Source: Schmidtea nova
Taxonomy: Eukaryota
Assembly (NCBI GenBank): GCA_044892505.1
Contig: CM097882.1
Location: forward strand, 183,520,001 to 183,584,000
DNA: 64,000 nucleotides
Reading direction: 5' to 3'
In this document: positions 1 through 64,000 of the stretch, piece after piece
How positions within the stretch are numbered: position 1 is the stretch's first letter
Layout: every line of letters begins with the position of its first letter
Position numbers and translations under genes: made by a program
The notes under the pieces: generated by a model
What the model was told of the DNA's origin: nothing
Database searches by the model: none
What the model saw: the letters and a program-made list of their open reading frames with translations, nothing else

Positions 1-896
1 TGTCACAATTCTCGAATTAATTCCATCCGTTTTCATAGTTCCCACGCTCGAATTTCTAAAGTTATCAGTTAAAAAACAACTACTCAAAATGTAAGTCAGT
101 GCATTAAAACAAAAAATTTCATTTAATTAAGTAAAGAACATGTTTTTGTTTGTGCTACGGGTAATAATTAATATGTTGTGTGTTTTGACGTTACCAACAG
201 TAGTCATGGGGGTTACACAATGGTGTGTTTATCATAGCAATAGTTACTTCAGGACTTAAATATTAACACATGTGGTTACCTTAGCAATAGTTACATGGGG
301 GCTATACTTTAATGTGTGTCTACTCTATCAAAAGGTTCCTCGATGATTATATATTGATATGTGTTTACCCTGGCAACAGGTTCCTCAGGGATTATATATT
401 GATGTGTGTATTTTCCTTGACAACATCTTCCTCGGGGATTATATATTGCTGTGTGTAGTTACCTTAACTACATCTATCATTAGGAATTATATATTGATGT
501 GTATGTATGTATGTTTACCCAGGCAACAAGCTCCTCAGGGAAGTCACCCTAATGTGTGTATTTACCCTGGAAACAGATTCCTCGAAGAAAATACATTGGT
601 GTGTGTTTACCCTAGCAACATCTTCCCTGGGACTATATATTGATGTGTGTGTTTACCCTAGCAACATCTTCCCCAAGATTATATATTGATGTGTGTGTTT
701 ACCCTAGCAACATCTTCCCCAAGATTATATATTGATGTGTGTGTTTACCCTAGCAACATATTTCACTAGGACTATATATTGATGTGTGTATACCCTAGCA
801 ACAGTTTACGCAAGGAATTCACCTTAATGTGTGTATTTACGTTAGCAACCGTTGCTATGTGAAAAAAGTGGTTCCGTGCGCTCACTTTCCCCTACT
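1..896. mobile_element. Right terminus/TIR of a Maverick (Polinton) copy related to the 22831-36386 element
   Basis: Diverged but colinear with 35353-36386; ends GTTGCTATGTGAAAAAAGTGG...CTCACTTTCCCCTACT at 896 versus ...CTCACTATCCCCTACT at 36386. The element continues off the left edge of the window. Confidence 0.85.
225..860. repeat. Subterminal ~46-50 bp repeat array of the Maverick TIR, core (G/A)TTTACC(C/T)T(A/G)GCAAC
   Basis: About 13 degenerate copies; near-exact units such as TGATGTGTGTGTTTACCCTAGCAACATCTTCCCCAAGATTATATAT at 642-780. Confidence 0.85.
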
Positions 897-1589
897 ATTG
901 GACTCCAGAGATTATACCATTTCGAATATGGATGTCAACTGGGATCGATCTTATGTAAAATGTAAAATCTGCATTGATCGATGGAAGATTTATCATTTTG
1001 AGGAAGGAGTTGGGAAAATATCATTTCACATGTATTGTGGATAATTAATAAATCAGTCAATTTGTCTTTTTTATTAAAGTTTTTATTAAAAATATTTCAC
1101 TGGTCAGTGTTTAATTTTAAAATTTCGGGATATTAGTAAAACAATTTGCATGCAATACGAGTACAACAAACATGAAGTGACTCACATATGCATGCAGCTC
1201 AACAAATGCATATCATGAATAATTCACACATGTCTCATACAGGTCACAACCATTTATCGTATACACCCACCATGCATTATCTGAAATATTTAAGAAAAAT
1301 TTGACAAAAGTTACAACTTTTGTTCATGATTGAATCAATGTATTTGTCCAATTGATTGTGTAAACCTCATCGATTTACTCCGAAAACCAGTATTTGAAAT
1401 AAACTGTTGCTTAACACCACTAAATATGACCAAATGTTTACTAAAAAATAAGCACAAAAACCCTTAACAGGATGTTTTCACTAAGAAATCCCTCTTATTT
1501 ACACATAAATTAGTTAATAAATTACCTGACAGTTACGAATCCATCCAATAAAACTTTATACTATAACTGTGATCTACCCAATGATACCG

Positions 1590-2010
1590 CCATTATTCTA
1601 TCAGTTTTGACCCATTGCATCTCATGTTAGAAGATAGTGTCATTTGCTTATCAGTTTTGACCCATCGCATTCCATGTAATAATATAACACCATTTACCTA
1701 TCAGCTTTGTCCCATCACATCCCAAGATAGCGTCATTCACCTCTCGATTTTCACCCATCGCATCTCATGTAATAATCTAGTACAATTTACCTATCAGCTT
1801 TGACCCACCTGGTTCCCAAATCTGATAAAACTAATCCCAATGTTTGATAAAAAACACACGTGTATGTTAATTTGTATATAAAATATTAAATATAGTACAA
1901 TTACGAACCCATCCATTAAAATTAAATAACCGTTAATATGTCGATATCATCTTTGACCCATCAAATTCCATGTAATAAGATACCTCCATCAACTTTGATA
2001 CACGGGGTTC
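1590..2010. repeat. Degenerate repeat, core ATCAG(T/C)TTTGACCCAT...CATGTAATAA
   Basis: About 7 diverged copies of TCAGTTTTGACCCAT-like words. Confidence 0.5.
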
Positions 2011-2099
2011 CGATCAAATTAGTCTGAATGTTTGATAAAAAACACATAAGTATGGGAATTTGAACGCATTCAAGAACCATTTTTATTAAAAGTTCAATG

Positions 2100-4456
2100 A
2101 AAAACTCCTATTTTTCACTAAAATTAGACAATTCAACTAAATTGAAAATTAAATCTAAATTGAAAATAAAATTTATTACAAACTCTTAAATAAAAATCTT
2201 AATATAAGTTAGATTGTAAATTATTAAATAAAAATTTTCAAAGTTATATTACAAATTATAGTTTATATTAATTTGTAAGATTAATTTAGTTTAATGCAAA
2301 GTTTAAGTAAAAACTTATTAAAAATAAATTAATCAAGTAAGTATTTTTGTTTTATTATATCAAATTAATTATTTTGCTTTAGATCATATTCAAAATAGAA
2401 AGTAAGATATCTTTTTAATTTTTAACTAATTTACTTTTAATTTAATGTTTAGTTTTATATGAAGTTGGATAATTGTAAGTTTATTTTTTATTTATAAATA
2501 TATTTTTAATTTAGATAATTAAGGTATGATAAAATGTTTACTATATGGAGAAACAGATGTAAGATTTGGTTATGTAAGCATTTTTATTTTAAAGTAATTA
2601 AATTAAGATTAAGATTAATTATAATTAATTATGTATAATATTAAGTATAATGTTTTAAATTTTTTTGCATTTTTAAGAAAATTAATAATCCAACAATTTT
2701 AATTAGTCAATTTAATAATAATTAATCTCATGTAGTAATTTAAATTGACTTTTTTTTTATTAAATCTTTGCACTAATAGGAATTAAACAAATTACTTTTA
2801 GTTTTGATAATTTAAATTTAATTTAGTATTTTAGTAAATTTAGTTATTATTTTTTAAATAAATGCATTTTAATGCAAACAATAAATTAAAACAAATTTTA
2901 TTAGTAAATTTTATCATAATAATTTTAAATTAACTTTTTATAAATATTTTAAATTTTCGCATTTTAAGGAAAATAAATAATTTAAACAAGATTAATTTAA
3001 CTTTAAGTAATTAGTTTAGGAAACCTTTTTGTATTTTAGTTAAAACTAATAATTTAAATAATGTTTAGTTAAATTAGTAATAGTTTTTCTTTTTAAATAA
3101 ATGTATTTCAATGCAAATAATTAATGAAAACAAATTTGATATTTATTAATAATTTTACTTTAGATAATTGTTTCAACGGGCCGGGAGAAACTTTTGGGAC
3201 TGGTAAATTATTTATAATTTAAATTATTCATTATTTTAGATAATATCAGGGACTTTGGCAAAAAGAAGAGAAAAATTTTATTTGTTTTTTATTTTAAAAT
3301 ATATTAGGGTGGGTGGGTTTCGTTTTCACCCTTTATTTTTTTCGAAGCATGCCAGTCGTTGTGGTGGGCGACCGTAATCCAACCAAATTGGAGGCCTCTG
3401 CAATGTTTGCTTATTTTTGACAACATATTAATTAATTTCGGTCATAGTGTCTATGACGATATCTTGCCGACACATTCATGGCGTATGAAACACTACGTTG
3501 TGGGTGATGTCTTTGTAGCTGGCTACCCTTGATTATCCGAGACATGATCGCTATAGATAGCGAACTATTGATGCCCAGGTCCTATTGACCCCACTTTGGG
3601 GGAGGCACCGACGACCCTTGTGGACGCGATTACTTGCCCAGCGTGTCTTTTAGACACAGGCATTTAATCACCGCTCTTTAGGACTGGCAATATTAAAACA
3701 CATGTTCTTTATCTTGTCTCTTCTTTNNNNNNNNNNNNNNNNNNNNNNNNNNNNNNNNNNNNNNNNNNNNNNNNNNNNNNNNNNNNNNNNNNNNNNNNNN
3801 NNNNNNNNNNNNNNNNNNNNNNNNNNNNNNNNNNNNNNNNNNNNNNNNNNNNNNNNNNNNNNNNNNNNNNNNNNNNNNNNNNNNNNNNNNNNNNNNNNNN
3901 NNNNNNNNNNNNNNNNNNNNNNNNNNNNNNNNNNNNNNNNNNNNNNNNNNNNNNNNNNNNNNTTTGAAAATTGCGCTAAAAATTTACTTTGATTAAACAA
4001 AATGACGCTTAAATTCAAAAAATTGCGACAAAAAATTTAAACTAAAATTCAAAAAAAAAATGCGGTAAAATTCTAAAATTGCGCCAAAAAAAAATTATTT
4101 ATTTACTCTATTTAAACAAAACGGCAGTAAAATTCAAAAATGGCGCCAAAAAAAATTAATTTACTTTATTTAAACAAAACGGCGGTAAAATTCAAAAATG
4201 GCGCCAAAAAATTAAAATTAAAACAAAAAATGACCTTGACCTTTGACCTCGAAACGACCTTGACCTTTGACCTCGATTACGTAATCATGACATCATAATT
4301 CGTGTGCTATGTAAAAGGTCGAGAAATATTATGTAATAACGTGTGTGCTATGTAAAACCCGAGAATTACGTAATCATGTGTGCTATGTAAAGTCCGAGCG
4401 ATTACGTAATATACACACATGGGGGTAGTGGTTCAGTAAGCTCACATCCTCCTACT
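2100..4456. mobile_element. Relic of a second Maverick-like family, right terminus at 4456
   Basis: Ends GCTCACATCCTCCTACT, preceded by repeated TGTGCTATGTAAA, resembling the termini at 896 and 36386; 3000-3190 and 4360-4456 have inverted homologues at 60506-60750 and 60284-60375. Left boundary is approximate; contains N gap 3727-3962. Confidence 0.55.
4030..4430. repeat. Subterminal repeats: ~57-bp GGCGGTAAAATTCAAAAATGGCGCCAAAAA units, two TGACCTTGACCTTTGACCTCGA-like units, three ATTACGTAAT palindromes
   Basis: Read directly from the sequence. Confidence 0.7.
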
Positions 4457-4558
4457 TTTTGGTAAAACATTTATCCAAGTTTTATTACCCTACTACACGA
4501 AAAACATTCTGAGTCTATCTCTCAGTGTTCGAATTAATCTCTCTACATGAGCGGCTTT

Positions 4559-5135
4559 TTATTGAGAATGTACAGTGTAATGATTAATTTTAAGGTAATC
4601 CGTTATATTCTTTGCTTTACAGTTGTAAATTTCTTTACCTAAATCAGTTTCTAAATTATTTGTATGTCCATTTGCAATCATGAATTCTATAGCTTTAGAA
4701 ATATCATCAGCAGATTTGTTTTTGGCTGAAATAGCGCGAGCAAAACGACTGAACACATCGGTACATGTTCGATTTGCATCGCCTTTAGAAAACAGATGTT
4801 GAGTGATAAAAATAACTGTAACACCAACATGTCTACTGATTTTTGTAAATAAATTGTTGAAATTATTTTCTTTATTGGCTTCTTGATACAAATCGTCAAT
4901 GACAATTACATCTCCCTTGTGTAATCGATAAAATCAAATTGTATCAAATCACTTTACTATTTTCATATTTTTCAATATAAAGAAATTATCTGGAGTCAAT
5001 CCATGCTCTTCATCAGCACCTCGATACTAATAAATACTTTTAAATTTCAATTTATTTAAATGGGATTTTAATAATTAGAAACAAACAAGTTTTTTCCACT
5101 ACAACTGAATCCCACAATACGCTTATATGCAAAGC
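4559..5135 (-). pseudogene. Maverick A32/FtsK-like packaging ATPase relic
   Basis: Walker A-like RIVGFSCSGK (~5092-5121), Walker B KGDVIVIDDL (~4888-4917), then LFTKISRHVGVTVIFITQHLF; frameshifted; homology stops near 4765, after which unrelated sequence follows. Confidence 0.8.
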
Positions 5136-8107
5136 GTATATGCAAATGATGAACATTAGTATGTTAATGCAATCATCCAAGGTCACAAACAAGTGCCGGT
5201 AAATCGTAAAACTGTAATTTGGAAAAAGTTAAAAATCTGTCCAAACTGTAATATAGAAATAATTGTATCTTGTTTTATTTTTAATAAATTTATTAATGTA
5301 TATAGTTTTAATTAATTAATTATTAACAAAGACATACATCCACCTCAATTTCAAATAATAATAATAATAATAATAATATTTATAAAATATAAGACAATTG
5401 CAATACAAGTGCAAAGCTAATGCAATTCTATTGCATTATTAACAAAAGACAATTTGCGACAACAACTTTGATCCTATGAAAATAATTACTCTTAGAATAT
5501 TTTTCAGAGAACTAAACATTAAATATATTTTTTATACGACCTTTCGTTTAAGTTGTATGGGGTTAGGGGTCTCTGTCTTGACTTAGAAAAACTTTCGATG
5601 ATGATTCATCGTCAACTCAAAACTTTTCATGGGTTTAGACACAAACATACAATCATACTGGTTTTGATACACGTGTCTGTGTGTAATAATAGAAAAGGTT
5701 TGAAAAGAAATCATCAAAACTTTGAAAAAACTTTGAAAAAACCCTAAATTTCTTTTAATGACCTAACCTACATTATGACTCATCAAACCTTGATCGGATT
5801 ATGTGACTTGGACAAATCGTGGGCTCACAACATTTTTGGCTGGAAGTTATCCCTGCAAATATGAGTCATCGAGGGCTCACTTCTACCTACTAACTTGTAT
5901 GGAGTTTTGTTTTATATTAAATTTCTTTAAATTCCAACTCTAATTAAATTATTATTTTCACAGTCCTATCAAAATGGAGTTTAATTAAAAATAAAATTTA
6001 ATTATATCAATCAAATAAAACTGTGATTGGCTATCAAGAAATATCATGGTATGATGGTCAGAAACTAGCGTTATGTCGGATTAGAGATTCGCTAAATTGA
6101 TTTATTTTTCATTCCAGGCTACGAAATGATATTTATGTCGCATATGACAGTGGGGAAAGGGATTTGATAGAATACTTGAATACGGTTCAATTGAAACTAC
6201 GATATTGTCGTTGTTGTTTTAATCATTCATTTATCATTGATGTTGAAACAGATTGATGAAAATTTGCACAAAAACGTGGCGTATTGGGATACGCTCAATG
6301 AAGTTGAAAACGTAAATCTCTACAATCAGCGATTACTATGAGATTGGAGAATAAATTAAAAATTAGAGAAAAAATACAGTGTGAATTTTAAAGAAAAATT
6401 AATTTTTTTCTTGATTAATCATTCATAAAACTTTATATGATTAATATTTTGTTTAAATGATTCAATTTCATTGAAAAATATATTTATATTGTTTAAGTAG
6501 AACATGAAATTTCATGGATATTTTAGAAGCTAACTGATAATGATAAATAAAAAATTCAGATTATTAAAAGAAATCAATTATAAATTACGAAAAATGTAAT
6601 TAATATAAACAATATTTTGTTTTGATGAATCTTTATAAATTATTTATTTTCTCTTTTATACTAACTCTGTGGCATATTTTCACAGGTTTTGCTAACTGAC
6701 ATCATATGTCTCTCTGATTCTGAGGATAAATAATAAAAAGCATGGTTTGACTGCAAAGAAATGAACAAAAAAACAAAAAAACAAATTAAAAATAATTATT
6801 AGTTTTATATCTCCTACTAGATATTAAATAATTTTGATACACTATATGGTTTCTCATTTGATAGTATGACCTATGCGTTAGATAATGTTAATATTTCATT
6901 TATTGATGTTTGCTGGTAATTGATAATATATTTATAATTATTTCTCAAATGAATTTTAATCCAAAATTATTGTATAAATCTTAATCTTCATCGTTAGGTT
7001 ACTTTTATTTTTTATACCCTCATCAAATTTTAATTGCTATATTCATTTTTAACTTTTCCCCCGCAAAATATTGATTTTCAATTTTAATTAATTATTAATT
7101 TGTTTTTGTCTCAATTTGAATTACATATTGCATTTTGATTTGTCCATTTTTGTGTAACCACAACAATATTTGTCACACTTTTAGGCTTTTTTAAGATGTA
7201 AGTGAAGGAGTTGATTAAGAAACTTTAGTGTACGTAATATTGTTGAAAGTAACCTCTTTCACAAAGTCCCTGACACAAACAATATATATTCTTCGCAACT
7301 AAATATACTTTTGTTTATATCTAAAAAAAATAAAATGTGCATTGCATTGTTATATTTTTGAAATATCTACTTTCAGAACTTAAGTCGTAAAATAGTAAAA
7401 TTGTAATTTTAAAATAAGTAAAAAAATAAATAAAAAAGTAAGCATATCGTTTCAATAATACAGTAATAAAATAGAGATTTATAACTGACTTCGGAGTAAA
7501 ACATAAAATAGTGGTGGAGATTGTGAAAGAAAATACTGATTCAATGAAGATAAATTGATATAGAAACGAAAATGTTGAATGCAAATATAAAAATGATCCA
7601 AATAGAGATGCAAATGTGACAGATTGTGAAAGTAAAATAGTGATGGTAAAGAGAAAATTTTAATGTTGTTTAATTTACTAAATCTTTGCTATTATTTTCT
7701 CAATTCTTAATTTCTTCCTCTCAGAATCCCAGAATATCACACTATTTCTTCTACCTATTTTCCCCCAATCATTTTTTTCATTTAGTAATATTATTTAATT
7801 TTTATTATTTATTATTATCAACAAAGCTTATCAATACCAACCAGTTCATTTTTACTATTCGTATAATGGAAAATAAAATAGAAAAATTCTATTATTAAGC
7901 AAATTTAAAGAAAAAGAAAAGATGATAAAAGTTTTAAAAAGAACAAAGAAGCACTTGAAATTCAAAAAAATCTATGTTATGATTGCAGTAAAACTGCATC
8001 TGACAGACTTAATTCAGCTAATCATAGAGCTCCTCATGATTATATGAAGTGGTCAGCGAAAAGAAGCCGTGTGAAAATGAATGAAAATCAATAACAGTTT
8101 TCGTATA

Positions 8108-9417
8108 CACCCGGTTTCAAGCATTAAAAATAACTATGATACAAGTAGGTGTGCACACCTACTTGTTACTCATAGTTATTTTGTTTAATGTTTTATTTAT
8201 TCATTTAGACATCTTTTTTCATTTAGCCATTTTTTTAAAAATGGCTATCAGGTAATCTTATTTATCTAGATATCTTTTAATGCTTCTATTTTGATCTTAC
8301 AATGATATAAGATCACTATAGAAGCTTTGAAAGTTTATCTTTATTCTTCATTATTAATTTGATTTTATGTTTATTAGCATTTTTAGAAAATTACGAATTT
8401 TTATGAATGTTTTTGGAAATATTTCATTAAACGTAAGTAAAAGAAAATTTTTTAACAACAGTTTAAAAATTAAATCCATCAGTCTCCGAATATTTACGCA
8501 AGGCTTCACTTTTTTCATGGTAATTAAATGATTTTTTAGAAACCGACAAATCGTCGCTCTGGAAACATTGCAATTAAGTCCAACGAGATAATTTTGCAAT
8601 TCTTCCAGTGTTGCATATACGTTTTCTTCGACGAAATTTAATAATTGATTTCCTTCTTCTTCTGATATTTTAAATGTAGAGCAACCTCTTTTTTTGTTTG
8701 CCAATCGGCTAAACTTTTTATATGTATAAATAATTGTCGTTATTTATTTTTTTGGGATGCCTAATAAATTTCCAAATTCGTAATAATCTCCGCCATTCTC
8801 CATGGCATTAATTATTCTTATTTTATCTTTTTCAGAAATCCTAACAATATTATACTTTTAATAAAAATAAATAATAATTTACGATTTTCTGGTTTTCTTT
8901 GCATTTAATTTCCCACATGAAGTTTCAGGAACTTCAGAATTATCAAAAGTACTATGAAAAAATGTTTAATTAATCATAAATTACGAAGTTCTTACCATAT
9001 AATGTCTTCAAATTCACGAAATGGAAGAGTTTCTGTAGAAATTTCGGAAATATCGGAAATCCTATGAAATATTGAATTAAGTATAATTTTTAAAAAAATC
9101 TTACGACGTATTTTCTCTTTCTCGAAAACTAACAGTCGATTCATTTGAAGAGCATTCAAAATTCATATTTTTCACCAAATAAAAATTTTATTATAATATT
9201 TTAATCACGAAATGAGATGTACCCTTAAAAGTTTTCATGCAATTTTTATTGTGTGTTGTGTTTGTGTGTATATCTTAATTTTTCTTACAGAATGTCTATC
9301 ACATATTAAAATTTTTAAACGACGAAATATCAAAATGCAACACCTACGTAAGTTTTCATTTACTATTGGTTATTTTTAATTTACATTATAGAAATTTTTA
9401 ATGCTTGAAACCAGGTG
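8108..9417 (-). mobile_element. Non-autonomous Tc1/IS630-like DNA transposon
   Basis: 23-bp TIRs CACC(C/T)GGTTTCAAGCATTAAAAA at 8108-8130 and 9395-9417, TA on both sides; internal HTH remnants, no catalytic domain seen. Confidence 0.85.
8354..8830 (-). pseudogene. Tc1/IS630 transposase N-terminal double-HTH fragment
   Basis: ISEKDKIRIINAMENG...LLGIPKK* then ATLEELQNYL...VSRATICRFLKNHLITMKK; truncated before the DDE domain. Confidence 0.7.
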
Positions 9418-10029
9418 TATTAAACATTTAGAAGTTCTGTCAGTATTTGTGATAAGTCATTTCTCTACAAATCAAATTATTGTTTAATTCATTGATGAAA
9501 TTTAGGAATTTTTGGCCGATTTCTGTATTCATAAATTTACACTTGGTTATCTTTATTGCAATAATTCTTTTTAACAACTGCTTAAACCATTTAAAAAGAG
9601 ATAAATTTAATAAATTTTTAAAATTGTCGATTCTTATTTTTTTGATTTTTGCTTGTACGAAATTTTGACATATGTTGGATCCACCATTTGGTCCACATTT
9701 AGCATAAATAATAAGAATAATAAGAAATAAATAAGAATAAATTAAAATTAATATAATTACCAGAAATTTCAGAAAAAAGATGAATTAAAAGTTATAAATT
9801 TATATAAATTTAACAGCAAGAATTAAGAGAAATAGAATTGAAATTATTAAAAGTATTAAGAAAATGATACATAATTATATTTAAATAAAAAAGAAAGTAA
9901 AGCAAATAAGTAGAATTACAAAAAATAATAAAAATCAAAACAGCAAATTGCTAGCAATTGACAACAAAATCAATTGATTTTAGCGTTAATAAAATTTATT
10001 ATTTGTGCTGATCTGATGATCAGCTTCAA

Positions 10030-10178
10030 GCTGATTGGTTCAGCATTTGATCTGGTCAGTATAAATACTGATCCAGATTCAGTTAAAATTCAATGAACAG
10101 TAGATGAAATTTTTTTCAACATTTTGTTGTATGCAAATTTTGTGAAGACAATATTTTTGAAAAACTAAAAGGTATGAG
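10030..10178 (+). promoter_or_regulatory. Putative LTR promoter and major splice donor
   Basis: ATTGG (CCAAT box) ~10034, TATAAATA 10060-10067, Inr-like TCAGTT 10079-10084, donor AAG|GTATGA at 10172. Confidence 0.55.
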
Positions 10179-10292
10179 TATTTTGTTTTTTATTATATTA
10201 TGAATTCTGACATTGCCATTATAGTTATTTAAATGAAATTAATAAAACTTTCTGAATATGTTACATTCTTTTGAATTTAGAATTAAATTAAG

Positions 10293-10581
10293 CTTCTTCC
10301 ACTGTGCAATCAGTGGAAGGAGACGACTTTATCTATTTATTTATCTATCTTTTATTGAGCTTCTTCCATCGTGTAATCGGTGGAAGGAGACAACCTTAGT
10401 GTATTATGCTAACCATTACTTACAAGTATATATTTTTTAGAAGTGAATTTTTGGGTCGAGCTTCTTCCTCTGTGCAATCAGTGGAAGGAGGCGAATATAT
10501 ATTATTTATATACCGTAGTTATAGTAGAAAATTACGTATGATTTAAGGGGCTCCGATCACCGTGCAATCGGTGAAATGGAG
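10293..10581 (+). other. Four stem-loops with conserved TG(C/T)AAT hexaloop (copy at 45601-45889)
   Basis: CTTCCACTG-TGCAAT-CAGTGGAAG (10296-10319); CTTCCATCG-TGTAAT-CGGTGGAAG (10363-10386); CTTCCTCTG-TGCAAT-CAGTGGAAG (10464-10487); TCACCG-TGCAAT-CGGTGA (10557-10574). Confidence 0.7.
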
Positions 10582-11046
10582 GCATACTGTGCCGAGTAGA
10601 ATGACTGCTCCGTACAGTTGGGCCGTCCGACCGGTGTAAAGCGCCGTGAAGAGGGTAGGAATTTTTATTTAACCATGATTTCTAACCTTATTTTTCACTG
10701 GATAGTATAACCAGTTGAAGTTTATTTTATAACCGATTTGATTTTATGAGTTTATAGTTGAGTAAAGTTTGATTTTAGTTTGAGACAGATATAGCTGCGA
10801 TCTTATTAACCTGATTTTACCTTGAGATTCACAGAGCGTTAACCTATATTTTTCGATTGTCACATCTGGGGTTTGTGGGCATAAAGCGGCAGATACACGG
10901 TTAAGAATTTGTACAAAACATATTTTTAACAACATTATCAAAAATCGATAACTTTAATAGCGTAGTGATCTACTACGCAAGTAACATAGCAGCAATAGGC
11001 TATAGGATCAAACATTCCACATAAATAATTAAACATAATTGCTTAT

Positions 11047-11172
11047 CCTGAACCCTGTATATAGGGCAGTAGATCTGAGTTTTATTTAAATAATTTTCTT
11101 ATCCTGACTGCTGTATATAGCACAGGCGTAAATAAATAAATGAAGGTATCTGATCGCTGTACATAGCGACAG
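11047..11172 (+). other. Three stem-loops with GTA(T/C)AT loop, each containing a perfect TGTAHATA word (copy at 46355-46480)
   Basis: CTG-aa-CCCT-GTATAT-AGGG-CAG; CCTG-ac-TGCT-GTATAT-AGCA-CAGG; CTG-a-TCGCT-GTACAT-AGCGA-CAG. Confidence 0.7.
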
Positions 11173-11294
11173 TGTTGAAAATAGGTAAATCATTTTCTCT
11201 TCCTGAATTAACAATTAACAGTCGTCGAAAGAATGAGAATTGTTCAAATCCACACAACCAATTTATGTTAATAAACCATCTTGAATTTTAGAGA

Positions 11295-11885
11295 ATGTCA
11301 GTCAACTCAACCACTAATCAAGCCGAATTGGATAAAGCATGGAGGATAATTCGCAGCCTCGAAAAGGAAATGCTGCGAAAATCAGAAAAGCTAAAGGAAG
11401 CCGATGGAATAATTTCAAACCTGAAGAAAAGCTGGTTCAGTCCAGAACAAATGAAAATACAAATTATAAAAAATCAACGCTCGCAGCGAGCCAACAGCGA
11501 AATACAAATGGAATTAGATGCTACAAAGATGGAGCTGAAAAAATGTTTAAAATCCGTGACAGCTACCTATCTAAATCAAGAGCTCAGACAGCTCATTCGA
11601 CCACTCACCTACCAGCATTGGGCTGAAGAAAAATCGGAATGTTCGAAAGGGACGAACACAGAGGAACCCTCTCAGGTTCAAGTAACAACAGCAGCAATTA
11701 CACCAAAAAGTGTTACGATTTCAGAAGGCAAAAAGAAGAAGAAGAGCAAGATGGGAGCGCGCCAGCGTCGCTGGAAGAAACAAGTTCTTCAGCAATTGGC
11801 ACAACAGTCAACAGAAATTCCGGAAATTGATTTAACTATGAACTTTGCAAATTCCGATGAAGACATTACCAAATATTTCGAATAG
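11295..11885 (+). CDS. LTR-encoded 196-aa protein: coiled coil, basic K/R patch, acidic-hydrophobic tail; function unknown
   Basis: ATG preceded by TTTTAG|AGA; KKKKKSKMGARQRRWKK; identical in both LTRs. Confidence 0.7.
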   Translation: MSVNSTTNQAELDKAWRIIRSLEKEMLRKSEKLKEADGIISNLKKSWFSPEQMKIQIIKNQRSQRANSEIQMELDATKMELKKCLKSVTATYLNQELRQLIRPLTYQHWAEEKSECSKGTNTEEPSQVQVTTAAITPKSVTISEGKKKKKSKMGARQRRWKKQVLQQLAQQSTEIPEIDLTMNFANSDEDITKYFE

Positions 11886-12475
11886 AAAATTTTGTGATTT
11901 GTAAATTTGCTTATTAAATAATTTTTATTTTGTATTTAGTTTATTGTAACGTATATGAGATAAAGTAATTTATTAAAAATTTCAAATGAATTAAACTATA
12001 CATTAGAATTAACAATAGAATTAACATAAATCTAATAAACAATAGAAACATTAAAGAGATAAAATATCGTAATTGATTAAGGATTATTTGTTGATATTGT
12101 AAAGAAGGGGGCTGAAAGAAAAGTTGAGAGTTGAAATATATTGTAAAGAAAGGGGGCTAAAGAAACATTGAGATGAAAGATAATGGATGCGGATAGATTA
12201 AAGTTAAAGCGTAAGTCCTTCTATCGGCAGCGAGACGAACCCGTGAACATAAATGGGGAGTAGTTTTAGCAATAGAGCTCACCTGCCCATCATTGTTCAA
12301 ACACCTTGCACATTTCCAACTCGATTATTACAGGGAAATGATCGAGGGTGCTCGTGTGATATGTAAGCATTTTATGTGAGGTTTTGGATGGAGGAATCCC
12401 TAGAGCGTTTAAAAATAATTGTTAATTCATTTTCTATTTTTGTTTTAACCCAATCCAGAACCGACAGCATAAATT

Positions 12476-12493
12476 TGGGGGCTCAGCCGGGAT
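12476..12493 (+). promoter_or_regulatory. Primer-binding site, tRNA-Pro type
   Basis: TGGGGGCTCAGCCGGGAT matches the canonical tRNA-Pro PBS TGGGGGCTCGTCCGGGAT at 16/18; 9 nt downstream of the LTR. Confidence 0.85.
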
Positions 12494-12865
12494 GAAAATG
12501 GTTTTTGTGCGAAAAATTGAATCCAATAATAACCAGGAGTTTTAAAATGCCCCTCAACCGAAAATTTAATTGATTTTGTGATTAGAAGTGAAAACAATAT
12601 CAACAGAGAATTTTTAAAGAAACAATGAGTGAATAAATATAACAACAGACGATTGATAATTGATATTAACAAAATAAATAAACATAAATAAATATGTCGG
12701 GACGACAATTTGATGAAACAGGGAGAGGTTTAACAACGGAAAACGAAATGTACCACTACTTTTAACCGACACAAATCGAACAAATAGAAAAACAAGATAT
12801 TGATATTTTTATTTTTTTATACCAAATAAAGCAGCAAACATATTAACAATATCAATTATTTAGCA

Positions 12866-13327
12866 ATGAACGACAAATTAAAAGAAACAGAAGAATTCTT
12901 AAACACGGAAAACAAAACATACGATGAATTATGCGAGAAAATAAGTCGAATAAGAGAATCCGGATTCAGAGAACCCATGACACAAACTGAAGAGACAACA
13001 GAGCTGATAAAAATAATGGAAAGAGTAGACAAAATAGATATAACAACTAGATACAAGTGGTACCGAACGAGATTAGAAAATGCTGATGTAAACATAAAAT
13101 GCAGACAGTTAGAACAACAATTAACTCCAACATACCACAAGTGGACGATACAAGGAACTGAGACAGCTAAGAAATTTAAACTCTGTTACATATGTCGAGA
13201 AAGAGAGAATAAAATCATGTTTTTACCATGTGGACATTTCCGGTTTTGTAGAATCTGTGCAGCCAATTGCGACAAATGCCCGATGTGCAATCTCGAAATA
13301 GACGAAAGAATTATTGTGTATTTATAA
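12866..13327 (+). CDS. 153-aa protein with C-terminal IAP/MDM2-type RING finger (putative E3 ligase)
   Basis: CYICRERENKIMFLPCGHFRFCRICAANCDKCPMCNLEIDERIIVYL-stop; no BIR domain; ATG after TTTAG|CA. Confidence 0.85.
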   Translation: MNDKLKETEEFLNTENKTYDELCEKISRIRESGFREPMTQTEETTELIKIMERVDKIDITTRYKWYRTRLENADVNIKCRQLEQQLTPTYHKWTIQGTETAKKFKLCYICRERENKIMFLPCGHFRFCRICAANCDKCPMCNLEIDERIIVYL

Positions 13328-13370
13328 TAAATAAATTTTGAAATTGAATAATATGATTTGTGATAAAGGA

Positions 13371-13555
13371 TAATGAGAATTAATATGATAATTCATAATG
13401 AGAATTAATATGAGAATTCGTAATGAGAATTAATATGAGAATTCATAATGAGAATTAATATGAGAATTCGTAATAAGAATTAATATGAGAATTCATAATG
13501 AGAATTAATATGATACTTGATAATGAGAATTAACAATGAGAATTTAAAATGAGAG
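13371..13555 (+). repeat. 25-bp tandem array TAATGAGAATTAATATGAGAATTC(A/G), ~6 copies plus decay
   Basis: Read directly from the sequence. Confidence 0.9.
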
Positions 13556-14015
13556 TTGATAATGGCAATGACAGAAATCATGATAACAATTGATATTTAT
13601 AAATAATTTTTGAGCTGCTCACGAGTAGTCCGTTAAGCACCTATTGGGAGGAACCAACTGATCAACTTACCCGAGATGTATAGAAAGGGGCCCATCGCGG
13701 AAATTGGAAAGCTTTTGTGATGTGACTGATCACCACATCTTGCATTAGTAGACCAATGCGATCTTTTTGTATATTTTGGTTGGGGTGAAAGGTAGGAACA
13801 ATCTAATGAGGTTTAAGTGCATGCAGAAAATACAAATAAAAATGAGAGAATAGAACACTGATCAGTGGAAGTCGAAAGAACATTAAGTAAATAGGTAGAA
13901 TGAAAGTTAATGTGATAACTCTCATAAAAATAGAGATAATTCAGCTGAATGATAACTAGCGAAGTGGATAATTGCGGTTAACCGGTTAAAGAGATTAGTT
14001 AAATACCTTGTATAA

Positions 14016-14410
14016 AAAGGTCAAGGGCAAATAAGCCATATTAGTTACTCTGAAAGAAGGGTCAAGGGCAAACAAGCCATATTAGTTACTCTGAAAGAAG
14101 GGTCAAGGGCAAAAAAGCCATATTAGTTACTCTGAAAGAAGGGTCAAGGGCAAATAAGCCATATTAGTTACTCTGAAAGAAGGGTCAAGGGCAAATAAGC
14201 CATATTAGTTACTCTGAAAGAAGGGTCAAGGGCAGACAAGCCATATTAGTTACTCTGAAAGAAGGGTCAAGGGCCAACGAGCCGTATTAGTTAATTACTC
14301 TGAAAGAAGGGTCAAGGGCCAACGAGCCATATTAGTTAATTACTCTGAAAGAAGGGTCAAGGGCCAACGAGCCATATTAGTTAGTTACTCTGAAAGAAGG
14401 GTCAATGGCA
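14016..14410 (+). repeat. 41-45 bp tandem array AAGGGTCAAGGGCAAATAAGCCATATTAGTTACTCTGAAAG, ~9.5 copies
   Basis: Read directly; later copies carry a 4-bp insertion. Confidence 0.95.
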
Positions 14411-14650
14411 ACATAAGAATTTGAACCTATGATTGCAATAGTGATAGCAACACAAGGAATGTGAACCTGTGATTGCAATTGTGGATGGCAACACAAGGAA
14501 TGCGAACCTGTGATTGCGATTATGGATAGCAACATAAGGAATGTGAACCTATGATTGCGATTGTTGATAGCAACGTAAGGAATATGAACCTAGGGTTGCA
14601 TTGTGAATAACAACATAAGGAATATGAACCTAGAGTTGTAGTCGTCGACG
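14409..14650 (+). repeat. ~41-bp tandem array CAACATAAGGAATGTGAACCT(A/G)TGATTGC..., ~6 copies
   Basis: Read directly; abuts the previous array. Confidence 0.9.
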
Positions 14651-15222
14651 AAGTAAGAATAGTGAACACTAGAATTTGAGTAATACGAGTAAAGATGATT
14701 AAGTAAACTAGAGATACAGTATGCATACAAGTAGAAATAAGAATAGGAGAAATTAGAGTTGATTAGTGAGAATAATGAGTAATGACGATATAATGAATAG
14801 TAATGAAAGGATAAAACTGAGTCAGGAGAACTCAGGGGAATTAAAGCGTCTGAGCGACAAATTTATTTGGGAGACCGAGGGAAAAGTAATGAATTTATTT
14901 GATAACGATAGATAATTATTACGACCATATAGATAATTGTTACCAGTGAATAGATAATTTAAATAGACTTAAATAAAGGGGAAACCGGGAATGGGGAAAC
15001 AATGGAAACCCAATAATGAGGAATAAAAGCGCAACGATAACAATGATGTATCGTTGAAGTGACTTTTTAATTTAGATATACGGAACAGAACAAGTCAAAA
15101 CAACCAGCCAATCAATCAGAATACGATAACAGAGAAACAGAAAAATTGATAAATTAAAGAAAAGTAAACCGAGATCAAGAACAGTTAAAAACCAAGAAGT
15201 TAATAATTCACAGAGAAATAAA

Positions 15223-18200
15223 TTGAGACCAAGAGCAGTTAGTGCTACAATTCAAAAAGTTGATAAATCACAGAGAAGTAAATCGAAACAAAGAGCAACC
15301 AGTGTTACAAAGAAAACAAATCCTAAAGGAAGTAAATCAAGAAGAGTAATAGTAGAAAAGTCGAAAATCGAAAACAGCAAATTTCCTAAAACTAACGAAA
15401 GTGAAACAGAAGAAAGTTCAAGTGAAACCTACGATAATTATAATAATACGGAAGCATCAGATAACGAGTCAATAAACACAGAAGAAGTAGAAGCAGAAAT
15501 TGATAATAATTCAAACGAAACGAATAACGAGCATACTAGTGAAACAAGAGGAAACGAGAGTAAAACGACACAAGACAGCGGAATCGAAATGAACGAACAT
15601 AAAGAAGAAATTAAAGATAAATTTACTGGAGAACCATTCAATGGAGATGCCAGCAAGTTAGAAACATTTTTAAAAGAATTTGGTATATTTGTAGAAGTAT
15701 GTAAATGGAAACCAGAAACGATAAGAAGCAGAATTCAGTTATATTTAAAAGACAGTGCGTTAGATTTATATTTAGAAGCTAAAAATTCGGACGATCAACT
15801 CGATAGTTGGGAAAAGATAAAGAATTTTTTCCAGCAAACGTTTGGAATAAATAAAGTATTAAATGAAGCGTTTACAGAATTTTCAATGAGGAAACAAAAA
15901 GTTAATGAATCAAATGCAGTATATGCAAGTGAATTAAAGAAATTGGCTAAATTAGCATTTAATCAAAATAGTCCAATGAGTCCAGAATTAATGGCAGCAA
16001 TTTTTGTGGGGGGATTGAGAAGACCCGATATAAGAGCACAAGTTGGATGCCAAGGTTGTAAAACAATAGATGAAGCGTTGGAAATCGCTAACAGATTTGA
16101 ATTACATATGATCGGAAGTGAAGGAAGAATTTACCTAGCAATGGATACGACACAAAATGAACAAGCAATGAAGATAAACAATCATATCCCGAATTCACAA
16201 CAATTAAACCGACCACCACCTCAAAGGAGAAATGAGGGAAACAAAGTACAAAATTTCGGAAACCAAAATAATTATAATACGCAAGGACAGACAAAGCAAT
16301 ATCAAACCTGTGGAAAGTTAGGACATTGGCAACAAGAATGTTTCGTGAACTTAAATTGTAAAACGTGTGGAAGAAAAGGACATTCGGAAAATAGATGTTA
16401 CCAAAGATCATGTTATAACTGTGGACAACCAGGTCATATGGCAAAGAATTGCCAACAACAAAACAACCAGCAAAGGAATTGGTCGAACAACGGAAATCGA
16501 CAAAATTATGCGAATCAACAGAGTAACGGAAACCGTCAGAATTTTGAAAATCAACAGAGTAATTATAACCAGAATAAAAGTACCACCAAAGAAATACATT
16601 TATTACAAGAAGTTCAGAGATTGACAGAGTTAATAAATAATACACCGAGAGGAAATCAACAAACGAATCAACAACAAATGAATATGATGAGAAAAGTAGA
16701 AAGTGAAAATGAACGACTAAATCGAGAAAGTCAAGCACGACATGCTCAAGAATGGGCAAGAATACAAAGAGAAGACGAACAGAAACGACAGGAAAGAGAA
16801 CGACAACCATTGAGAATTAATATGATGAGAGCAATGAATCAAACAAGAGATAACAAAGAAGATATTGAACCAGAAACAAACCAGATAAACCCAAATCCGG
16901 AAGATGAAGAAAACCAAAAAGAAAAAGTACAAGAAAACGAAGACGTTATTAAACAAAAAAGGATGTTGGTAGTCATGCCAAACGATCATGTATTTCGATT
17001 TGAATATGATGAAAAAGAGGAAGTAGGAGTATTAATTAATAAAGTAAACAAGACGATTCCGGGAATGACGAAACTACCCCGAGAAGCATTTTTACAGACA
17101 GAAGACGAAGCAGCAATAAAATTGAAACCAACCGACATATGGAAAGATTTAGGAGTACCAATGAATAAAATGAAAGTCACAGTTATCCGGGAAATAGAAG
17201 AAAATAACGATGAAGAGAAATCAAAACCAGTAACAAAAGTCAAAAGTAGAGCATTGAAGATATTTGAAGAGAGAATCAAACAGAGAAAAGCAATGGAAAT
17301 AGAAAAACGAAGAGGCCAAATAGATGAATCAGAAAACAATGACAACAAGGAAGAAATACCACCAAAAAATGTACCAGATAAAGTAGAACAGACCGCACAT
17401 ATAAATATGTTAAGAAACTTAACTAGAGAATTTTCAGATGTAGAAAGTGACAGTGATGTCAGTAGTTTAGCAGGAGATATGCTAAAAGAACCAGAAAATG
17501 AAGACAACAAGATAGAAGTAGCGAAGACGCCAGAAAATATACAAATAAAAGAAGATGAAATTCAGAAACTATTAGAAAATGCGTTAGAAGTGATTTATAA
17601 CGAAGAATTTATTGATAAGAAGCGATATCGAAAATTTATAAGAGCAGTATTCCGAATGAACTACAAAGAACGGTTACAAAGTCGTGAAGTAGAGATATTA
17701 TCAGGATACGTCGTCAAACTATTAGATGAACCACTCCACGAATACATAATTTTAATAGAAATAAACGAATGTTCACCAAGAATTTGGATCAAATCTCCAT
17801 GCACGAACGAAATTTATCGATGGGTAGAAGACAGATTGGGAAGTTCATATAAAAACAAATTTATATATTCAGGAAATGAACTTGTAAGACGAGCAACGCA
17901 TTTGGTAGAAACAGGCATATGGCCAGGAGAGATAACAACATTATCAATATGCGACAATAAGAAAGAGGAAAATTTACAAGAAATCGCAAAGGAAGCAAAT
18001 ATGTGTTTTGAGATGAGAATTAAACCTCAGTTAGTAGAAAAGAAAGAAAGAATTCTCAGAGAAAATTTAAATTCACTAATAGAACAAATTATTCAACAAA
18101 TCGGCAAGAATAGAGAAGAATTAACGAAAACTGAATATGAGAAATTAAAACAATGCATCGAAAATATACGAGATACCAGCCATACGAGAGATTCGTCATA

Positions 18201-21200
18201 CAAGACTTGGAAAGTGATCGCGAAAATGGGAAAAGCGATGTTTAAACAAGGAGAAATTGGAGATTTAAAAATCAAAGTGAAATTACCAAACGAAGACACA
18301 AAAGAAATTGAGGTAATCGTGGATTGCACAATAGAAGAATTAGTTGATGTTATCAATGAGACTTTATTACAACGGGAAAAAGAAGACGAATTAGAAGACG
18401 ATATCATCATAAAATATAATGAACACGTACTAGAAGATCATGATGAGAGACGATTATATAAAATCGGTATATGGGATAATCACCAAACAATTCACGTTAT
18501 CAGAATGGATGATACGTCAAGAGAAACACCAAAAGACGAAAAAAGGAGACAAGAACGTCGAAGAGAAGAGATGCACAAACTAAGACAAATAATAGAAATT
18601 TATCGAAGATGGCAGATACAGCCAGAATGGGAAAATGTATTAGGAGAATTAAACTTCAACGAACGCCGAGTAACACCAGTAGAGAAACACTGGGATGTTA
18701 AAGAGAAATGCTGGAAAGCAAAAGGAGGTATATATGAAGAGGAATTTAGACCAGAAATGGAAGACAAATATGAACCAGAAATTAGAAGAGTTTGTATGGT
18801 GACAAGAAAAGTCATGCCAACAGATTTAGATGGACCAGAAACCGCAGCAATATGGTTAGAAACGCAAAGACGAAAAGCTGACGAACTTATCGAATTACTA
18901 AAAGGAAATGTACAAGGAAAAAGGCGAACGATCAAAGGATTAACCGAATTTTTCGTAGCAGGCGGCGAAGATATAATTAGTTTACGAAAAGTAGCAAAGG
19001 TAGTAGCAGAATATAAACGAGTTAACGAGTGGTGCCCAGAACAATTAGACAATGTAATCAAGAAATGGAGAAACCAAGAAAACTCCCAAGAACCACCGCA
19101 GAAAATACATTTAAGGATAATATATCCAGATCGAGAAAAAGAAGAGCTTTGGGTAAGATTAACTGAAAAGATTCGAGATGTTAAAAAGAGATTAAAATAT
19201 GAACCACCATTTCATCTACAACATCAAGGACGATCACTAGAAAACGATATGGAAATTTGGATAACGCCAGCACAGTTAGAACTGGCAAATACGTTAACAG
19301 TAGACGCAATAGCAGGTCAACCATTAAAACTTAAAGAGAAAAGAGTAAAAGAAAGCGGAGATACTCAGAATCTAAAGAAAACGATGCAAATAAGGCCAGG
19401 AACAAGCGCAAGACAGTATGAAACAACATCAATAAAAACCCAAGAAAGAACTCGACCACAACCATACGATACAGAAGAAATCTTAACAGACTGTGATGAC
19501 ATGCTAGAAGAATTAGCAAAATTGACAAAAGAAAAGGGCAATAATATTTTCGAAAGAGTACAAGAGTTACCCACAACGTCACAAGCAATCAATACCCAAG
19601 ATGAAGTTGAGCAAGAAATAGAGATAGAAGAAGTGAACGAAATCTCTGAAGAAGAAGCAAGAGGAGCAAATACAGAAAACGAACGATTAACACAAGAAAT
19701 GGAAAAATGGTGGGAACAGAGAAATAATGAACCAAGAGATGTTACAGAGGAAACTGGACGAGAAACCAGATTGATTGAAACAGGTACAACAATGGATAGA
19801 CGACCTAGAGGTAGATCAAAGACAGATCCAGCCAACGTAACCAACAAAACCAAAGAGGAAAGGAGACAAGAGAAATGGGGATTATGTTTAAAGAAACTCA
19901 ACAAAATAGCAGAAGCAAAAGACCAGGAAATAACGCAAAAATGTCAAGGTGAAGGATGGATATCAAAAACACTAATGGAAATATTGGCGATAATTGATCC
20001 AGAATTGAAAAAATGGTGGAGAATAAACGAAATAAGCGACAAGGCTAAAGCATTACATAGCGCAATCGCACCAATCTTACCCGAACTGATAAAAGAGAAG
20101 ACAAAATCAAGCCATTTAGATTGGCAATGGACCACAACGTTGATAAAGAGGTTAACTGAAGATGCAGAAAACGATAATAAATATGTGATAGCAATTGCGT
20201 ATACAATTTATAACTTATTAACATTGAGTAGAGGTAATCCAAAATCTATGGCAATAGAGAAACATATCAAAAATACGGCAAGCATCATAGCAAAAGAAAT
20301 AGAACCATACGTCATCAGTAAAGGAGGATGGGAAACATTTGCTAAAACGAATCAAAGAAACAGCCAAGCAAAGAATATGAAAAAGAAATTTGAAGAAATT
20401 TTAGGAGAATTAGAAAAAGAAAAGTCAGGAACAGGAAGTGGAAAATCTTCACTAAACCTGAATTCAATCATAATGATGATACTAATATGGCTAATTAGCG
20501 TTGAAGGAGCAACGGCGTTCGAAGTATTTGATTGCGACCAGATGGCATTAGGAGAAAAATATTCATTAAGAGGAACCGAACAATGCAAAGATGCAACTCC
20601 AACAGAATTAAAAGTATTACATAAAGAACAAATATACCACGTATATCAGGAAGCCGACTTAATAAAGACAACAGTTAATGAATGTAAAATATATAAAACA
20701 AGATTTGCTTTTTATTGTGGACATCGCCACTACTCTGCAATCGTAATGCCAGGAGCGGAAAGAGAAGCGATAATGTTACAAGGAGAAGATTGCAATAAAT
20801 TGTTCAAACATGGAGAAGTCGAAACAAGAGATCGAATAAAGATAAGAGGAAAAGCTGGAGTAATACTACAACAAACTTACTATGTAGCAGGAGCTATCAC
20901 AGGAGGAGAAGGTTACTGTCAAGGAGCAACATATCCAATATTTGGAGTACCAGCAACTAACATGGTAGTAATCGACACATATACGGTAGAACTAAAAGCG
21001 TACGAAGCATATTTTGACCCAGCAACAGGAGAAATGAAGACGTTATCAATGTGTAAAATTGAAGCCAGTACCTGTCAAACCGGTATGTCGACTTTAACAT
21101 ATAGAGCAAAAGCAAATGAATGCCAATTACAATTATTAAAGGAAGCAGAGTTCGACGAAGTACAAGGGAAAATCTTTCAGGAAGAAGATGATGATGAAGT

Positions 21201-22830
21201 AGCAAGAGGAAAACGTCTACAGGAGACAGTAAAAGGAGAGAAACCGTTCACCGCTAAAGTACAAGAAAAAGAGGTAAGGATGAGAGAGACGCCAACCGTA
21301 TTGGTTACATCAAACGCAAATATAGGAATGAGGTTTGTAAAAGGAAAACCGACATTAAAATGTGGTGTTTCTATGTTAGAAACAAATTATCCAGGTATTT
21401 ATGTATCAAGACAAGCAGCACCAAATGCAAAACCCAAGGTAGATACTACAGACATCAAATTACACGTATATTTAAATAACAAATTGGATTTTTTATTTCA
21501 TAAAGGTCAAGCATCAATGGAGAAAATATACTACGATCTCATTAACAACGATTGTATATTGAACAGAGAAATATTAAAGACGAAATTAGCAGTAGCAATC
21601 ACAAACCCGAATAGTGCTATGCCATTATTACCACTTAACGAAGGTCATTTTGGAAGAGTAGTTGGAGAAGTTATGTACGTATATATATGTCGAAAGACAC
21701 AGGCAAACGTAGCAACAACGACCAGAATACGACAAGGACAATGTACCAATGAATTGGAAATTGAATATAAAGGGAAAATAAGATATGTACAACCAGTGAC
21801 AAGGATCATTAATCCGGTCAGTTTTGAACCAAACCCTTTCAATTGCAGTAACGCATACGGACCACTATATCAGAAACCAGACGGAAATTGGGTCATGTTT
21901 CCGTCAAAATCAGAAGTACAACCACCTAGAGAATTCGAATTGATGCAACTTTCAAAAGGACGAAAATTTTCCAATATAGATGTAAATAACGGAGGAATTT
22001 ACAGTGCAAAAGATCTCGAAGCAGCACGACAAAATATATTATTTCCAGCTAGAAGAGAAGCGGTATTATCTAGCATTGTAACAATAACAGGAGGAACAAG
22101 TTATCAAGGAGGACCAAATTATGAATTATTATTGTCACCAGCACACTTTAGGAAAGCAACAGAAAATATGATGAAAGCAATGTGGGGACGATTTTTAATT
22201 TTCGGACAAATGATGGCCGGAATACTAGGTGTAATTTTAATCATACAAATAATACGAGTGATAATCACACAAATGCTAGCATGCTTTGATATTTATAAAA
22301 GAGAAAAGAAAGTTAATTGGAAATTAATAGCAGGATTTTTACCATTTTTAGCAAAAACGATGGTGTTACATGGTCACTCCAAAGATATTCACAGAATAAA
22401 ACGATTATTAAAAATACTGGCAAAAATGAAAGGAACGGATGAAGACGTGGGAAGAAAATTCAAAAAGATAATGACAGATGAACAAGCGAGACTACAATTA
22501 AAAAGAGAAAGAAAAGGATTATGGGAAAGAATAAGAGGAGATAAAACTCAAGACGATTCCAGTGATGACGATGATAATAATGACGACTGTGAAGGAGGAC
22601 AAAGGTATAGAAACCAAGCACCGCAATATAACGACAAGAATCCAGCAGAAGCATGGAAATGTCACGCACCTCCACCAACAATGTATCAAGAACCACTACA
22701 GGTATCAGGACACAGAGCAATGCAAATGATGCCAATGACAATTTTATATCCAATTATACCAGAAGATTTTAAACTAAGACGATGTAGAAGTATGGATCCG
22801 CAAGACGATTCACTCACAATTGCAGTCATG
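15223..22830 (+). CDS. Polyprotein, 5' part: Gag CA + zinc knuckles, 3-4 ubiquitin-like domains, Bcl-2-like domain, class III envelope glycoprotein; interrupted at 22830 by the Maverick
   Basis: CA-like FTGEPFNGD...FLKEF...SWEKIKNFF...RKQKVNESNAVY; knuckles 16300-16452 (CKTCGRKGHSENRC, CYNCGQPGHMAKNC; the first has Y for the first Cys); BH2-like YVISKGGWETF 20308-20340; signal + FEVFDC at 20518; TM 22192-22266. Start uncertain: track start is TTG, frame open from 15130, first ATG at 15589. Confidence 0.9.
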
Positions 22831-23484
22831 AGTAGGGGATAGTGAGGTTACGGAGCCACTTTTTTCACATAGCAACGGTTGCTAAGGTTATTACACATAC
22901 ATCATTATATAATCATCGAAGAACACGTTGCCAGGGTAATTACACACACATATATCAATTTATAGTCCTAGTGAAATATGTTGCTAAGGTAAACACACAC
23001 CAATGTATTTTCTTCGAGGAAACTGTTTCCAGGGTAAATACACACAATAGGGTGACTTCCCTGAGGACCTTGTTGTCTGGGTAAACATACATACATACAC
23101 ATCAATATATAATTCTTACTGATAGATGTAGTTAAGGTAACTACACACAGCAATATATAGTCCCCGAGGAAGATGATGTCAAGGAAAATACACACAACAA
23201 TATATAATCCCCGAGGAACCTGTTGCCAGGGTAAACACATATCAATATATAATCATCGAGGAACCTTTTGCTAGAGTAGACACACACATTAAAGTATTGT
23301 CTCCTTGGAACCTGTTGCTAAGGTAAATACGCCATTGTGTAACGGCAGTGACTACTGTTGGTAACATCAAAACATACAACACATTAATTATTACCCGTAA
23401 CACACTCGATAACATGTTTTTACTTAATCGAACGACGTTTTTGTTTTAATGTACTGACTAACATTTCGAGTAGTTTTTTATTAA

Positions 23485-23670
23485 TTGATAATTTTTGATA
23501 TATTATATAATTTTTGTAAAATGATCTTTAGAAAATCGAATATGAGAACTTTGAAAACGGATGAAATGAATGCGAGAATTGTGACAATAGTCGAAATTTT
23601 AAAGACGATTCTACAAGAGCAGATGAAATTTAATAATATTTGTAAACAGAAACAATTATTTTTACATTAA
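23485..23670 (+). CDS. Small Maverick ORF convergent with PolB (mirror copy 35270-35455 on -)
   Basis: Peptide TLKTDEMNARIVT...LQEQMKFNNICKQ recurs as TMKTDGINSRIVT in the copy at 1-60 and LQERMKFIIICKQ near 59480-59535; true start uncertain. Confidence 0.45.
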   Translation: MIIFDILYNFCKMIFRKSNMRTLKTDEMNARIVTIVEILKTILQEQMKFNNICKQKQLFLH

Positions 23671-23852
23671 ATAAAAATATTGACACAAAAAAAAAATGAA
23701 AACCCTGAACAATAAAACCGTTTGAAATCTTGTCAATACATAAAACTTTAAAAATAATTAAACATAATAAACTAAAGAAATATAAAACTAAATATAATGA
23801 AACCAATTATTTTTTAACAAAGTTTTATTCAATACAAATCTGAATTGGATAT

Positions 23853-26800
23853 TTAATTTGAATTGAGAACTGGATCTGAAACTGGAACACCAACCTGATC
23901 TTTTGATTGGTCTATAAACGAGCCACATCCCTTATAATATCCGTATGCAAGACTTTCATTTTTATCAACCCAAAGTCTTTTATCATCAAGATTAGTCAAG
24001 GCAATTTTCGAAAACTTATTAGTAAAAATTTGATGATTTTTACTCACAAATCGAGACTGCTCTACTGAAACTATAGTATTATTTCTATAACAATCAAGAT
24101 AAGACCGATGCTTCAGTTTAGTATCTTTCAAACAGAGGCCTTTAGCCTTTAAACATTCCTTATCACCTAAAAGACTATAACATTTAGGTCTAAGAAAAAC
24201 CCATTCCTTATATTTATGACCCTTATTTTCGTCTTTAAACTTTCCTATAACCGAATCAAGTTTTTTCGAATATAAAGAATGACTAGGGTCGTAATTCGAT
24301 GTATCCAAAAGACAATCTCTTATCATGGCCGGTAAAAGAATATCTAACCTACAATTTCTAATCTCCAAGAAGAAAGAATCGGTGTCACCAGCAACGATGT
24401 TAATTTCGCAGTTGAATTCATTACGATATTTTTGTAACTCTTCATACTGCAGCTGGTACATCCTAAGTTTAGATAAATCCAGTACAGTTTGGCCAATGTA
24501 GCTGGGTCTATCTAAACACACAGAGTCCTTATTAAGCAAGACAGAAATTAGGTCATCGTCAATTCTATAAGTTTTTCTAAAGGTAGGTTTTGAAGTATAT
24601 GTAATCAGTTTTGATGCTGAATTACATAGTCGTAAATTAAGTCGTTTTTTAAGATTTTCAACCGTTTTCCCATAAAGACTATTATTCTAGAGTTTGTAAT
24701 AGTTTTTATCTAAAGCTGTAGAAGATGCTGCCCTAAGTTCAGTGTTTGTATCTATATATTTTTTAAAAATGGGTTTCTGATTGTACTGAACAGCCCGATG
24801 AACTCGTGTTATTTTAACACCCAAAGAAACAAAAAGCTTGAGAAGCCTCCAATGAACAACATAGTTGAACTTTGGATAATGCGTCAGCATTAACTTCTCA
24901 ACTTTTGAACCCGGAGCACACATTTTCTCTGCCGCTACTGGAAAGTCATTTAATTTATCGTGAATTTCTGAAGGGATTTCAAGATCCACTTCAAAAGTCA
25001 CGCCATAAGTCAAAATAGCCAAATCAACATCCATTAATTTAATTAATTTATTTAATTTATTTTGATCTGTGATCCAACTAAATTTACCGTAAGGTAAGTT
25101 TTGACTTAAAGCCCACCCGTATAAATTATTTATGTCAATATATAAAAGTTCAGTCGTTTCGGAGGATACTACATGATGCTTGTTGACAAATGTCAAACCA
25201 CCACGGATCCCCCCTTCGAAAAAATTATAAATCTCCATATCCTGGAGCAATTCAATAGGTTCATCGAAGGTAATAAGCGCTGAAGCCCACGACATACCTG
25301 GAATACCCAAGAAATTCAAAGGCTCAAGTCTATTGTGAGCTATAGATTTAGCCCTAAACTGTTGAAAGAAATCAGCAAGAAGAAAAACATCCAGTTTAAG
25401 GTAGACCATCATATAGTCACAAAGAGTTTGACACTGGGTTTCCCTCCAAATAACTAATGCCTTGTCGTATTCAGCCTGCTTAACACCTTTCCAGATTGGT
25501 GGCAACTCATAAGTGTTGTTAAGAATTTCTAAAGATGTTGCAAAATCATAAGGAAAAATACCCTTACAGTCAACAATAGTCCCGGTGAATTCAGATCTAG
25601 TCAAAGGCAAACAAGTAAGAGTCTTAACAGCGTCATTTAAGCTAGAATTTACAAACTGACAAGAATCGATGAATTTAATGGTTAAATCACCGACCCTTGC
25701 TGATAAAGTTAAGAATTTTTCACTGGTTGTAGGAATACAAGAAATTTTCCAAGTTTTGAAATTAGCCAAACCATATTTAAGAATATGATGCAAGTCATAA
25801 CCCTTTAAATTATGAAAAATAACGGGTAAAAACTTGTATAACCGACGGGATTGATTACAAGAATTACAAGCAGCTCCCAAGAATTCACCAGTGTAATGAT
25901 CATGGTCTCTGACTGGTTGTACTAAAGTTTTCCTACAAAGATAACAAATAGTAGCAGAGTCAAAAGATTGTTGATTAGCCGATGTCATAAAAAGAGGTTT
26001 CTTGTAATTAGTTCTATAAAAGGGATAAACAATAGTTTCAGAAATATTACTAATTTCAGTAAGAAAATTAGTAACGCAATCAAGACCTAAGAAACTCTTG
26101 TAAATCTTTTCTCCAGTAAAGTAATTTACAAGTAAAAGACCGGCAGATATTGGGACATGTCTTTGAAAGTACTTATCATCAGCAGGTAAGATTGCCTCAA
26201 AATCGGCGTAAACAACAAAAGGTGGGGTAATTGTTTTGCCCCAATTACTAAATTGTAAATCTTTATTTCTAGGCAGAGTATAAAGAGTTGTGCCTAATTG
26301 ATTTTTAGCACACAACTGTTGATGACAATCGAATGCTTCCTGTTTTCGAAATCCATTCAAGCATCGATGACACCATATACTTTGTACGCGAGCTACAGAA
26401 AGAGATCTATTGTCGTAATTTAAAAGCTTATCAAGATCGGTGACTGCAATATAATGATATGCATCACAACTTTCCAACAAAATCAAGTTAATAGGAGTAC
26501 CGTCAATAACTTTCGACCTATGAATTATATCGACACAAGGATGTTTAAAAACTTCAGGGTCTTCCAAGGTATCAAGAAGAGCATCTTCATCATAAGATAA
26601 AACATTAATAGCAAGTCCAGGATTTTTAGCCTCAAATTTTGGAATATTACAGAGTCTCATGGGCATTTCTGAAGGGTCAAAGACAAGATCCGAAAGATTA
26701 TAATTACTTGTCCTATATCTGTGTCCATCTACATCATCATATTTCAAAATAGCTAAAATGCTATAAATAAAACACAAGTCGTCAGAATTTCTTACATTTA

Positions 26801-27572
26801 CTGTACAATATTTTAACTGTAAGGATTGAGGGGTTTGAATGTGACTACGTCCACTCAATCGAGATATTTGAGCAAATTTAGTTACAACGAAATGGATTTC
26901 ATTAACTTTGTTAATAACCCAATTACTCCCTTTATCGTTAATTAATGCTATTTTTTCATTTAAAAGAGCAATACCCTCGTCAAAAAAGGTATCACTCATA
27001 GGTCTCGCAGAATTTGAAATGATGAAGGATTGAAATTCTCCATCTTTTTCAAACTCTACGTCAATACAAAATTGTATTTTCACTGAACCCATCTCATTAA
27101 TAACATTATTTAGTTTATTAATTAAAATATCAGGTAAAATTAAAGTTTTCAAAACCAAGTGAGAAACATCCATTTTTACAACAGCGTGAGATTTTCTCAA
27201 ATCAAATTTAACGTTAGGAAGAAGGGACCCACCATATTGAACATCTATGGTGTTAATGTCATTATTAAAACTTGTGTCAGAGTCGGAAAGAATTTTCATA
27301 TCGGATATTACCTCGTCAACTATATTACTTAATTTTCTAACTTTTGTAGGTAGTGGATTATCGATAAGGATTTTTCTTTTATTATTAATAACATTGATAT
27401 CACTATTATCTATTGTTAAATTAAAAATGGATTTTTTCGAAGATCTAAATTTCCTTAAATGATCCTTATGGTCATCATAAAAGTTCAAAAAAGTAGAATT
27501 TTGAGTGGTCTTACATACGGGACATATAAAAAACGTGACTCCTTTATACGAATATCGGTAATATTTTACCAT
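23853..27572 (-). pseudogene. polB: Protein-primed B-family DNA polymerase, left arm (1239 codons, one internal stop)
   Basis: Exo I VYADFE, endonuclease-VII-like insert CYLC...RDHDHYTG...ACNSCN, Exo II FHNLKGYD, motif A IDINNLYG, motif B KL*NNSLYGKT (TAG at 24687-24689), motif C AGDTDS, RPKCYS. Confidence 0.95.
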
Positions 27573-30356
27573 TATTTCAATACATTTATTGTCATGAATT
27601 GATGATCGGCAAAAATTCGGAAAAAGTTTACCTTAAATATAAAAAATAATTAAAAATATGAAAAATAAATGACAAGTATTTTAATATTAAAATTAATGTC
27701 ATTATACAATAATTAATTAATAATTACAATAATAAAAATTTAATTAAATAATTTTAATATTATGAAAAATAATATTAATTAATTTCAATTATTATATTCT
27801 TAATTATAATTGTTTTAATAATAAGTTTTACTCAAAGATGTGAAATTTAAATTATTTACAAGTAATTTAAAAATATTAATTTAATATAATAATTTTCATA
27901 TAGAACATATTATTTGCTATGATAGAAAATAAATTATTTATTAATAATTAATTTACAAAAACTTTAATTACTAAAACATTATTAAAAAAAAAAAATAAAT
28001 AAATAAATAAATAAAACAATAAGTAATAATAATCAATATTCAAATTAATTTTATATTCAAATTAATTAATTAATTATTATAAAAAATTAGAATAATTATA
28101 ATTAAAACTAGAATTGTTTTAATAATTAGTTATAAAATAAAAATTCTAATTCAAAAATTGTAAATAATTTTCAAAAATTAGTAAACACTACAAAACTAAT
28201 TAAAAACTAATTATTAATTTAAATAATATAGTTAATTATTTTAAGTTCTCATTAGTATTTATTAACTTATCAATGATAAATATTACAAATCTCTTTGAAT
28301 AATAAATAAAGATTATCCGTTAAATTACAAAATTGATAAAGAAAACTAATTTTATTTAAGTTTATTTACAAAGGTAATTAATTATAAATTGCAATCATTA
28401 AATAAATCGATACTTACAGTTATTTTCTTTTATCTTTTCATCGTTAAGTTTATTTTTCATTAAACTATCCATTGTTTCAGATGCTTCAACATTGTCACCA
28501 ATAACGTTGTTCATATTGTTGTCGACATCGTTGTTGTAATCATTGATCATGGTAATATCCATATTGTAGATGTTGTTGTTCATTTTATCTAAAATAAGTT
28601 GATTATTTAAAAACTTTAAAACAAAAATAACTTACCAAATTTAAATTGCAGTAAAAAGTGATTCTTAAATGAAAAACTATTGTTTATATACTAAATTCAA
28701 AAATTTTTAACCAATCAAATTCGAGGAAACATACACACACGTTTGTAAATACCACAGTGTATTTTATTTTTACAATTAAATTTTGTAAAATTATTGAACA
28801 CAATTTATTGTTATAAATATATGTCATCATTTAATGATAAATATCAATTATTTTTAAAATACAATGTAATAAATTAAGATTAATTTTAAAATTAAATTAT
28901 ACTAATAAATTATAAAAATTATTACAAGTAATTAAAATTAAATAAAAAAAAAATATTTAATTATTCGATAAATTGTAAATTAATTAAAATAAAAATTAAT
29001 TAATTAAAAGTAAACTAATTATTCACAAAGTTATTAGTTTTTACATAATGTATTACTGTAAAGAATTAGAATATAAATTGTTACAGTGAAAACACAATTA
29101 AAGTATCAATCAGCAAATAAAATCAATTATTTACAACAAAACCCATGTGTAACACGATAATTTTTAAATTTCTAATCAAACAATTTAGTGGAAAATTTAT
29201 ACATATAATGAAAACTCTAAAAAATTATTTTAAATTGTTCAAAAATATCAATAAAACATGTGTGCAACATGAAAAATGACTAATTTTTCCCTAAATTTTT
29301 TTTTGTGGGGGGGGGGGGGTAAAAAAAATTTTTAGAGGGGGAGGGGGGGTCTGTTCCTGTTCTTGGGCGCTCCCCCTACTCTACTATCAACATTTTTAAT
29401 TTTTCTTTTTTCTTTATTTGTGCCTCAAATTGAAATTATTCGTTTTTCTCGCTGTAACAATGTATAGACAGAATTTTATTCTCTACAAGATGGCCAACTT
29501 GAAAATTCAAAATGTTGTGATTTGCGAGCTGCACACGCGTTTTGTTGTTATTAATTGGTTTTCTTTGATGTTATAATAAAGATAATGAGTTTTCACATTA
29601 ACAATGTATATTCAAAATTTAATTTCCTATAAAATGGTTTAAATAAAAATATAAAATTAGTCATTTTTCATGTTGCACACATGTTTTATTGATATTTTTG
29701 AACAATTTAAAATAATTTTTTAGAGTTTACATTATATGTATAAATTTTCCACTAAATTGTTTGATTAGAAATTTAAAAATTATCGTGTTACACATGGGTT
29801 TTGTTGTAAATAATTGATTTTATTTGCTGATTGATACTTTAATTGTGTTTTCACTGTAACAATTTATATTCTAATTCTTTACAGTAATACATTATGTAAA
29901 AACTAATAACTTTGTGAATAATTAGTTTACTTTTAATTAATTAATTTTTATTTTAATTAATTTACAATTTATCGAATAATTAAATATTTTTTTTTTATTT
30001 AATTTTAATTACTTGTAATAATTTTTATAATTTATTAGTATAATTTAATTTTAAAATTAATCTTAATTTATTACATTGTATTTTAAAAATAATTGATATT
30101 TATCATTAAATGATGACATATATTTATAACAATAAATTGTGTTCAATAATTTTACAAAATTTAATTGTAAAAATAAAATACACTGTGGTATTTACAAACG
30201 TGTGTGTATGTTTCCTCGAATTTGATTGGTTAAAAATTTTTGAATTTAGTATATAAACAATAGTTTTTCATTTAAGAATCACTTTTTACTGCAATTTAAA
30301 TTTGGTAAGTTATTTTTGTTTTAAAGTTTTTAAATAATCAACTTATTTTAGATAAA

Positions 30357-30522
30357 ATGAACAACAACATCTACAATATGGATATTACCATGATCAATGA
30401 TTACAACAACGATGTCGACAACAATATGAACAACGTTATTGGTGACAATGTTGAAGCATCTGAAACAATGGATAGTTTAATGAAAAATAAACTTAACGAT
30501 GAAAAGATAAAAGAAAATAACT
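30357..30522 (+). CDS. Probable upstream coding exon of PolB (mirror 28418-28583 on -)
   Basis: Flanked by a 47-nt GT-AG intron (30305-30351) and donor T|GTAAGT at 30523; acceptor TTAAG| at 31308 restores the PolB frame. Confidence 0.5.
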
Positions 30523-31367
30523 GTAAGTATCGATTTATTTAATGATTGCAATTTATAATTAATTACCTTTGTAAATAAACTTAAATAAAATTAGTTTTCT
30601 TTATCAATTTTGTAATTTAACGGATAATCTTTATTTATTATTCAAAGAGATTTGTAATATTTATCATTGATAAGTTAATAAATACTAATGAGAACTTAAA
30701 ATAATTAACTATATTATTTAAATTAATAATTAGTTTTTAATTAGTTTTGTAGTGTTTACTAATTTTTGAAAATTATTTACAATTTTTGAATTAGAATTTT
30801 TATTTTATAACTAATTATTAAAACAATTCTAGTTTTAATTATAATTATTCTAATTTTTTATAATAATTAATTAATTAATTTGAATATAAAATTAATTTGA
30901 ATATTGATTATTATTACTTATTGTTTTATTTATTTATTTATTTATTTTTTTTTTTTAATAATGTTTTAGTAATTAAAGTTTTTGTAAATTAATTATTAAT
31001 AAATAATTTATTTTCTATCATAGCAAATAATATGTTCTATATGAAAATTATTATATTAAATTAATATTTTTAAATTACTTGTAAATAATTTAAATTTCAC
31101 ATCTTTGAGTAAAACTTATTATTAAAACAATTATAATTAAGAATATAATAATTGAAATTAATTAATATTATTTTTCATAATATTAAAATTATTTAATTAA
31201 ATTTTTATTATTGTAATTATTAATTAATTATTGTATAATGACATTAATTTTAATATTAAAATACTTGTCATTTATTTTTCATATTTTTAATTATTTTTTA
31301 TATTTAAGGTAAACTTTTTCCGAATTTTTGCCGATCATCAATTCATGACAATAAATGTATTGAAATA

Positions 31368-34300
31368 ATGGTAAAATATTACCGATATTCGTATAAAGGA
31401 GTCACGTTTTTTATATGTCCCGTATGTAAGACCACTCAAAATTCTACTTTTTTGAACTTTTATGATGACCATAAGGATCATTTAAGGAAATTTAGATCTT
31501 CGAAAAAATCCATTTTTAATTTAACAATAGATAATAGTGATATCAATGTTATTAATAATAAAAGAAAAATCCTTATCGATAATCCACTACCTACAAAAGT
31601 TAGAAAATTAAGTAATATAGTTGACGAGGTAATATCCGATATGAAAATTCTTTCCGACTCTGACACAAGTTTTAATAATGACATTAACACCATAGATGTT
31701 CAATATGGTGGGTCCCTTCTTCCTAACGTTAAATTTGATTTGAGAAAATCTCACGCTGTTGTAAAAATGGATGTTTCTCACTTGGTTTTGAAAACTTTAA
31801 TTTTACCTGATATTTTAATTAATAAACTAAATAATGTTATTAATGAGATGGGTTCAGTGAAAATACAATTTTGTATTGACGTAGAGTTTGAAAAAGATGG
31901 AGAATTTCAATCCTTCATCATTTCAAATTCTGCGAGACCTATGAGTGATACCTTTTTTGACGAGGGTATTGCTCTTTTAAATGAAAAAATAGCATTAATT
32001 AACGATAAAGGGAGTAATTGGGTTATTAACAAAGTTAATGAAATCCATTTCGTTGTAACTAAATTTGCTCAAATATCTCGATTGAGTGGACGTAGTCACA
32101 TTCAAACCCCTCAATCCTTACAGTTAAAATATTGTACAGTAAATGTAAGAAATTCTGACGACTTGTGTTTTATTTATAGCATTTTAGCTATTTTGAAATA
32201 TGATGATGTAGATGGACACAGATATAGGACAAGTAATTATAATCTTTCGGATCTTGTCTTTGACCCTTCAGAAATGCCCATGAGACTCTGTAATATTCCA
32301 AAATTTGAGGCTAAAAATCCCGGACTTGCTATTAATGTTTTATCTTATGATGAAGATGCTCTTCTTGATACCTTGGAAGACCCTGAAGTTTTTAAACATC
32401 CTTGTGTCGATATAATTCATAGGTCGAAAGTTATTGACGGTACTCCTATTAACTTGATTTTGTTGGAAAGTTGTGATGCATATCATTATATTGCAGTCAC
32501 CGATCTTGATAAGCTTTTAAATTACGACAATAGATCTCTTTCTGTAGCTCGCGTACAAAGTATATGGTGTCATCGATGCTTGAATGGATTTCGAAAACAG
32601 GAAGCATTCGATTGTCATCAACAGTTGTGTGCTAAAAATCAATTAGGCACAACTCTTTATACTCTGCCTAGAAATAAAGATTTACAATTTAGTAATTGGG
32701 GCAAAACAATTACCCCACCTTTTGTTGTTTACGCCGATTTTGAGGCAATCTTACCTGCTGATGATAAGTACTTTCAAAGACATGTCCCAATATCTGCCGG
32801 TCTTTTACTTGTAAATTACTTTACTGGAGAAAAGATTTACAAGAGTTTCTTAGGTCTTGATTGCGTTACTAATTTTCTTACTGAAATTAGTAATATTTCT
32901 GAAACTATTGTTTATCCCTTTTATAGAACTAATTACAAGAAACCTCTTTTTATGACATCGGCTAATCAACAATCTTTTGACTCTGCTACTATTTGTTATC
33001 TTTGTAGGAAAACTTTAGTACAACCAGTCAGAGACCATGATCATTACACTGGTGAATTCTTGGGAGCTGCTTGTAATTCTTGTAATCAATCCCGTCGGTT
33101 ATACAAGTTTTTACCCGTTATTTTTCATAATTTAAAGGGTTATGACTTGCATCATATTCTTAAATATGGTTTGGCTAATTTCAAAACTTGGAAAATTTCT
33201 TGTATTCCTACAACCAGTGAAAAATTCTTAACTTTATCAGCAAGGGTCGGTGATTTAACCATTAAATTCATCGATTCTTGTCAGTTTGTAAATTCTAGCT
33301 TAAATGACGCTGTTAAGACTCTTACTTGTTTGCCTTTGACTAGATCTGAATTCACCGGGACTATTGTTGACTGTAAGGGTATTTTTCCTTATGATTTTGC
33401 AACATCTTTAGAAATTCTTAACAACACTTATGAGTTGCCACCAATCTGGAAAGGTGTTAAGCAGGCTGAATACGACAAGGCATTAGTTATTTGGAGGGAA
33501 ACCCAGTGTCAAACTCTTTGTGACTATATGATGGTCTACCTTAAACTGGATGTTTTTCTTCTTGCTGATTTTTTTCAACAGTTTAGGGCTAAATCTATAG
33601 CTCACAATAGACTTGAGCCTTTGAATTTCTTGGGTATTCCAGGTATGTCGTGGGCTTCAGCGCTTATTACCTTCGATGAACCTATTGAATTGCTCCAGGA
33701 TATGGAGATTTATAATTTTTTCGAAGGGGGGATCCGTGGTGGTTTGACATTTGTCAACAAGCATCATGTAGTATCCTCCGAAACGACTGAACTTTTATAT
33801 ATTGACATAAATAATTTATACAGGTGGGCTTTAAGTCAAAACTTACCTTACGGTAAATTTAGTTGGATCACAGATCAAAATAAATTAAATTAATTAATTA
33901 AATTAATGGATGTTGATTTGGCTATTTTGACTTATGGCGTGACTTTTGAAGTGGATCTTGAAATCCCTTCAGAAATTCACGATAAATTAAATGACTTTCC
34001 AGTAGCGGCAGAGAAAATGTGTGCTCCGGGTTCAAAAGTTGAGAAGTTAATGCTGACGCATTATCCAAAGTTCAACTATGTTGTTCATTGGAGGCTTCTC
34101 AAGCTTTTTGTTTCTTTGGGTGTTAAAATAACACGAGTTCATCGGGCTGTTCAGTACAATCAGAAACCCATTTTTAAAAAATATATAGATACAAACACTG
34201 AACTTAGGGCAGCATCTTCTACAGCTTTAGATAAAAACTATTACAAACTCTAGAATAATAGTCTTTATGGGAAAACGGTTGAAAATCTTAAAAAACGACT

Positions 34301-35087
34301 TAATTTACGACTATGTAATTCAGCATCAAAACTGATTACATATACTTCAAAACCTACCTTTAGAAAAACTTATAGAATTGACGATGACCTAATTTCTGTC
34401 TTGCTTAATAAGGACTCTGTGTGTTTAGATAGACCCAGCTACATTGGCCAAACTGTACTGGATTTATCTAAACTTAGGATGTACCAGCTGCAGTATGAAG
34501 AGTTACAAAAATATCGTAATGAATTCAACTGCGAAATTAACATCGTTGCTGGTGACACCGATTCTTTCTTCTTGGAGATTAGAAATTGTAGGTTAGATAT
34601 TCTTTTACCGGCCATGATAAGAGATTGTCTTTTGGATACATCGAATTACGACCCTAGTCATTCTTTATATTCGAAAAAACTTGATTCGGTTATAGGAAAG
34701 TTTAAAGACGAAAATAAGGGTCATAAATATAAGGAATGGGTTTTTCTTAGACCTAAATGTTATAGTCTTTTAGGTGATAAGGAATGTTTAAAGGCTAAAG
34801 GCCTCTGTTTGAAAGATACTAAACTGAAGCATCGGTCTTATCTTGATTGTTATAGAAATAATACTATAGTTTCAGTAGAGCAGTCTCGATTTGTGAGTAA
34901 AAATCATCAAATTTTTACTAATAAGTTTTCGAAAATTGCCTTGACTAATCTTGATGATAAAAGACTTTGGGTTGATAAAAATGAAAGTCTTGCATACGGA
35001 TATTATAAGGGATGTGGCTCGTTTATAGACCAATCAAAAGATCAGGTTGGTGTTCCAGTTTCAGATCCAGCTCTCAATTCAAATTAA
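31368..35087 (+). pseudogene. polB: Protein-primed PolB, right arm (two internal stops)
   Basis: Mirror of the left copy; shared TAG at 34251-34253, private TAA at 33891-33893, G>R at 33822, V>A near the C-terminus. Confidence 0.95.
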
Positions 35088-35718
35088 ATATCCAATTCAG
35101 ATTTGTATTGAATAAAACTTTGTTAAAAAATAATTGGTTTCATTATATTTAGTTTTATATTTCTTTAGTTTATTATGTTTAATTATTTTTAAAGTTTTAT
35201 GTATTGACAAGATTTCAAACGGTTTTATTGTTCAGGGTTTTCATTTTTTTTTTGTGTCAATATTTTTATTTAATGTAAAAATAATTGTTTCTGTTTACAA
35301 ATATTATTAAATTTCATCTGCTCTTGTAGAATCGTCTTTAAAATTTCGACTATTGTCACAATTCTCGCATTCATTTCATCCGTTTTCAAAGTTCTCATAT
35401 TCGATTTTCTAAAGATCATTTTACAAAAATTATATAATATATCAAAAATTATCAATTAATAAAAAACTACTCGAAATGTTAGTCAGTACATTAAAACAAA
35501 AACGTCGTTCGATTAAGTAAAAACATGTTATCGAGTGTGTTACGGGTAATAATTAATGTGTTGTATGTTTTGATGTTACCAACAGTAGTCACTGCCGTTA
35601 CACAATGGCGTATTTACCTTAGCAACAGGTTCCAAGGAGACAATACTTTAATGTGTGTGTCTACTCTAGCAAAAGGTTCCTCGATGATTATATATTGATA
35701 TGTGTTTACCCTGGCAAC

Positions 35719-36290
35719 AGGTTCCTCGGGGATTATATATTGTTGTGTGTATTTTCCTTGACATCATCTTCCTCGGGGACTATATATTGCTGTGTGTAGT
35801 TACCTTAACTACATCTATCAGTAAGAATTATATATTGATGTGTATGTATGTATGTTTACCCAGACAACAAGGTCCTCAGGGAAGTCACCCTATTGTGTGT
35901 ATTTACCCTGGAAACAGTTTCCTCGAAGAAAATACATTGGTGTGTGTTTACCTTAGCAACATATTTCACTAGGACTATAAATTGATATATGTGTGTGTAA
36001 TTACCCTGGCAACAGGTTCCTCGGGGATTATATATTGTTGTGTGTATTTTCGTTGACATCATCTTCCTCAAGGACTATATATTGCTGTGTGTAGTTACCT
36101 TAACTACATCTATCAGTAAGAATTATATATTGATGTGTATGTATGTATGTTTACCCAGGCAACAAGGTCCTCAGGGAAGTCACCCTGGAAACAGTTTCCT
36201 CGAAGAAAATACATTGGTGTGTGTTTACCTTAGCAACATATTTCACTAGGACTATAAATTGATATATGTGTCTGTAATTACCCTGGCAAC
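35719..36290. repeat. 295-bp tandem duplication (second copy with an 18-bp deletion) in the right TIR only
   Basis: AGGTTCCTCGGGG at 35719 and 36014; the net +277 bp explains the arm-length difference (59217-58940). Confidence 0.85.
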
Positions 36291-36392
36291 GTGTTCTTCG
36301 ATGATTATATAATGATGTATGTGTAATAACCTTAGCAACCGTTGCTATGTGAAAAAAGTGGCTCCGTAACCTCACTATCCCCTACTGTCATG

Positions 36393-39300
36393 ACATCAAA
36401 TACAGGACCAGTATTAACTACAACCATAGAAATAAATGGAAAAGAAATAGAAGCGATGATAGATACAGGAGCAAACATTTCGGCAATAGATATTAAATGG
36501 ATACCGCAAGAACAGAGACAAGAAGTTGAAAGAACAAATGTTCATGTAATCGCATGTAGTAAAGAGATAGTTGAAGTTGCAGGAAGATGGTGGGTGAAAA
36601 TACGACACCAAAATATAGAAATCGAAACGTATGTAGCAGTAATACCGGCTTTAAGTGTACCATGTATAATCGGAACAGATTTAATGCCAACACTATTCAA
36701 AGAAATAATCATCGATCTTGGAACAATGAGATTAAAGGACAGAACAAGGAAAATAGGTGCCATGGAAGCAAAAATAATGATACCGGAAGAAAGAATCATG
36801 ACGAGATCACAAACCATCAGAATAAATATGCTCAGAGCGGAAGAAATTAACACAACTAGTCAAGTAGACAGTGAGAAAATCGATGTTGACAAAGAAATCG
36901 TACGAAAAGCCAAAGAAATAAACGAAAGATGGGAAATCAGACAAGGAAAAGACGTTTTATGGGATATACGACAAATAATCAGTGATTACGCACGAGGATG
37001 CCCAACCAAACCAATCATAATAGAATTACTAAAGAAAATACCAGAGATACTCGTATTACAAGATACAGGAGGTGCAACTGCACTACACAATGCCATAAGT
37101 TGGGGTAAAACGGAAAAGGTAAAAGAATTCTTGAAAATAGCAAAAGAAACGAATCAAAATCTAGACATTGTAAATCGAGAATTAGAAACGCCAATGATGA
37201 CAGCAACACTAAGCTTAGCAGATAAAAAAATAGTAGATATGCTGATCAACGCAGAATTCAACTGGACAGCTCGAAATAGAAGAGGAAACACAGTTTTAAA
37301 CCATGTAATAATGAGTGAAAATCAAATGATACTAAAACATATAACAACCAACCTCACATGGGAAATCGATGAATTAATCAAAGGAGAAATTATGAAGGAA
37401 GCGATTCGGAAAGGAAACACTAAAACCATATGGAAACTAATACAATGGAAATGGCCGAATAATAAAATATGGGTATTAGATATAAACAAAGAATTTAGCG
37501 AAGGACAGAACGCGCTATTGAGATACTTATTAGAGTTTACGTGCGATCAGAGAACAATGTTAGCACTAATAAATAGAGGAAAAATAAATATTAGTAAAAA
37601 CGAAGAGGAATATAAACTAGAAGTCGAAAAGAAAGCGTTATTCAGGAAAATTTGGGTATGGTGTCAAAAACAACTACGCAAAGACATAAGCTACAAAAAT
37701 CTAAATGATTTCCAAGAAAAGTATAAAACGATAATAAAGGAATACAAGAAGCTAGTGGAGATATTAAACGATCCAGAAAAATTTAATCAAGCGATAAATC
37801 AGAAAGAAGAAGAAAGTAAAAGGATACTCACACCATTGTTCAACGCGAAAATAGATTACCAAGAAAGATTAGATGCAATACAGAAAAAAGCAAAGGAACT
37901 ATTACCAGAATTCAAAGATACAAAATACGCCTTGGAAATACTTGGCGCAATAGTAGAAAAAGTACACGCGTACGCGAAAGGAATATATAATGGAAACGAT
38001 ATAATAATTATAAAAAGAGAAATGCCAGTTGCATTTTTACTAACTAAAGAAAGAATAATGCCGATTCATAGAGCATTGAGAGCAGGAAAAGACAGTAAAG
38101 TAATCGAAATCGCAAGATTAATGCATCAATGTGGATGTGATATGAATATGATAGACGAAAAAGGAGACACCCTCATGGTATACGCAGCAAGAGCAAAAAC
38201 AAAAATCAAAGTATTAGAAGAGTTATATAAAGCAGGTGCAGGATTAATCGGGAAAACGGTCAAAGACAACTCAATATTAGACGTGACATTATTAGGTCCA
38301 AACTGGGAAATGTTGAATTTCATTAAAACGATAACAAACCAAGAAGAGATAGATTATTTAACAGAAACCGTAAAAGGACCAAGCGTATTGACAATGATGC
38401 AAAACATCAAATTGACAGAAGAAGTATTAAACTGGAAAATACCAAATACAAATAAACCAGCATTTAAAGTTAACAAGTTTATGGAGAATAATCGAAATTG
38501 GTGTATCCAAAGCGCACTAATAACTTATATATGGCCCGAAATTGTAGAAATTTTCATGAGAAGAGAAGATCTGAGATTTACAAACAAGCCCAAAGAAACG
38601 GAAAAGGTAGTTAAATGGAAAGAATTGATGAAAACACACCTTCAAAGATGGATAAAAGCCAAGAAAGAAATTATACAGTATCAGTTAGACAACAAAAAGA
38701 TACCCGAAGATATAGAATTCCAAGAATTCGAAGCAAGTAACTTAACATCACTATATTATGCAAAACTAATAGAAACAAGTAATGTCGAGGACGACATTTT
38801 TAACGAGCCAGGGAGAGATAATAATACTGACAATGATGATGACGATGAAGAAAACAAGGACGACGAGAGAAATAAAGACGATGATGATGAAAACAATCAC
38901 GGAAATCCAGATAACCACGAACAAACCAATAAAGAAGACGAGAATCAAGAGAGAAATACAAAGAACCACGAATCCAAAGAACAAAGAGAAGACAACCCTA
39001 AAAACAATCATGAAAAGAAAGGAACAAGTTACAGAAGGAATCCATTATTCAGACCAGAAGTATTAATGTTCGCAATAATCATAACACTTATGGGACAATG
39101 TGAAGCAACGAAACAAGAGATATCAGTAGAAATGGAAGTACCAATACAAAAAGCATCAACACAAATAATGAATTCAAAGGACATTGAACAAGTATGTTGG
39201 GTAAAAGAGAATGAAATTCTCGGAGATAACAACCTATTACGATGTATAATTCCAAACCCCGATCGAAAAACCATAATAATAGACGAAATGGATATGGAAA

Positions 39301-41033
39301 CATGGTACAGAATATGTACAATCAGAAAACCCAAAGACGAAAAATCACACAAAACAGTTACATGCCAAGTATACAAGACACCCAAAGTCCGATACGAGTT
39401 CGCCAATGGAATAGACCTTCCAGGACCAATTTATTTTAAAATAACAAGAGCACCAGCATCTAGAAAAGTCTTACAACAACCAAGAACCAAGACAACAATA
39501 CCAAGTACAAGGAATACAACGGATAAACCAGAAGCAAACGGAGGAAATACAACGGTTAAACCAGAACCAAAAAGACGAATGAAACAAACCACAAGAGTAA
39601 TCTATAACTCCAAGTTGTTATGTATAGCACTTATTATGACAATACTGAAGCGATTAGAAGAAGGAATAGAGATGGATACAATGACATTAATAGACATGGA
39701 AGAGACACAAATGACAAATCAAAAATGTTGGTTTAGAAACGATGAAAAATTAGAATTAAAGGAATCAAGAGAAATTCAGAAACTGGAAGCGAGTAAAACG
39801 AACAAAGTAATCAAGATAATAAAGATAAAAACAGACAGAATTCATAAACTATGTTTATTGGAAAAAGAGAGAAACAAGAAAGGAATAACCAATTGTAAAA
39901 CATTTCAAGCAGGAAAAATAATAACGTTTGCAAGAAAAATGGGAAAAGGAAACAAACAGAATTTCCAGAAATTAACCATAACGTTAGAAATAACGGGAAT
40001 AGAACAAAACGTAAACGGAGTATGCTGGAGAAAATACGAGAAAGAAACGAATAAACCTAAATCATCACAATGTCAAACAATCAGAGGAACAACTGCAGTA
40101 CAAATAAAAAGCTTAGAAAGAAATCAAACTTATGAAATATGCCTAATAAAGGAAAATGATCAAATAACGAAAGAAGATTAAGAATGCAGAATATACAAAA
40201 CACCGAACAGAGTAAAAACCAGTAAAGCAATACGAAAGAATAAAAGACAACAAAAACCGAAGCATACCACTACCGAAAGTCAAACAGAACCAGAGAGGAA
40301 AACCTCAGCAACACTTATACTTTGGAAATTAGATGACAAAACAGTGGAAATATGTTGGACAATGATCAAGAAATACGAAGAAAGACAACCACAACAATGC
40401 GAAAAGATGAATAAAGAAGAGGAGATCAGAATTCAGAACCTACAATTGGACAAACAATACGAAATATGCGCAATAGAAAAGGCAGATAAATTTGGAAACC
40501 AGCAAGAAAAATGTGGAAACTATTATACACCGACAAATACAACGATCAAAGGAAGAATCAAGAAACTGACCTTCGGAGAATTGAAGCAAACAACGAAACA
40601 AATGGAAAACGAGGAAACAATAATAGATTCTTATGCCCAATGGAAACCAGAGAAAGTAATTCAGGAAGTCAAAAGGAAACAACAAGAACGACAACAATTG
40701 GAACTCAAATTGAAAGGACAATATGGACCAATAATCAATCAGAGCAAATTCACCCAAATCAATGTTAACAAGCAAGGAAGAGAACTAATTGGAGTAGGAA
40801 TACTGGCAGTATGCGTACCAATAATAATAATAATATTATCAATAATATGGTTATGGGACATAATAAAAAAGAAACCAACCAGACAATGGCCAGATATAAA
40901 GATCATGAATTGTAAAATCAAAATACCTGAAGAAGTGAAGAAAGAATTCCAAAGAAGAACCAAAGGCAAAGAATTTTGGAAGCAAATAGAAGACGAGGAG
41001 CGACACGATGAAAAAGCAGTGATGATAGTATAG
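36393..41033 (+). CDS. Polyprotein, 3' part: retropepsin, two ankyrin clusters, acidic linker, internal signal peptide, four FN3-like repeats, TM; one in-frame TAA at 40179-40181
   Basis: Joins in frame to 22830 (...IAVM|TSNTG...); MIDTGANISAI...CIIGTDL; GATALHNAISWG, GNTVLNHVI, GDTLMVYAA; frame stays open from 40182 into track ORF 40344-41033. Confidence 0.9.
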
Positions 41034-41154
41034 AGGGTGGGATATGACTGTAAATAATATTGTAAATTACAAAGCATTACCGTATATAGTATGGGTATTA
41101 GTATTATAAAGTAGATAAAAGAGAAAAGAGAAAAATAATAATGTATTTTAGAAA

Positions 41155-41490
41155 ATGAATGTACGAGAAGAAACAACCGAAATGACTTTGACTATGCGAT
41201 GGAAAGCACAATGTGAAACGTTAGTTCGATCAATTAATGCACTACAGAATCAACTGGTAGAGAAGCAAAATATATTAGCAGATTGTTACAACAATATTTT
41301 CGAACAGTTACATAAAATAGAAGAGCAACAGAGAACAATAACAGAACTAACAAGAGAGAATCAAAGATTGAGACAAACGATGGAAATAAATCAACTAACA
41401 AGAAGAGATGAATCAGAAGGTCAATGGCTAGATTGGGTAATAAATGGATTAGAGAATGGTATAGAACCAGATTCAACGAGCGAACCATAG
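41155..41490 (+). CDS. 111-aa coiled-coil accessory protein
   Basis: Heptad pattern; ATG after TTTTAG|AAA; same A-rich composition as the polyprotein. Confidence 0.7.
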   Translation: MNVREETTEMTLTMRWKAQCETLVRSINALQNQLVEKQNILADCYNNIFEQLHKIEEQQRTITELTRENQRLRQTMEINQLTRRDESEGQWLDWVINGLENGIEPDSTSEP

Positions 41491-41586
41491 TCAAATTGTA
41501 GCGGAAAATTGTATATATGTAAAAATAAAACTCTAGAAAAATCAAAAACAAAGAACAAATCAATGTATGTATATATTATTGTAGAA

Positions 41587-42942
41587 ATGGATAAAGAGGA
41601 ACGAGCAGTCGAGATTTTGAGAGCAGCAAACAGAAATTGGAACAAGAGATTTGTATGTGGATATTGTAATAATTTATTACGGAAACCAAAGCAAACCGCC
41701 TGTGGATGTAGATTATGCACCAGATGTGTACAAATGTTGGAACTAAAGAAAATAACAGAATGTCCAGAATGTAAAGAAGGACAAATAGTATTAGACGAAA
41801 CAAGACCAGATAGAGCAACTCAGAGAGAAATCATGAGCATATTAATTGAATGTATAAATCCACCGTGCATATGGCAAGGACAAATCAGCGAAATTGAAAA
41901 TCATATAGAAAATTGTGAAGAAAAGAGAAGCGAATGTGAAAGGTGTAAAGAAACGATAATTTTAAAAGACAAAGAGAAACACAGAGGTGAATGCAAAGAG
42001 GAAGAAATCGCATGTAAATATTGCGAAATTCGAGAAACAAGGAGAAGAATTGAAGAGGAGCACATCAATATAAAAGAAGAAAAAATATGCGAACAGTATG
42101 TAGGAGTGTGCCCAAACAAATGTGAAATTACCGAAGAAGTGAAATTACGAGAACATTGGGAAAAGTGTACAGAAATACCAAGAGAATGTCCTTACAACAG
42201 ATATGGATGCAAGGAAAAGAAGTCTCAACAAAATATTAAACAACATTTAGAAACAGAAGCAATCAATCATATTGAAATGACAGACAGAACAATTCAGAAA
42301 TTAGAAAAAGAAGTGGAATCTCATAAAATAATGATGAACCTATTATTAGAAACGAGAGAACAGTTTGAATTAACCCGAGGAAAGATGGAAAAGAAAATAA
42401 TAGCCATCAAGGAATTAGCAAAAGGAATGAAAGTACAATATAACAAGTTAATACAAGAAATTGATGAGAAAAAAGATTTACCAATAGCACCTTATGTGTG
42501 GAAAATAACGGATTTCCGAAATAAATTGGAAGATGCACGAAGCTTCAAGAAAACTGCGGTAATAAGCCCACCATTTTACTTATGGAAAAACGGGGCTAAA
42601 GTGAGACTGAAAGTATATCCAAACGGAGATGGGAAAAGTATTGGAAAACACATATCAATATTTTTTGCGTTTTGCAAAGGAGAATATGACGATTTAATCG
42701 ATTGGCCGATAGGAGTAGGAGTAATGATAAAAATCAGGGGTTTAAACGAAACCATAGAAAAGAGATTCACGACAGAAAAAGGAGCAGTTACGAGTAACAG
42801 ACCAACAGAAGAATGTGGATTAGCAAGTGGAGAACCACACTTTGTATTACAAAGCAAGATATGGGGATTATTGTATGAGGACACCTTATACATAGAAATG
42901 GAAAGGAACGAGAAGGCAGATAGAAAAGGATGGTTGGCGTAG
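41587..42942 (+). CDS. Full-length TRAF-like protein (RING, TRAF zinc fingers, coiled coil, MATH)
   Basis: CGYC...ACGCRLCTRC...CPEC; zinc fingers such as CPYNRYGC...HLE; MATH YVWKITDF...SPPFY...LKVYPNGDG...HISIFF...GEYDDLIDWP; likely ATG at 41587 after TGTAG|AA. Confidence 0.93.
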   Translation: MDKEERAVEILRAANRNWNKRFVCGYCNNLLRKPKQTACGCRLCTRCVQMLELKKITECPECKEGQIVLDETRPDRATQREIMSILIECINPPCIWQGQISEIENHIENCEEKRSECERCKETIILKDKEKHRGECKEEEIACKYCEIRETRRRIEEEHINIKEEKICEQYVGVCPNKCEITEEVKLREHWEKCTEIPRECPYNRYGCKEKKSQQNIKQHLETEAINHIEMTDRTIQKLEKEVESHKIMMNLLLETREQFELTRGKMEKKIIAIKELAKGMKVQYNKLIQEIDEKKDLPIAPYVWKITDFRNKLEDARSFKKTAVISPPFYLWKNGAKVRLKVYPNGDGKSIGKHISIFFAFCKGEYDDLIDWPIGVGVMIKIRGLNETIEKRFTTEKGAVTSNRPTEECGLASGEPHFVLQSKIWGLLYEDTLYIEMERNEKADRKGWLA

Positions 42943-43047
42943 CAAGAGAAAACAATCGTGTAAATAAACTGTACAAAACCATATAAAATGATAAATAAAC
43001 AAAAATAATAAAAGTAGTCTGATTGAAAATATTTGTAATTATAGAAA

Positions 43048-44151
43048 ATGGGAAACGTCGAAATCAGTTTACAAGAAGTTACCGCACATCAAGATGAAGT
43101 TATTTGTGAGCATTTAGAACAAATTGAAAGTTGGATCCACGCATATTACCACAAACAAAAAGAAGTAGAAAGACAAGCCGAACAAATAAAAGAAGCCAAA
43201 AGATTAAAGCGATTAAGTCAAGATAAAATAGATGAACTATATGAATTATTAGAAAAACAAAAAGAATATTATAAAAAGATGATGAAAGAACGACGAGAAG
43301 AAAGAGAGCGAGAACGAACAGAAATGGAACGGAAAATGTACTCCATTACCGAGCAAGCAAGATATTGGAAAAAAGAAGCGAAAGAATCGTATACGAAAGC
43401 AAGAGAAATAATCGAAAGAACGGCGTACCGCGATGATTGGAAGTTATTTGAAGAAATCGATAAATTAAAAGAGGAATTAGAACAGAAAACCTATCAGGAA
43501 ATATCGAGCAAAAAATTGAATAAAAAGAGACAACAATTCATCAGAGAGCAAGCAGGAAAAATTAAACAACTTATGCACCAGATTGAAAGGTCGGAAAGAG
43601 AATTATATTTCAGTAAACAACAATCAGATGCAAACCTCAGAGCAGGGATGCAGAAAGAGGAAGATATGAAGCGCGATATTAATGGTTATCAAGGAGTAAT
43701 CACTCAAAAGAAGATAGAATTAAAGAAAGCGAAAGAAAGATTAGAAGAAGCAAAGCAAAGCTATGAAGAAAATTTATTAAAATTAGAAGAAGCAAAACAA
43801 AGCTATGAGGAAAATTTATTAAATTTAACCAAAGAAAATGAAGAGTTGAAACAAAAACTGATACAAAAATTAACACCACCAAAAGAGACAGATATCACCA
43901 AAGCAGTAATAAAAATGATGGAAGAGGAAGAGAAAATCAAAAAAATAACAGAATTAGAAAAACAGATCGAAGCATTAACAGAACAATCAAATTATTTAGA
44001 ATATCTGTTAGACGAAGAAATTCAATTATCACACTTCTATCGAGACGAAGTAACAATGTGGAGAAACACGATAGTGTGGTTACCACTCCCTACGAATCAA
44101 GTGGAACCTCAAGATGAAGGTTTTCACGAACCAAATGAGTCGTTAGTTTAA
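43048..44151 (+). CDS. 367-aa long coiled-coil protein
   Basis: E/K/Q-rich heptads with an in-frame 14-aa duplication LEEAKQSYEENLL(K); ATG after TATAG|AAA. Confidence 0.8.
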   Translation: MGNVEISLQEVTAHQDEVICEHLEQIESWIHAYYHKQKEVERQAEQIKEAKRLKRLSQDKIDELYELLEKQKEYYKKMMKERREERERERTEMERKMYSITEQARYWKKEAKESYTKAREIIERTAYRDDWKLFEEIDKLKEELEQKTYQEISSKKLNKKRQQFIREQAGKIKQLMHQIERSERELYFSKQQSDANLRAGMQKEEDMKRDINGYQGVITQKKIELKKAKERLEEAKQSYEENLLKLEEAKQSYEENLLNLTKENEELKQKLIQKLTPPKETDITKAVIKMMEEEEKIKKITELEKQIEALTEQSNYLEYLLDEEIQLSHFYRDEVTMWRNTIVWLPLPTNQVEPQDEGFHEPNESLV

Positions 44152-44224
44152 AGAAGCGAAAAATTCGTTGTAAATATCTGTAAAATAACAATGACAAACT
44201 GTATTGACAAATTTGTAAAGTGAA

Positions 44225-44788
44225 ATGAAGAAACTCGCAATACTGATAATCGTAAACGTAATCGAGATCACCCAACAAAGAGAAGACCGTCCGATATCAA
44301 AAGAAAATCTACAAGTCTTACCCGATAAAATCTATAAAGAAATAGATAATCTATTAAAAGAAACAGTCAGAGAAATCTCTCAAATTCAATTGTCAACAGC
44401 ACGTAACCCAGTATCAACGCAACAAACCCTGTGCAAAATCAATAACAAATTAGAGAAGATTCGAAAAACCCTAAAAGAAAGTAAAGAAACTATAAAGAGT
44501 TTACATCGAGCAGAAATTCAATACCAAGAAAGATGGATCGTTGCGATTATAATCGTGTTAACAATTAGTACAACAACCTGCGCAATTACCATTCTCATCG
44601 CAGTATATAGAATAAAGATCCTAAAACAAAAACAATCAATCATCAACCAAACAACAGCACATGATGACAATGCCCGAAGACAAATGAGAAATCAGCTCAA
44701 CAGAATACGAACCCAATACGAATTACCAGCAATTCCACAGAACCAGTCCAATCCAGTGCGAGTTATGAACTATTTATATAAACTATAA
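44225..44788 (+). CDS. 187-aa putative type I membrane protein (signal peptide, helical ectodomain, TM)
   Basis: MKKLAILIIVNVI...; TM WIVAIIIVLTISTTTCAITILIAVY followed by a basic stop-transfer segment. Confidence 0.75.
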   Translation: MKKLAILIIVNVIEITQQREDRPISKENLQVLPDKIYKEIDNLLKETVREISQIQLSTARNPVSTQQTLCKINNKLEKIRKTLKESKETIKSLHRAEIQYQERWIVAIIIVLTISTTTCAITILIAVYRIKILKQKQSIINQTTAHDDNARRQMRNQLNRIRTQYELPAIPQNQSNPVRVMNYLYKL

Positions 44789-44945
44789 TTACTTAACGAA
44801 ATATTTGATTAACAATTATCTGAATTTTCTTTATATTTTCTTTGTGATTACGTATATACTAAACTCACCTTATGTGAATCTTTATACATATGTATCAAAA
44901 GTAGAAATTTTTATGAATGTTGAATATAAGTAATATTGTATAATT

Positions 44946-44980
44946 AATTGCGGGACGCAATTTTAGGGGTCCGCTAGTGA
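44946..44980 (+). promoter_or_regulatory. Atypical PPT region: hairpin AATTGCG-GGA-CGCAATT then TTAGGGGTCCGCTAGTGA abutting the 3' LTR
   Basis: Lies directly before TGTTGG at 44981; only a short purine run. Confidence 0.5.
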
Positions 44981-47774
44981 TGTTGGATCCACCATTTGGT
45001 CCACATTTAGCATAAATAATAAGAATAATAAGAAATAAATAAGAATAAATTAAAATTAATATAATTACCAGAAATTTCAGAAAAAAGATGAATTAAAAGT
45101 TATAAATTTATATAAATTTAACAGCAAGAATTAAGAGAAATAGAATTGAAATTATTAAAAGTATTAAGAAAATGATACATAATTATATTTAAATAAAAAA
45201 GAAAGTAAAGCAAATAAGTAGAATTACAAAAAATAATAAAAATCAAAACAGCAAATTGCTAGCAATTGACAACAAAATCAATTGATTTTAGCGTTAATAA
45301 AATTTATTATTTGTGCTGATCTGATGATCAGCTTCAAGCTGATTGGTTCAGCATTTGATCTGGTCAGTATAAATACTGATCCAGATTCAGTTAAAATTCA
45401 ATGAACAGTAGATGAAATTTTTTTCAACATTTTGTTGTATGCAAATTTTGTGAAGACAATATTTTTGAAAAACTAAAAGGTATGAGTATTTTGTTTTTTA
45501 TTATATTATGAATTCTGACATTGCCATTATAGTTATTTAAATGAAAATAATAAAACTTTCTGAATATGTTACATTCTTTTGAATTTAGAATTAAATTAAG
45601 CTTCTTCCACTGTGCAATCAGTGGAAGGAGACGACTTTATCTATTTATTTATCTATCTTTTATTGAGCTTCTTCCATCGTGTAATCGGTGGAAGGAGACA
45701 ACCTTAGTGTATTATGCTAACCATTACTTACAAGTATATATTTTTTAGAAGTGAATTTTTGGGTCGAGCTTCTTCCTCTGTGCAATCAGTGGAAGGAGGC
45801 GAATATATATTATTTATATACCGTAGTTATAGTAGAAAATTACGTATGATTTAAGGGGCTCCGATCACCGTGCAATCGGTGAAATGGAGGCATACTGTGC
45901 CGAGTAGAATGACTGCTCCGTACAGTTGGGCCGTCCGACCGGTGTAAAGCGCCGTGAAGAGGGTAGGAATTTTTATTTAACCATGATTTCTAACCTTATT
46001 TTTCACTGGATAGTATAACCAGTTGAAGTTTATTTTATAACCGATTTGATTTTATGAGTTTATAGTTGAGTAAAGTTTGATTTTAGTTTGAGACAGATAT
46101 AGCTGCGATCTTATTAACCTGATTTTACCTTGAGATTCACAGAGCGTTAACCTATATTTTTCGATTGTCACATCTGGGGTTTGTGGGCATAAAGCGGCAG
46201 ATACACGGTTAAGAATTTGTACAAAACATATTTTTAACAACATTATCAAAAATCGATAACTTTAATAGCGTAGTGATCTACTACGCAAGTAACATAGCAG
46301 CAATAGGCTATAGGATCAAACATTCCACATAAATAATTAAACATAATTGCTTATCCTGAACCCTGTATATAGGGCAGTAGATCTGAGTTTTATTTAAATA
46401 ATTTTCTTATCCTGACTGCTGTATATAGCACAGGCGTAAATAAATAAATGAAGGTATCTGATCGCTGTACATAGCGACAGTGTTGAAAATAGGTAAATCA
46501 TTTTCTCTTCCTGAATTAACAATTAACAGTCGTCGAAAGAATGAGAATTGTTCAAATCCACACAACCAATTTATGTTAATAAACCATCTTGAATTTTAGA
46601 GAATGTCAGTCAACTCAACCACTAATCAAGCCGAATTGGATAAAGCATGGAGGATAATTCGCAGCCTCGAAAAGGAAATGCTGCGAAAATCAGAAAAGCT
46701 AAAGGAAGCCGATGGAATAATTTCAAACCTGAAGAAAAGCTGGTTCAGTCCAGAACAAATGAAAATACAAATTATAAAAAATCAACGCTCGCAGCGAGCC
46801 AACAGCGAAATACAAATGGAATTAGATGCTACAAAGATGGAGCTGAAAAAATGTTTAAAATCCGTGACAGCTACCTATCTAAATCAAGAGCTCAGACAGC
46901 TCATTCGACCACTCACCTACCAGCATTGGGCTGAAGAAAAATCGGAATGTTCGAAAGGGACGAACACAGAGGAACCCTCTCAGGTTCAAGTAACAACAGC
47001 AGCAATTACACCAAAAAGTGTTACGATTTCAGAAGGCAAAAAGAAGAAGAAGAGCAAGATGGGAGCGCGCCAGCGTCGCTGGAAGAAACAAGTTCTTCAG
47101 CAATTGGCACAACAGTCAACAGAAATTCCGGAAATTGATTTAACTATGAACTTTGCAAATTCCGATGAAGACATTACCAAATATTTCGAATAGAAAATTT
47201 TGTGATTTGTAAATTTGCTTATTAAATAATTTTTATTTTGTATTTAGTTTATTGTAACGTATATGAGATAAAGTAATTTATTAAAAATTTCAAATGAATT
47301 AAACTATACATTAGAATTAACAATAGAATTAACATAAATCTAATAAACAATAGAAACATTAAAGAGATAAAATATCGTAATTGATTAAGGATTATTTGTT
47401 GATATTGTAAAGAAGGGGGCTGAAAGAAAAGTTGAGAGTTGAAATATATTGTAAAGAAAGGGGGCTAAAGAAACATTGAGATGAAAGATAATGGATGCGG
47501 ATAGATTAAAGTTAAAGCGTAAGTCCTTCTATCGGCAGCGAGACGAACCCGTGAACATAAATGGGGAGTAGTTTTAGCAATAGAGCTCACCTGCCCATCA
47601 TTGTTCAAACACCTTGCACATTTCCAACTCGATTATTACAGGGAAATGATCGAGGGTGCTCGTGTGATATGTAAGCATTTTATGTGAGGTTTTGGATGGA
47701 GGAATCCCTAGAGCGTTTAAAAATAATTGTTAATTCATTTTCTATTTTTGTTTTAACCCAATCCAGAACCGACA
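44981..47774 (+). repeat. 3' LTR (2794 bp)
   Basis: Direct repeat of 9673-12466, followed by TSD CATA. Confidence 0.97.
46603..47193 (+). CDS. Second copy of the LTR-encoded 196-aa protein
   Basis: Translation identical to 11295-11885. Confidence 0.7.
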   Translation: MSVNSTTNQAELDKAWRIIRSLEKEMLRKSEKLKEADGIISNLKKSWFSPEQMKIQIIKNQRSQRANSEIQMELDATKMELKKCLKSVTATYLNQELRQLIRPLTYQHWAEEKSECSKGTNTEEPSQVQVTTAAITPKSVTISEGKKKKKSKMGARQRRWKKQVLQQLAQQSTEIPEIDLTMNFANSDEDITKYFE

Positions 47775-48362
47775 CATATATATATATATAACATTTAAAA
47801 AGAGTACAACAAAATATGTGGGGGGGGGTGAAAATTCAAAAACTACTTGAAAATAAGTCGCTTCTTTTTTTAATTAAAAAATAAAAGATTAAATTACAAA
47901 AAACAGTTATTTATTTTAATTATCTACATAAATTTTTCAATAGTTTTAAATTAGTAGTAAATAATACAACGTAAATTAGAATGAAAGACTTTAATTGAAA
48001 ATATAAGTAGAAGTTTCACCTTAATATGGGTAATATTGAATAAACATATTTAATTTCTAAAAATGTTTTATTGTTAATCTTTTTTTCGGTTTTCGACTGT
48101 TTTCGTTTAATTAATTTCAAATCAGTTTAATATCGAAATTACAATAACTATTTGACAATTAACTCAAAGCAATAAATATTTTTTTTAAAAAGTGGTTTTC
48201 TCGCTTAACTTTAGGGTTTCGGTCAACGCCGTTTGGTGTTGCAAATGCTGTTTTTCAAATATTATATAAAAAAGAGTACTTTGGGAAAAATTCAAAAAGA
48301 AAGAACAAAAGAGGCGGAGGTTTAAAAGAGTACTGTACTCTTTACAAGAGTACGGTTGGTAT

Positions 48363-48366
<4 letters not shown>

Positions 48367-48446
<80 letters not shown>
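48367..48446. repeat. Compound (TA)n(TG)n microsatellite
   Basis: Read directly from the sequence. Confidence 0.95.
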
Positions 48447-48519
48447 ACATAAAATAACTAAAATGGTTACTTTAAATACATAATTTCAAATTTATTTTAT
48501 TAGATTTTAAAGGGTCTTA

Positions 48520-48704
48520 ATAATATATTATCATAATTATCATTTTTCTCCTTTGATCTTTTTTTATTATTATTATCAATAATTATAATAATGACTATAG
48601 ATCAAAATTTATTTAAACAGTTTCTTTAAATTTTCTTTAAACACACACTTGATAAAGGCTGTGCCGAAATATTGTGTACTTGTTTAAAGAAATTTTGATC
48701 TATA
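48520..48704. repeat. Partial copy of the fold-back MITE-like family seen at 58638-58811
   Basis: Shares ATGACTATAGATCAAA and TAAAGGCTGTGCCGAAATATTGTG; runs into an N gap. Confidence 0.65.
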
Positions 48705-50026
48705 NNNNNNNNNNNNNNNNNNNNNNNNNNNNNNNNNNNNNNNNNNNNNNNNNNNNNNNNNNNNNNNNNNNNNNNNNNNNNNNNNNNNNNNNNNNNNNNN
48801 NNNNNNNNNNNNNNNNNNNNNNNNNNNNNNNNNNNGTTCCTAAAGGTCAGAGAAATTAAAATCAGAATCCTCATTTTTCAAGGGTTAACACTTTTTTGCA
48901 TTCTATAAAGAATTTAGCCATAAAAACCATAAAAAAATTATTAAAACATAACTTAAAATTTTATACAATATATTTTAGTAGAGTTTAGAGAATTTTAAAG
49001 CCAATTAACCAGATTAAATTTCATGTTTATGAGGGATCCCAGTTTATATCAAATCTGACAGTGATAGGAAAATTAAAACCAAATTGTAATTATTTTAAAA
49101 ATTTATTTTCATTAAATAATTTAACAATATTGAAAAAACTGGGAAAACTTATTCAAATTTATAGATTTCGACTTGTGAGATTTATTATTTTAGAGTTGAA
49201 CATCCCACCGATTGGCGGATTTTTCAAACTGAAACAATTTGAATCTTTATAAGAGGGAAGGAGCGGTATAAATGAAATAGTTTCTAAATGAAATAATAAT
49301 GATTTCTTGTAATAAATTCTTTAAATATTTAACTGAATGTGTGTCATCAAACATTTCTCGCAAAAATAAGAGTTCCAGGTTTGTAAAGTGCGCAGATATT
49401 AACTTGAGCAAGGATTGATAACCTCGGATAAGCGTACCAGTGCCGGTACGCGACCATCCAGCTACCGATACACGAAAAACTTTTTAATTTAATACAGAAA
49501 TCGGACCAACCTGTTTTTTTGACCCATTGGGTAAAAAACGGGGTTGGANNNNNNNNNNNNNNNNNNNNNNNNNNNNNNNNNNNNNNNNNNNNNNNNNNNN
49601 NNNNNNNNNNNNNNNNNNNNNNNNNNNNNNNNNNNNNNNNNNNNNNNNNNNNNNNNNNNNNNNNNNNNNNNNNNNNNNNNNNNNNNNNNNNNNNNNNNNN
49701 NNNNNNNNNNNNNNNNNNNNNNNNNNNNNNNNNNNNNNNNNNNNNNNNNNNNNNNNNNNNNNNNNNNNNNNNNNNNNNNNNNNNNNNNNNNNNNNNNNNN
49801 NNNNNNNNNNNNNNNNNNNNNNNNNNNNNNNNNNNNNNNNNNNNNNNNNNNNNNNNNNNNNNNNNNNNNNNNNNNNNNNNNNNNNNNNNNNNNNNTTCAT
49901 TTCAAATGTTATCCATTTCATTTTTATTCCCACATTTTAAAATCTTTGGTCTACCGGTACGTCACCGAATTATTTACAACGTACAGGTACGGTACGATAA
50001 AAAGATTGGAAATCCATGAACTAGAG

Positions 50027-52605
50027 CAGCGGTTCTTAAACTTATTGAACATCGGGACCCCTTTGAGACAAAAAATATCTTGGCGGACCCCAAAGTTCAT
50101 TCATCAATAAACCAATTAAGACAGTGTTTATAAGAAAAATTAAAATTTATTTACTGTATTTTTATAATTCACTGAGATACAACACAATATATAAATAACA
50201 AATAAAAAAAGTAATAAAATATTTGGATATAACATATAAAATTATGTATATTTAATTTTTACCATGTGAAGGATGGTGTTGCTTTTGTGACACTAGAATT
50301 GCAATATTAGGATCTATATTTGATATGTTTATCCTTAATTCTGGTTCAACATCCAACCGATTTCGATATTTATTCTTCATGTATAATAGCATCGAGAAAG
50401 CTCTTTCACATAAATACGTTGTACAAAATGGAAGTAAATATTTAATTGCTTTTTCAGCTAATGTTGGATATACATTTTTAACTTTCAACCAAAACTCTTC
50501 AACAGTATGTTCATTAAAAACCAACCTGTAGGAGCTGTTGCATGATAATTCTGCAAGTTTATCTTGCTCTGAAATTGTCAAATTTTGTACTTCGATATTT
50601 TTGCAACAAAATGGATCTCGAACCCATTCATGGTCTGATGTGGTAGAAGGAAAATAATTTCTAAAAGATTCTTTTAACATTTTTATATGTTCAATTAAAA
50701 TCTGAATTTCTTCGACAGACAGTTTGTTATCAGAACTTTCTACAAATTCATGAAGTGTTGGAAAGGATTCAATAATTCCTTTTGTTAATCTGCTTATCCA
50801 CAAATCCATTTTCTTCATTATTGCTTTTATTTTATCTTCTACTTTAAAAATATTTATTGAAGTACCTTGTAAACTTAAATTTAATTCATTTAGGTAAGAA
50901 TGAATATCAGCCAAATAACCCACCTTAGCTAGCCAGGAAAAGTCAAAAAAACGATCTTTTAAATAGAAATTATCATTCTCCATCAAAAATAATCGTACTT
51001 CATCTCGCAGTTCAAAAATTCTATTTAATACCTTTCCACGAGACAACCAACGTACTTCTGCATGAAGAAGAAGATGTTTATGCTGACTCCCCATTTCTTC
51101 GCATAAAACTTGAAAAAGACGAGAATTTAATGGACGCGCTTTAATAAAATTTACCACAGATACAATTTCATTTAAAGTAGTTTTTAAAATATATGGCATT
51201 TTCTTTGCGGCAAGTGCTTCGCGATGTATGCAACAATGTGTCCAAACTACATTGGGCGCTACAGTTTTAACAAAATTCTTAAGACCCTTAATTGTTCCAC
51301 TCATAGGTCGAGCACCGTCCGTGCTCATTCCAATACATTTTGACCACTCCATTTTATTGTTTGTTATAAAGTTGTTCAAGCAACGAAATATTTCAGCACC
51401 AGTTGTCCGTGTTGGAAGCAACTTGCAAAACAAAAAATCTTCATAAATCTTACCGCTAAATTCATATCGAATGAATGAGAGCAAATTTGGGTTGCTCGCA
51501 ATATCTGTAGTTTCATCCAGTTGCAATGAGTAAAATTGACTCTTCAAAACACGTTCAATCAATTGGTCCTTAATATTTTGAGACATCTCACTGATTCTAT
51601 TTTTAACTGTGTCGTTTGAGAGCGAGATTAAGTTAAGGTCTTGGGCAGCTTTGCTTCCTATCATTGTTGAGACTATTGCTTTAGCAGCTGGAAGAATTAA
51701 AGTTTTAGCGATAGTGTGGGGTTTTCCAGATTTGGCTACTAGGAGAGACACTTGAAATGATGCATGTACCGCTTGTTCATTATTACTTCCTGTGACGGTT
51801 TTTTTAATCAATTTTTGGCTTGCTTGTAGTTCATGTAATTTCATTTTAAAATATTCAACCGGTTTGTTTACATAATCCTTATGTTTCGATTCTAAATGTC
51901 GGCGAAGTTTTGCTGGTTTCATCGATTCGTTTGACAAATGGCAGTGACAAATAACACAAAGAGGTTGCTCCACATTTTCAATTAATGTAAATGTAAATCC
52001 CAATGATAAGTATTCGGCAGAATATTTTCGTGTTTTGCACATCAGTGTCTTCTTCGCCTTGGAACATGATGGGATATCATGTTCATCAGAATCAGAATCG
52101 TCTCGTTGGTCGTTTTTGCGTTTTGGTAACTTACCGCATTTTAACCATTGATCCATAATTACTAGGAAAACATAAAATTATAATTATAGTACCGAATAAC
52201 TAATAAAAGTGATTATATTTATAAATTTCTTACCCTTTATTTAAAACAATTACTTGTCGTCACTTTTATTATAGTTGGTAAACTGATTTCACTGGAAAAT
52301 TAACTTAAAGAAAAATCAATTTAAAGAATAACTAGTTTTTAACGCAGATGGCTGTTCTTTTTAAAGAATTTATTTCCGTGGTTACTATTACTATTTTTTT
52401 TCAAATTTAAATGGAAAATCAACGATTTTATTTCGATTTGATTTATGCCAATTTGCAAATCTATTAGAATTTAGAAAAAATAAAACCAAAAACTTGAAAA
52501 AATTTCCGTATTTTTAAATATAAATGTGAGTCATATGCTCGCGGACCCTCTGCCAGCAGCCGGCGGACCCCCAGGGGTCCGCGGACCACAGTTTAAGAAC
52601 CGCTG
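50027..52605 (-). mobile_element. Complete Buster/Charlie-type hAT transposon (2579 bp)
   Basis: Perfect 15-bp TIRs CAGCGGTTCTTAAAC; perfect 8-bp TSD AACTAGAG (50019-50026, 52606-52613) with central TA; subterminal GCGGACC repeats. Confidence 0.97.
50252..52156 (-). CDS. Intact 634-aa hAT (Buster) transposase
   Basis: BED-like CVIC...LRRHLESKH; LQLDE, STDGA, CCIHREAL, EVRWLSRG, YLCERAFS. Confidence 0.95.
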   Translation of the reverse strand: MDQWLKCGKLPKRKNDQRDDSDSDEHDIPSCSKAKKTLMCKTRKYSAEYLSLGFTFTLIENVEQPLCVICHCHLSNESMKPAKLRRHLESKHKDYVNKPVEYFKMKLHELQASQKLIKKTVTGSNNEQAVHASFQVSLLVAKSGKPHTIAKTLILPAAKAIVSTMIGSKAAQDLNLISLSNDTVKNRISEMSQNIKDQLIERVLKSQFYSLQLDETTDIASNPNLLSFIRYEFSGKIYEDFLFCKLLPTRTTGAEIFRCLNNFITNNKMEWSKCIGMSTDGARPMSGTIKGLKNFVKTVAPNVVWTHCCIHREALAAKKMPYILKTTLNEIVSVVNFIKARPLNSRLFQVLCEEMGSQHKHLLLHAEVRWLSRGKVLNRIFELRDEVRLFLMENDNFYLKDRFFDFSWLAKVGYLADIHSYLNELNLSLQGTSINIFKVEDKIKAIMKKMDLWISRLTKGIIESFPTLHEFVESSDNKLSVEEIQILIEHIKMLKESFRNYFPSTTSDHEWVRDPFCCKNIEVQNLTISEQDKLAELSCNSSYRLVFNEHTVEEFWLKVKNVYPTLAEKAIKYLLPFCTTYLCERAFSMLLYMKNKYRNRLDVEPELRINISNIDPNIAILVSQKQHHPSHGKN

Positions 52606-54057
52606 AACTAGAGAATTGAAAATGACATAATTGAAAATATCGATTTTAAAAATTTTATTATGTATTTTTTTACAAATTAGCTCTATATGTTTAATAGTTC
52701 ATATATCGAAGGAAAAATCTTGGAGTATCGTTTTGGTATTTTAAATTGTCTGATTTTATTTTTATTGAAAATAATGGTTTTTAAAAAGAGATTTTTAAGT
52801 ACTAAATAATTTTTATATAATAATCATTGTTTTAAATATATAAGCATCCAAATTTGCAGAGCCGTCCCAACATATTTGGTATCTATGTGCTAATTCTTTT
52901 GTGGCAATTTTTAAAATAATATATATTGCATTTTGCATACATGTACAAAAATTACATCTTGAAAAAATTATTAAATTTAGTAAAATCCATACAAAATAAA
53001 ATAGAGCTTTTTTAAAAATTATTTGGCGCCCTTGTGCCATAGCAAAGTTAAGAAAGCTTTATAATTATACATTACATATAAGCAGTGGTTTACTTAGTAC
53101 TTTTGAGAGGTCCTAGGTGCAATTCAATTATGAGGCCTCTTCTAAATATTTTCATTATCCCTACACCCTAGAGTGTGCATTCTACGCGCACGTTGTTTAA
53201 TCTGGTAGGCACTATACCAAAGGTTGAAAATAAGTGAGATATAGGGAAATAACATTATTGAATATTATTATTAATTTTTGTTAAAATTAAAATTATATTA
53301 AAATATTTACATGTTTTTTATACCTACTTTATGAAACACAAATCAGTATTAAAAATCTAAAAATAAATTATTTTTATATTTATGGGTTACTGGATTTTTT
53401 TTGTCTTTAACTCTTACCAAATGTAATTTAAATGGCTACCTCTAAATAAAGTCAAACAGCTGTAATTTTATATGGTTTCATTTTCAATATTTTTTGGTCC
53501 ACTTGTATACGGTTTATTTTAAAATATGATTTTTTAATAAAAAATCACTAACCAATATAGTTATCACTATTTTTTAAACATTAAAATATATTAGAATATT
53601 ATAATATCTGTAAAATAATATTTCTTAATATTAATACTAAACTAAATCGGAACTTTTCTCGCTTTAGCTTTGGCAAATTTATCAATTTTGACTTCCATAA
53701 TCTAATAAAATAACGGTATCGTTTACTATAAACACCATAGATAAGTGAGTTAAATGGAATTGAGATAAAGAATTCTTTAAATAATTTTTAACTCTTTTAA
53801 GAAGTGAAAAAGAGCCTTCAACACTTACTTTTCAAAATTGTCTCTAAATTAGAAAACGTATATTGTAAACCTCCAGTGAATAATTTATACATGTTTTGGA
53901 ATTTTATTTTTAGTCTATTAAAACGACTTATTTAAATTATTCAAAATTACCCAACACAAAAAATTTTATTTAATCTAACAATTATTTAAACTAGTCAGTA
54001 TCACATCTTTATCTGCACTTTCACTGTGATTGCGTGAATATCCCAATAGGAAATTAA

Positions 54058-54995
54058 CCTTTTCAGGACGGGCGTACTATAGTAACTCAAATATCTTGAG
54101 AATGGATTAAAAATTTTTTTTTTATTTAGGAATCGTTTGAAAGATAATTAAAAGATGCACATTTTGATATATAGCATGACCTACTTTGAAAAAATTAAAA
54201 AATTTTGATATTTTTTCCTATTGTAAAATCACATCCTGTTCAAAAAATCAATAAATTGAGAAGTTTTTATAAAAAACATTTTATTTTGAATTTTATATCT
54301 GAAATGGATAATTCTAACTATACTATTTCTGAAATTTTTTGTGATGAAGATTCTGGTTCTGAAACGGAAATCGAAGATAATTCTATTTCAGATAGTGAAA
54401 ATGAATCATAAATTGATCATAAAATTGATTATAAAACCAACAGGGAAATAGTAAACCTAAATGCATAGTTGATTATAATGAATATATAGGAGCGGTTGAT
54501 CAACTGGATATGCAAATGAGTTTCTCTGATGATTTACGCAAAACTATAAAATGGGATAAGAAGTTGGCACTTCATTTGATTGATATTGCTATTTTTAATG
54601 CATACACAATTTACAAAATGAGAAATCCAGTAAATTTATCAATTTCTAAATATAAAATTGATGTTATTGAACAAATTTTCATCAAAGACGGTTCAATGCG
54701 TAAAACAATTGTTGGTAGACCAAGAATATCTAATCCTCTTCGTTTATCTTCAAGACACTTTCCTTCTTACATTGAAAAGAACAATCAAAACACTACCGGC
54801 AAAAGAAAATGCATACTTTGTACAACATGATAAAAAAACTTGCAAATAAGCGATCAAGATTTGAATGTAATGATTGTGATGTTGGGTTGTGTGTTGTTGA
54901 TTGTTTTGAAATTTATCATAAGAAAATAAACTTTTGAATAAAAAACACTTTTATTTTTTTAAAACTTTCTTTTAAAAATTCCCGTCCTTAAAATA
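54058..54995 (+). mobile_element. Internally deleted piggyBac relic
   Basis: TTAA|CCTTTTCAGGACGGG left end; CCCGTCCT at 54981 (right end decayed); acidic N-terminus, DYN...GAVDQLD...RKTIKWDKKLALHLIDIAIFNAY, Cys-rich tail KCILC...FECNDCDVGLC. Confidence 0.85.
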
Positions 54996-55559
54996 TTTGT
55001 GCACAGATTTTATTTAATTCGCTGATACTATCACACTATAGATTTCTTACTTCTTAATTTTGAATTTTTTGAATATCTCTTCGACCAACTGGTGAGGTTA
55101 CTAGTTTTGTTTTATTTTCGAACGTCGGTTTTAACGCCTGACTCCTCGGCGTTATATTTAAAATCGAACAAAACACTCAACACAATTACCTTTATTTGAT
55201 ATAGTACAAAACTTTGCACTTGTTAATGACACATATAATTGCACTCTCGCTGTGCTAGAGTGAACGTCCCAATGAAAAATGCTTTTTTTGTATGTAGAAT
55301 AGATTAAAGATAGTGCTACTACCACACTGATTTCGGTTCCTTAATTTTCTTTTCACTGTTAAATTTTTAAAGTCTCTTCGACCAATTGGCAACTTTTTTT
55401 ATCTGAATTTATAGTGACTCCTTTCAGTTGAGTTGATTGGGCTCTAATTTTGATTTTTAAAGGTAATTCCAAATCTTCTAATTTTATTTTCGGAGCTAGT
55501 CAAGTTGTTTTCGGGTTATTTCTCAAAAAATATCAAATCAAAAAAAATCAAAAGAAACT

Positions 55560-58136
55560 TTTGTTTATATACTAAATTTAAAGGTTTTTAATCAATCAAA
55601 CGTAGAAAATCCACACACACGTTTCTAATTATCGTAATGTAATTCAATTTTACAAAAGAAATTTTAGAAAATAGAAATTATTGAACACATAATTCATTGT
55701 TAAAAAATATACGATGATTTAATTTGAATTAATATTAAAAATCAAAAGACACTAATAAATCTAGAATAATTTTTAAATTAAATTACACCAATCACTAATA
55801 AATGATGCTATTTATTACTAATTAAAGTACTTAAAATTAAATATGAATAAAAAATGTTTTTACTTATTCGATAAATTATAAATAAAAAATTAATTAATAA
55901 AANNNNNNNNNNNNNNNNNNNNNNNNNNNNNNNNNNNNNNNNNNNNNNNNNNNNNNNNNNNNNNNNNNNNNNNNNNNNNNNNNNNNNNNNNNNNNNNNNN
56001 NNNNNNNNNNNNNNNNNNNNNNNNNNNNNNNNNNNNNNNNNNNNNNNNNNNNNNNNAATTATTAAAAAGATTTCAATTTTCAATTCTGAAGACAAACTTT
56101 ATAAAAAGAAAATCATTCATATTACTTTATAAAAATTACTACCTCCAGCCCATAATATAAGTAGCAAGTGAATATTAAATAGGGAATTATTGACGAATGC
56201 AGCTGTGAGTTATATTGTAGTGCAGATTTGTGAATCATTCAATCAAAATCAATGTTCCATCACATCTGTCATTTGTTTTGACTCATCTATCATTTGTTTT
56301 AGTTAACCTAATATTGCGAATTTTAACTCTTTTTTATATATAATCCACTGATCGAAATCAATTACTTTATTTCGGTTGAATATCAACCCATTGTAAAAGT
56401 AAGATAAAGAAAAGAAAGTTTTCGAACAAAGGTCGAACTGCGATAGTCCAGTTCTTGATGCATCACAAGAAAAACGAAAAGTTGCAGAAAGGTGCAATTA
56501 CGTTGGCTGATAAAGAATTTAAGTGCAACAGAATGATTATATAGAGAATTTACAAACTCTACATAGAACGTGCAAAGGTAAGAGATTTATATCAAAGGTT
56601 ATGTTTATAACAGCAGTAGCTCGCCTCAGATGGGATCCACACAAAAAATGTCTTTTTGATGAGAAAATTAACATATAGCCATTTGTTACGCGGACACCGA
56701 CTCAACGAAACAGTAAGAACCGAACCAAAGAAACACATATTACAAAGCTTATAGAATCTGTTACAAGTACAGAGATACGGCAAATGGTTTTTGAGAACAT
56801 ACTGCCAACAATTCGCAAAAAATGGCCAAGAGGATCAAGACATTACCCCATATATTTTCAACAGGATAACGAAAAACCTCATCTAAAATATAATGATCCA
56901 CTACTCTTAGAGGATGGATTTCGTGATGGATGGAAAATACAAATGAAATCACAACCACCAAACAGTCCCGACTTTAATGTTTTGGACCTGGGTTTTTTAA
57001 CTCAATACAGTCACTGCAGCATGAAGTCTCGAACAATAATACGGATGAATTGATAGAAGTAGTAAATACAGCATTTCATAATATTGCTTCCGAAATACTA
57101 GATAATACGTTTCTGTCAGTTACAACAAGTTATGCTCGAATCATTGAAAAATTTTGGTTCCAATAATTTTAAGCTCACACATATAGGGAAAGGAAAGCTT
57201 CGCAGCCAAGGAATCCTACCTAAATGTTTAAAATGCAGCGACGAAATTATTAAAAAATGCAGAAACTATATGAACATTCAAACTAATACTCCTAATTGAG
57301 AGTAATATTTTTAATGAATTGTTTAATTATACCTACGTTTTTGATAATAAATGTTGCATTTGATATTTATTTACCTTTGATACTGTTATTATGGGGCAAA
57401 TTAAATTCGCCAACTTCAACTATTATTATGTGACGAATGAGTATTATTTTATACTTAATTCTTCATGACATGTTGTAGAAAACAAAATTTTACATATACA
57501 TTGTTACAGTGAAAACACGATAAAAAGTATCTATCATCAAATAAAATCAATTATTTAAAACAAAACACGTGTATAACACGAAAAACGTTTACTTTTAAAT
57601 TTTGAATAAAACCATTTTGTATTAAATTAAAATTTATACATACAATATTACAATGAAAACTATAAAAAATTAATTTATATAGTTGAAAATTGCAAAGTTA
57701 ACATTAAAACATATGTGTCACATGAAAACGCCAAATTTTATAATTTTTTAATTTGAGTCAATTTATAAAAAATTAAATTTTACATTTAAAATGTGTACAT
57801 CAAAACTCAATAAAGTTATTTTGAAAAGGTGAAAATGCAAAATTAATTAAAAAACAGGTGAACACAAACAAAGCGACACATTAATTTCTAATCAAGTTAT
57901 TTTATAGGAAATTAAATTCTACTTTCATTGCTAATGGCAAAACTCATTATTTCTATTCTATATTCAAAGAAAATTAATTATTAACAACAAAACACGTTTG
58001 TGGCGCACAAAACACTACATTTTAAATTTGTATTTGGGCTATCTTGTAGAGAATAAAATTGTGTCAGTACATATTTACAGCAAAAAAAAATCTCAATTTT
58101 TGGCACAAAATAAAAAACGATACAGTAAGGATAAGT
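55560..58136. mobile_element. Old Maverick non-coding relic (PolB upstream region), split by an N gap and the DD39D element
   Basis: 55560-55900 resembles 28680-29000; 57490-57730 resembles 29070-29280; 57900-58030 resembles the reverse complement of 29510-29635. Confidence 0.7.
56139..57400 (+). mobile_element. Degraded DD39D (plant-type) mariner element
   Basis: Left end TA|CTACCTCCAGCCCATAATATAAG; KRFISKVMFITAVAR...FDEKI..*PFV; QQDN...QPPNSPDFNVLD with exactly 39 residues between the two Asp; right TIR not clearly found. Confidence 0.85.
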
Positions 58137-58637
58137 NNNNNNNNNNNNNNNNNNNNNNNNNNNNNNNNNNNNNNNNNNNNNNNNNNNNNNNNNNNNNNNN
58201 NNNNNNNNNNNNNNNNNNNNNNNNNNNNNNNNNNNNNNNNNNNNNNNNNNNNNNNNNNNNNNNNNNNNNNNNNNNNNNNNNNNNNNNNNNNNNNNNTAGC
58301 AGCATTGATTATTAAATAAATTAATAAATAAGTAACAAAATAAGCCTTTGCTGCAAAATCAATTTTATTAAGTGAGAAGATTTTCGATTATAAAATAATC
58401 CTCGTCAATCTCTAATTCGGCATAAAACTGGTACATTCATTCATTCTGCTATTTTTTTCTCGTGAAATATCTTCCTTTTCATTGGATATTAATCTTATTA
58501 ATACAAATTTAAATTGTTTTCTAAATGTCTTTTCTTAAAAATCTAAAATATAAAATTTAAAAAATCATTTTTAAATTTTTTTTTCAAATAAATATATTCA
58601 TCCCTTTTTAAAATTATTAACATTATTATAATTATTT

Positions 58638-58811
58638 TCAATAATTCTCATAATGATGACTATAGATCAAACAAAAACTTTTTTTTATAAACAATAACAC
58701 AATATTTCGGCACAGCCTTTACATACACACTTCATAAAGGCTGTGCCGAAATATTGTGTTATTGTTTATAAAAAGAATTTGATCTATAGTCATCATTATG
58801 AGAATTATTGA
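58638..58811. repeat. Fold-back palindrome (MITE-like), 13-nt loop
   Basis: Perfect inner arms ending ...CGGCACAGCCTTTA / TAAAGGCTGTGCCG...; outer arms TCAATAATTCTCATAATGATGACTATAGATCAAA and its complement. Confidence 0.85.
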
Positions 58812-58949
58812 TAATAATAATAAAAAAGATCAAAGGTGAAAAAAGATAATTATGATATTATTATAATTATCAATATTATTATTATTAATAATATTATTGT
58901 TGAAATTGAAATTATAATTTTTTATATTAATATAATAATTATTATTATT

Positions 58950-59600
58950 ATTAGCAAAGAATCCATGAAAGTTTAAATGAAAAACATTGAAGAATACTGA
59001 CATCAAACACCAGTGGTAACTGGATTGTTATAATATCAGCATAAAGATTTTACTACCACAATGTTGGTACAGATAAACATCATATACGTTTTTTTACTAT
59101 TGGAAAAGCATAAAGCAGCCTTGATGAACTGATATGATAAAAGGCTTTAGGTGCGGAAGGATGAAAATCCTGCATATGAATATTTTAATCGATCTAACTC
59201 GTTAATAGACCAATCAAAAATTATATAAGCGGTACAGATCAAGATCCACCGCTTAATTCAAATTATATATTAAATTCATATTTAAAATGAATAAAACTTT
59301 GTTAGAAATAATTTGTTTAATTGTATTTAGTTTTATATTTCTTTAGTTTATTATGTTTAATAATTTTCAAAGATTTTTGTGTTGTTAAGATTTGACTCGG
59401 TCTGCTTTTATCATTTGAGTTTTTCATCTTGATTAGTGTAATACTTTTAAGATTTGTTTCTATAATTTTTTATTTAATGTAAAATAATTATGTCTGTTTA
59501 CAAATAATAATAAATTTCATTCGCTCTTGCAGTTTCCCTCTGTTGAATCGTCTTTATATCTTTCGAAAACTCTCACAATTCTCATTTTAATAATTATTTA
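58950..59600 (+). pseudogene. Decayed Maverick PolB C-terminus and downstream region
   Basis: 59200-59400 aligns by eye with 35020-35220; degraded KHQ/HHI/DDKR/AY motifs upstream. Confidence 0.7.
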
Positions 59601-60283
59601 ATTTTATTCTTTTGTTTTATCCTCGACAATTAATATAAAGTTGGGTGTATAAGTTAAAAATTATTTGTTTTTAATAAGTTTCGGAATTAATTCCCTCTTC
59701 TTTTATACTAGCTTTGGGTATACAACACTATAATTTCTAGTAATCAATCTATTTTAATATATGAGGGTTACCTAGAATATATTTACAATGTCATATCTAC
59801 CTATAAATTAATGGTTTTCCAATTTTAAAAATGGACAAATTTAATTTATTCGAAGAAAGCTCATATTCGGTGCAACCTTTATAAATGTTAATTTGTTTTG
59901 ACTCATTATTTTACAAATTATAACATATAAATTTCTTAAATTATATTAAAATGGATCGTATTTTTTATCATTTTAAGGCAAATTTTAATCAGAAATAAAT
60001 CACGAAATTTTAATTAATGAAAGTTCTCTAAAGTCATATAAAGTTATGAAATAAAATGTAAATTTAATTATATTATATTACATTTTGGCATTTGGAGATT
60101 TAAGAATTTGTAGAAACATATATTTACTTTTGTATTTTTCAGACAATGTGTATTCAATAGTTGTCAAAACCTGTTTTCATGTATTTATTTAAAATATTGC
60201 ATTTCCTGTCTAATCTTCAAAATTTTAATTAAATTAGGCTTTATTTATGTTGAATTATTTTAAAAAAATTTCAAATATTTATA

Positions 60284-60760
60284 CATAGGAGGCTATGAGG
60301 AGTCTGTCTCAATATCTCATGTATGTATATTATATAATCGCTCGGGGTTTAAATAGCACACATGATTACGTGGTCATTATGCAATGTTTGTGTTTGTATG
60401 GAACACTTGTAATACTTCTCGGCCTTTCCCAAAGTACGCAAGTTATGATGTCATATTTACGCAACTGATTGAATAATTTAAATTACAAATAATTTACCAT
60501 TTCAAGAGGTTTCCCCCGGACCGTTGAAATAATTTGTTATCTAAAATAAAAGTTTAAATTAATAATAAATATTACAAATTAAATTTGTTTAAATTAATTA
60601 TTGCCTTAAAATGCGTTTATTTAAAAATAATAACAAATGTTTTTCTAAAGATTTACTAAAACACTATTACTAATTTAACTAAACATTATTTAAATTATTA
60701 GTTTCCACTGAAATACAAAATGTTTCCTAAAATAATCACTTAAAATTTAATTAATTAAAG
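60284..60760. mobile_element. Inverted, deleted copy of the 2100-4456 family terminus
   Basis: TAGGAGGCTATGAGG resembles the complement of the 4456 end; ATAGCACACATGATTACG; CCCCCGGACCGTTGAAA block matches the reverse complement of 3000-3190. Confidence 0.55.
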
Positions 60761-61569
60761 TATGAAGCTTTGGCAGATATAAACCATCACAAAAGAGGTT
60801 CTGCTATTAAAGGTTCATACTGTATTTTCACTCATATACCATTATTGTTACATTTTTATCACTTTTATCCAATAGCAGAACCTCTTTTGTGATGGGTTTT
60901 TTTTGGCTTAAAGCTTATTACTCACAAATATTTATTATTGTTACAATCAACCTTATTCTTTAGCATAACCCATTATGAGCTTCTTTTAATTGCATTACCA
61001 TAATGTTTCAGTTTTATTCAGTAACAGACCCAAATTGTGATAGATTTAAAAGCTTCTTACTTGAACATACATTTCACAATATTTGCATATATTTTCCTAA
61101 TAATTCAATGTAATTTCTGATGTGTGTTATGACTTTCTATATATTTTTGATATTTTGTCTGTATCTTTGATGATTTTCTATGTATTTTCTATGTTATCAC
61201 ACTATAGAATGATAACATTTTGTGAATATATTTCATATGTGATGATATTTTTATATATTTTTATATTTTTTGTGAATTCTTTGCATTTTAGTGTAATGAT
61301 ATTCTGCATGTATGTGTGTTGATTTTTTATGTATGTGATGATATTTTATGTGTTTTTCACTATAGTGTGACGATATTTTTTGTGTATCATAAATTTCTAT
61401 ATATTTAGTGTGTTTGTGCTATGTGTAAGAATACTTTTTGTGTGTATGTTTGTACTATAGTGTAAAATTATTTGTGTGTAATGATTTCTATAGTATGACA
61501 ATATTTCATTTTTATTTACCTGTCTAGTCTCATGTGATTTTATTCAATGCTTTTCGTTATTATTTATCA

Positions 61570-61960
61570 TAGTAACAGAACCTTGGCAGCAGAACCTTTG
61601 ATAGCAAAACCTTTGGTAAAAGAATCTTTATAGCAGACCATTTGGTAACAGAACCTATTTTATGATGGATGTTGAGCTTAAAAGCTTATTTTCAAATCAA
61701 TCTCTGATCATATAAATTTCACTATACATTTGATAATGACCACAATAATAATGCTACCCTGCTAGAAATGGTAATGTCACTCAGTAAACTATCAATTTAA
61801 CACATATTAAATAAGACAATGACTGTTTACTCTGATTTACTTCAACAAATGTAATTCGTTTGCAAAACTAACAAAGTTAATGAGTACCAAAACCCTAGTA
61901 GCAGAACCTTTAGTAACATAATCTTTAATAACAAAACCTCTTTTGTTATGGTTTTTTGGC
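61570..61960 (+). repeat. Degenerate 15-bp repeats (AGCAGAACCTTTGAT-like), with a related 25-bp inverted pair at 60784-60808/60871-60895
   Basis: Read directly; could be a decayed xxEPL pentapeptide coding repeat. Confidence 0.55.
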
Positions 61961-64000
61961 TTAAATATATGTATTAAATATTTTATCAAATTATATTTAA
62001 TAATTAAATATGTATAAATAATGAGTATATATACCATTTATTTTTCATTTAATTTTAGAATGTCAAATTTAACACCAAATGATAAATTATTATTATATCA
62101 TTTTAAAATCTATTTTTAGAAAAACTGATGCAAATTTTAATATCCAAGATGGGTGAGCTATATAAATTAAAAGATATGATATATATGGCTCTATAAATTA
62201 TACCATTTTAAATATAGAAGTCAACTGGGATCGATCTGAATGTTATTTTAATGAATACTTTAAAAACGATTGATGAGGCAGTACTGTATGTGTTAGAAGA
62301 TGGGCGTAGAATAAGGGTTTTAAAATTAAAATATTATACAGTAGAAAATGGAATGTACAGGATAAATATACATGTGGATCAGATGGCAATGACAATTCAA
62401 TAATCAATGGAAAATATCAACTTCAACGACATTATGATTTTAGTGATTTTATATGATGATATTTTACTGTTGATCTCATTTGACTTTTGTTTTATGATGA
62501 TGAAAATTATGTGATTAAGCTGTGATTATCTGGCAATTTTTATTTTTATGGGATAATTTTATTTTGTTTCTGTTAATAAAATATTGTTGACAATTAATTT
62601 TTGTAATGACAATTTATCAGCATGACAATTTAAAATTTGACAATTTATCATTAGTGATATTGCGAACATGTATTGATATTTTTTATGGTGATGGACAAAA
62701 TTTTATGTAATTTTGAAAAAATATTTTGTTTTAAAAATATTTTATGTAAAAAATAATTTTTTAACTATTTGGAAAATGGATTATATTTTGATTTATAATT
62801 TAATATTTTAATTCAATAAATAATAATAATAATAAAATAAATAAATAATACAGATTGTTTAAATAAATTAAAAATAAATAAATTACTGTTTGTTTAAAGA
62901 AATTATTTTATGACCTACAAGGTCAGAAAAATGAAATAATATCTCAAGGTTAAAAAATAATTTTGAAAACAATTCTGTTTTGAAAACAACTCTATTTTCA
63001 AAAACAATTTCAATCAACTCAATAGGCAAAATAACTATCATTATTGACAGATTAAGTGCCTTAAAATTTAGTATATAAACTGACTGATTTTTCAGTCAAA
63101 TCACCCATAAAATCTTTGCGTAAGAAGAATTTCATAGTTGTTATCGACTATTGAAATAATAATTTCGAGCATACAAGATATCGAGTTCAGAAGGCATTCA
63201 CACATACACACGCATACATATATATTTACACATTATAGGAACAACATTGTGAATCTGTAATATTTTTTTGGTAATTTGTATTTGTTGTATTTGAATAAAT
63301 TCTTTGAACCAGTGTTATCTTATTTATTTATATAAGATACCAAGTTGAGATTCTGGGAACCTCAACATACGTGAAAGCTGCATGGATCAAGATTGATTAT
63401 GTTACTTGATATATGAACGTGTTTTTATAATAATTTTAATATTTGTTAATTTTAAATTAAGAGTAACATAAATTACAATCATTTTAAATTTATTTTTATT
63501 TCTGGAATAAAAATAATAAATCTGATAAAAGTAGTTATTTTTAAAATAATTATGAATAATTAATAAAACAATTATATTGTTGAGAATACCTAAATAATAA
63601 ATTGATGAATAAACAAATAAAATTACTTGGGGAAAAATCATCATGAAGAAGGAGAGGTCAATGAGAACACGAAAAAGAAAACGGAAATAAAAAGAAATGA
63701 GAAAGAGGAATCAAACAAAAGAAATCAGACAAGAAAACAAGAATAAAGGTCAGCACTAATTAAGTACTGAAGGAAAATCAAAATCGGGAAAAACAGAATC
63801 AACAACAATGTACTTATCTCGACAGCTGCAGAAAAAGTGGTGAAATTATGTGGAGGAAAAAATGGGAAATGAGAGATAAACTTAAGTGCCACAAAGTGAT
63901 GGGGTATAAAATGAGGAATCACAGCAGAAGCAGACAGAAAAATGTTAGAGAAAACATTTTAGAGGAGAATATTGCTAGAGAGAACTTTTTAGAAGAGAAC

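Follow-up and report, generated by a model that had tools for sequence, protein, structure and literature searches.

A giant Burro-like retroelement without pol in Schmidtea nova belongs to a recombining family of in-frame deletion forms

Non-autonomous LTR elements are usually regarded as decaying or non-coding parasites, and the LARD and TRIM groups are characterized by an internal region without coding capacity. Among larger elements, Burro (GYPSM1) refers to giant Ty3/gypsy elements of dugesiid planarians, whose published layout combines Gag, Env and protease in one giant polyprotein and includes ankyrin and TRAF modules (PMC6431247). Mixed populations are described for cattle ERVK[2-1-LTR], in which a non-coding D-type makes up 85% of copies, recombines with competent elements and dominates new insertions; ETn/MusD, IAP/I-delta-1 and KoRV/RecKoRV are cited there as comparable competent/defective pairs (PMC10924933). 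Additionally, plants harbor TR-GAG elements, which are non-autonomous, shorter than 4 kb and carry Gag as the sole ORF (PMC4350172), and engineered split-genome (semi-replication-competent) retroviral vectors use a pol genome and an Env genome that complement each other (PMC9813426).

The element reported here lies in a 64,000-nucleotide window of the Schmidtea nova genome, whose coordinates are used throughout, with all LTR, signal, module and ORF features on the plus strand. It is bounded by a 5′ LTR (9673–12466) and a 3′ LTR (44981–47774), both 2,794 bp long with TG...CA ends and a single mismatch between them, and is flanked by the target-site duplication CATA at 9669–9672 and 47775–47778. 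The primer-binding site at 12476–12493, 9 nt past the LTR end, is complementary to the 3′ end of host tRNA-Pro(TGG), and a short purine run at 44965–44969, 11 nt upstream of the 3′ LTR, is the putative polypurine tract. These features agree with the near-identical LTRs, intact duplication and primer site listed in a first-pass annotation. A 13,556-bp Polinton/Maverick-like palindrome, foreign to the retroelement, is nested at 22831–36386, with 6.4-kb arms that are 99.8% identical and each carry an interrupted protein-primed DNA polymerase B, and with a 6-bp target duplication, GTCATG, at 22825–22830 and 36387–36392. Subtracting this insert and one target copy leaves a native element of 24,540 bp, in which ORFs occupy 16.2 of the 19.0 kb of internal sequence, less than the almost complete coverage initially claimed. 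The window copy is broken twice, by the nested insert and by a private stop at 40179–40181 missing from 10 of 10 sister stretches compared, and was inactivated after its insertion.

The Gag-Env and protease-ankyrin regions are one polyprotein split by the nested insert, as they are contiguous and in a single frame in sister copies, 15 of which show a frame of 4,108–4,140 codons. The domain order is zf-CCHC, Monjiviricetes_fusion and RVP. The first part (15130–22830) contains Gag, with CCHC knuckles (zf-CCHC, Pfam) and a first ATG at 15589, followed by an env-side module of 5,385 nt (17370–22755) that is present in the window copy and removed by in-frame deletion in 24 sister copies. This module comprises ubiquitin-like and BCL2-like regions and Env (20446–22347; Pfam Monjiviricetes_fusion, E 6e-71), the latter with a signal-like hydrophobic stretch (20446) and a transmembrane segment (22186). 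The BCL2-like and ubiquitin-like assignments are weak leads: all 37 of 37 PDB hits for the former were Bcl-xL with a best E of only 0.47, clusters for the latter scored 0.79–0.82, and a fold model had a pLDDT of 45 and no match. Downstream of the insert, a retropepsin protease (36390–36765; RVP, E 8e-9) is followed by the last part of the polyprotein (36800–41033), with ankyrin repeats, a transmembrane segment at 40773 and, as a lead scoring 0.87, fibronectin-III-like repeats.

Outside the polyprotein, each LTR carries a 196-aa ORF (11295–11885, second copy 46603–47193) with no confident family and a pN/pS of 0.15 across 19 LTRs. A RING-finger ORF (12866–13327; zf-C3HC4_3, E 9e-12; pN/pS 0.15) precedes leader tandem repeats at 13370–14632, whose 25-bp and 41-bp units differ in number among copies. 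Four accessory ORFs follow the polyprotein: a coiled-coil-like ORF of 111 aa (41155–41490; pN/pS 0.18), a TRAF-like ORF (41563–42942; zf-TRAF, MATH E 7e-21; pN/pS 0.17), a 367-aa ORF with no family match (43048–44151; pN/pS 0.10) and a 187-aa ORF with one transmembrane segment (44225–44788; pN/pS 0.27).

The initial observation of Gag, Env and protease together with no RT, RNase H or integrase was upheld. None of the 12 ORFs scanned matched the Pfam families of these three enzymes. With the pol block of a sister copy (1,008 aa) as query, tblastn found no match in the window and phmmer gave at best an E of 1.7 against 725 six-frame segments of 9673–47774, the same search giving E 0 with a related family as positive control; no divergent RT or integrase was thus detected inside the element. 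As noted in the first-pass annotation, the protease reads directly into the ankyrin region, and the in-frame join at 36766–36778 marks a deletion junction, J2, at which 3,039 nt encoding the dUTPase-like, RT, RNase H and integrase stretch have been lost. A sister about 96% identical in DNA retains RVT_1, RT_RNaseH, Integrase_H2C2 and rve, so the window copy, which lacks the gypsy-order pol seen in that sister, is a deletion form and not an autonomous member.

The family to which it belongs, F1, comprises 80 young copies in four in-frame architectures classed by junction. The window type, with Env and without pol, is the commonest (50 copies), alongside 13 copies lacking both, 11 with pol and without Env, and six complete copies. 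In total, 63 of 80 (79%) are pol-less, which excludes a single-copy deletion, 74 are missing at least one of pol and Env, and Env is absent from 11 of the 17 that carry pol. Uninterrupted class-length frames were found in 15 of 50 Env-bearing pol-less, 5–6 of 13 doubly deleted, 6 of 11 Env-less pol-bearing and 2 of 6 complete copies. LTR pairs diverged by 0–1.15% in 33 of 33 tested copies, with class medians of 0.03–0.07% and values of 0–0.07% in the three complete copies dated, and a 4-bp target duplication was present in 24 of 28 scorable copies. Five pol-less copies at separate loci are 99.6–99.96% identical over 4.9 kb across the junction, indicating that pol-less genomes are copied as such. 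The F1 polyprotein reads Gag, then the module of ubiquitin-like, BCL2-like and Env regions, then protease, then the module of dUTPase-like, RT, RNase H and integrase regions, then the ankyrin, FN3 and transmembrane part. Both modules are detachable in frame, and all four combinations are multi-copy, recently inserted and part of one gene pool.

The anatomy of the window element is that of known planarian Burro elements, as judged from their published layout (PMC6431247). Shared features are Gag and mononegavirus-type Env regions in frame before the protease, with the weakly assigned ubiquitin-like and BCL2-like regions as candidate further matches, the dUTPase-like stretch, RT, RNase H and integrase of F1 pol-bearing sisters, and the ankyrin repeats, TRAF/MATH ORF, RING and tandem repeats (PMC6431247). 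The complete F1 form reaches 28.2 kb and the window form 24.5 kb, against a Burro length criterion of about 30 kb or above, and the 5,140-codon frames of a sister family have the size given for one Burro-like ORF of planarians, a match in length only (PMC6431247). However, the parts of that account used here describe only complete or decayed elements, whereas 74 of 80 F1 copies are in-frame deletion forms; they also note a BIR domain in S. mediterranea elements, which had no Pfam match among the 12 window ORFs scanned, and F1 differs in having its TRAF ORF downstream instead of upstream and in carrying an ORF within the LTR as well as an FN3-like membrane module (PMC6431247).

All multi-copy deletions are multiples of three (J1 3,021 nt, J2 3,039 nt, J3 2,973 nt, env 5,385 or 5,388 nt), and the three pol deletions all preserve the motif preceding the ankyrin module. 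J2 is found in 9 copies and J1, which leaves 18 nt more sequence in place, in 53; J2 may derive from J1, and pol loss at the same module boundary seems to have occurred on three or more occasions, one of them in another family. This protease-cleavage-like motif, chosen by eye and marking putative cleavage sites, occurs five times in 15589–22839 against 0.33 in shuffles, with 0 of 500 shuffles reaching five.

Pol-less and pol-bearing copies are interleaved in LTR, env and ankyrin trees. Fst between classes reaches 0.18–0.22 only in the 90-nt bin adjoining each junction and is elsewhere at most 0.07 in size, and past about 100 nt from each junction the classes are indistinguishable (Fst ~0). An env-deletion haplotype marked by three linked private bases is carried by 2 pol-bearing and 5 J1 copies, and another by 3 pol-bearing, 2 J1 and 1 J2 copies; such shared junction haplotypes on varied backgrounds point to co-packaging and template switching. 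LTRs of copies differ from the window LTR by 6–17% and yet match inside each copy, so the mosaic predates insertion. The suggested lineage of pol-less elements holds in that the copies are many, young and under purifying selection, but they do not form a clade of their own. Similarly, pol-bearing partners sharing the LTR family and primer site with the window type exist, although the Env-less partner is not the "pol-only" element proposed, retaining Gag, protease, ankyrin and accessory ORFs. Given its complete young copies, F1 is bipartite-like but not an obligately bipartite system.

Judged by pN/pS values of 0.05–0.27, all ORFs are under purifying selection. Among pol-less copies, pN/pS was 0.07–0.11 for env, 0.05 for the protease, 0.14 for ankyrin, 0.10 for gag and 0.10–0.27 for accessory ORFs, and shared variants were more constrained than singletons (0.01–0.17 vs 0.32–0.44). 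As all classes recombine freely, these low values could be partly inherited from selection on pol-bearing copies.

We consider it probable that F1 is a trans-complemented, recombining swarm in which the pol-less majority still supplies particle proteins. Deletions would arise when RT slips between short template repeats adjoining protease-cleavage-like motifs, leaving a shortened polyprotein that would still be processed. Pol-less RNA would be packaged in cells co-expressing a pol-bearing copy, usually Env-less, and be reverse-transcribed and integrated in trans, while RNAs of different classes could pair in one particle and RT switching reshuffle the modules across the ~480-nt protease island. 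Pol-less copies would still produce Gag, Env, protease and host-modulating proteins themselves, which may favor their own packaging and would supply most of the family's Env. Pol could also come from outside F1, as dozens of complete sister-family copies share the primer site and encode an RT with 96–97% protein identity.

An unlikely alternative is that pol-less genomes are pure defective passengers copied in trans, with their own proteins irrelevant and ORF constraint borrowed by recombination. The near-zero Fst permits such an inherited signal, frames are broken in 35 of 50 Env-bearing pol-less copies, and precedent exists in defective ERV morphs outcompeting helpers in cattle ERVK[2-1-LTR] (PMC10924933). 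Against this, every multi-copy deletion is in frame and ends at the same module edge, although RNA stability alone could suffice to retain in-frame junctions. Moreover, variants common to pol-less copies and absent from sampled pol-bearing copies show an omega of 0.07–0.15, with only 4–6 pol-bearing copies in the polarising set; drift should show in pol-less copies that form 79% of the pool, and a second family repeats the pattern (env pN/pS 0.07 among 5 pol-less copies). Even less probable is an obligate or nascent bipartite retrovirus, with the Env-bearing pol-less and Env-less pol-bearing forms as co-infecting segments and the other classes as protease-island crossovers. Complementary halves do exceed, and complete and doubly deleted copies fall below, random combination (complete, 6 against 11.9 expected; Fisher p 0.0009, ~0.001, counting copies as independent; 0.002 after collapsing one burst; 0.03 when restricted to intact copies), and where frames are intact, Env is missing from 6 of 8 pol sources and pol from 15 of 17 Env sources. 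Complete copies are also not a lineage, since the nearest env block is that of a pol-less copy in 5 of 5 scorable cases and one is identical to an Env-less copy across both pol windows. However, complete young copies exist with 2 of 6 frames uninterrupted, their shortfall could be leftover linkage over 480 nt, and sister families with complete frames of 5,085–5,685 aa replicate, which argues that size does not force a split. Family F4 likewise has six pol-less copies beside only two copies with both env and pol, and no Env-less partner was found in it.

That Pol comes mainly from the large complete sister families F2, F3 and F5 is highly improbable. In its favor are their dozens of intact copies with that RT identity and primer site, and the pol-less F4 form, in which an F4-type protease adjoins an F5-type ankyrin module, suggests particle sharing between families; nevertheless, F1 and F2 LTRs are alike only in the last 200 bp, at 75%, F1 pol-bearing and pol-less copies constantly exchange sequence, and F2, represented by one copy, falls outside all F1 copies in both blocks treed. 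Finally, post-insertion deletion by gene conversion between genomic copies, or assembly artefact, is largely refuted. The genome is repeat-rich and the junctions lie in short repeats usable by DNA repair, but J1 with its linked private bases is common to 53 copies, every copy has its own flanks and a matching LTR pair, and the J2 and J3 joins recur in contigs of one and two, respectively, of three separate sequencing runs, which are of unrecorded kind, from a single study and may include the source sample.

Compared with cattle ERVK[2-1-LTR], the trans-complemented swarm favored here shares a defective majority (85% there, 79% in F1), inferred trans-complementation, and four-gamete recombination between classes with linkage only beside the class boundary (PMC10924933). 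In contrast to the D-type elements as described there, which have no intact ORFs and a swapped central segment, F1 pol-less copies retain, under purifying selection, accessory ORFs and a polyprotein of 4,100 aa, and most F1 helpers are Env-deleted (PMC10924933). TR-GAG elements are likewise young LTR elements without RT or integrase that retain a particle gene (PMC4350172); the window element is excluded from that group by its 24.5 kb, its Gag-Env-protease-ankyrin content and several host-interaction genes, and it recombines with helpers. LARD/TRIM membership is ruled out by 16.2 of 19.0 kb of coding sequence and the low pN/pS. Split vectors also pair two complementary defective genomes, of which one provides pol and the other Env, but they are man-made with an Env half lacking Gag, whereas both F1 halves keep Gag and protease and coexist with complete and doubly deleted recombinants (PMC9813426).

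The pol-less form is thus the majority in F1; it retains ~16 kb of coding sequence under constraint and shares its recombining pool with a reciprocal Env-less form, and the family offers a natural setting for asking how defective-interfering genomes become cooperating segments. RT-based annotation would overlook 63 of its 80 copies, and class-specific junctions provide simple markers for RNA, cDNA and particle assays. The strong Env constraint lends support to the proposed view of Burro elements as true proviruses, and F1 bears on whether, in an animal with adult stem cells, Env is kept for spread between cells. More tentatively, and as a possibility to which we give only minor weight, these patterns may reflect a natural invertebrate ERV that is segmenting into Gag-Env-protease and Gag-protease-Pol genomes spread by complementation and co-infection, with complete genomes mostly protease-island recombinants and module-precise pol loss repeated across Burro families, in one case through template switching between families. 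If true, split genomes would be a repeated outcome of polyprotein gigantism.

The element under study occupies window positions 9673-47774 and is bounded by two LTRs of 2,794 bp each, which differ at one position, start with TG and end with CA, with CATA on both flanks. An 18-nt primer site located 9 bases past the 5' LTR is complementary to the host tRNA-Pro(TGG), so the near-identical LTRs, CATA duplication and primer site reported in the first-pass annotation stand. Without its nested insert, the element is 24,540 bp long. Among 12 ORFs scanned, Pfam recognized no pol family; it did recognize CCHC knuckles, a retropepsin, ankyrin, RING and TRAF/MATH domains, and a Monjiviricetes fusion glycoprotein (E 6e-71). 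A search with the pol block from a sister copy likewise found no match in any frame of the window element (best E by phmmer 1.7, against 0 for the control). Together these searches rule out a hidden divergent reverse transcriptase (RT) or integrase and uphold the earlier description of Gag, Env and protease without RT, RNase H or integrase. The Gag-Env and protease-ankyrin parts represent a single polyprotein split by the insert, because in sister copies a single frame runs through both; the window copy is additionally interrupted by a stop codon of its own at 40179-40181. Its Gag (16357-16460) contains two strict CCHC knuckles versus three in most sister copies. The C-terminal part of the polyprotein (39100-41033) is a probable membrane protein, and fibronectin-III-like repeats were flagged there (atlas score 0.87), which we treat as a lead only. 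The BCL2-like and ubiquitin-like identities of polyprotein parts are weak, and folding the BCL2-like region from its single sequence gave an uninformative model.

A protein search of the genome using the protease-ankyrin region returned 59 contiguous matches with 92-100% identity and a smaller set with the two parts ~3 kb apart. Junction patterns placed a 3,021-nt pol deletion (J1) in 53 copies and the 3,039-nt deletion of the window copy (J2), whose joined form is 18 nt shorter than J1, in nine copies including the window's, while the undeleted pol side gave 28 matches. A second deletion, corresponding to window 17370-22755, removes 5,385 nt with the ubiquitin-like, BCL2-like and Env regions (23 pattern matches and one copy identified by alignment); the intact Env end gave 57 matches at no more than one mismatch. 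Pairing by coordinates yielded 80 copies, comprising 50 with the env-side module and no pol block (env+pol-, the class of the window copy), 13 env-pol-, 11 env-pol+ and 6 complete, with uninterrupted frames of class length in 15, 5-6, 6 and 2 of them, respectively. Left out of this set are six examined older copies with a third junction (J3), one further old protease-ankyrin match, three older, unexamined matches and one sister-family match to the undeleted side, and sister-family Env-end matches at two mismatches. Because the genome searches score best candidates only, all copy counts are lower bounds; 63 of the 80 copies (50 with env, 13 without) are pol-less, which answers the earlier question of whether such elements are multi-copy.

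LTR pairs diverged by 0-1.15% in all 33 tested copies (20 env+pol-, 5 env-pol-, 5 env-pol+ and 3 complete; three alignments partial, below 2 kb), with medians of 0.03-0.07%. When both registers of the LTR right end were allowed, a 4-bp target duplication was present in 24 of 28 scorable copies, with four unmatched and 5 of the 33 unscorable. Five pol-less copies share 99.6-99.96% identity over 4.9 kb across the junction. The young LTR pairs, target duplications and near-identical pol-less copies indicate that pol-less genomes were reverse-transcribed and integrated as such, and hence that Pol was needed in trans. Judged by these sequence features, all four classes are recently mobile.

The first-pass annotation envisaged a separate clade of pol-less copies, which is rejected, as pol-bearing copies are interspersed in the LTR, Env and ankyrin trees (5 state changes among 6 pol+ rows in the ankyrin tree, 4 among 4 in the Env tree). 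Since many forks of these FastTree trees are open, the argument is carried by Fst and junction haplotypes. For 67 of the 80 copies, class Fst reached 0.22 in the 90-nt bin next to the pol junction and 0.18 in the one next to the env junction, and stayed within 0.08 of zero in every other bin. An env-deletion haplotype marked by three linked private bases is shared by 5 J1 copies and 2 pol+ copies; a second one is found on 3 pol+, 2 J1 and 1 J2 copies. Identity to the window's LTR ranges over 83-94% from copy to copy, yet the two LTRs within each copy match, indicating that the mosaic formed no later than reverse transcription. Co-packaging of cattle ERVK has been inferred by the same four-gamete reasoning (PMC10924933).

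Pairwise pN/pS among pol-less copies was 0.073 for the 3' part of Env (37 copies), 0.052 for protease (50) and 0.141 for ankyrin (48). Values were 0.11 for the 5' part of Env (32 copies), 0.10 for Gag and 0.10-0.27 for accessory ORFs (5-7 copies each); the LTR ORF was sampled in 19 copies. By variant type, pN/pS was 0.32-0.44 for singletons and 0.01-0.17 for shared variants. The first-pass annotation asked for dN/dS below 1 in pol-less copies, and these pN/pS values (0.052-0.27) are well below it, but because the classes recombine this purifying signal cannot be credited solely to pol-less genomes. Selection is indicated more directly by the multi-copy deletions (3,021, 3,039, 2,973, 5,385 and 5,388 nt), all of which are in frame and end at module edges. 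Out-of-frame deletions are single cases only (394 nt in copy L176; single-contig joints). Pol deletions retain, ahead of the ankyrin module, a motif that reappears at borders between domains; it is present five times in 15589-22839, a number reached in 0 of 500 shuffles, although for two of the four proteins tested enrichment fell short of significance. This motif presumably resembles gypsy protease cleavage sites and is read as a putative protease site. Splicing as the source of the deletions was rejected, as the J2 and J3 joints listed do not have GT..AG ends and the crossover of J1 falls within an imperfect repeat of 17 nt. Contigs of three other runs (kind unrecorded, one study) contained the J2 join in one run and the J3 join in two; the J1 join was absent from the joints listed.

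Loss of pol has recurred. J3 is a separate, older in-frame deletion of 2,973 nt common to the six examined copies (L066-L068, L178-L180), whose identity to the young family is 85-94%. A second family, F4 (~52% protein identity; L064, L065, L161-L173, L194-L196, L201) has six pol-less versus two pol-bearing copies, the latter excluding a family without a pol-bearing parent. Its LTR alignments were 99.3-99.9% identical in four of five tested and its pN/pS 0.07-0.18. The pol-less F4 form combines an F4-type protease with an ankyrin side typical of a sister family, F5, and so looks like a cross-family chimera; the ankyrin side of one F4 parent does not match that of the pol-less form. An F5 copy (L202, G000:C3:42946700-42947600) has lost RT, RNase H and the integrase core through a further, separate in-frame deletion, retaining the dUTPase-like stretch and the integrase tail. 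Genome-wide, at least three large complete Burro-like families have frames near 5,085, 5,140 and 5,650-5,685 codons. Compared with the window element's family (F1), RT is 96-97% identical in two sister families, with Env at 82%, ankyrin at ~62% and LTRs nearly unrelated.

These observations most likely reflect a trans-complemented swarm in which pol-less members still contribute their own proteins. That pol-less copies are pure passengers, replicated in trans and contributing nothing, is unlikely. A truly segmented state, the bipartite option of the first-pass annotation, is somewhat less likely again. In its favor, the complementary halves (env+pol- and env-pol+) are over-represented among the 80 copies and complete copies are short, with 6 versus 11.9 expected (p 0.0009; 0.002 with one burst collapsed). 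Moreover, intact Pol frames come mostly from env-less copies (6 of 8) and intact Env frames from pol-less copies (15 of 17), and complete copies form no lineage of their own. However, young complete copies exist, F4 shows no env-less partner, sister families flourish complete, and leftover linkage across the 480 nt between the env-side module and the pol block could yield an identical deficit. Help from the Pol of other families is improbable, and deletions that arose after insertion or as artefacts are hardly credible.

Two registers occur at the right end of the F1 LTR (L101-L158 and window 12467-12475): it lies 9 nt from the primer site in 10 copies and the window, and 6 nt from it in 14 copies. 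The left end is 11 nt off the purine run. This spacing suggests unusually long and variable integrase end processing. Host tRNA-Pro(TGG) genes form a 308-bp tandem array (L159, G000:C1:459608206-459611227), and a 22-nt tRNA-Pro(TGG) pattern has 899 genome matches.

The nested insert is a 13,556-bp Polinton/Maverick-like palindrome (window 22831-36386) with its own 6-bp target duplication and AG...CT ends. The palindrome is near-perfect, a 365-bp spacer separating two 6.4-kb arms that share 99.8% identity. The only protein encoded is DNA polymerase B, which is interrupted in both arms by an identical in-frame stop and in the right arm by a frameshift as well. Such a structure is reminiscent of a snap-back defective genome that nevertheless integrated. 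Two further F1 copies (L016-L018, L055) also have insertions, with DNA that resembles the region of the nested polymerase B at 68%. Window 1-896 contains a 46-bp tandem array and flank that resemble the ends of the nested insert at 70-81% and probably represent a related terminal fragment. An uninterrupted hAT-type transposase ORF of 634 aa (Dimer_Tnp_hAT) is present at 50252-52156 on the minus strand, and a 106-aa fragment at 54510-54830 on the plus strand presumably resembles the end of a piggyBac-type transposase.

In Burro of dugesiid planarians, as described in section 7 of PMC6431247, a single very large ORF comprises Gag, motifs resembling ubiquitin and BCL2, a mononegavirus-like Env placed in frame ahead of protease, a dUTPase-like stretch, RT, RNase H, integrase and ankyrin, as well as TRAF. 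Judged by this anatomy, the host is probably a planarian of that kind. The pol-bearing sisters of the window element (28.2 kb) have the same module order, a likeness of layout and not of a sequence tree, and the giant Env-bearing layout is, by this comparison, already known from Burro; the fibronectin-III-like end is unmentioned in that section. The available part of PMC11410931 names Burro once, with its structure not given. Our literature search, by titles and abstract openings, identified no pol-less or env-less Burro forms, although the original Burro paper and its supplements, outside the search, may show them. Protein databases gave no matches for protease-ankyrin (longer proteins) or Env (near lengths), a result uninformative on distribution. 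A recombining defective majority with helpers (PMC10924933), Gag-only elements (PMC4350172) and engineered split genomes (PMC9813426) are already known. In comparison, what appears to be new is that a single recombining family naturally contains a two-by-two array of deletion forms, in frame and fully coding.

What the first reader, a model, noticed from the sequence alone, without database searches (positions are those of the whole stretch)
12866..42942. Coherent cell-death/NF-kB manipulation toolkit on one retroelement
An IAP-type RING, ubiquitin-like domains, a Bcl-2-like domain, ankyrin repeats, a receptor-like ectodomain and a TRAF all map to the TNFR-TRAF-cIAP-NF-kB/apoptosis axis, a set typical of poxviruses or herpesviruses. 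Retention of these genes while RT/IN are absent suggests they, rather than replication enzymes, are what this lineage contributes to a helper or to the host cell.
Basis: inference. Interest (0 to 1): 0.72.

Follow-up and report, generated by a model that had tools for sequence, protein, structure and literature searches.

The report
Polymerase-less Burro-like retroelement with accessory genes
This is a relative of the known giant Burro retrotransposons of flatworms that has lost its copying enzymes but still carries cell-survival and signalling genes; that cargo was already described, and it is a looser set than the single TNF/NF-kB pathway first proposed.

Summary
The genes are real and sit in one LTR element (9673-47774; LTRs differ at 1 of 2794 nt; 4-bp TSD). 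RT, RNase H, integrase and dUTPase are absent. An IAP-type RING, a complete TRAF and ankyrins are firm. One ubiquitin-like domain and the Bcl-2-like domain are weak but consistent calls. The pathway story is overstated: the 'receptor' ectodomain is four fibronectin-III repeats, not TNFR; the RING has no BIR; the ankyrins show no IkB-specific match; clear planarian NF-kB orthologues are disputed. This cargo and the 'apoptosis tinkerer' idea are already published for autonomous Burro elements. Gag, Env and protease are retained too, so selective retention is not shown; one internal deletion would give the same picture. 45% of the cited span is a separate palindromic Polinton-type insertion that splits the polyprotein gene, and a stop interrupts the FN3 array. 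What looks new: a Pol-less Burro-like form, the FN3 membrane protein, a stand-alone full TRAF, and an operon-like 3' cassette with acceptor-like sites suggesting spliced-leader processing. Best reading: a helper-dependent selfish element whose cargo keeps producer cells alive. New variant of a known kind; interest 0.4.

The parts
9673..12466 (+). 5' LTR, 2794 nt, TG...CA; preceded by TSD CATA; contains a 196-aa ORF (11295-11885) of no known family
   Evidence: Pfam and NCBIfam give nothing significant
12476..12493 (+). PBS-like stretch beginning TGG, 9 nt after the LTR; resembles a tRNA-Pro primer site (recalled, not tested)
   Evidence: sequence
12866..13327 (+). RING-only ORF (153 aa): IAP-type C3HC4 RING at the extreme C-terminus, no BIR
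13370..14632 (.). tandem arrays (25-nt and 41-nt units) in the leader region
15130..22830 (+). 5' part of the polyprotein gene: basic leader, Gag, CCHC knuckles (two intact, one degenerate), ubiquitin-like segments, Bcl-2-like domain, Env
15739..16458 (+). Gag capsid-like domain and zinc knuckles
   Evidence: Retrotrans_gag E 1.4e-5, zf-CCHC E 7e-9
16927..19329 (+). region with up to four ubiquitin-like segments; only 18256-18519 has direct, weak support; none ends in Gly-Gly; 31% identical to P0001 over 468 aa
19852..20379 (+). Bcl-2-like helical domain with a BH2-like GGWETF stretch; weak but consistent
20452..22266 (+). Env: internal signal-like segment, Monjiviricetes-type fusion glycoprotein, TM
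   Evidence: PF24664 E 4.9e-71; hydropathy
22831..36386 (.). separate Polinton/Maverick-type insertion, 13,556 nt, AGTAG...CTACT ends, 6-bp TSD GTCATG, almost wholly a palindrome with two stop-bearing pPolB copies; splits the polyprotein gene between Env and protease
   Evidence: Maverick hallmarks in PMC8097293 passages
36420..36692 (+). retroviral-type aspartic protease (DTGA)
   Evidence: RVP E 8.7e-9
37035..38240 (+). two ankyrin-repeat clusters, about 115 aa after the protease, where dUTPase-RT-RH-IN lie in Burro1
39045..41033 (+). receptor-like region: two signal-like segments, four FN3-fold repeats, TM (40785-40835), tail of about 60 aa; a TAA at 40179-40181 lies inside repeat 3
41155..41490 (+). 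small coiled-coil ORF (111 aa)
41563..42942 (+). complete TRAF: RING (Cys where His is usual), zinc fingers, coiled coil, MATH
43048..44151 (+). long coiled-coil ORF (Smc/Rad50-like, weak)
   Evidence: NCBIfam E 0.008
44225..44788 (+). small single-pass membrane ORF of no known family
41034..44224 (+). four spacers of 72-121 nt between cassette ORFs, each with TGTA-N-AT 16-20 nt after the stop; three end in an acceptor-like AG 3-4 nt before the next ATG
44981..47774 (+). 3' LTR, followed by TSD CATA

Best explanation
A non-autonomous, envelope-bearing Burro-like LTR retroelement of a planarian-type genome (host inferred). Shown: LTRs, TSD, Gag-UBL-Bcl2-like-Env then PR-Ank-FN3-TM, a 3' cassette with a full TRAF, no Pol enzymes. 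Inferred: the LTR transcript gives a polyprotein cut by its own protease and by signal peptidase; the small ORFs are made as separate mRNAs by splicing at the acceptor-like sites, plausibly spliced-leader trans-splicing; the RNA is copied and integrated by a helper element's RT/IN. The cargo is inherited Burro-type accessory load that serves the element itself: Bcl-2-like and RING proteins delay death of the expressing cell, and TRAF/ankyrin/UBL modules interfere with ubiquitin-dependent stress signalling (TRAF-TBK1/MAPK rather than demonstrably NF-kB). This copy is crippled after Env by the Polinton insertion and the stop in FN3 repeat 3, while RING, TRAF and the 3' cassette remain open.
For: Layout matches the published Burro polyprotein (gag, CCHC, Ubi/SUMO-like, BCL2, env, PR; PMC6431247 section 7). 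The only relative among 1.84 billion representatives, P0001, is collinear over the UBL region but carries an in-frame MATH, which is the Burro1 layout. A TRAF/MATH module is thus kept in three different positions (Burro1 ORF1, an upstream ORF in D. tigrina, a 3' ORF here; the MATH domains here and in P0001 are only 32% identical), which suggests selection at lineage level. 16,194 of 18,958 internal bases outside the insert are open frames despite an 8% stop chance per codon. 5 of 7 stops are followed by TGTA-N-AT at +15 to +20 (0 of 200,000 simulated draws reached 5), and 5 of 7 first ATGs have an acceptor-like site against 21 of 493 other ATGs (both patterns chosen after looking). Near-identical LTRs with intact TSD and no Pol. 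Planarian TRAFs are needed for cell survival (PMC7586133) and BURRO1 is transcribed in differentiated cells when SMEDWI-2 is lost (PMC8532177).
Against: One copy only: Pol loss could be a private deletion after insertion. No expression or dN/dS data. The Bcl-2 and UBL calls are below significance. A RING without BIR could as well promote death by degrading IAPs (recalled knowledge). The TRAF ATG and the first Gag ATG lack the adjacent acceptor pattern (2 of 7). No clear polypurine tract precedes the 3' LTR. Grohme et al. 2018 could not be read, so this form may already be one of Burro-2 to -4.
Confidence: 0.6

Rival explanations
1. One-off deletion copy: an ordinary autonomous Burro-like element lost dUTPase-RT-RH-IN in a single internal deletion at or shortly before this insertion. 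The cargo is present only because it lay outside the deletion and says nothing about a specialised lineage.
For: Everything except one contiguous Pol block is kept, including Gag, Env and PR. LTRs differ at 1 of 2794 nt, so decay has had no time. The copy already tolerates a 13.6-kb insertion and a stop. Gag/PR-only derivatives are common (28 of 115 non-autonomous families in sugar beet, PMC13570524 passages).
Against: Protease runs into the ankyrins in one open frame with no RT or IN remnant, which a random deletion need not give.
Confidence: 0.25
2. One reading: a coherent poxvirus-like TNFR-TRAF-cIAP-NF-kB kit is the lineage's selected contribution to a helper or to the host.
For: TRAF and IAP-type RING are firm. 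FN3 arrays occur in cytokine receptors, so a decoy role is possible (one search lists IFNAR, gp130 and GHR among tied rows). S. mediterranea has RHD-ANK proteins, and a planarian nidovirus ANK was proposed as an IkB mimic (PMC6211748 section 29).
Against: No TNFR cysteine-rich domain, no BIR, no TRAF motif in the FN3 protein's tail. No IkB among 51 ankyrin hits. No clear NF-kB homologue in PMC13563047. Autonomous Burros carry the same kit. Structural genes are retained equally.
Confidence: 0.1
3. Domestication: the host keeps the TRAF/RING/Bcl-2-like genes for tissue turnover or immunity.
For: Planarians have a large unexplained TRAF/MATH expansion (121 or more transcripts) and TRAF RNAi is lethal (PMC7586133; PMC8807557).
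Against: The insertion is very recent, keeps both LTRs, Gag and Env, and has no introns. Burros are piRNA-silenced, and BURRO1 RNAi did not change the smedwi-2 phenotype.
Confidence: 0.05

Closest known systems
Burro1/GYPSM1 and Burro-2 to -4 giant gypsy-like elements of Schmidtea mediterranea, and the Dugesia tigrina Burro-like element (as summarised in PMC6431247 section 7; Grohme 2018 and Jurka 2007 not seen)
   Same: Giant LTR element; Gag with CCHC knuckles, Ubi/SUMO-like, BCL2-like and mononegavirus-type Env upstream of protease in one gene; MATH/TRAF, ankyrin, Smc-like coiled coil; apoptosis/ubiquitin hypothesis.
   Different: No dUTPase, RT, RNase H or integrase; no BIR but an IAP-type RING-only ORF; a full RING-ZnF-CC-MATH TRAF as a 3' ORF instead of an in-frame MATH; an FN3 x4 membrane protein not listed in the review; 24.5 kb without the insert.
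Gag/protease-only non-autonomous LTR elements (TR-GAG-like; PMC13570524 passages)
   Same: LTRs, PBS-like site and TSD kept; Gag and PR kept; RT/RH/IN missing.
   Different: Far larger, keeps Env and about 16 kb of open accessory frames; animal host; family status untested.
Accessory genes of large DNA viruses (vBcl-2, ankyrin proteins, baculoviral IAP/RING, decoy receptors; recalled) and the ANK/FN2 domains of the planarian nidovirus PSCNV (PMC6211748)
   Same: Host-derived death and signalling modules carried by a mobile genome.
   Different: Analogy only: no TNFR decoy, no BIR, FN3 rather than FN2; no sequence link to viral proteins was shown.
Polinton/Maverick elements (for the insert only)
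   Same: Terminal inverted repeats, AGT.../...ACT ends, 6-bp TSD, protein-primed PolB.
   Different: No integrase or capsid ORF of 100 aa or more; the whole element is a 6.4-kb-arm palindrome with two broken polymerase copies.

Membership tests
Burro (autonomous giant gypsy-like LTR elements) | N-terminal retrotransposon Gag with CCHC knuckles | tested here: met
   PF03732 E 1.4e-5; zf-CCHC E 7e-9
Burro (autonomous giant gypsy-like LTR elements) | Mononegavirus-like Env between Gag-side domains and protease | tested here: met
   PF24664 E 4.9e-71, RVP E 8.7e-9; separated here only by the insertion
Burro (autonomous giant gypsy-like LTR elements) | dUTPase-RT-RNase H-integrase after protease | tested here: not met
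Burro (autonomous giant gypsy-like LTR elements) | MATH/TRAF-C and ankyrin cargo | tested here: met
Burro (autonomous giant gypsy-like LTR elements) | Ubi/SUMO-like and BCL2-like domains before Env | tested here: inconclusive
   right position and consistent best hits, all below significance
Burro (autonomous giant gypsy-like LTR elements) | BIR domain | tested here: not met
   no Pfam BIR; no BIR Cys/His pattern in six frames
Burro (autonomous giant gypsy-like LTR elements) | Length above 30 kb with LTRs | tested here: not met
   24,540 nt without the insert; 38,102 with it
Burro (autonomous giant gypsy-like LTR elements) | Sequence kinship to the named Burro-1 to -4 references | not testable with these tools
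   no named Burro sequence in reach; P0001 has the Burro1 layout at 31% identity
Non-autonomous Gag/PR-retaining LTR elements | Intact LTRs, TSD, Gag/PR kept, RT/RH/IN absent | tested here: met
Non-autonomous Gag/PR-retaining LTR elements | Multiple copies sharing the same Pol-less structure | not testable with these tools
   no eukaryotic genome collection available; one copy in the window
IAP (cIAP/XIAP/viral IAP) | C-terminal IAP-type RING | tested here: met
   XIAP E 2.5e-10
IAP (cIAP/XIAP/viral IAP) | One or more BIR domains | tested here: not met
TRAF | RING, TRAF zinc fingers, coiled coil, MATH in one protein | tested here: met
TNF receptor superfamily | Cysteine-rich ectodomain repeats | tested here: not met
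   repeats have 2-4 Cys per about 80 aa and model as a beta-sandwich matching FN3; the CRD pattern matched only the RING
TNF receptor superfamily | TRAF-binding motif in the cytoplasmic tail | tested here: not met
   0 of 4 recalled motif patterns in the 64-aa tail segment
IkB-like ankyrin proteins | Specific similarity to IkB/p105 ankyrin domains | tested here: inconclusive
   51 PDB hits at E<=0.001 are DARPins and generic ankyrin proteins; a divergent mimic is not excluded
Bcl-2 family | Bcl-2 helical fold with BH1/BH2 motifs | tested here: inconclusive
   BH2-like stretch aligns to Bcl-xL at E 1.3; model pLDDT 40; no canonical BH1 NWGR (motif recalled)
Polinton/Maverick (insert) | TIRs, 6-bp TSD, AGT/ACT ends, pPolB | tested here: met
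Polinton/Maverick (insert) | Integrase, ATPase, protease and capsid genes | tested here: not met
   the only ORFs of 100 aa or more in 22831-36386 are pPolB pieces

The most novel reading that the evidence does not exclude
A long-lived, multi-copy satellite lineage of Burro-like elements that has shed Pol, rides on a helper, and expresses a virus-style cassette (full TRAF, RING-only IAP derivative, FN3 decoy-type membrane protein) as an operon resolved by the host's spliced-leader trans-splicing, with the leader possibly also supplying the Gag start codon; such element-borne genes would account for part of the unexplained planarian TRAF expansion.
Probability: 0.25. Interest if true: 0.72.

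Novelty: new variant of a known kind. Interest (0 to 1): 0.4.

Why it matters
The cargo itself is known from Burro. If the Pol-less form is a family, it gives a natural test of the untested 'tinkerer' idea: selection on each cargo gene can be measured after replication genes are gone. An intact stand-alone TRAF inside a retroelement also warns that some of the 121 or more planarian TRAF/MATH transcripts may be transposon-borne. A retroelement using host trans-splicing to run an accessory operon would be an unusual expression strategy; my one search on this listed no such case, which is thin evidence of absence.

Tried and rejected
Homologue searches: PR-ankyrin region against longer proteins (0 of 2853 candidates) and near-length proteins (0 of 8000); TRAF gave 1 distant hit at 24% among 4632 candidates; the UBL-Bcl2 region gave 1 protein. 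So no dN/dS, tree or copy comparison was possible. Bcl-2-like domain: no Atlas result was obtained, the single-sequence fold was unreliable and its Foldseek rows are not significant. The whole UBL region against PDB gave only a chance hit; segments U1, U2 and U4 are not detectably similar to U3. The FN3 profile against PDB sequences gave nothing meaningful. Env has no PDB sequence match. CARD/death-fold guesses for helical segments got no Pfam support. No tRNA or Rfam family in the window. One PxQxS in the 187 aa after the Env TM is chance level. Codon-position identity among the FN3 repeats is biased by protein-guided alignment and was not used. NCBIfam ankyrin hits to Legionella families are far below cut-off and generic. 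An assembly artefact for the palindrome is disfavoured but not excluded: the arms differ by 6 internal substitutions (4 transitions) and in minisatellite length. Grohme et al. 2018 is not held and the review has no readable supplement, so Burro-2 to -4 maps and Fig. 2A were not seen. Viral and metagenome contig collections stayed unchecked.
Full report
Setting. The window is AT-rich and holds one LTR element. Two 2794-nt repeats, 9673-12466 and 44981-47774, begin TG, end CA, differ at one base and are flanked by the 4-bp duplication CATA. A PBS-like stretch follows the 5' LTR after 9 nt (the tRNA-Pro likeness is recalled). No N gap lies inside the element. A planarian host is inferred from the architecture and composition, not shown.

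A foreign insert. 22831-36386 is not part of the retroelement. It has AGTAG...CTACT ends, a 6-bp TSD (GTCATG) and terminal inverted repeats, and it is almost entirely a palindrome with 6393-nt arms, each with a protein-primed PolB gene (PF03175 E 9.3e-26) that bears a shared stop; the right copy has one more. These are Maverick/Polinton hallmarks (PMC8097293, passages).

Domains. RING ORF 12866-13327: IAP-type, best PDB hits XIAP (E 2.5e-10) and cIAP2/cIAP1, but no BIR in it or anywhere in the element. The frame 15130-22830 carries Gag (E 1.4e-5), zinc knuckles (E 7e-9), a ubiquitin-like region, a Bcl-2-like domain and a Monjiviricetes-type fusion protein (E 4.9e-71). Of four candidate UBL segments one has weak direct support (Pfam E 0.025-0.044; ubiquilin-3 UBL, E 1.3, the only two PDB rows), and the matching part of a homologue draws ubiquitin-family leads in the Atlas at 0.85-0.86, which is lead level. 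The Bcl-2 call rests on a BH2-like stretch (Bcl-xL is the only PDB hit at E<=10, E 1.3) and on non-significant Foldseek rows from an unreliable model. After the insert come protease (E 8.7e-9) and, about 115 aa later, ankyrins; 51 PDB hits are DARPins and generic ankyrin proteins, none IkB or p105. The receptor-like region has two signal-like segments, four Cys-paired repeats and a TM. Repeat 4 folds confidently (pLDDT 85) as fibronectin type III (Z 8.6, rmsd 2.5, 76 aligned, with many FN3 rows tied). Its tail has none of four TRAF-binding patterns, and a TAA at 40179 lies inside repeat 3. 41563-42942 is a complete TRAF. Two coiled-coil ORFs and a small membrane ORF complete the cassette.

Absence of Pol. 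No RT, RNase H, integrase or dUTPase family appears in the main ORFs, in a six-frame motif scan or in 75 of 82 alternative frames (the other 7 duplicate 5'-LTR frames). 16,194 of the 18,958 internal bases outside the insert are accounted for by the listed frames. This holds for this copy only.

Relatives. One protein among 1.84 billion representatives matched the UBL-Bcl2 region: P0001 (UPI00060E6093; E 7.8e-52; 31% over 468 aa). It is collinear but has a MATH domain in frame where the window has about 28 residues; that MATH is 32% identical to the window's TRAF. Three other searches gave nothing close, so dN/dS could not be run.

What is known. Section 7 of PMC6431247 (read whole) describes Burro1/GYPSM1 with Gag, CCHC knuckles, MATH, Ubi/SUMO-like, BCL2, Env, PR-dUTPase-RT-RH-IN, BIR, ankyrin and Smc motifs, notes an upstream MATH ORF in D. 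tigrina, and already proposes meddling with apoptosis and ubiquitination. The toolkit is therefore a known trait of RT-positive elements. Grohme 2018 and Jurka 2007 were not seen; Burro-2 to -4 may include a Pol-less form. Searches listed no paper on a non-autonomous Burro or an FN3-bearing one. On NF-kB the literature is split: PMC13563047 (passages) found seven divergent RHD factors and no clear NF-kB homologue acting downstream of TBK1, while PMC6211748 (section 29) reports RHD-ANK host proteins and suggests a viral IkB mimic. Planarian TRAF/MATH transcripts number 121 or more and two TRAFs are needed for survival (PMC7586133, PMC8807557, passages). BURRO1 is silenced by SMEDWI-2 and appears in differentiated cells on its loss; BURRO1 RNAi did not rescue that phenotype (PMC8532177, passages). 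Gag/PR-only non-autonomous families are common in plants (PMC13570524, passages). PMC7958881, PMC11410931, PMC13238120 and PMC8797187 (passages) added nothing on the cargo.

A sign of expression. The 3' ORFs are separated by 72-121 nt. 5 of 7 stop codons are followed by TGTA-N-AT at +15 to +20 (per-site shuffle chance 1-5%; 0 of 200,000 draws reached 5), and 5 of 7 first ATGs have a T-rich AG 2-4 nt upstream, against 21 of 493 other ATGs. Both patterns were chosen after inspection, so the numbers overstate the case. The Gag frame is open for 153 codons before its first ATG (chance 3e-6) and opens at a CAG. Flatworm operons have spacers near 100 nt (PMC8629364, passages), S. mediterranea trans-splices, and flatworm leaders end in ATG (PMC12582326, passages). 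Cis-splicing from an LTR donor fits equally well. Either way the cassette looks built for separate mRNAs, which counts against 'not expressed' for the lineage.

Mechanism. Shown: structure, domain content, lack of Pol, two lesions. Inferred: helper-dependent copying; polyprotein processing by protease and signal peptidase; spliced accessory mRNAs; a selfish role in keeping the producing cell alive and muting TRAF/ubiquitin stress signalling (0.6). A one-off deletion copy (0.25) explains the Pol loss with no lineage-level meaning. The strict TNFR-cIAP-NF-kB reading (0.1) and domestication (0.05) are weaker. The retention argument fails as stated because Gag, Env and PR are retained as well and the copy is too young to show decay. 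The better evidence of function is that a TRAF/MATH module persists in three different positions in distant relatives.

Verdict. Real, Burro-like but not filed as Burro proper (Pol and BIR tested and absent). New variant of a known kind; interest 0.4.

Noticed in passing
window 22831-36386: Fold-back Polinton-type element: 6.4-kb arms 99.8% complementary around a 365-nt spacer, only pPolB genes, both with the same stop; resembles a snap-back defective genome that was still integrated with a 6-bp TSD.
   Followed up: partly
window 1-896, 55555-55902, 57494-58117, 59134-59583: Older relics (70-85% identical) of the same Polinton-type family, including a CTACT end at 896 and a pPolB fragment.
   Followed up: partly
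window 41034-44224 and 11886-11905: TGTA-N-AT 15-20 nt after stop codons (poly(A)-associated UGUA or Pumilio-type site; labels recalled) and acceptor-like AG just before ATGs: an operon-like cassette.
   Followed up: partly
window 15130-15588: 153 open codons, basic at the start, before the first Gag ATG; the frame opens at a CAG, so the start may come from splicing.
   Followed up: partly
window 11295-11885 and 46603-47193: 196-aa ORF inside each LTR, coiled coil plus a lysine-rich NLS-like stretch; no family match.
   Followed up: partly
window 10291-10500 and 45599-45808: Three 42-nt hairpin-like repeats within each LTR; no Rfam match.
   Followed up: no
window 50252-52156 (-): Apparently intact hAT transposase ORF, about 635 aa (PF05699 E 1.3e-5).
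   Followed up: no
window 41656-41772: The TRAF RING has Cys at the position usually His (eight Cys).
   Followed up: no

Follow-up and report, generated by a model that had tools for sequence, protein, structure and literature searches.

Layout of the element in the window

The window analyzed here, a 64,000-nucleotide stretch of Schmidtea nova DNA, harbors an LTR retroelement whose polyprotein frame is interrupted by a second mobile element. Its features are as follows.

9673..12466, + strand: 5' LTR (TG...CA), with a 4-bp target duplication just outside
11292..11885, + strand: 197-codon ORF within the LTR, second copy at 46600-47193 (pN/pS 0.10, 21 distinct rows)
12476..12493, + strand: primer-binding-site-like sequence, presumably of tRNA-Pro type, identical in sister copies and sister family
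12830..13327, + strand: accessory ORF with a C3HC4 RING finger (Pfam zf-C3HC4_3 E 9.8e-12; pN/pS 0.13)
15130..22830, + strand: polyprotein frame, 5' piece (N-terminal extension, Gag, candidate Ubl region, Bcl-2-like, Env)
15589..16458, + strand: Gag capsid region and three CCHC knuckles (Retrotrans_gag E 1.5e-5, zf-CCHC E 7e-9)
17365..22755, + strand: optional env cassette, found in the window copy but missing from 24 sister loci; it spans the candidate Ubl region, the Bcl-2-like domain, Env and the Env tail
19810..20445, + strand: weak Bcl-2-like domain (profile against Bcl-xL E 0.003; single-sequence E 0.26-1.3)
20446..22299, + strand: internal signal-like segment, Env ectodomain (Monjiviricetes fusion glycoprotein family), transmembrane anchor
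22831..36386, no strand assigned: Polinton-like palindromic insert, 13,556 bp, flanked by a 6-bp target duplication (22825-22830 and 36387-36392); its two inverted pPolB genes are both broken
36393..36760, + strand: retropepsin (Pfam RVP E 8.4e-9)
36760..36790, + strand: junction at the site of the RT-RNase H-integrase cassette of pol-bearing sisters, absent here
36795..38801, + strand: ankyrin-repeat region (Pfam Ank_2 E 2.4e-11 and 5.5e-4)
39042..41033, + strand: four FN3-like repeats, the first followed by a short hydrophobic segment, between a second signal-like segment and a terminal transmembrane segment
41491..42942, + strand: accessory TRAF-like ORF with zinc fingers and MATH (MATH_2 E 5.9e-21, zf-TRAF E 8.7e-8; pN/pS 0.21-0.23)
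43045..44788, + strand: two further accessory ORFs, one charged and helical (368 aa), one of 189 aa with a hydrophobic segment (pN/pS 0.13 and 0.24)
44981..47774, + strand: 3' LTR

The 5' and 3' LTRs differ by 2 mismatches and 1 gap, and the ORF within them has no family match. Paired TG...CA LTRs, a target duplication and a primer site are Ty3/Gypsy hallmarks; pol-bearing sister copies further display a Gag with CCHC knuckles and the order protease, reverse transcriptase (RT), RNase H, integrase, as in Ty3/Gypsy. No BEL/Pao-specific family was returned by Pfam searches of the window and of pol-bearing sisters. On these sequence features, the family is classed as a gypsy-type LTR element with an envelope, Burro-like in its build.

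The 5' open frame of the window copy comprises 2570 codons (15130-22842), whereas the 3' part, described preliminarily as one frame of 1546 codons, is divided into two (36336-40181 and 40182-41033) by an in-frame stop at 40179-40181 that had been missed. A sense codon occupies this position in 9/9 sister copies aligning there (1/10 did not align). Position 15223 had been taken as the start of the frame, but its codon is TTG in all 35 aligned rows; the frame is open from 15130, the 31 codons upstream of 15223 are also constrained (pN/pS 0.25), and the first ATG lies at 15589. Terminal inverted repeats, the 6-bp target duplication and a pPolB gene (DNA_pol_B_2 E 9.3e-26) are Polinton/Maverick traits of the insert, each arm of which holds only polymerase frames and two ORFs below 100 aa, with Polinton integrase, packaging ATPase and capsid genes absent; by sequence it is a non-autonomous Polinton derivative. 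An assembly artefact as the source of the palindrome was rejected, the 4/4 other loci of the insert family being palindromes as well. With this insert and the stop at 40179, and lacking RT, RNase H and integrase as a pol-deleted form, the window copy is dead.

Matches to zf-CCHC, Retrotrans_gag, Monjiviricetes_fusion, RVP and Ank profiles bear out the order Gag, Env, retropepsin, ankyrins given in the preliminary description. Env matches the Pfam family Monjiviricetes_fusion (PF24664) at E 4.9e-71, and its nearest homologs are similar polyproteins, followed by glycoproteins of 650-700 aa. We take it to be a class III protein (gB/chuvirus-like), a label derived in part from PMC13524379. The three to four Ubl domains proposed earlier were not demonstrated: there is one candidate (best Pfam E 0.03-0.04), and the sole match in a profile search with this region was a galectin at E 0.5. 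The Bcl-2 assignment is weakly suggested by the Bcl-xL profile, with a Pfam Bcl-2 match at E 0.00096 in the relative P0006, and the FN3-like assignment of the tail repeats is moderately supported. Two fold models were of low confidence (mean pLDDT 47 and 32), the latter, covering the Ubl-Bcl-2 region, giving no fold match at E ≤ 0.001, and word-based homolog searches with the FN3 and Ubl-Bcl-2 regions found no homologs. Hydropathy places hydrophobic segments at 20446-20532, 22186-22299, 39042-39113, 39597-39650 and 40776-40874, from which the multi-pass topology put forward earlier is a fair prediction.

Four in-frame forms of the family

About nine in ten sister copies lack the env block, the pol block or both, with the reading frame kept. 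Among 84 classified loci (one more, of 85 in total, is unclassified), 7 are full, 53 pol-less, 11 env-less and 13 lack both, the two cassettes being missing independently of each other. Forms were assigned by cross-tabulating five junction patterns by place, with 8 unpaired loci resolved separately; at most one mismatch was allowed in these patterns, and the counts are minimum values. One “full” locus is degenerate and was assigned from its junctions only, and this locus (L065/L066) was excluded from the frame tally and the selection tests.

The full form reads as one frame of ~5100 codons: Gag-[Bcl-2-like, Env]-protease-[RT, RNase H, integrase]-ankyrins-FN3-like membrane tail. Continuous frames were found in 2/6 full copies (5115 and 5147 codons), 6/15 pol-less, 6/11 env-less and 5/13 double-deleted copies examined. 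Those of the pol-less copies, which are of the window's type, cover everything from Gag through the final transmembrane segment in 4108-4140 codons, so the single ORF joining Gag, Env, protease and membrane tail exists in nature, and the uninterrupted sister copies that had been sought were recovered, the insert flanks being contiguous in 10/10 of those first fetched. The ~4080 codons given preliminarily for the polyprotein correspond to the pol-deleted form (~4100) and not to the full design of the family; in pol-bearing copies the stretch from protease to ankyrins is ~1000 codons longer, RT, RNase H and integrase being encoded there in frame, and a pol-bearing copy measures, by arithmetic, ~27.6 kb. 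The proposed 1:1:1 output of Gag, Env and protease holds per molecule but not across the family, where all 84 classified loci encode Gag, 60 encode Env and 18 encode Pol.

The junctions delete 5385, 5388, 3039, 3021 and 2973 nt, all multiples of three. Their ends sit in microhomologies and are not GT..AG, and they carry private fixed letters that occur in none of the pol-bearing (17) or none of the env-bearing copies examined. Junction sub-variants recur with both states of the other cassette. As judged from these sequences, the junctions are inherited microhomology deletions, not splices, and arose independently three times or more. An assembly artefact was rejected, since the deletion forms span dozens of loci on three contigs and the joints recur in short-read contigs; env joints were found in 3/4 runs and pol joints in 4/4, all from one study of unknown library type that is possibly the source material. 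The same contigs contain no GT..AG joint into env, which, given the unknown library type, has no bearing on splicing.

All four forms inserted recently. LTR pairs differ by 0-0.39% in every form (19/20 pairs aligned), and the 4-bp target duplications match in 16/16 readable cases. Since sister copies differ by ~3-4% from the window copy, most of the variation is older than insertion. Within forms, pN/pS is 0.04-0.23 in every module. Fst between forms lies near zero (-0.25 to 0.13) with no consistent signal, exceeding all 200 permutations only in the interval adjoining the env junction; the forms share one gene pool.

A sister family provides a point of comparison. It matches the window family in its primer site, in the sequence of its 3' boundary and at the start of the LTR, and its Pol is 92-94% identical, so that it could be a source of RT. 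Neither deletion junction occurs in its 84/84 copies (matched by place, by eye), and one open frame of 5140 codons was found in 1/4 copies. Being undivided and as young as the window family, it indicates that the full design needs no helpers. In six distant relatives Env, protease and RT also lie in one chain, and 4/6 carry an extra signal-like segment and hydrophobic anchor after integrase; the bacterial bin label borne by one of the six is taken to be a binning error. This conserved signal-ectodomain-anchor module points to a second surface protein in the clade.

How the short forms may be maintained

We consider it probable (about 0.7) that the window copy is a dead pol-deleted member of a family whose four in-frame forms replicate with each other's proteins and swap flanks by template switching in shared particles. 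The best reading of the short forms is that they are semi-autonomous deletion forms, mobilized in trans and reshuffled by template switching. The two internal signal-like segments would direct Env and the FN3-like tail into the ER lumen and leave Gag, protease, Pol and ankyrins in the cytosol. Signal peptidase and retropepsin would cut the chain (cleavage-like motifs were defined post hoc), and the Env signal may also serve as the tail anchor of the Bcl-2-like domain. Pol-less forms would have to obtain RT and integrase in trans. That deletions survive only in frame would be explained if the downstream part must be translated, either because protease or tail are needed or because the RNA would otherwise decay. 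Single-ORF enveloped elements have no obvious means of making more capsid than polymerase, and a likely side effect of pol-less copies would be to raise Gag and Env relative to Pol, which a single ORF would fix at 1:1:1.

The deleted forms may be defective-interfering parasites that give nothing back and drive the family down, their frame kept only as an escape from nonsense-mediated decay or through a cis preference for their own Gag; we regard this as possible, though on balance unlikely. Pol-less forms make up 66/84 loci, a separate pol deletion in three older copies indicates that such mutants arise repeatedly, many freshly inserted copies hold stops or frameshifts, and the letters beside the pol junction have drifted in pol-less copies. 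However, pN/pS is as low in deleted forms as in full ones, and the most numerous form retains the 5.4-kb env cassette despite the existence of a shorter, double-deleted form.

A true division of labor, in a bipartite system where the working supply of Pol comes from env-less copies and that of Env from pol-less ones, full copies being mostly recombinants, is possible though likewise unlikely. Both cassettes occur together in only 7/84 classified loci, open frames are found in a smaller share of full (2/6) than of env-less (6/11) or pol-less (6/15) copies, and copies that have one cassette tend to lack the other (6/48 versus 10/13; Fisher p 0.004, with non-independent copies), a negative association that may, however, be a founder effect. 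Shared variants are mostly synonymous, with 60 synonymous to 2 non-synonymous for pol in env-less copies and 72 to 13 for env in pol-less copies. Purified alleles can nevertheless be imported from full copies by recombination, and the low pN/pS of deleted forms may have this origin, so that a useful supply of protein is not implied. Further, the 13 double-deleted loci are pure passengers that thrive, and the undivided sister family does well.

A more elaborate version, which we offer as speculation and think rather improbable, is a functionally segmented, reassorting retrovirus-like system. Env-less genomes would supply RT and integrase, and pol-less genomes Env, the Bcl-2-like protein and extra Gag; Gag:Env:Pol stoichiometry would be set by their copy ratio in place of frameshifting or splicing. 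The FN3-type second surface protein would then work alongside the class III fusogen, either in attachment or as an immune modulator.

Mixing of the forms by ectopic gene conversion or recombination among inserted copies, rather than by co-packaging, has a low probability. The ~85 loci at 96-97% identity are suitable substrates, but near-identical LTR pairs and the 16/16 matching target duplications date the mosaics before insertion, evidence that leaves room for short internal conversion tracts. Retrotransposed splice isoforms of the full element, as a programmed setting of stoichiometry, are largely refuted: removal of whole modules with the frame kept would fit, as would the near-zero Fst expected from repeated production by many masters, but the junctions have microhomologies in place of GT..AG ends, and fresh splicing cannot give their fixed letters, absent from the cassette-bearing copies examined.

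Relation to known elements

The env placement regarded as novel in the preliminary description had already been published, as far as the available text of both sources goes, for Burro planarian elements (2019), with env in frame between gag and pol (PMC6431247), and for gB-type errantiviruses (2026) of Nematoda, Bryozoa and Platyhelminthes, with the order GAG-ENV-POL (PMC13524379) that the window family shares. Burro/GYPSM1 elements are described there as giant gypsy-like LTR elements of dugesiid planarians which, like the present family, have one ORF (~4900-5100 aa) with Gag and CCHC knuckles, BCL2-like, env between BCL2 and protease, PR-RT-RH-IN and ankyrins; their env matches mononegavirus fusion glycoproteins, and MATH/TRAF lies in the polyprotein or in an accessory ORF (PMC6431247), the TRAF ORF of the window family lying downstream. 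That text also lists Ubl/SUMO-like domains before BCL2, a dUTPase-like domain between PR and RT, and BIR (PMC6431247); dUTPase and BIR gave no Pfam match in the window or pol-bearing sisters. At ~27.6 kb, pol-bearing copies fall below the >30 kb of Burro (PMC6431247), so we call the family Burro-like and do not file it as Burro. Section 7 of the Burro account makes no mention of an FN3-like membrane tail or in-frame deletion forms (PMC6431247).

The gB-type errantiviruses, in the portion of the survey available, resemble the family in gypsy pol, a chuvirus/gB-like env between gag and pol, and many recent copies; the LTR step of the survey left out LTR pairs >14 kb apart, and its main text does not contain “fused”, “fibronectin”, “deletion” or “Burro” (PMC13524379). 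Anakin elements are also LTR elements with a chuvirus-type glycoprotein, but have a BEL/Pao backbone, and the part of their description available reports no giant cargo-laden ORF (PMC7642597). The layout is thus already known and adds one more member to a published group; what is new, and matters more, is the split of the family into four in-frame recombining forms.

Deletion forms that outnumber the full element and need trans factors are familiar from env-less endogenous retroviruses, in-frame deleted IAP subtypes and defective interfering genomes, in which one missing block is the rule. We know of no case of free reassortment of two blocks among such forms, and no earlier account of the four-form structure turned up in the openly accessible main texts searched. 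With its four recombining forms, all in frame, and an undivided sister family alongside, this one genome amounts to a countable natural experiment, in which one can ask whether retroelement deletion derivatives cheat or cooperate and by what route multipartite genomes might arise. The closest parallel is found in wheat, where, according to the available text of two accounts, Wilma/Sabrina/WHAM and Cereba/Quinta include RT/integrase-less derivatives with an intact gag or gag-protease ORF, moved in trans and proposed as protein contributors (PMC9744471, PMC11302176). The wheat partners are long-diverged families (PMC9744471, PMC11302176); in the present family the env and pol cassettes reassort independently among copies of a single gene pool (96-97% identity), and each of the four combinations is active.

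Anatomy of the interrupted element

The window contains one LTR element. Its 2.8-kb LTRs end in TG...CA and differ from each other by two sites and one gap; a 4-bp target duplication flanks the element, which also has a primer-site-like sequence. Its long frame is divided into three open pieces.

9673-47774, LTR element
15130-22842, first open frame
36336-40181, second open frame
40182-41033, third open frame

A 13,556-bp insert flanked by a 6-bp target duplication makes the first break, and an in-frame stop at 40179-40181 the second. In this copy Pfam recognises Gag and CCHC, retropepsin, ankyrins and, at E 4.9e-71, a fusion glycoprotein of the Monjiviricetes type, with no match to reverse transcriptase (RT) or integrase. 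The preliminary description proposed one polyprotein of ~4080 codons with Env between Gag and protease. In place of an artificially joined sequence, natural copies from the same genome were compared. The insert flanks are contiguous in all ten sister copies first fetched, and 6 of 15 copies of the window type hold an uninterrupted frame of 4108-4140 codons; a single frame with the order Gag-Env-protease-ankyrin-membrane tail is therefore real. The proposed structure was thus largely right at family level but wrong in detail for the window copy, whose supposedly continuous 3' frame is broken by the stop, overlooked at the time and replaced by a sense codon in 9/9 sister copies that aligned there. 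The layout, taken as novel, had already been published for planarian Burro elements (PMC6431247) and, as a gag-env-pol order, for gB-type errantiviruses (PMC13524379), and the Ubl domains were not substantiated.

The 153 codons ahead of the first ATG (15130-15588) are open in all copies examined, also in the sister family (a second LTR family of this genome), which suggests that translation of the polyprotein may start at a non-AUG codon. One accessory ORF encodes a RING finger, another a TRAF-like protein, and three more encode proteins without family assignment; pN/pS among copies is 0.10-0.24 for all of them. Both LTRs contain an unassigned 197-codon ORF (11292-11885; 46600-47193; pN/pS 0.10), and the leader holds tandem arrays of 25, 41 and 45 bp (13370-13561; 14019-14632) whose copy number differs among sisters.

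Giant 14-kb palindromes with Polinton-type ends make up the family of the insert (22831-36386); each arm carries one pPolB gene, and the arms are >99% identical. The centre is shortened in the window copy. The palindrome was recovered in 4/4 other loci fetched (among L125-L132), and most of 40 scored loci contain inverted pairs. Further ends and fragments of this family lie at 1-900 and 57494-59532, and LTR-family copies at four loci (L012, L065, L068, L075) are broken by, or abut, pPolB-bearing sequence. A 641-codon ORF at 50252-52177 (-) presumably resembles, by inspection, a hAT-family transposase.

Four in-frame forms in a common gene pool

One of the ten copies first fetched has ~1000 additional codons after the protease, encoding RT, RNase H and integrase, and RT matches led to Pol-bearing copies without a 5.4-kb block that begins where Gag ends and stops just ahead of the protease. 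Forms were typed by cross-tabulating five junction patterns by place, and the resulting counts are lower bounds.

Loci per form: by pattern; after reading the unpaired loci (n=85); continuous frames. One of the full loci is degenerate.
Full: 6; 7; 2/6
Pol-less: 48; 53; 6/15
Env-less: 10; 11; 6/11
Double-deleted: 13; 13; 5/13
Unpaired or unclassified: 8 unpaired; 1 unclassified

Each form inserted recently. Among five copies per class, LTR pairs differ by 0-0.39% in the 19 of 20 that aligned, the remaining one sitting in a tandem repeat with 3 mismatches over the 2.8 kb of its main block, and the 4-bp duplications agree in all 16 readable cases. Identity between the copies and that in the window is about 96-97%, so that, given the near-identical LTR pairs, most diversity is older than insertion. 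The forms draw on a common gene pool, with between-class Fst scattered round zero along the common sequence and rising clearly only beside the env junction. Within-class pN/pS is 0.04-0.23 across all ten modules.

The deletion junctions sit in short microhomologies, their ends are not GT..AG, and they bear fixed private letters, every sub-variant being found both where the other cassette is present and where it is absent. All five junction lengths, including that of a pol deletion that arose separately and sits in three older copies, are multiples of three, with a chance probability of 0.04 to 0.004 for three to five independent events. The sister family is a natural control for the deletion forms: in 84/84 copies both boundary patterns stand beside the protease pattern, a count that concerns these boundaries only. 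Its LTR pairs are 99.9% identical, and it matches the LTR family at 92-94% in Pol and 54-58% in the tail. At L085/L086, the 3' LTR of one copy continues directly into a second internal region, forming a tandem element.

Domains and candidate processing sites

Hydropathy recovered the hydrophobic segments described earlier: one signal-like segment ahead of Env and another ahead of the tail, an Env anchor, a terminal anchor and a mid-tail segment. This short segment, following the first tail repeat, is kept in the sister family. A model of the tail ectodomain from one natural copy (mean pLDDT 47) contains three seven-stranded domains; every top Foldseek match is an FN3 array (best E 4.8e-7), and Atlas neighbours in FN3 clusters (0.83-0.85) offer a lead only. 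The domain before Env may be Bcl-2-like, the likeness being weak but consistent. Nine similar hydrophobic motifs, in the Gag/pre-Env region, at both protease ends, before integrase and before the ankyrins, look like candidate retropepsin sites under a motif defined post hoc; none falls within predicted luminal parts. The env and pol deletions each remove whole modules and leave a candidate cleavage motif at the new boundary.

With a natural Bcl-2-Env-protease stretch as query, a search of 1.84 billion proteins brought up long polyproteins that are 28-36% identical to it. Six distant relatives combine Env, protease and RT in a single chain, four of them with an extra signal-like segment and hydrophobic anchor downstream of integrase; their tails do not align to that of the LTR family at E 0.001. 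Two to six retropepsin-like domains occur per polyprotein in relatives P0001, P0002, P0003, P0004, P0014 and P0151.

Probable Pol supply in trans and known semi-autonomous systems

From LTR biology, pol-less copies require RT and integrase in trans, which the 18 Pol-bearing loci of the LTR family or the sister family could donate. Co-packaging, with template switching over the 470 bp of protease sequence, would reassort the cassettes, and selection may keep the deletions in frame. The polyprotein would adopt an ER topology and undergo double processing. A stoichiometric benefit is conceivable, Gag, Env and Pol being encoded by 84, 60 and 18 loci, if these are expressed equally. As recombination can bring purified alleles into passengers, the data are compatible with partnership and parasitism alike.

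Among the openly readable main texts covered by the literature searches, no earlier report of four reassorting in-frame forms was found. Semi-autonomous systems as such are already known, LTR partners of this kind being described for wheat (PMC9744471, PMC11302176); the four-form population is a new variation on them.

Follow-up and report, generated by a model that had tools for sequence, protein, structure and literature searches.

How does a Maverick come to consist of two mirror-image arms, each with its own polymerase gene, and is such an element a single accident of replication or one member of a lineage? The window analysed here, a 64,000-nucleotide stretch of Schmidtea nova DNA, contains a palindromic Maverick derivative at 22831..36386 (13,556 bp, unstranded) whose only Maverick gene is polB. 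A sequence-only reading had taken it for one snap-back genome that formed at its 29287/29653 junction and integrated in trans. Our analysis places it as one copy of a genome-wide family.

Structure and insertion site of the element

The left arm (22831..29287, minus strand; 6,457 bp, its inner end trimmed by a copy-specific deletion) pairs with its inverted partner, the right arm (29653..36386, plus strand; 6,734 bp), and a 365-bp unpaired stretch separates the two, as the sequence-only reading had described. Self-complementarity covers nearly the whole length, which supports the proposal that almost the entire element can fold back. Across 22927-29287 the arms are mismatched at 6 of 6,361 sites, and they differ in length by a single 277-bp terminal indel, the right end being longer by copies of a subterminal ~46-bp minisatellite. 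This repeat is present in a short form at the left end (22880..23330, plus strand) and with the 277-bp tandem expansion at the right (35610..36340, minus strand). One-sided expansions of this kind arose independently in relatives. We rejected the idea that long and short terminal forms are inherited alleles, as the extra unit is most like the unit of its own element.

The termini read AGTAGGGG...CCCCTACT, and a perfect 6-bp target site duplication (TSD), GTCATG, flanks both (22825..22830 and 36387..36392, plus strand). The palindrome thus has the terminal inverted repeats (TIRs) with AG/AGT end motif and the TSD of a Maverick, as first noted. When queried by tblastn with the integrase of a relative, the palindrome gave no match while the control was positive. 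None of ten core proteins of a complete relative matched it, against 10/10 in a control element, and the predicted absence of genes for packaging ATPase, cysteine protease, and major and minor capsid proteins was borne out in this search. The lack of an integrase is consistent with the suggestion that integration depended on a helper.

The host is a giant Burro-like LTR element (9672..47781, plus strand) whose long frame the Maverick interrupts. Its LTRs (9672-12474 and 44980-47781; 2.8 kb each) are 99.9% identical. Its domains comprise a zinc knuckle, a mononegavirus-like fusion protein, an aspartic protease, ankyrin, TRAF/MATH and RING, and include all those described for the giant frame of Burro, in which a mononegavirus-like env lies between the gag zinc knuckle and protease, with ankyrin, MATH/TRAF and RING (PMC6431247). 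Nine host frames (14 frames scanned) had no Pfam match to reverse transcriptase, RNase H or integrase. A YxDD-type motif, which we take as the mark of a reverse transcriptase, was not found in the three plus frames of the host. By frame arithmetic only, the host reading frames on either side of the palindrome are in register, in agreement with the claimed in-frame rejoining. Arm divergence (0.094%) is in line with that of the host LTRs (0.071%), and this copy was probably inserted recently.

A genome-wide palindromic family

Exact matching across the genome recovered 3,784 outer-type ends, 1,681 A-centre junctions and 332 B-centre junctions, with 0 matches for reversed-pattern controls of ends and centres. 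From these 2,013 centre junctions the hairpin lineage is estimated at ~1,000 elements. All 31 fetched end-pairs had a perfect 6-bp TSD, each of them different. Two polB arms were present in 11 of 20 end-pairs sampled by position, inverted pairs were found at 17 of 19 other centre loci, and polB matches are paired in inverted orientation, with 8-11 kb between most partners. Arms measure about 6.7-7 kb and undeleted hairpins 13.6-14.5 kb, and the palindromic relatives fall into many subfamilies.

The standard centre is a miniature Maverick, made of two paired termini that belong to complete family A (~0.5 kb) or B (~0.85 kb). Its flanks are mirrored and are not direct repeats. We rejected a plain insert, bounded by a TSD of its own, as the source of the centre, since the flanks mirror each other and neither of the A and B flanks forms a prefix of the other. 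The lineage transposes as a palindrome. Among 35 single-junction loci, none was clearly a half element bounded by a TSD and with an intact inner terminus at its end (one was ambiguous), so a half-length intermediate is unsupported. Three one-armed, TSD-bounded loci with two outer-type ends (L177-L179) were rejected as half elements and appear to be deletions.

Autonomous Mavericks (PMC8097293, PMC4028283) likewise have AGT-type ends, a 6-bp TSD, a protein-primed polB and a length of 13-15 kb. Whereas the TIRs of intact vertebrate elements span 46-1,447 bp, the palindrome TIRs of ~6.7-7 kb make up nearly the whole element, which has two polB genes and lacks integrase, ATPase, protease and capsid genes.

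polB coding capacity and selection

Each arm carries an outward-pointing, protein-primed family-B polymerase frame (PF03175, E 9e-26), which confirms the two divergent polB copies reported earlier. The left copy (23853..27632, minus strand) has an in-frame stop at 24687-24689, presumably between polymerase motifs A and C. The right copy (31308..35087, plus strand) has the same stop at 34251-34253 and an additional one at 33891-33893. A short polB leader exon is predicted at 30357..30522 (plus strand; ATG to GT donor, phase 1), with a mirror copy at 28418-28583 (minus strand). Its phase fits an AG acceptor at 31308, and a TATA-like box lies close to 30250. The polB of this copy is broken on both arms.

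The term 'defective' is apt only in part. Compared with nine other hairpin arms, polB gave a dN/dS of 0.09-0.17. Silent and replacement changes stood at 9:2 among inherited changes, shared between elements and present on both arms, versus 13:46 among single-arm changes (Fisher p=2.7e-4), and 16 of 52 hairpin-lineage arms were free of stops or frameshifts over the 3.2 kb compared. On these substitution patterns, the family polB is under purifying selection.

Similarity and re-copying of the arms

In 3.2 kb, the arms of one element differed at 0-19 sites, whereas differences from the closest of the other elements sampled reached 112, and the own arm was strictly the nearest in 16 of 22 elements. 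In a set of 11 young copies, a variant found in more than one element occupied both arms in 11 cases and a single arm in one case, and 22 private variants were also present on both. The recurrent stop-forming site 33891, at which the arms differ in 4 of 22 elements, was omitted from this count because of a gap. In the 900 bp lying outward of the inner terminus (27 of 32 loci retained), 367 element-sites were changed on both arms and 46 on one, with no side bias. As inherited variants are found on both arms, the arms have been re-copied. Within the 41-bp inner repeat, three variants were confined to the short side (6, 7 and 25 of 32), and these cannot separate fold-back from conversion because they lie within ~22 bp of the loop, where ordinary gene conversion would also fail.

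The reading that we consider probable is that this element is a recent, polB-broken copy of a large palindromic Maverick family with polB-bearing arms around a mini-Maverick. Replication by the family's own polymerase, extrachromosomal re-copying of the arms and use of a helper integrase each seem likely. The palindrome would owe its origin to fold-back priming, at least twice and within ~15 bp of the same arm position, at a captured mini-Maverick's short inverted repeat (~41 bp for A centres, longer for B). It would then replicate with its own polymerase, and its arms would be re-copied during extrachromosomal strand-displacement replication, either through fold-back at the repeat or through conversion between the two arms of the folded strand. 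Copies with a working polB may gain an advantage in cis, and integration may be provided in trans by the integrase of complete Mavericks. Palindromes made by folding back are known from Tetrahymena rDNA, Streptomyces linear plasmids and adenovirus panhandle repair.

The main competing account, to which we give a minority share of belief, is that the element is a non-autonomous Maverick of the usual sort with exceedingly long TIRs, that gene conversion homogenizes its arms in the chromosome once it has inserted, and that the polB selection signal was acquired from helpers by recombination. Private both-arm changes in polB are neutral (5 silent:18), a ratio also compatible with conversion after insertion. 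Elements with unlike arms exist (L006, L014, L062, L072/73 and L100/101). B-centred hairpins cluster with the polB of complete B elements, so part of the selection signal may have come through recombination with helpers. Gene-bearing TIRs also have a precedent in butterfly polintons, for which one report (10.1101/2025.02.07.637071) gives TIRs of ~2 kb in which core genes are duplicated because they lie inside the TIR, as in the palindrome; those elements, however, are full-length with a unique interior, whereas the interior here is only a 0.5-0.85-kb mini-element. Against this account, the arms of the present copy diverged at the rate of the host LTRs, which leaves no visible sign of strong in-place conversion in it. 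The shared variants of the young subfamily are, moreover, already enriched in silent changes, and no complete relative of that subfamily was found.

The central junction of this copy

The first interpretation of the loop does not stand. The loop consists of 5 unassigned bases, 93 bp of the surviving inner terminus of the central mini-Maverick (29293..29385, plus strand; identical to the terminus of complete family A) and the innermost 267 bp of the right arm (29386..29652, plus strand), unpaired because their left-arm counterpart is deleted in this copy. The polB-to-polB spacing is 8,340 here, and several relatives have ~9,030. A deletion private to this copy made the 29287/29653 junction: a later event took 267 bp from the left arm together with most of the mini-Maverick.

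A single snap-back genome, formed at that junction and integrated once in trans, is improbable. Its palindromic build, helper dependence and broken polB fit, and it resembles the snap-back or copy-back defective viral genomes treated in PMC13506859 in near-complete self-complementarity and reliance on a helper (here a presumed one). The palindromes differ from those genomes in being heritable, integrated and divided into many subfamilies, with a coding gene under purifying selection where useful coding capacity would be lacking. The other copies share a different, conserved centre, which the junction cuts; a search for further insertions with the junction gave no forward match across it (40 of 2,355 candidates scored); and hundreds of palindromic relatives across many subfamilies argue against an isolated product of copy-back from a conventional element. 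As regards the junction the proposal is refuted, and what is left of it is no more than a rough picture of how the family began long ago. Another likeness is with palindromes formed by intra-strand annealing at short inverted repeats (PMC5314454), which are also giant and centred on a short repeat and spacer; in the present family, a terminus pair from another Maverick serves as the short repeat, and what results is an element that transposes.

That each palindrome formed where it now lies, through ectopic recombination or alternative transposition of adjacent Mavericks, as has been proposed for the C. elegans eri-6/7 locus, is very improbable. Mavericks are nested inside one another in this genome (L035-L037, L056), and Polinton-mediated inversions have been described (10.1101/2024.01.15.575659); but a single perfect TSD bounds every whole element examined, and the central junction falls at the same base in 1,681 places. 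An assembly artefact from fold-back long reads is hardly credible, as the sequence-only reading had also argued: short-read contigs of four runs from one study, which may have used the source material itself, contain the family, with no listed piece bridging the junctions of this copy, but the flanks differ and carry a TSD and in-register host frames, the arms have their own differences, the asymmetric spacer is conserved in hundreds of copies, and subfamily structure and a selection signal are unexpected from a read artefact.

Complete Mavericks and a second palindrome family

Complete A and B Mavericks are abundant in the same genome, with ATPase, PX, integrase, protease, a DJR-capsid-like frame and one polB, and one B core-gene segment is present in at least 40 copies at 99% identity or higher. 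In complete B elements, the 1.3-kb TIR includes the 3' end of polB. The palindromes combine Maverick ends, TSD-bounded insertions and a missing integrase with complete relatives that have related ends, as expected of non-autonomous derivatives. Because the outer ends of the hairpins share only ~16 nt with complete B, and none of nine candidates of atypical length was a complete element with the ends of this subfamily, the helper is one that we infer; complete A and B Mavericks are, judged from the ends and TSD, the likely ones. The capsid-like frames of complete elements had no Pfam match. In the Atlas, they fell in DJR-like clusters at 0.98, with PF21738 on 30% of members, and their DJR-capsid identity is a lead since recognition (2235) was under the 2300 mark.

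A second palindrome family, gene-less and ~13 kb long, has ~1,100 centres. Its centre is a perfect palindrome without a Maverick terminus, so a mini-Maverick is not needed for every giant palindrome. Helpers measure 14.9-15.5 kb, and undeleted hairpins and the gene-less family come near this length, hinting at packaging. We tentatively suggest, as a possibility that we hold with some doubt, that both are palindromic Maverick satellites: fold-back doubling of a ~7-kb half would supply two origins and a helper-like length, selected for packaging in helper capsids, with one lineage keeping its polymerase and swapping mini-Maverick centres as priming or cutting sites and another being gene-less.

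Implications

A literature search in which most subscription papers, Repbase Reports and bioRxiv supplements were outside the scope returned no report of palindromic Mavericks, and polB-bearing arms with mini-Maverick centres appear to be new. Surveys that demand an integrase beside polB overlook these palindromes, which go unlisted because both genes are required together. Together the hairpin lineage and the second family would place, by estimate, on the order of 1-2% of the genome in giant inverted repeats, a kind of sequence that is normally unstable and could give rise to long dsRNA. The two arms of each element serve as an internal control, by which the timing of arm re-copying, cis action of polB and a possible constraint of packaging on length are testable from sequence. 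Replication and virion formation of animal Mavericks have so far been mostly inferred. If the satellite proposal is true, the finding that two unrelated palindrome families reach 85-95% of helper length would count as genomic evidence for the packaging of animal Mavericks, and the phenomenon would, given comparable families in other genomes, be a widespread aspect of Maverick biology that has been overlooked.

Structure and age of the insertion

Self-comparison of the window yielded one long inverted match within the element at 22831-36386 (22895-29287 against 36045-29653), and base-by-base comparison found 6 differences between the arms over 6,361 sites. A ~46-bp minisatellite is longer by 277 bases at the right end than at the left. 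The element ends are AGTAGGGG...CCCCTACT, with a copy of GTCATG on either side, and none of ten core proteins of a complete relative matched the element. The palindrome, perfect 6-bp target site duplication (TSD) and missing core genes described in the sequence-only reading were therefore all borne out. Each arm carries a protein-primed polB, oriented outward, with one in-frame stop common to both arms and a second on the right arm only. Among 52 arms of the hairpin lineage (the window copy and its palindromic relatives), the shared stop was present in two, both from the window copy. An AT-rich repeat within polB (33880-33910, mirrored at 25034-25062), where stop-forming changes recur across many subfamilies, is likely a mutation hotspot.

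The element lies in a giant LTR element (9672-47781) with 99.9% identical LTRs and a Burro-like domain set, matched to the description given in part of PMC6431247; this combination suggests a planarian-like organism. Because divergence between the arms (0.094%) and between the host LTRs (0.071%) was equal within error, the palindrome is a recent insertion, its arms probably being identical when it arrived. As no reverse transcriptase or integrase was detectable across 9672-47781 and the LTRs are nearly identical, the host, too, may be non-autonomous and have moved recently while keeping gag, env-like and protease parts.

Elsewhere in the window, positions 1-896, read with locus L040, hold the right end of another family member (polB ~92.6% identical, left arm truncated). 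Decayed Maverick ATPase, integrase and A-type subterminal repeat fragments lie at 4453-5106 and 2135-2330, and old degraded pieces of hairpin arm and centre region (~73% identical) at 55555-59583. A hAT transposase frame (50252-52177, PF05699) and an IS4/piggyBac-like fragment (54435-54830, PF13843) were also present.

The hairpin centre

A complete Maverick with its own TSD is nested in a relative (L035-L037) and carries ATPase, PX, integrase and protease genes, a capsid-like frame and one polB ~85% identical to that of the window copy. Its terminus is the sequence bounding the usual hairpin loop, which comprises a short piece of one Maverick end and ~450 bp of the other. Complete Mavericks form two groups, families A and B, and in a second set of hairpins the same arms, within ~15 bp, enclose a 0.82-0.89-kb piece bearing B termini. 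In both A- and B-centred hairpins the bases outside the inner termini mirror each other and do not form a TSD. The hairpin centre is a miniature Maverick. The window copy has lost its inner left arm and most of the centre to a ~0.7-kb deletion, so that the 365-bp loop of the sequence-only reading is a remnant; deletions across the centre were frequent among 35 single-junction loci.

Family size and transposition

A centre query was compared with the genome, and 40 of 2,355 candidates were scored. Matches among these started solely at the inner terminus (29293-29385 in the window) and none crossed the 29287/29653 junction, which was rejected as a mark of the family. At 17 of 19 other loci the sequence forms an inverted pair separated by an AT-rich spacer, 344-886 bp long. 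Exact-pattern counts stood at 3,784 for outer-type ends and, for centre junctions, at 1,681 of type A and 332 of type B; reversed-pattern controls gave 0. Assuming two junctions each, we estimate about 1,000 hairpin-lineage elements, a figure that takes in polB-less derivatives and leaves out mutated junctions.

Sampling by position drew on the 100 ends listed first (contig C1, 0.5-32 Mb); 20 of ~23 plus/minus pairs were fetched, with many unpaired ends left out. Eleven had two polB arms (four partly deleted), two combined a polB arm with an AAT-rich one, three were AAT-rich without polB, two were gene-less palindromes of another kind and two were complete Mavericks. TSDs were perfect and all different in 31 of 31 end-pairs (these 20, sampled by position, and 11 chosen by polB similarity); therefore, the palindrome transposes as one unit. 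These TSDs and the inverted pairs at other loci make a single integrated snap-back genome very unlikely. In AAT-rich derivatives (L068/L069, L087, L092/L093, L101, L063, L164-L167), AAT-rich repeats replace everything beyond the equivalent of window 31237-31330, and in some the partner arm carries polB.

Related elements

Complete A elements measured 14,943-15,498 bp (4 of 10 sampled A-end pairs were complete) and complete B elements 15,265-15,517 bp. Fifteen hairpins including the window copy, picked for absence of large deletions or insertions, measured 13,556-14,467 bp, and five gene-less palindromes 12,949-13,214 bp. Any size argument from these lengths is a hint rather than a test, because shorter and longer hairpins exist and were left out.

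Gene-less palindromes end in A- or B-type sequence and are perfectly palindromic at the centre; the centre motif was counted 1,140 times with one mismatch permitted, and some elements hold two. Examples of ~13 kb lie at G000:C1:24400361-24413574 (L094/L095), L144-L149 and L160-L163; the one copy checked had no long frames. A TBP-like gene (PF00352, E 8e-17) adjoins the ATPase in complete A (L036:617-1129) and B (L090:1878-2210), and the integrase of both spreads over two frames, possibly split by an intron. In complete B elements (L090/L091, L102/L103) the ~1.3-kb TIRs reach into polB and take in its final 500 bp, which goes a little way towards the gene-bearing hairpin arms.

TIRs measure 46-1,447 bp in intact vertebrate Mavericks, which were mined on the condition that integrase accompany polB (PMC8097293), whereas the arms here match over 22895-29287 and 36045-29653. 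Excerpts of other reports describe gene-bearing 2-kb TIRs in butterfly polintons (10.1101/2025.02.07.637071), C. elegans loci with polB and a TIR and without integrase, no palindrome being described in that excerpt (10.1101/2024.01.15.575659), a virion case drawn from gene content (PMC4028283) and inverted repeats adjoining integrated invertron plasmids (PMC1864894). We found no report of a palindromic Maverick family in the largely open-access literature searched.

Similarity of the arms

The arms appear to be re-copied. Arm pairs mostly clustered by element in a tree built from 56 natural polB segments; in 16 of 22 the nearest segment was strictly the own arm, and the remaining six fell among near-identical neighbours. 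In 11 young copies, variants common to at least two elements occupied both arms in 11 cases and a single arm in one; of the private variants, 22 occupied both arms and 62 one. Omitting gapped columns removed one recurrent stop-forming site, which lies in the AT-rich repeat and is unlike on the two arms of 4 of 22 elements.

With sides named by loop asymmetry, three variants of the 41-bp inner repeat were confined to the short side (6, 7 and 25 of 32 loci). Over the next 900 bp (27 of 32 loci, five rearranged or mosaic loci being dropped), shared variants were on both arms 367 times and on one arm 46 times, with no side bias. This pattern fits fold-back priming at the inner repeat, as it does conversion failing near the edge of heterology. 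Mosaic elements show that arms of different copies recombine too.

Selection on polB

Compared with nine other hairpin arms, the window copy gave a dN/dS of 0.09-0.17. Inherited both-arm changes in the young clade were 9 silent to 2 replacement, compared with 13 to 46 for single-arm changes (p=2.7e-4) and 5 to 18 for private both-arm changes (p=0.002), the neutral expectation being ~1:3.9. By these ratios, polB is more than a passenger in the hairpin lineage: a sound polymerase was retained in lineages with several descendants, and last-step changes, such as the window copy's shared stop, escaped filtering. Because B-centred hairpins and complete B elements fall in one polB clade, recombination with helpers (complete A and B Mavericks) may bring in part of this signal.

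Proposed mechanism

Adenovirus panhandle repair and Tetrahymena rDNA offer parallels for a fold-back mechanism. The main rival, conversion within the chromosome, accommodates the side-confined inner-repeat variants as well, and we regard it as rather unlikely. Intra-strand annealing at inverted repeats is treated in part of PMC5314454. We favor, with reasonable though incomplete confidence, an origin by fold-back at a captured mini-Maverick, after which the arms would be re-homogenised during extrachromosomal replication. The window copy is a kind of non-autonomous Maverick, outside the autonomous family, and its lineage would be a palindromic satellite that encodes its own polymerase and relies on helper Mavericks.

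Follow-up and report, generated by a model that had tools for sequence, protein, structure and literature searches.

A block of four short genes in a 64,000-nucleotide stretch of DNA from Schmidtea nova (hereafter the window) forms, judged by the layout described for such elements, the 3' terminal part of a giant Gypsy retrotransposon of Burro type. We propose, with a probability of about 0.65, that its genes are expressed by alternative cis-splicing of a leader exon from the long terminal repeat (LTR) to an acceptor in front of each gene, and that the octamer UGUANAUA behind the stop codons is a predicted Pumilio site. Spliced genomic insertions of a sister family show the LTR donor joined to two alternative acceptors inside the LTR, one skipping the other; from sequence features we infer that the same leader is spliced to the four acceptors of the cassette.

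Table 1. Features of the element, in window coordinates
Feature	Position	Strand	Remarks
5' LTR, about 2.8 kb	9673..12469	+	ends read from sequence
Predicted promoter: ATTGG box, TATAAATA at 10060-10067 in a palindrome, initiator-like TCAGTT	10034..10084	+	
Leader exon, inferred start, ending at donor AG/GTATGAGT	10081..10171	+	
Predicted poly(A) signal AATAAA ending R, about 70 nt past the donor	10241..10246	+	3' LTR copy at 45549
196-aa gene in LTR, acceptor TTTTAG ending at 11291	11295..11885	+	
Primer-binding site, directly 3' of the 5' LTR	12476..12493	+	
153-aa RING gene, acceptor TTTAG ending at 12863	12866..13327	+	PF13920, E 8.5e-12
Predicted acceptor of polyprotein mRNA: GTGAC, U-rich tract, TTTAG	15057..15075	+	
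Polyprotein 5' part: 153 ATG-less open codons, Gag (zinc knuckle), in-frame fusion glycoprotein	15130..22830	+	
Secondary Polinton-like insertion, splitting the polyprotein in the window copy	22831..36386		
Polyprotein 3' part: protease, ankyrin repeats, membrane-anchored tail	36387..41033	+	
Spacer 1, 121 nt: TGTAAATA at 41049, second TGTA at 41061, TTTTAG ending at 41151	41034..41154	+	
111-aa coiled-coil-like gene	41155..41490	+	63% identity to family B
Spacer 2, 96 nt: TGTATATA at 41510 and 41568, TGTA at 41518, AATAAA at 41524, TTGTAG ending at 41584	41491..41586	+	
Intronless TRAF gene: RING-like N-terminus, zf-TRAF, coiled coil, MATH	41587..42942	+	
Spacer 3, 105 nt: TGTAAATA at 42959, TGTA at 42970, three AATAAA, branch-point-like CTGAT, TATAG ending at 43044	42943..43047	+	
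367-aa coiled-coil gene	43048..44151	+	68% identity to family B
Spacer 4, 73 nt: TGTAAATA at 44169, TGTA at 44179, conserved TGTATTGAC, weak AAG ending at 44220	44152..44224	+	
187-aa gene, two hydrophobic stretches	44225..44788	+	51% identity to family B
3' LTR, repeating promoter, leader, donor, AATAAA and LTR gene	44981..47776	+	
LTR gene copy within 3' LTR	46603..47193	+	

A giant Gypsy element with accessory cargo

The two LTRs (about 2.8 kb each, TG...CA) are 99.9% identical over 2,800 nt and bound an element that is flanked by a 4-bp target duplication (CATA) and measures, not counting a secondary insertion, about 24.5 kb, against the 25-30 kb or so expected of a Burro-type element. The secondary insertion carries 6.4-kb inverted repeats, a 6-bp target duplication and a protein-primed polymerase B (PF03175), as in Polintons. 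We refer to the family of the window element as family A and to its sister family as family B; both have the primer-binding site, presumably tRNA-Pro-like in the window element, at the same position.

Pfam searches recover PF00098, PF24664 (E 5.8e-71) and PF00077 in the polyprotein, that is Gag, fusion glycoprotein and protease in this order, and many copies have open frames of 4,108-5,162 codons; the window copy has an in-frame stop at 40179-40181 in the 3' part. Pfam detected no reverse transcriptase (RT), RNase H or integrase in the window copy, and the spacing indicates that 18 of the 22 family-A copies on the plus strand lack them as well; one family-A copy (L062) has all three between protease and ankyrin repeats. 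The deletion ends overlap by 13 nt, which points to loss by template switching rather than by splicing.

The cargo includes ankyrin, TRAF/MATH and RING domains, and a Pfam search of the element for BIR and BCL2 found neither. The TRAF gene (PF22486, E 6.5e-21; PF02176) has at least 150 matches in the host genome, and its frame has an additional in-frame ATG upstream; this ATG (41563) shares bases with the second motif of spacer 2 and is not retained in family B. No Pfam family was assigned to the 196-aa LTR gene or the 367-aa gene, and nothing in the 111-aa gene rose above the Pfam cut-off. Homologue look-ups returned no relative of the 367-aa gene, one weak partial match of the family-B coiled-coil protein and no homologue of the TRAF protein at E <= 1e-40, and an exact look-up of 10 element proteins matched none (0/10).

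Multi-kb LTRs, a huge single polyprotein with Gag, accessory ORFs, a mononegavirus-like fusion protein placed in frame between Gag and protease, and ankyrin, MATH/TRAF and RING cargo are all features of Burro/GYPSM1 in the review section devoted to them (PMC6431247), where the length quoted for the Dugesia tigrina element equals that of a family-B open frame (5,140 codons). The same section places TRAF inside the polyprotein in S. mediterranea and upstream of it in D. tigrina, whereas here it is a separate downstream gene; a further difference from Burro is that most copies of the window's family are without RT-RNase H-integrase. The section is silent on how accessory ORFs are expressed (PMC6431247).

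A conserved motif behind each upstream stop codon

The initial annotation had reported spacers of 121, 96, 105 and 73 nt, each containing a perfect TGTA(A/T)ATA, and both statements were reproduced (Table 1). Across 66 other copies, 241 of 246 spacers (264 slots, less 15 unrecovered ones and the mis-parsed spacers 1 of L100 and 3 of L056 and L101) have UGUANAUA at 14-21 nt past the upstream stop codon, a count that reflects a few independent lineages, given the kinship of the copies. A second UGUA follows 8-12 nt further on in 234 of these 241, and no TGTANATA is present downstream of the last gene, that of 187 aa. In 20,000 dinucleotide shuffles of each spacer the motif arises with P = 0.097, 0.093, 0.101 and 0.026; the joint P across spacers is 2.3e-5, which overstates the significance because the motif was chosen post hoc. 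The polyprotein coding strand contains a single site in 11.9 kb.

The motif is retained in family B, though the proteins are only 51-68% identical. Between the window and the family-B copy L051, 31 of 32 positions of the first octamers and 16 of 16 positions of the second UGUA are identical, as are 245 of 335 other spacer positions (73%) and 85 of 143 four-fold sites (59%). This difference of 73% against 59% suggests that spacer elements besides the motif matter too. RNA folding of the spacers is no better than that of shuffles (z 0.5 to 1.7).

Established variants of the motif differ at position 5 only (A, T or G); spacer 2 has these bases in 10, 42 and 10 copies, respectively. The host genome encodes a Pumilio protein with eight repeats (SRFIQ, NYVIQ, CRVIQ, NHVVQ, CRVIQ, NYVIQ, SNVVE, NYVIQ), whose recognition residues we take to follow the canonical code. 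Since nearly all variation in the motif falls on position 5, which is degenerate in the described Pumilio element UGUANAUA (PMC5758885), a Pumilio element is favoured over a CFIm UGUA or a forkhead site; of the two identities first suggested, Pumilio or CFIm, the former thus fits better and the latter ranks lower. The motif shares with the Pumilio response element, as described in that source, the exact octamer, the sense strand, the location 3' of a stop and the variable position 5 (PMC5758885), and we regard it as a candidate host Pumilio site. Unlike the usual element, it recurs at a set position behind four consecutive genes carried by a mobile element, where its binding is predicted.

LTR leader, donor and spliced insertions

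Family B has the same core of the predicted promoter, in an LTR most of which cannot otherwise be aligned. The leaders are hypervariable and range from 64 to 239 nt, and an AG/GTA donor stands at their end in 62 of 65 forward LTRs. Across 48 distinct leaders, 7 of 92 ATGs start a frame that stays open across the donor, whereas shuffled leaders give 36.8 (0 of 1,000 shuffles as low), and after clustering to 29 leaders the figures are 5 of 56 against 22.5 expected. This depletion argues that the leader stays on the mRNA and is not discarded as an outron. In 50 of 62 LTRs an AATAAA lies 50-92 nt past the donor, a position at which it is unseen in most family-B LTRs. Conservation of the donor could alternatively reflect a role of U1 in suppressing the 5' poly(A) site, by analogy with the donor-dependent suppression described for foamy viruses (PMC3694450).

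In two family-B insertions the LTR intron has been precisely removed, at two different acceptors. L111 and L112 are the LTR pair of a single insertion (1,749 nt, 99.9% alike), in which the leader of L104/L113 is fused to the exon past a TTCAG, that of the family-B homologue of the 196-aa LTR gene; 1,550 nt from GT to AG are gone, and the splice bypasses an upstream ORF. In L118/L119 the common family-B leader is fused to a 158-codon LTR ORF with the loss of about 800 nt, and the matching acceptor TTTTAG is present in one of seven unspliced copies seen (L058), the other six having TTTTGG. The acceptors used lie 4-5 nt upstream of ATG, and those of the cassette 1-4 nt. Both insertions are confined to family B and to acceptors internal to the LTR, and pattern searches found none in the window's own family.

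Acceptor-like sites in front of the genes

An AG 2-3 nt before each cassette ATG had been proposed; three sites bear this out, with a YAG 1-3 nt upstream, and the fourth does not, being an AAG 4 nt away. The extension of the pattern to the LTR and RING genes holds (Table 1), and the family-B RING gene has a CTAG 3 nt upstream of its ATG. A YAG stands 1-5 nt before the ATG in five of the six short element genes, compared with 48 of 297 internal ATGs (16%). In spacers 1-3 it is retained in 58/59, 62/63 and 64/64 copies, with a TAG-to-CAG variant, and the AG-to-ATG offset drifts among 1, 2, 3, 4 and 5 nt. The polyprotein acceptor is kept in 7/7 aligned copies of both families and is followed by 513 ATG-free nt (shuffle mean 4.2, P0 0.003); the ATG-less N-terminal extension is open in 10/10 copies.

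In spacer 4, 50 family-A copies carry an AAG at 4 nt from the ATG, and 8/9 family-B copies a new CAG 1 nt upstream of it. That this spacer offers AAG alone in family A counts against the model.

Among the genomic copies examined, no junction was seen at the cassette, RING or polyprotein acceptors. Patterns for processed copies, defined as an exon start after a non-native base and searched as exact matches, had 0 hits in every case, covering the 367-aa gene, the LTR gene and the polyprotein acceptor of family A and the 353-aa gene of family B; at the cassette they thus addressed one acceptor, that of spacer 3, in both families, and those for the 367-aa gene and the polyprotein miss leaders ending in TAG. 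The family-A leader-end pattern matched 6 times, against 5 in the control, and never within an LTR. Ten copies with missing or odd spacers have no breakpoints at acceptors. Processed copies of the cassette are in fact not expected, because leader-to-cassette joins lose the primer site. Contigs from four DNA-like read runs cover 30/30 bins, LTR intron included, and none of the 15 joints listed out of 60 lies at the donor or acceptors in a comparison that set aside the 5' end of the element (9600-16000); these contigs have no bearing on expression.

Proposed expression and alternative explanations

In the model that we prefer, transcription would start at the LTR TATA box, and one donor would reach the RING, polyprotein and four cassette acceptors, yielding nested mRNAs in which each gene comes first once. 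Against this stands the distance of some 17-20 kb (insertion discounted) between the donor and the cassette acceptors, which lie behind several competing acceptors. Most mRNAs would end at the poly(A) signal of the 3' LTR, additional 3' ends might fall in spacers 2 and 3, and RNA left unspliced past the primer site would serve as the template for copying. Every mRNA except that of the last gene would have a Pumilio site 15-20 nt past its stop and others further downstream, and these might damp or destabilise messages in a graded way, the full-length RNA most and the last gene not at all. The initial annotation had left it between trans-splicing of a spliced leader (SL) and cis-splicing how the polycistron of the retroelement is resolved. 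The spliced LTR insertions and the depletion of through-open leader ATGs favour the cis route, and the evidence for SL is circumstantial.

An unlikely but credible alternative is a true operon, or a hybrid in which the LTR donor serves the 5' genes only and the RNA of the 3' cassette is cut and polyadenylated in each spacer and recapped by SL, as in animal operons. The tandem UGUA (with its second copy in 234/241 spacers) would then be read by CFIm, the CFIm25 gene of which is present in the host genome, followed by the hexamer; the motif indeed stands after genes with a close neighbour and is absent after the last. The spacers resemble in size those of Schistosoma mansoni operons (median 99 bp in the account of PMC12582326) and the intergenic peak near 100 bp described for Macrostomum (PMC8629364), SL trans-splicing is described in S. 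mediterranea, and a spliced mRNA of C. elegans Cer1 bears SL1 (PMC3315495). AATAAA is, as first noted, present in two spacers of the window copy, and it occurs in 54/63 copies of spacer 2 and 60/66 of spacer 3; the A-rich coding strand of the element has 2-3.7 per kb in any case. An operon would call for a 3'-end signal in every spacer, yet AATAAA is absent from spacer 1 (0/60) and infrequent in spacer 4 (8/60), which also have few planarian poly(A)-signal variants, and planarian poly(A) sites, as far as the account in PMC5068929 goes, are without an upstream UGUA. CFIm moreover needs UGUA alone and leaves the fixed AUA unexplained. The donor works in cis, whereas SL acceptors, as described, have no donor upstream of them in cis (PMC8629364); only prior cleavage of the RNA within the spacer would re-create that situation. 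Flatworm leaders are described as ending in AUG, which the drifting offsets (1-5 nt) would often put out of frame immediately ahead of the true start. If the operon reading were true, a mobile element would have taken over the host operon machinery to issue TRAF and other cargo as separate mRNAs.

It is much less probable that each gene has a compact internal promoter, with TGTAAATA as a forkhead-type DNA site and AGCG(G/C)AAAA in spacers 2 and 4 as an E2F-like one, identities that are our assumption. Spacers 1 and 3 contain TATAAA-like words, spacers 2 and 4 conserve the GCG motif, and an internal promoter drives env in Oikopleura Tor3b/4b (as described in PMC4402516); the A/T/G variation at position 5 in spacer 2, however, breaks the forkhead core AAA, and the conserved YAG, the branch-point-like words and the design shared with the spliced acceptors go unexplained. 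A single polycistronic RNA translated by termination-reinitiation or internal entry, with the AG as mere start context, would suit the short spacers, the strong AAAATG contexts and the scarcity of spacer ATGs, and we consider it slightly less probable still: the pyrimidine before the AG is kept despite the shifting distance to the ATG, a new CAG appears in family B, and no spacer folds above shuffles. Least probable of all is that the motif is a relic without a role of its own from an old duplication of spacers (1 with 3, 2 with 4). Spacers 1 and 3 do share TGA(C/TC) before the motif, and spacers 2 and 4 AGCG...AAAA, but near-identity of the motif between families with four-fold sites at 59%, and its fixed distance from the stop, speak against such an origin.

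Comparison with known systems and implications

As described for foamy viruses among the complex retroviruses, the LTR donor precedes the poly(A) signal, the 3' LTR has accessory genes close to it, and spliced and full-length RNA would have to be balanced (PMC3694450). Unlike complex retroviruses, the element is of Gypsy type, its genes do not overlap and are separated by spacers of about 100 nt, env is part of the polyprotein, its LTR holds coding genes and an intron ahead of the primer site, and no export protein was identified in the element. With the SL operons of nematodes and flatworms it shares, in the accounts given, same-strand genes about 100 nt apart and acceptors abutting the ATG (PMC12582326, PMC8629364); it differs from them in having an upstream donor that works in cis and in not keeping a poly(A) hexamer in two of four spacers. 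C. elegans Cer1 is likewise a Gypsy element that uses host splice sites, but it is described with a single spliced mRNA of 2.4 kb, with or without SL1, instead of a row of separate genes (PMC3315495).

The adenovirus major late unit combines one promoter, a common leader, many acceptors and alternative poly(A) sites. The element would resemble it if spacers 2 and 3 also serve as 3' ends, although adenovirus is an unrelated DNA virus and this is a retrotransposon.

A search of the open literature on Burro, gypsy, SL and Pumilio in LTR elements did not find this mechanism, and as far as these look-ups show the conserved post-stop motif and the second spliced insertion (L118/L119) are new. If the cis-splicing model is right, a Gypsy element would have independently reached the expression plan of complex retroviruses, with at least seven acceptors per leader, and a mobile element would have put a host RNA-binding site behind each gene. 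The exact junctions and motif positions make this testable by long-read, 3'-end and CLIP data. Planarian genomes contain thousands of Burro copies, whose cargo includes TRAF, RING and ankyrin genes. Planarian piRNAs are described as degrading many TRAF and ankyrin mRNAs (PMC6824462), some of which may stem from such elements.

A conserved post-stop element in the spacers of the cassette

The cassette comprises the four genes ahead of the 3' LTR (111 aa, TRAF, 367 aa and 187 aa), each preceded by a gap, spacers 1 to 4 in order, in which the initial annotation had noted the motif TGTA(A/T)ATA and a splice acceptor 2-3 nt before every ATG. Its coordinates, spacer lengths and motifs all proved correct, except that the fourth acceptor is an AAG lying 4 nt from the ATG, and that the TRAF frame has an extra upstream ATG, which is absent from family B, the sister family of the same Burro-type giant Gypsy element (the window element itself belongs to family A). 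By dinucleotide shuffling, the motif would occur in all four spacers with a joint probability of 2.3e-5, a figure that exaggerates the significance, the motif having been picked after looking; conservation across copies is the better test.

We therefore rely on 66 further copies, whose 264 spacer slots yielded 249 spacers; three of these were mis-parsed and dropped. UGUANAUA is located 14-21 nt past the stop in 241 of 246 spacers, and in 234 of those 241 another UGUA stands 8-12 nt further on; these counts represent two families plus a few intermediate lineages, as the copies are related. Between the window and family B, 31 of the 32 positions of the 8-mers are identical, against 73% of other spacer positions and 59% of four-fold sites. 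No motif follows the stop of the last cassette gene (187 aa). In spacers 1-3 almost every copy retains a YAG 1-3 nt ahead of the ATG; at spacer 4 the site reads AAG in family A, and a CAG has arisen in family B; the background rate of a YAG 1-5 nt ahead of an ATG is 16%. The spacer feature of the cassette is real and under selection.

Probable leader splicing from the LTR

The cassette feature most likely operates by leader splicing as in complex retroviruses, within a known kind of element: one LTR leader would be spliced to the acceptor ahead of each cassette gene, yielding a nested set of mRNAs. It had been proposed that a polycistron is resolved either by host SL trans-splicing or by cis-splicing from the LTR donor; the cis route is borne out in family B, where the LTR donor was used with two LTR acceptors, and the SL route is improbable. 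New here are the element conserved behind the stop codons, the test on leader ATGs, and another fossil (a genomic LTR insertion derived from spliced RNA), the second of its kind, revealing alternative acceptor choice.

A TATA box in the LTR precedes a short leader with a donor at its end; in the 65 forward LTRs compared, leaders span 64-239 nt and align poorly, yet 62 of them end in AG/GTA. Leader ATGs are open through the donor in 7 of 92 cases, against 37 expected, nearly all others hitting a stop before the donor, which on sequence grounds is what a 5' UTR retained on the mRNA would show. Because the LTR intron precedes the primer site, RNA spliced within the LTR remains a possible template for copying, and copies of this kind occur. 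One fossil, consisting of both LTRs of a single family-B insertion (L111/L112), lacks 1,550 nt from GT to AG and has the leader fused to the exon of the 194-aa LTR gene. In a second insertion (L118/L119) the leader is fused to an upstream 158-codon ORF, and the acceptor matching this join was found in L058, one of seven unspliced copies seen. Two distinct joins thus indicate that one donor was used with two acceptors, each 4-5 nt ahead of an ATG. Patterns for the LTR-gene exon start and the leader end retrieved no fossil of family A's LTR. Past the primer site none was expected, and none was found with patterns for the family-A 367-aa gene and polyprotein and the family-B 353-aa gene, so that our case for splicing at the four cassette acceptors is an inference from their design and conservation.

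The polyprotein acceptor appears to fit the same leader-splicing plan. It consists of a branch-point-like GTGAC and a TTTAG, kept in both families; the 513 nt past it are free of ATG in every frame (4.2 on average in shuffles, P0 0.003), and the 500 nt ahead of it contain 14.

Alternative routes and the reader of the motif

A hybrid route, in which the RNA is cleaved within a spacer and then rescued by host SL trans-splicing, is improbable. The cassette spacing agrees with flatworm operons as described in excerpts of two reports (PMC12582326, PMC8629364), the RNA of a Gypsy element, C. elegans Cer1, is able to take an SL according to an excerpt of a third (PMC3315495), and CFIm25 is encoded in the host genome. 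However, the donor works in cis, AATAAA is absent from spacer 1, rare in spacer 4 and frequent throughout the A-rich coding strand of the element, and the part of PMC5068929 dealing with planarian poly(A) sites reports them without upstream UGUA enrichment. Moreover, flatworm spliced leaders end in AUG (PMC12582326, excerpt), and the AG-to-ATG offset is not kept in frame with it. Spacer 3, where most lineages retain an AATAAA-like word, may genuinely serve as an additional 3' end under the leader-splicing and operon models alike.

The motif had been ascribed to either Pumilio or CFIm. Its established variants differ at position 5 only (A, T or G in spacer 2), and the same position is variable in the Pumilio element UGUANAUA (PMC5758885, excerpt). 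This variation favours Pumilio, whereas CFIm would require UGUA alone. A forkhead site was also considered and is unlikely, the position-5 variation being unlike forkhead. The host genome encodes a Pumilio whose eight recognition motifs, as read from its sequence, are the canonical set. We predict that Pumilio reads the motif with roughly even odds, CFIm and some other factor each being a doubtful candidate. Under leader splicing, every gene but the last would carry a motif copy ~15-20 nt behind its stop codon, with more copies on longer RNAs, and this nested number could produce a graded damping of messages. Alternatively, the motif might shield long 3' ends from decay or hold back the next acceptor, roles that are possible because UGUA recurs just ahead of acceptors.

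Architecture and copies of the element

The window element agrees in architecture with the Burro elements of planarians as described in a review (PMC6431247): a 196-aa gene within the LTR is followed by a RING gene, a polyprotein (Gag knuckle, Monjiviricetes-type fusion protein, protease and ankyrin repeats, in that order) and the cassette. From this match the host is probably a triclad flatworm. Burro RNA increases on piwi RNAi (PMC8532177). At least 37 whole-cassette matches at 96-100% were scored in the host genome. Family B, with ~68% identity to the window element in the MATH domain, has a four-gene cassette of identical order. RT, RNase H and integrase are missing, as judged by spacing, from 18 of 22 plus-strand family-A copies, and are retained in the family-A copy L062. 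The deletion removed ~3 kb, and its ends have 13 nt in common. The pol-less copies still have a long open frame and spread recently; they are a non-autonomous subfamily keeping Gag, fusion protein, protease and all cargo.

Positions of features in the window and, where a locus or genome is named, elsewhere
Feature	Position	Remarks
LTR element	about 9673-47776	2.8-kb LTRs, 99.9% identical to each other
Leader exon	10081-10171	
Donor	10171/10172	
AU(4-6)G word	10172-10200	
Repeated units of LTR intron	10291-10600 and 11056-11170	
Primer site	12476	
Conserved block ahead of polyprotein acceptor	14935-15075	
Predicted polyprotein acceptor	15057-15075	
Extension ahead of first polyprotein ATG	15130-15588	
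Conserved ATT	near 15142	AAAATTG context
Polinton-like insertion	22831-36386	13.6 kb; interrupts LTR element; 6.4-kb inverted repeats; 6-bp target duplication
Ends related to Polinton-like insertion	1-900 and near 59100-59500	
Family-A pol deletion	near 36770	
Polyprotein tail	39100-40600	
hAT transposase	50252-52156 (-)	634 aa; intact-looking; outside LTR element
RT, RNase H, integrase	L062:647-3674	
Second LTR gene of family B	L051 9795-L052 270; L060:1659-2135	158 codons
CFIm25 (NUDT21) gene	G000:C2:246839297-246840054 (L109, L110)	host genome

Further features of the LTR, the polyprotein and the insertion

Among the leader exons of the window and of the 3' LTRs of the copies L001-L020, the mean pairwise score is about 0.47 of the length. 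The leader thus varies much more than the cassette does in these copies (96-97% identity), with promoter and donor fixed, possibly as an escape from small-RNA targeting. Just after the donor, 29 of 36 distinct sequences carry an AU(4-6)G word resembling an Sm-binding site (9.8 after shuffling), these being non-independent instances of one inherited site. With an AATAAA 70 nt on, a short LTR RNA would resemble an SL RNA in outline, although the word is more simply read as a U-rich intronic enhancer. The LTR intron also holds three repeated hairpin-like units and three near-palindromic TGTAYATA units, the latter absent from family B. The second LTR gene of family B is apparently absent from family-A LTRs; its nearest acceptor is TTTTAG in one of seven copies and TTTTGG in the other six.

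Exactly 153 open codons precede the first ATG of the polyprotein frame in all 10 copies compared, which come from both families (window, L059-L061 and L063-L068). This extension contains conserved peptide blocks and suggests an N-terminally extended Gag that would be initiated at a non-AUG codon; an ATT near its start is conserved. The ~140 nt ahead of the polyprotein acceptor, strongly conserved between the two families, contain a short hairpin and a short Met-Gly-Lys ORF with its stop at the same place, and are possibly a packaging or splicing element. The polyprotein tail, to which a Pfam search matched no family, alternates repeated Cys-containing segments with hydrophobic stretches and has the look of extracellular repeats. 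Finally, the Polinton-like insertion is a near-perfect palindrome with arms of 6,393 nt and a centre of 365 nt, carrying a polymerase B on each arm, one of which is broken by stops.
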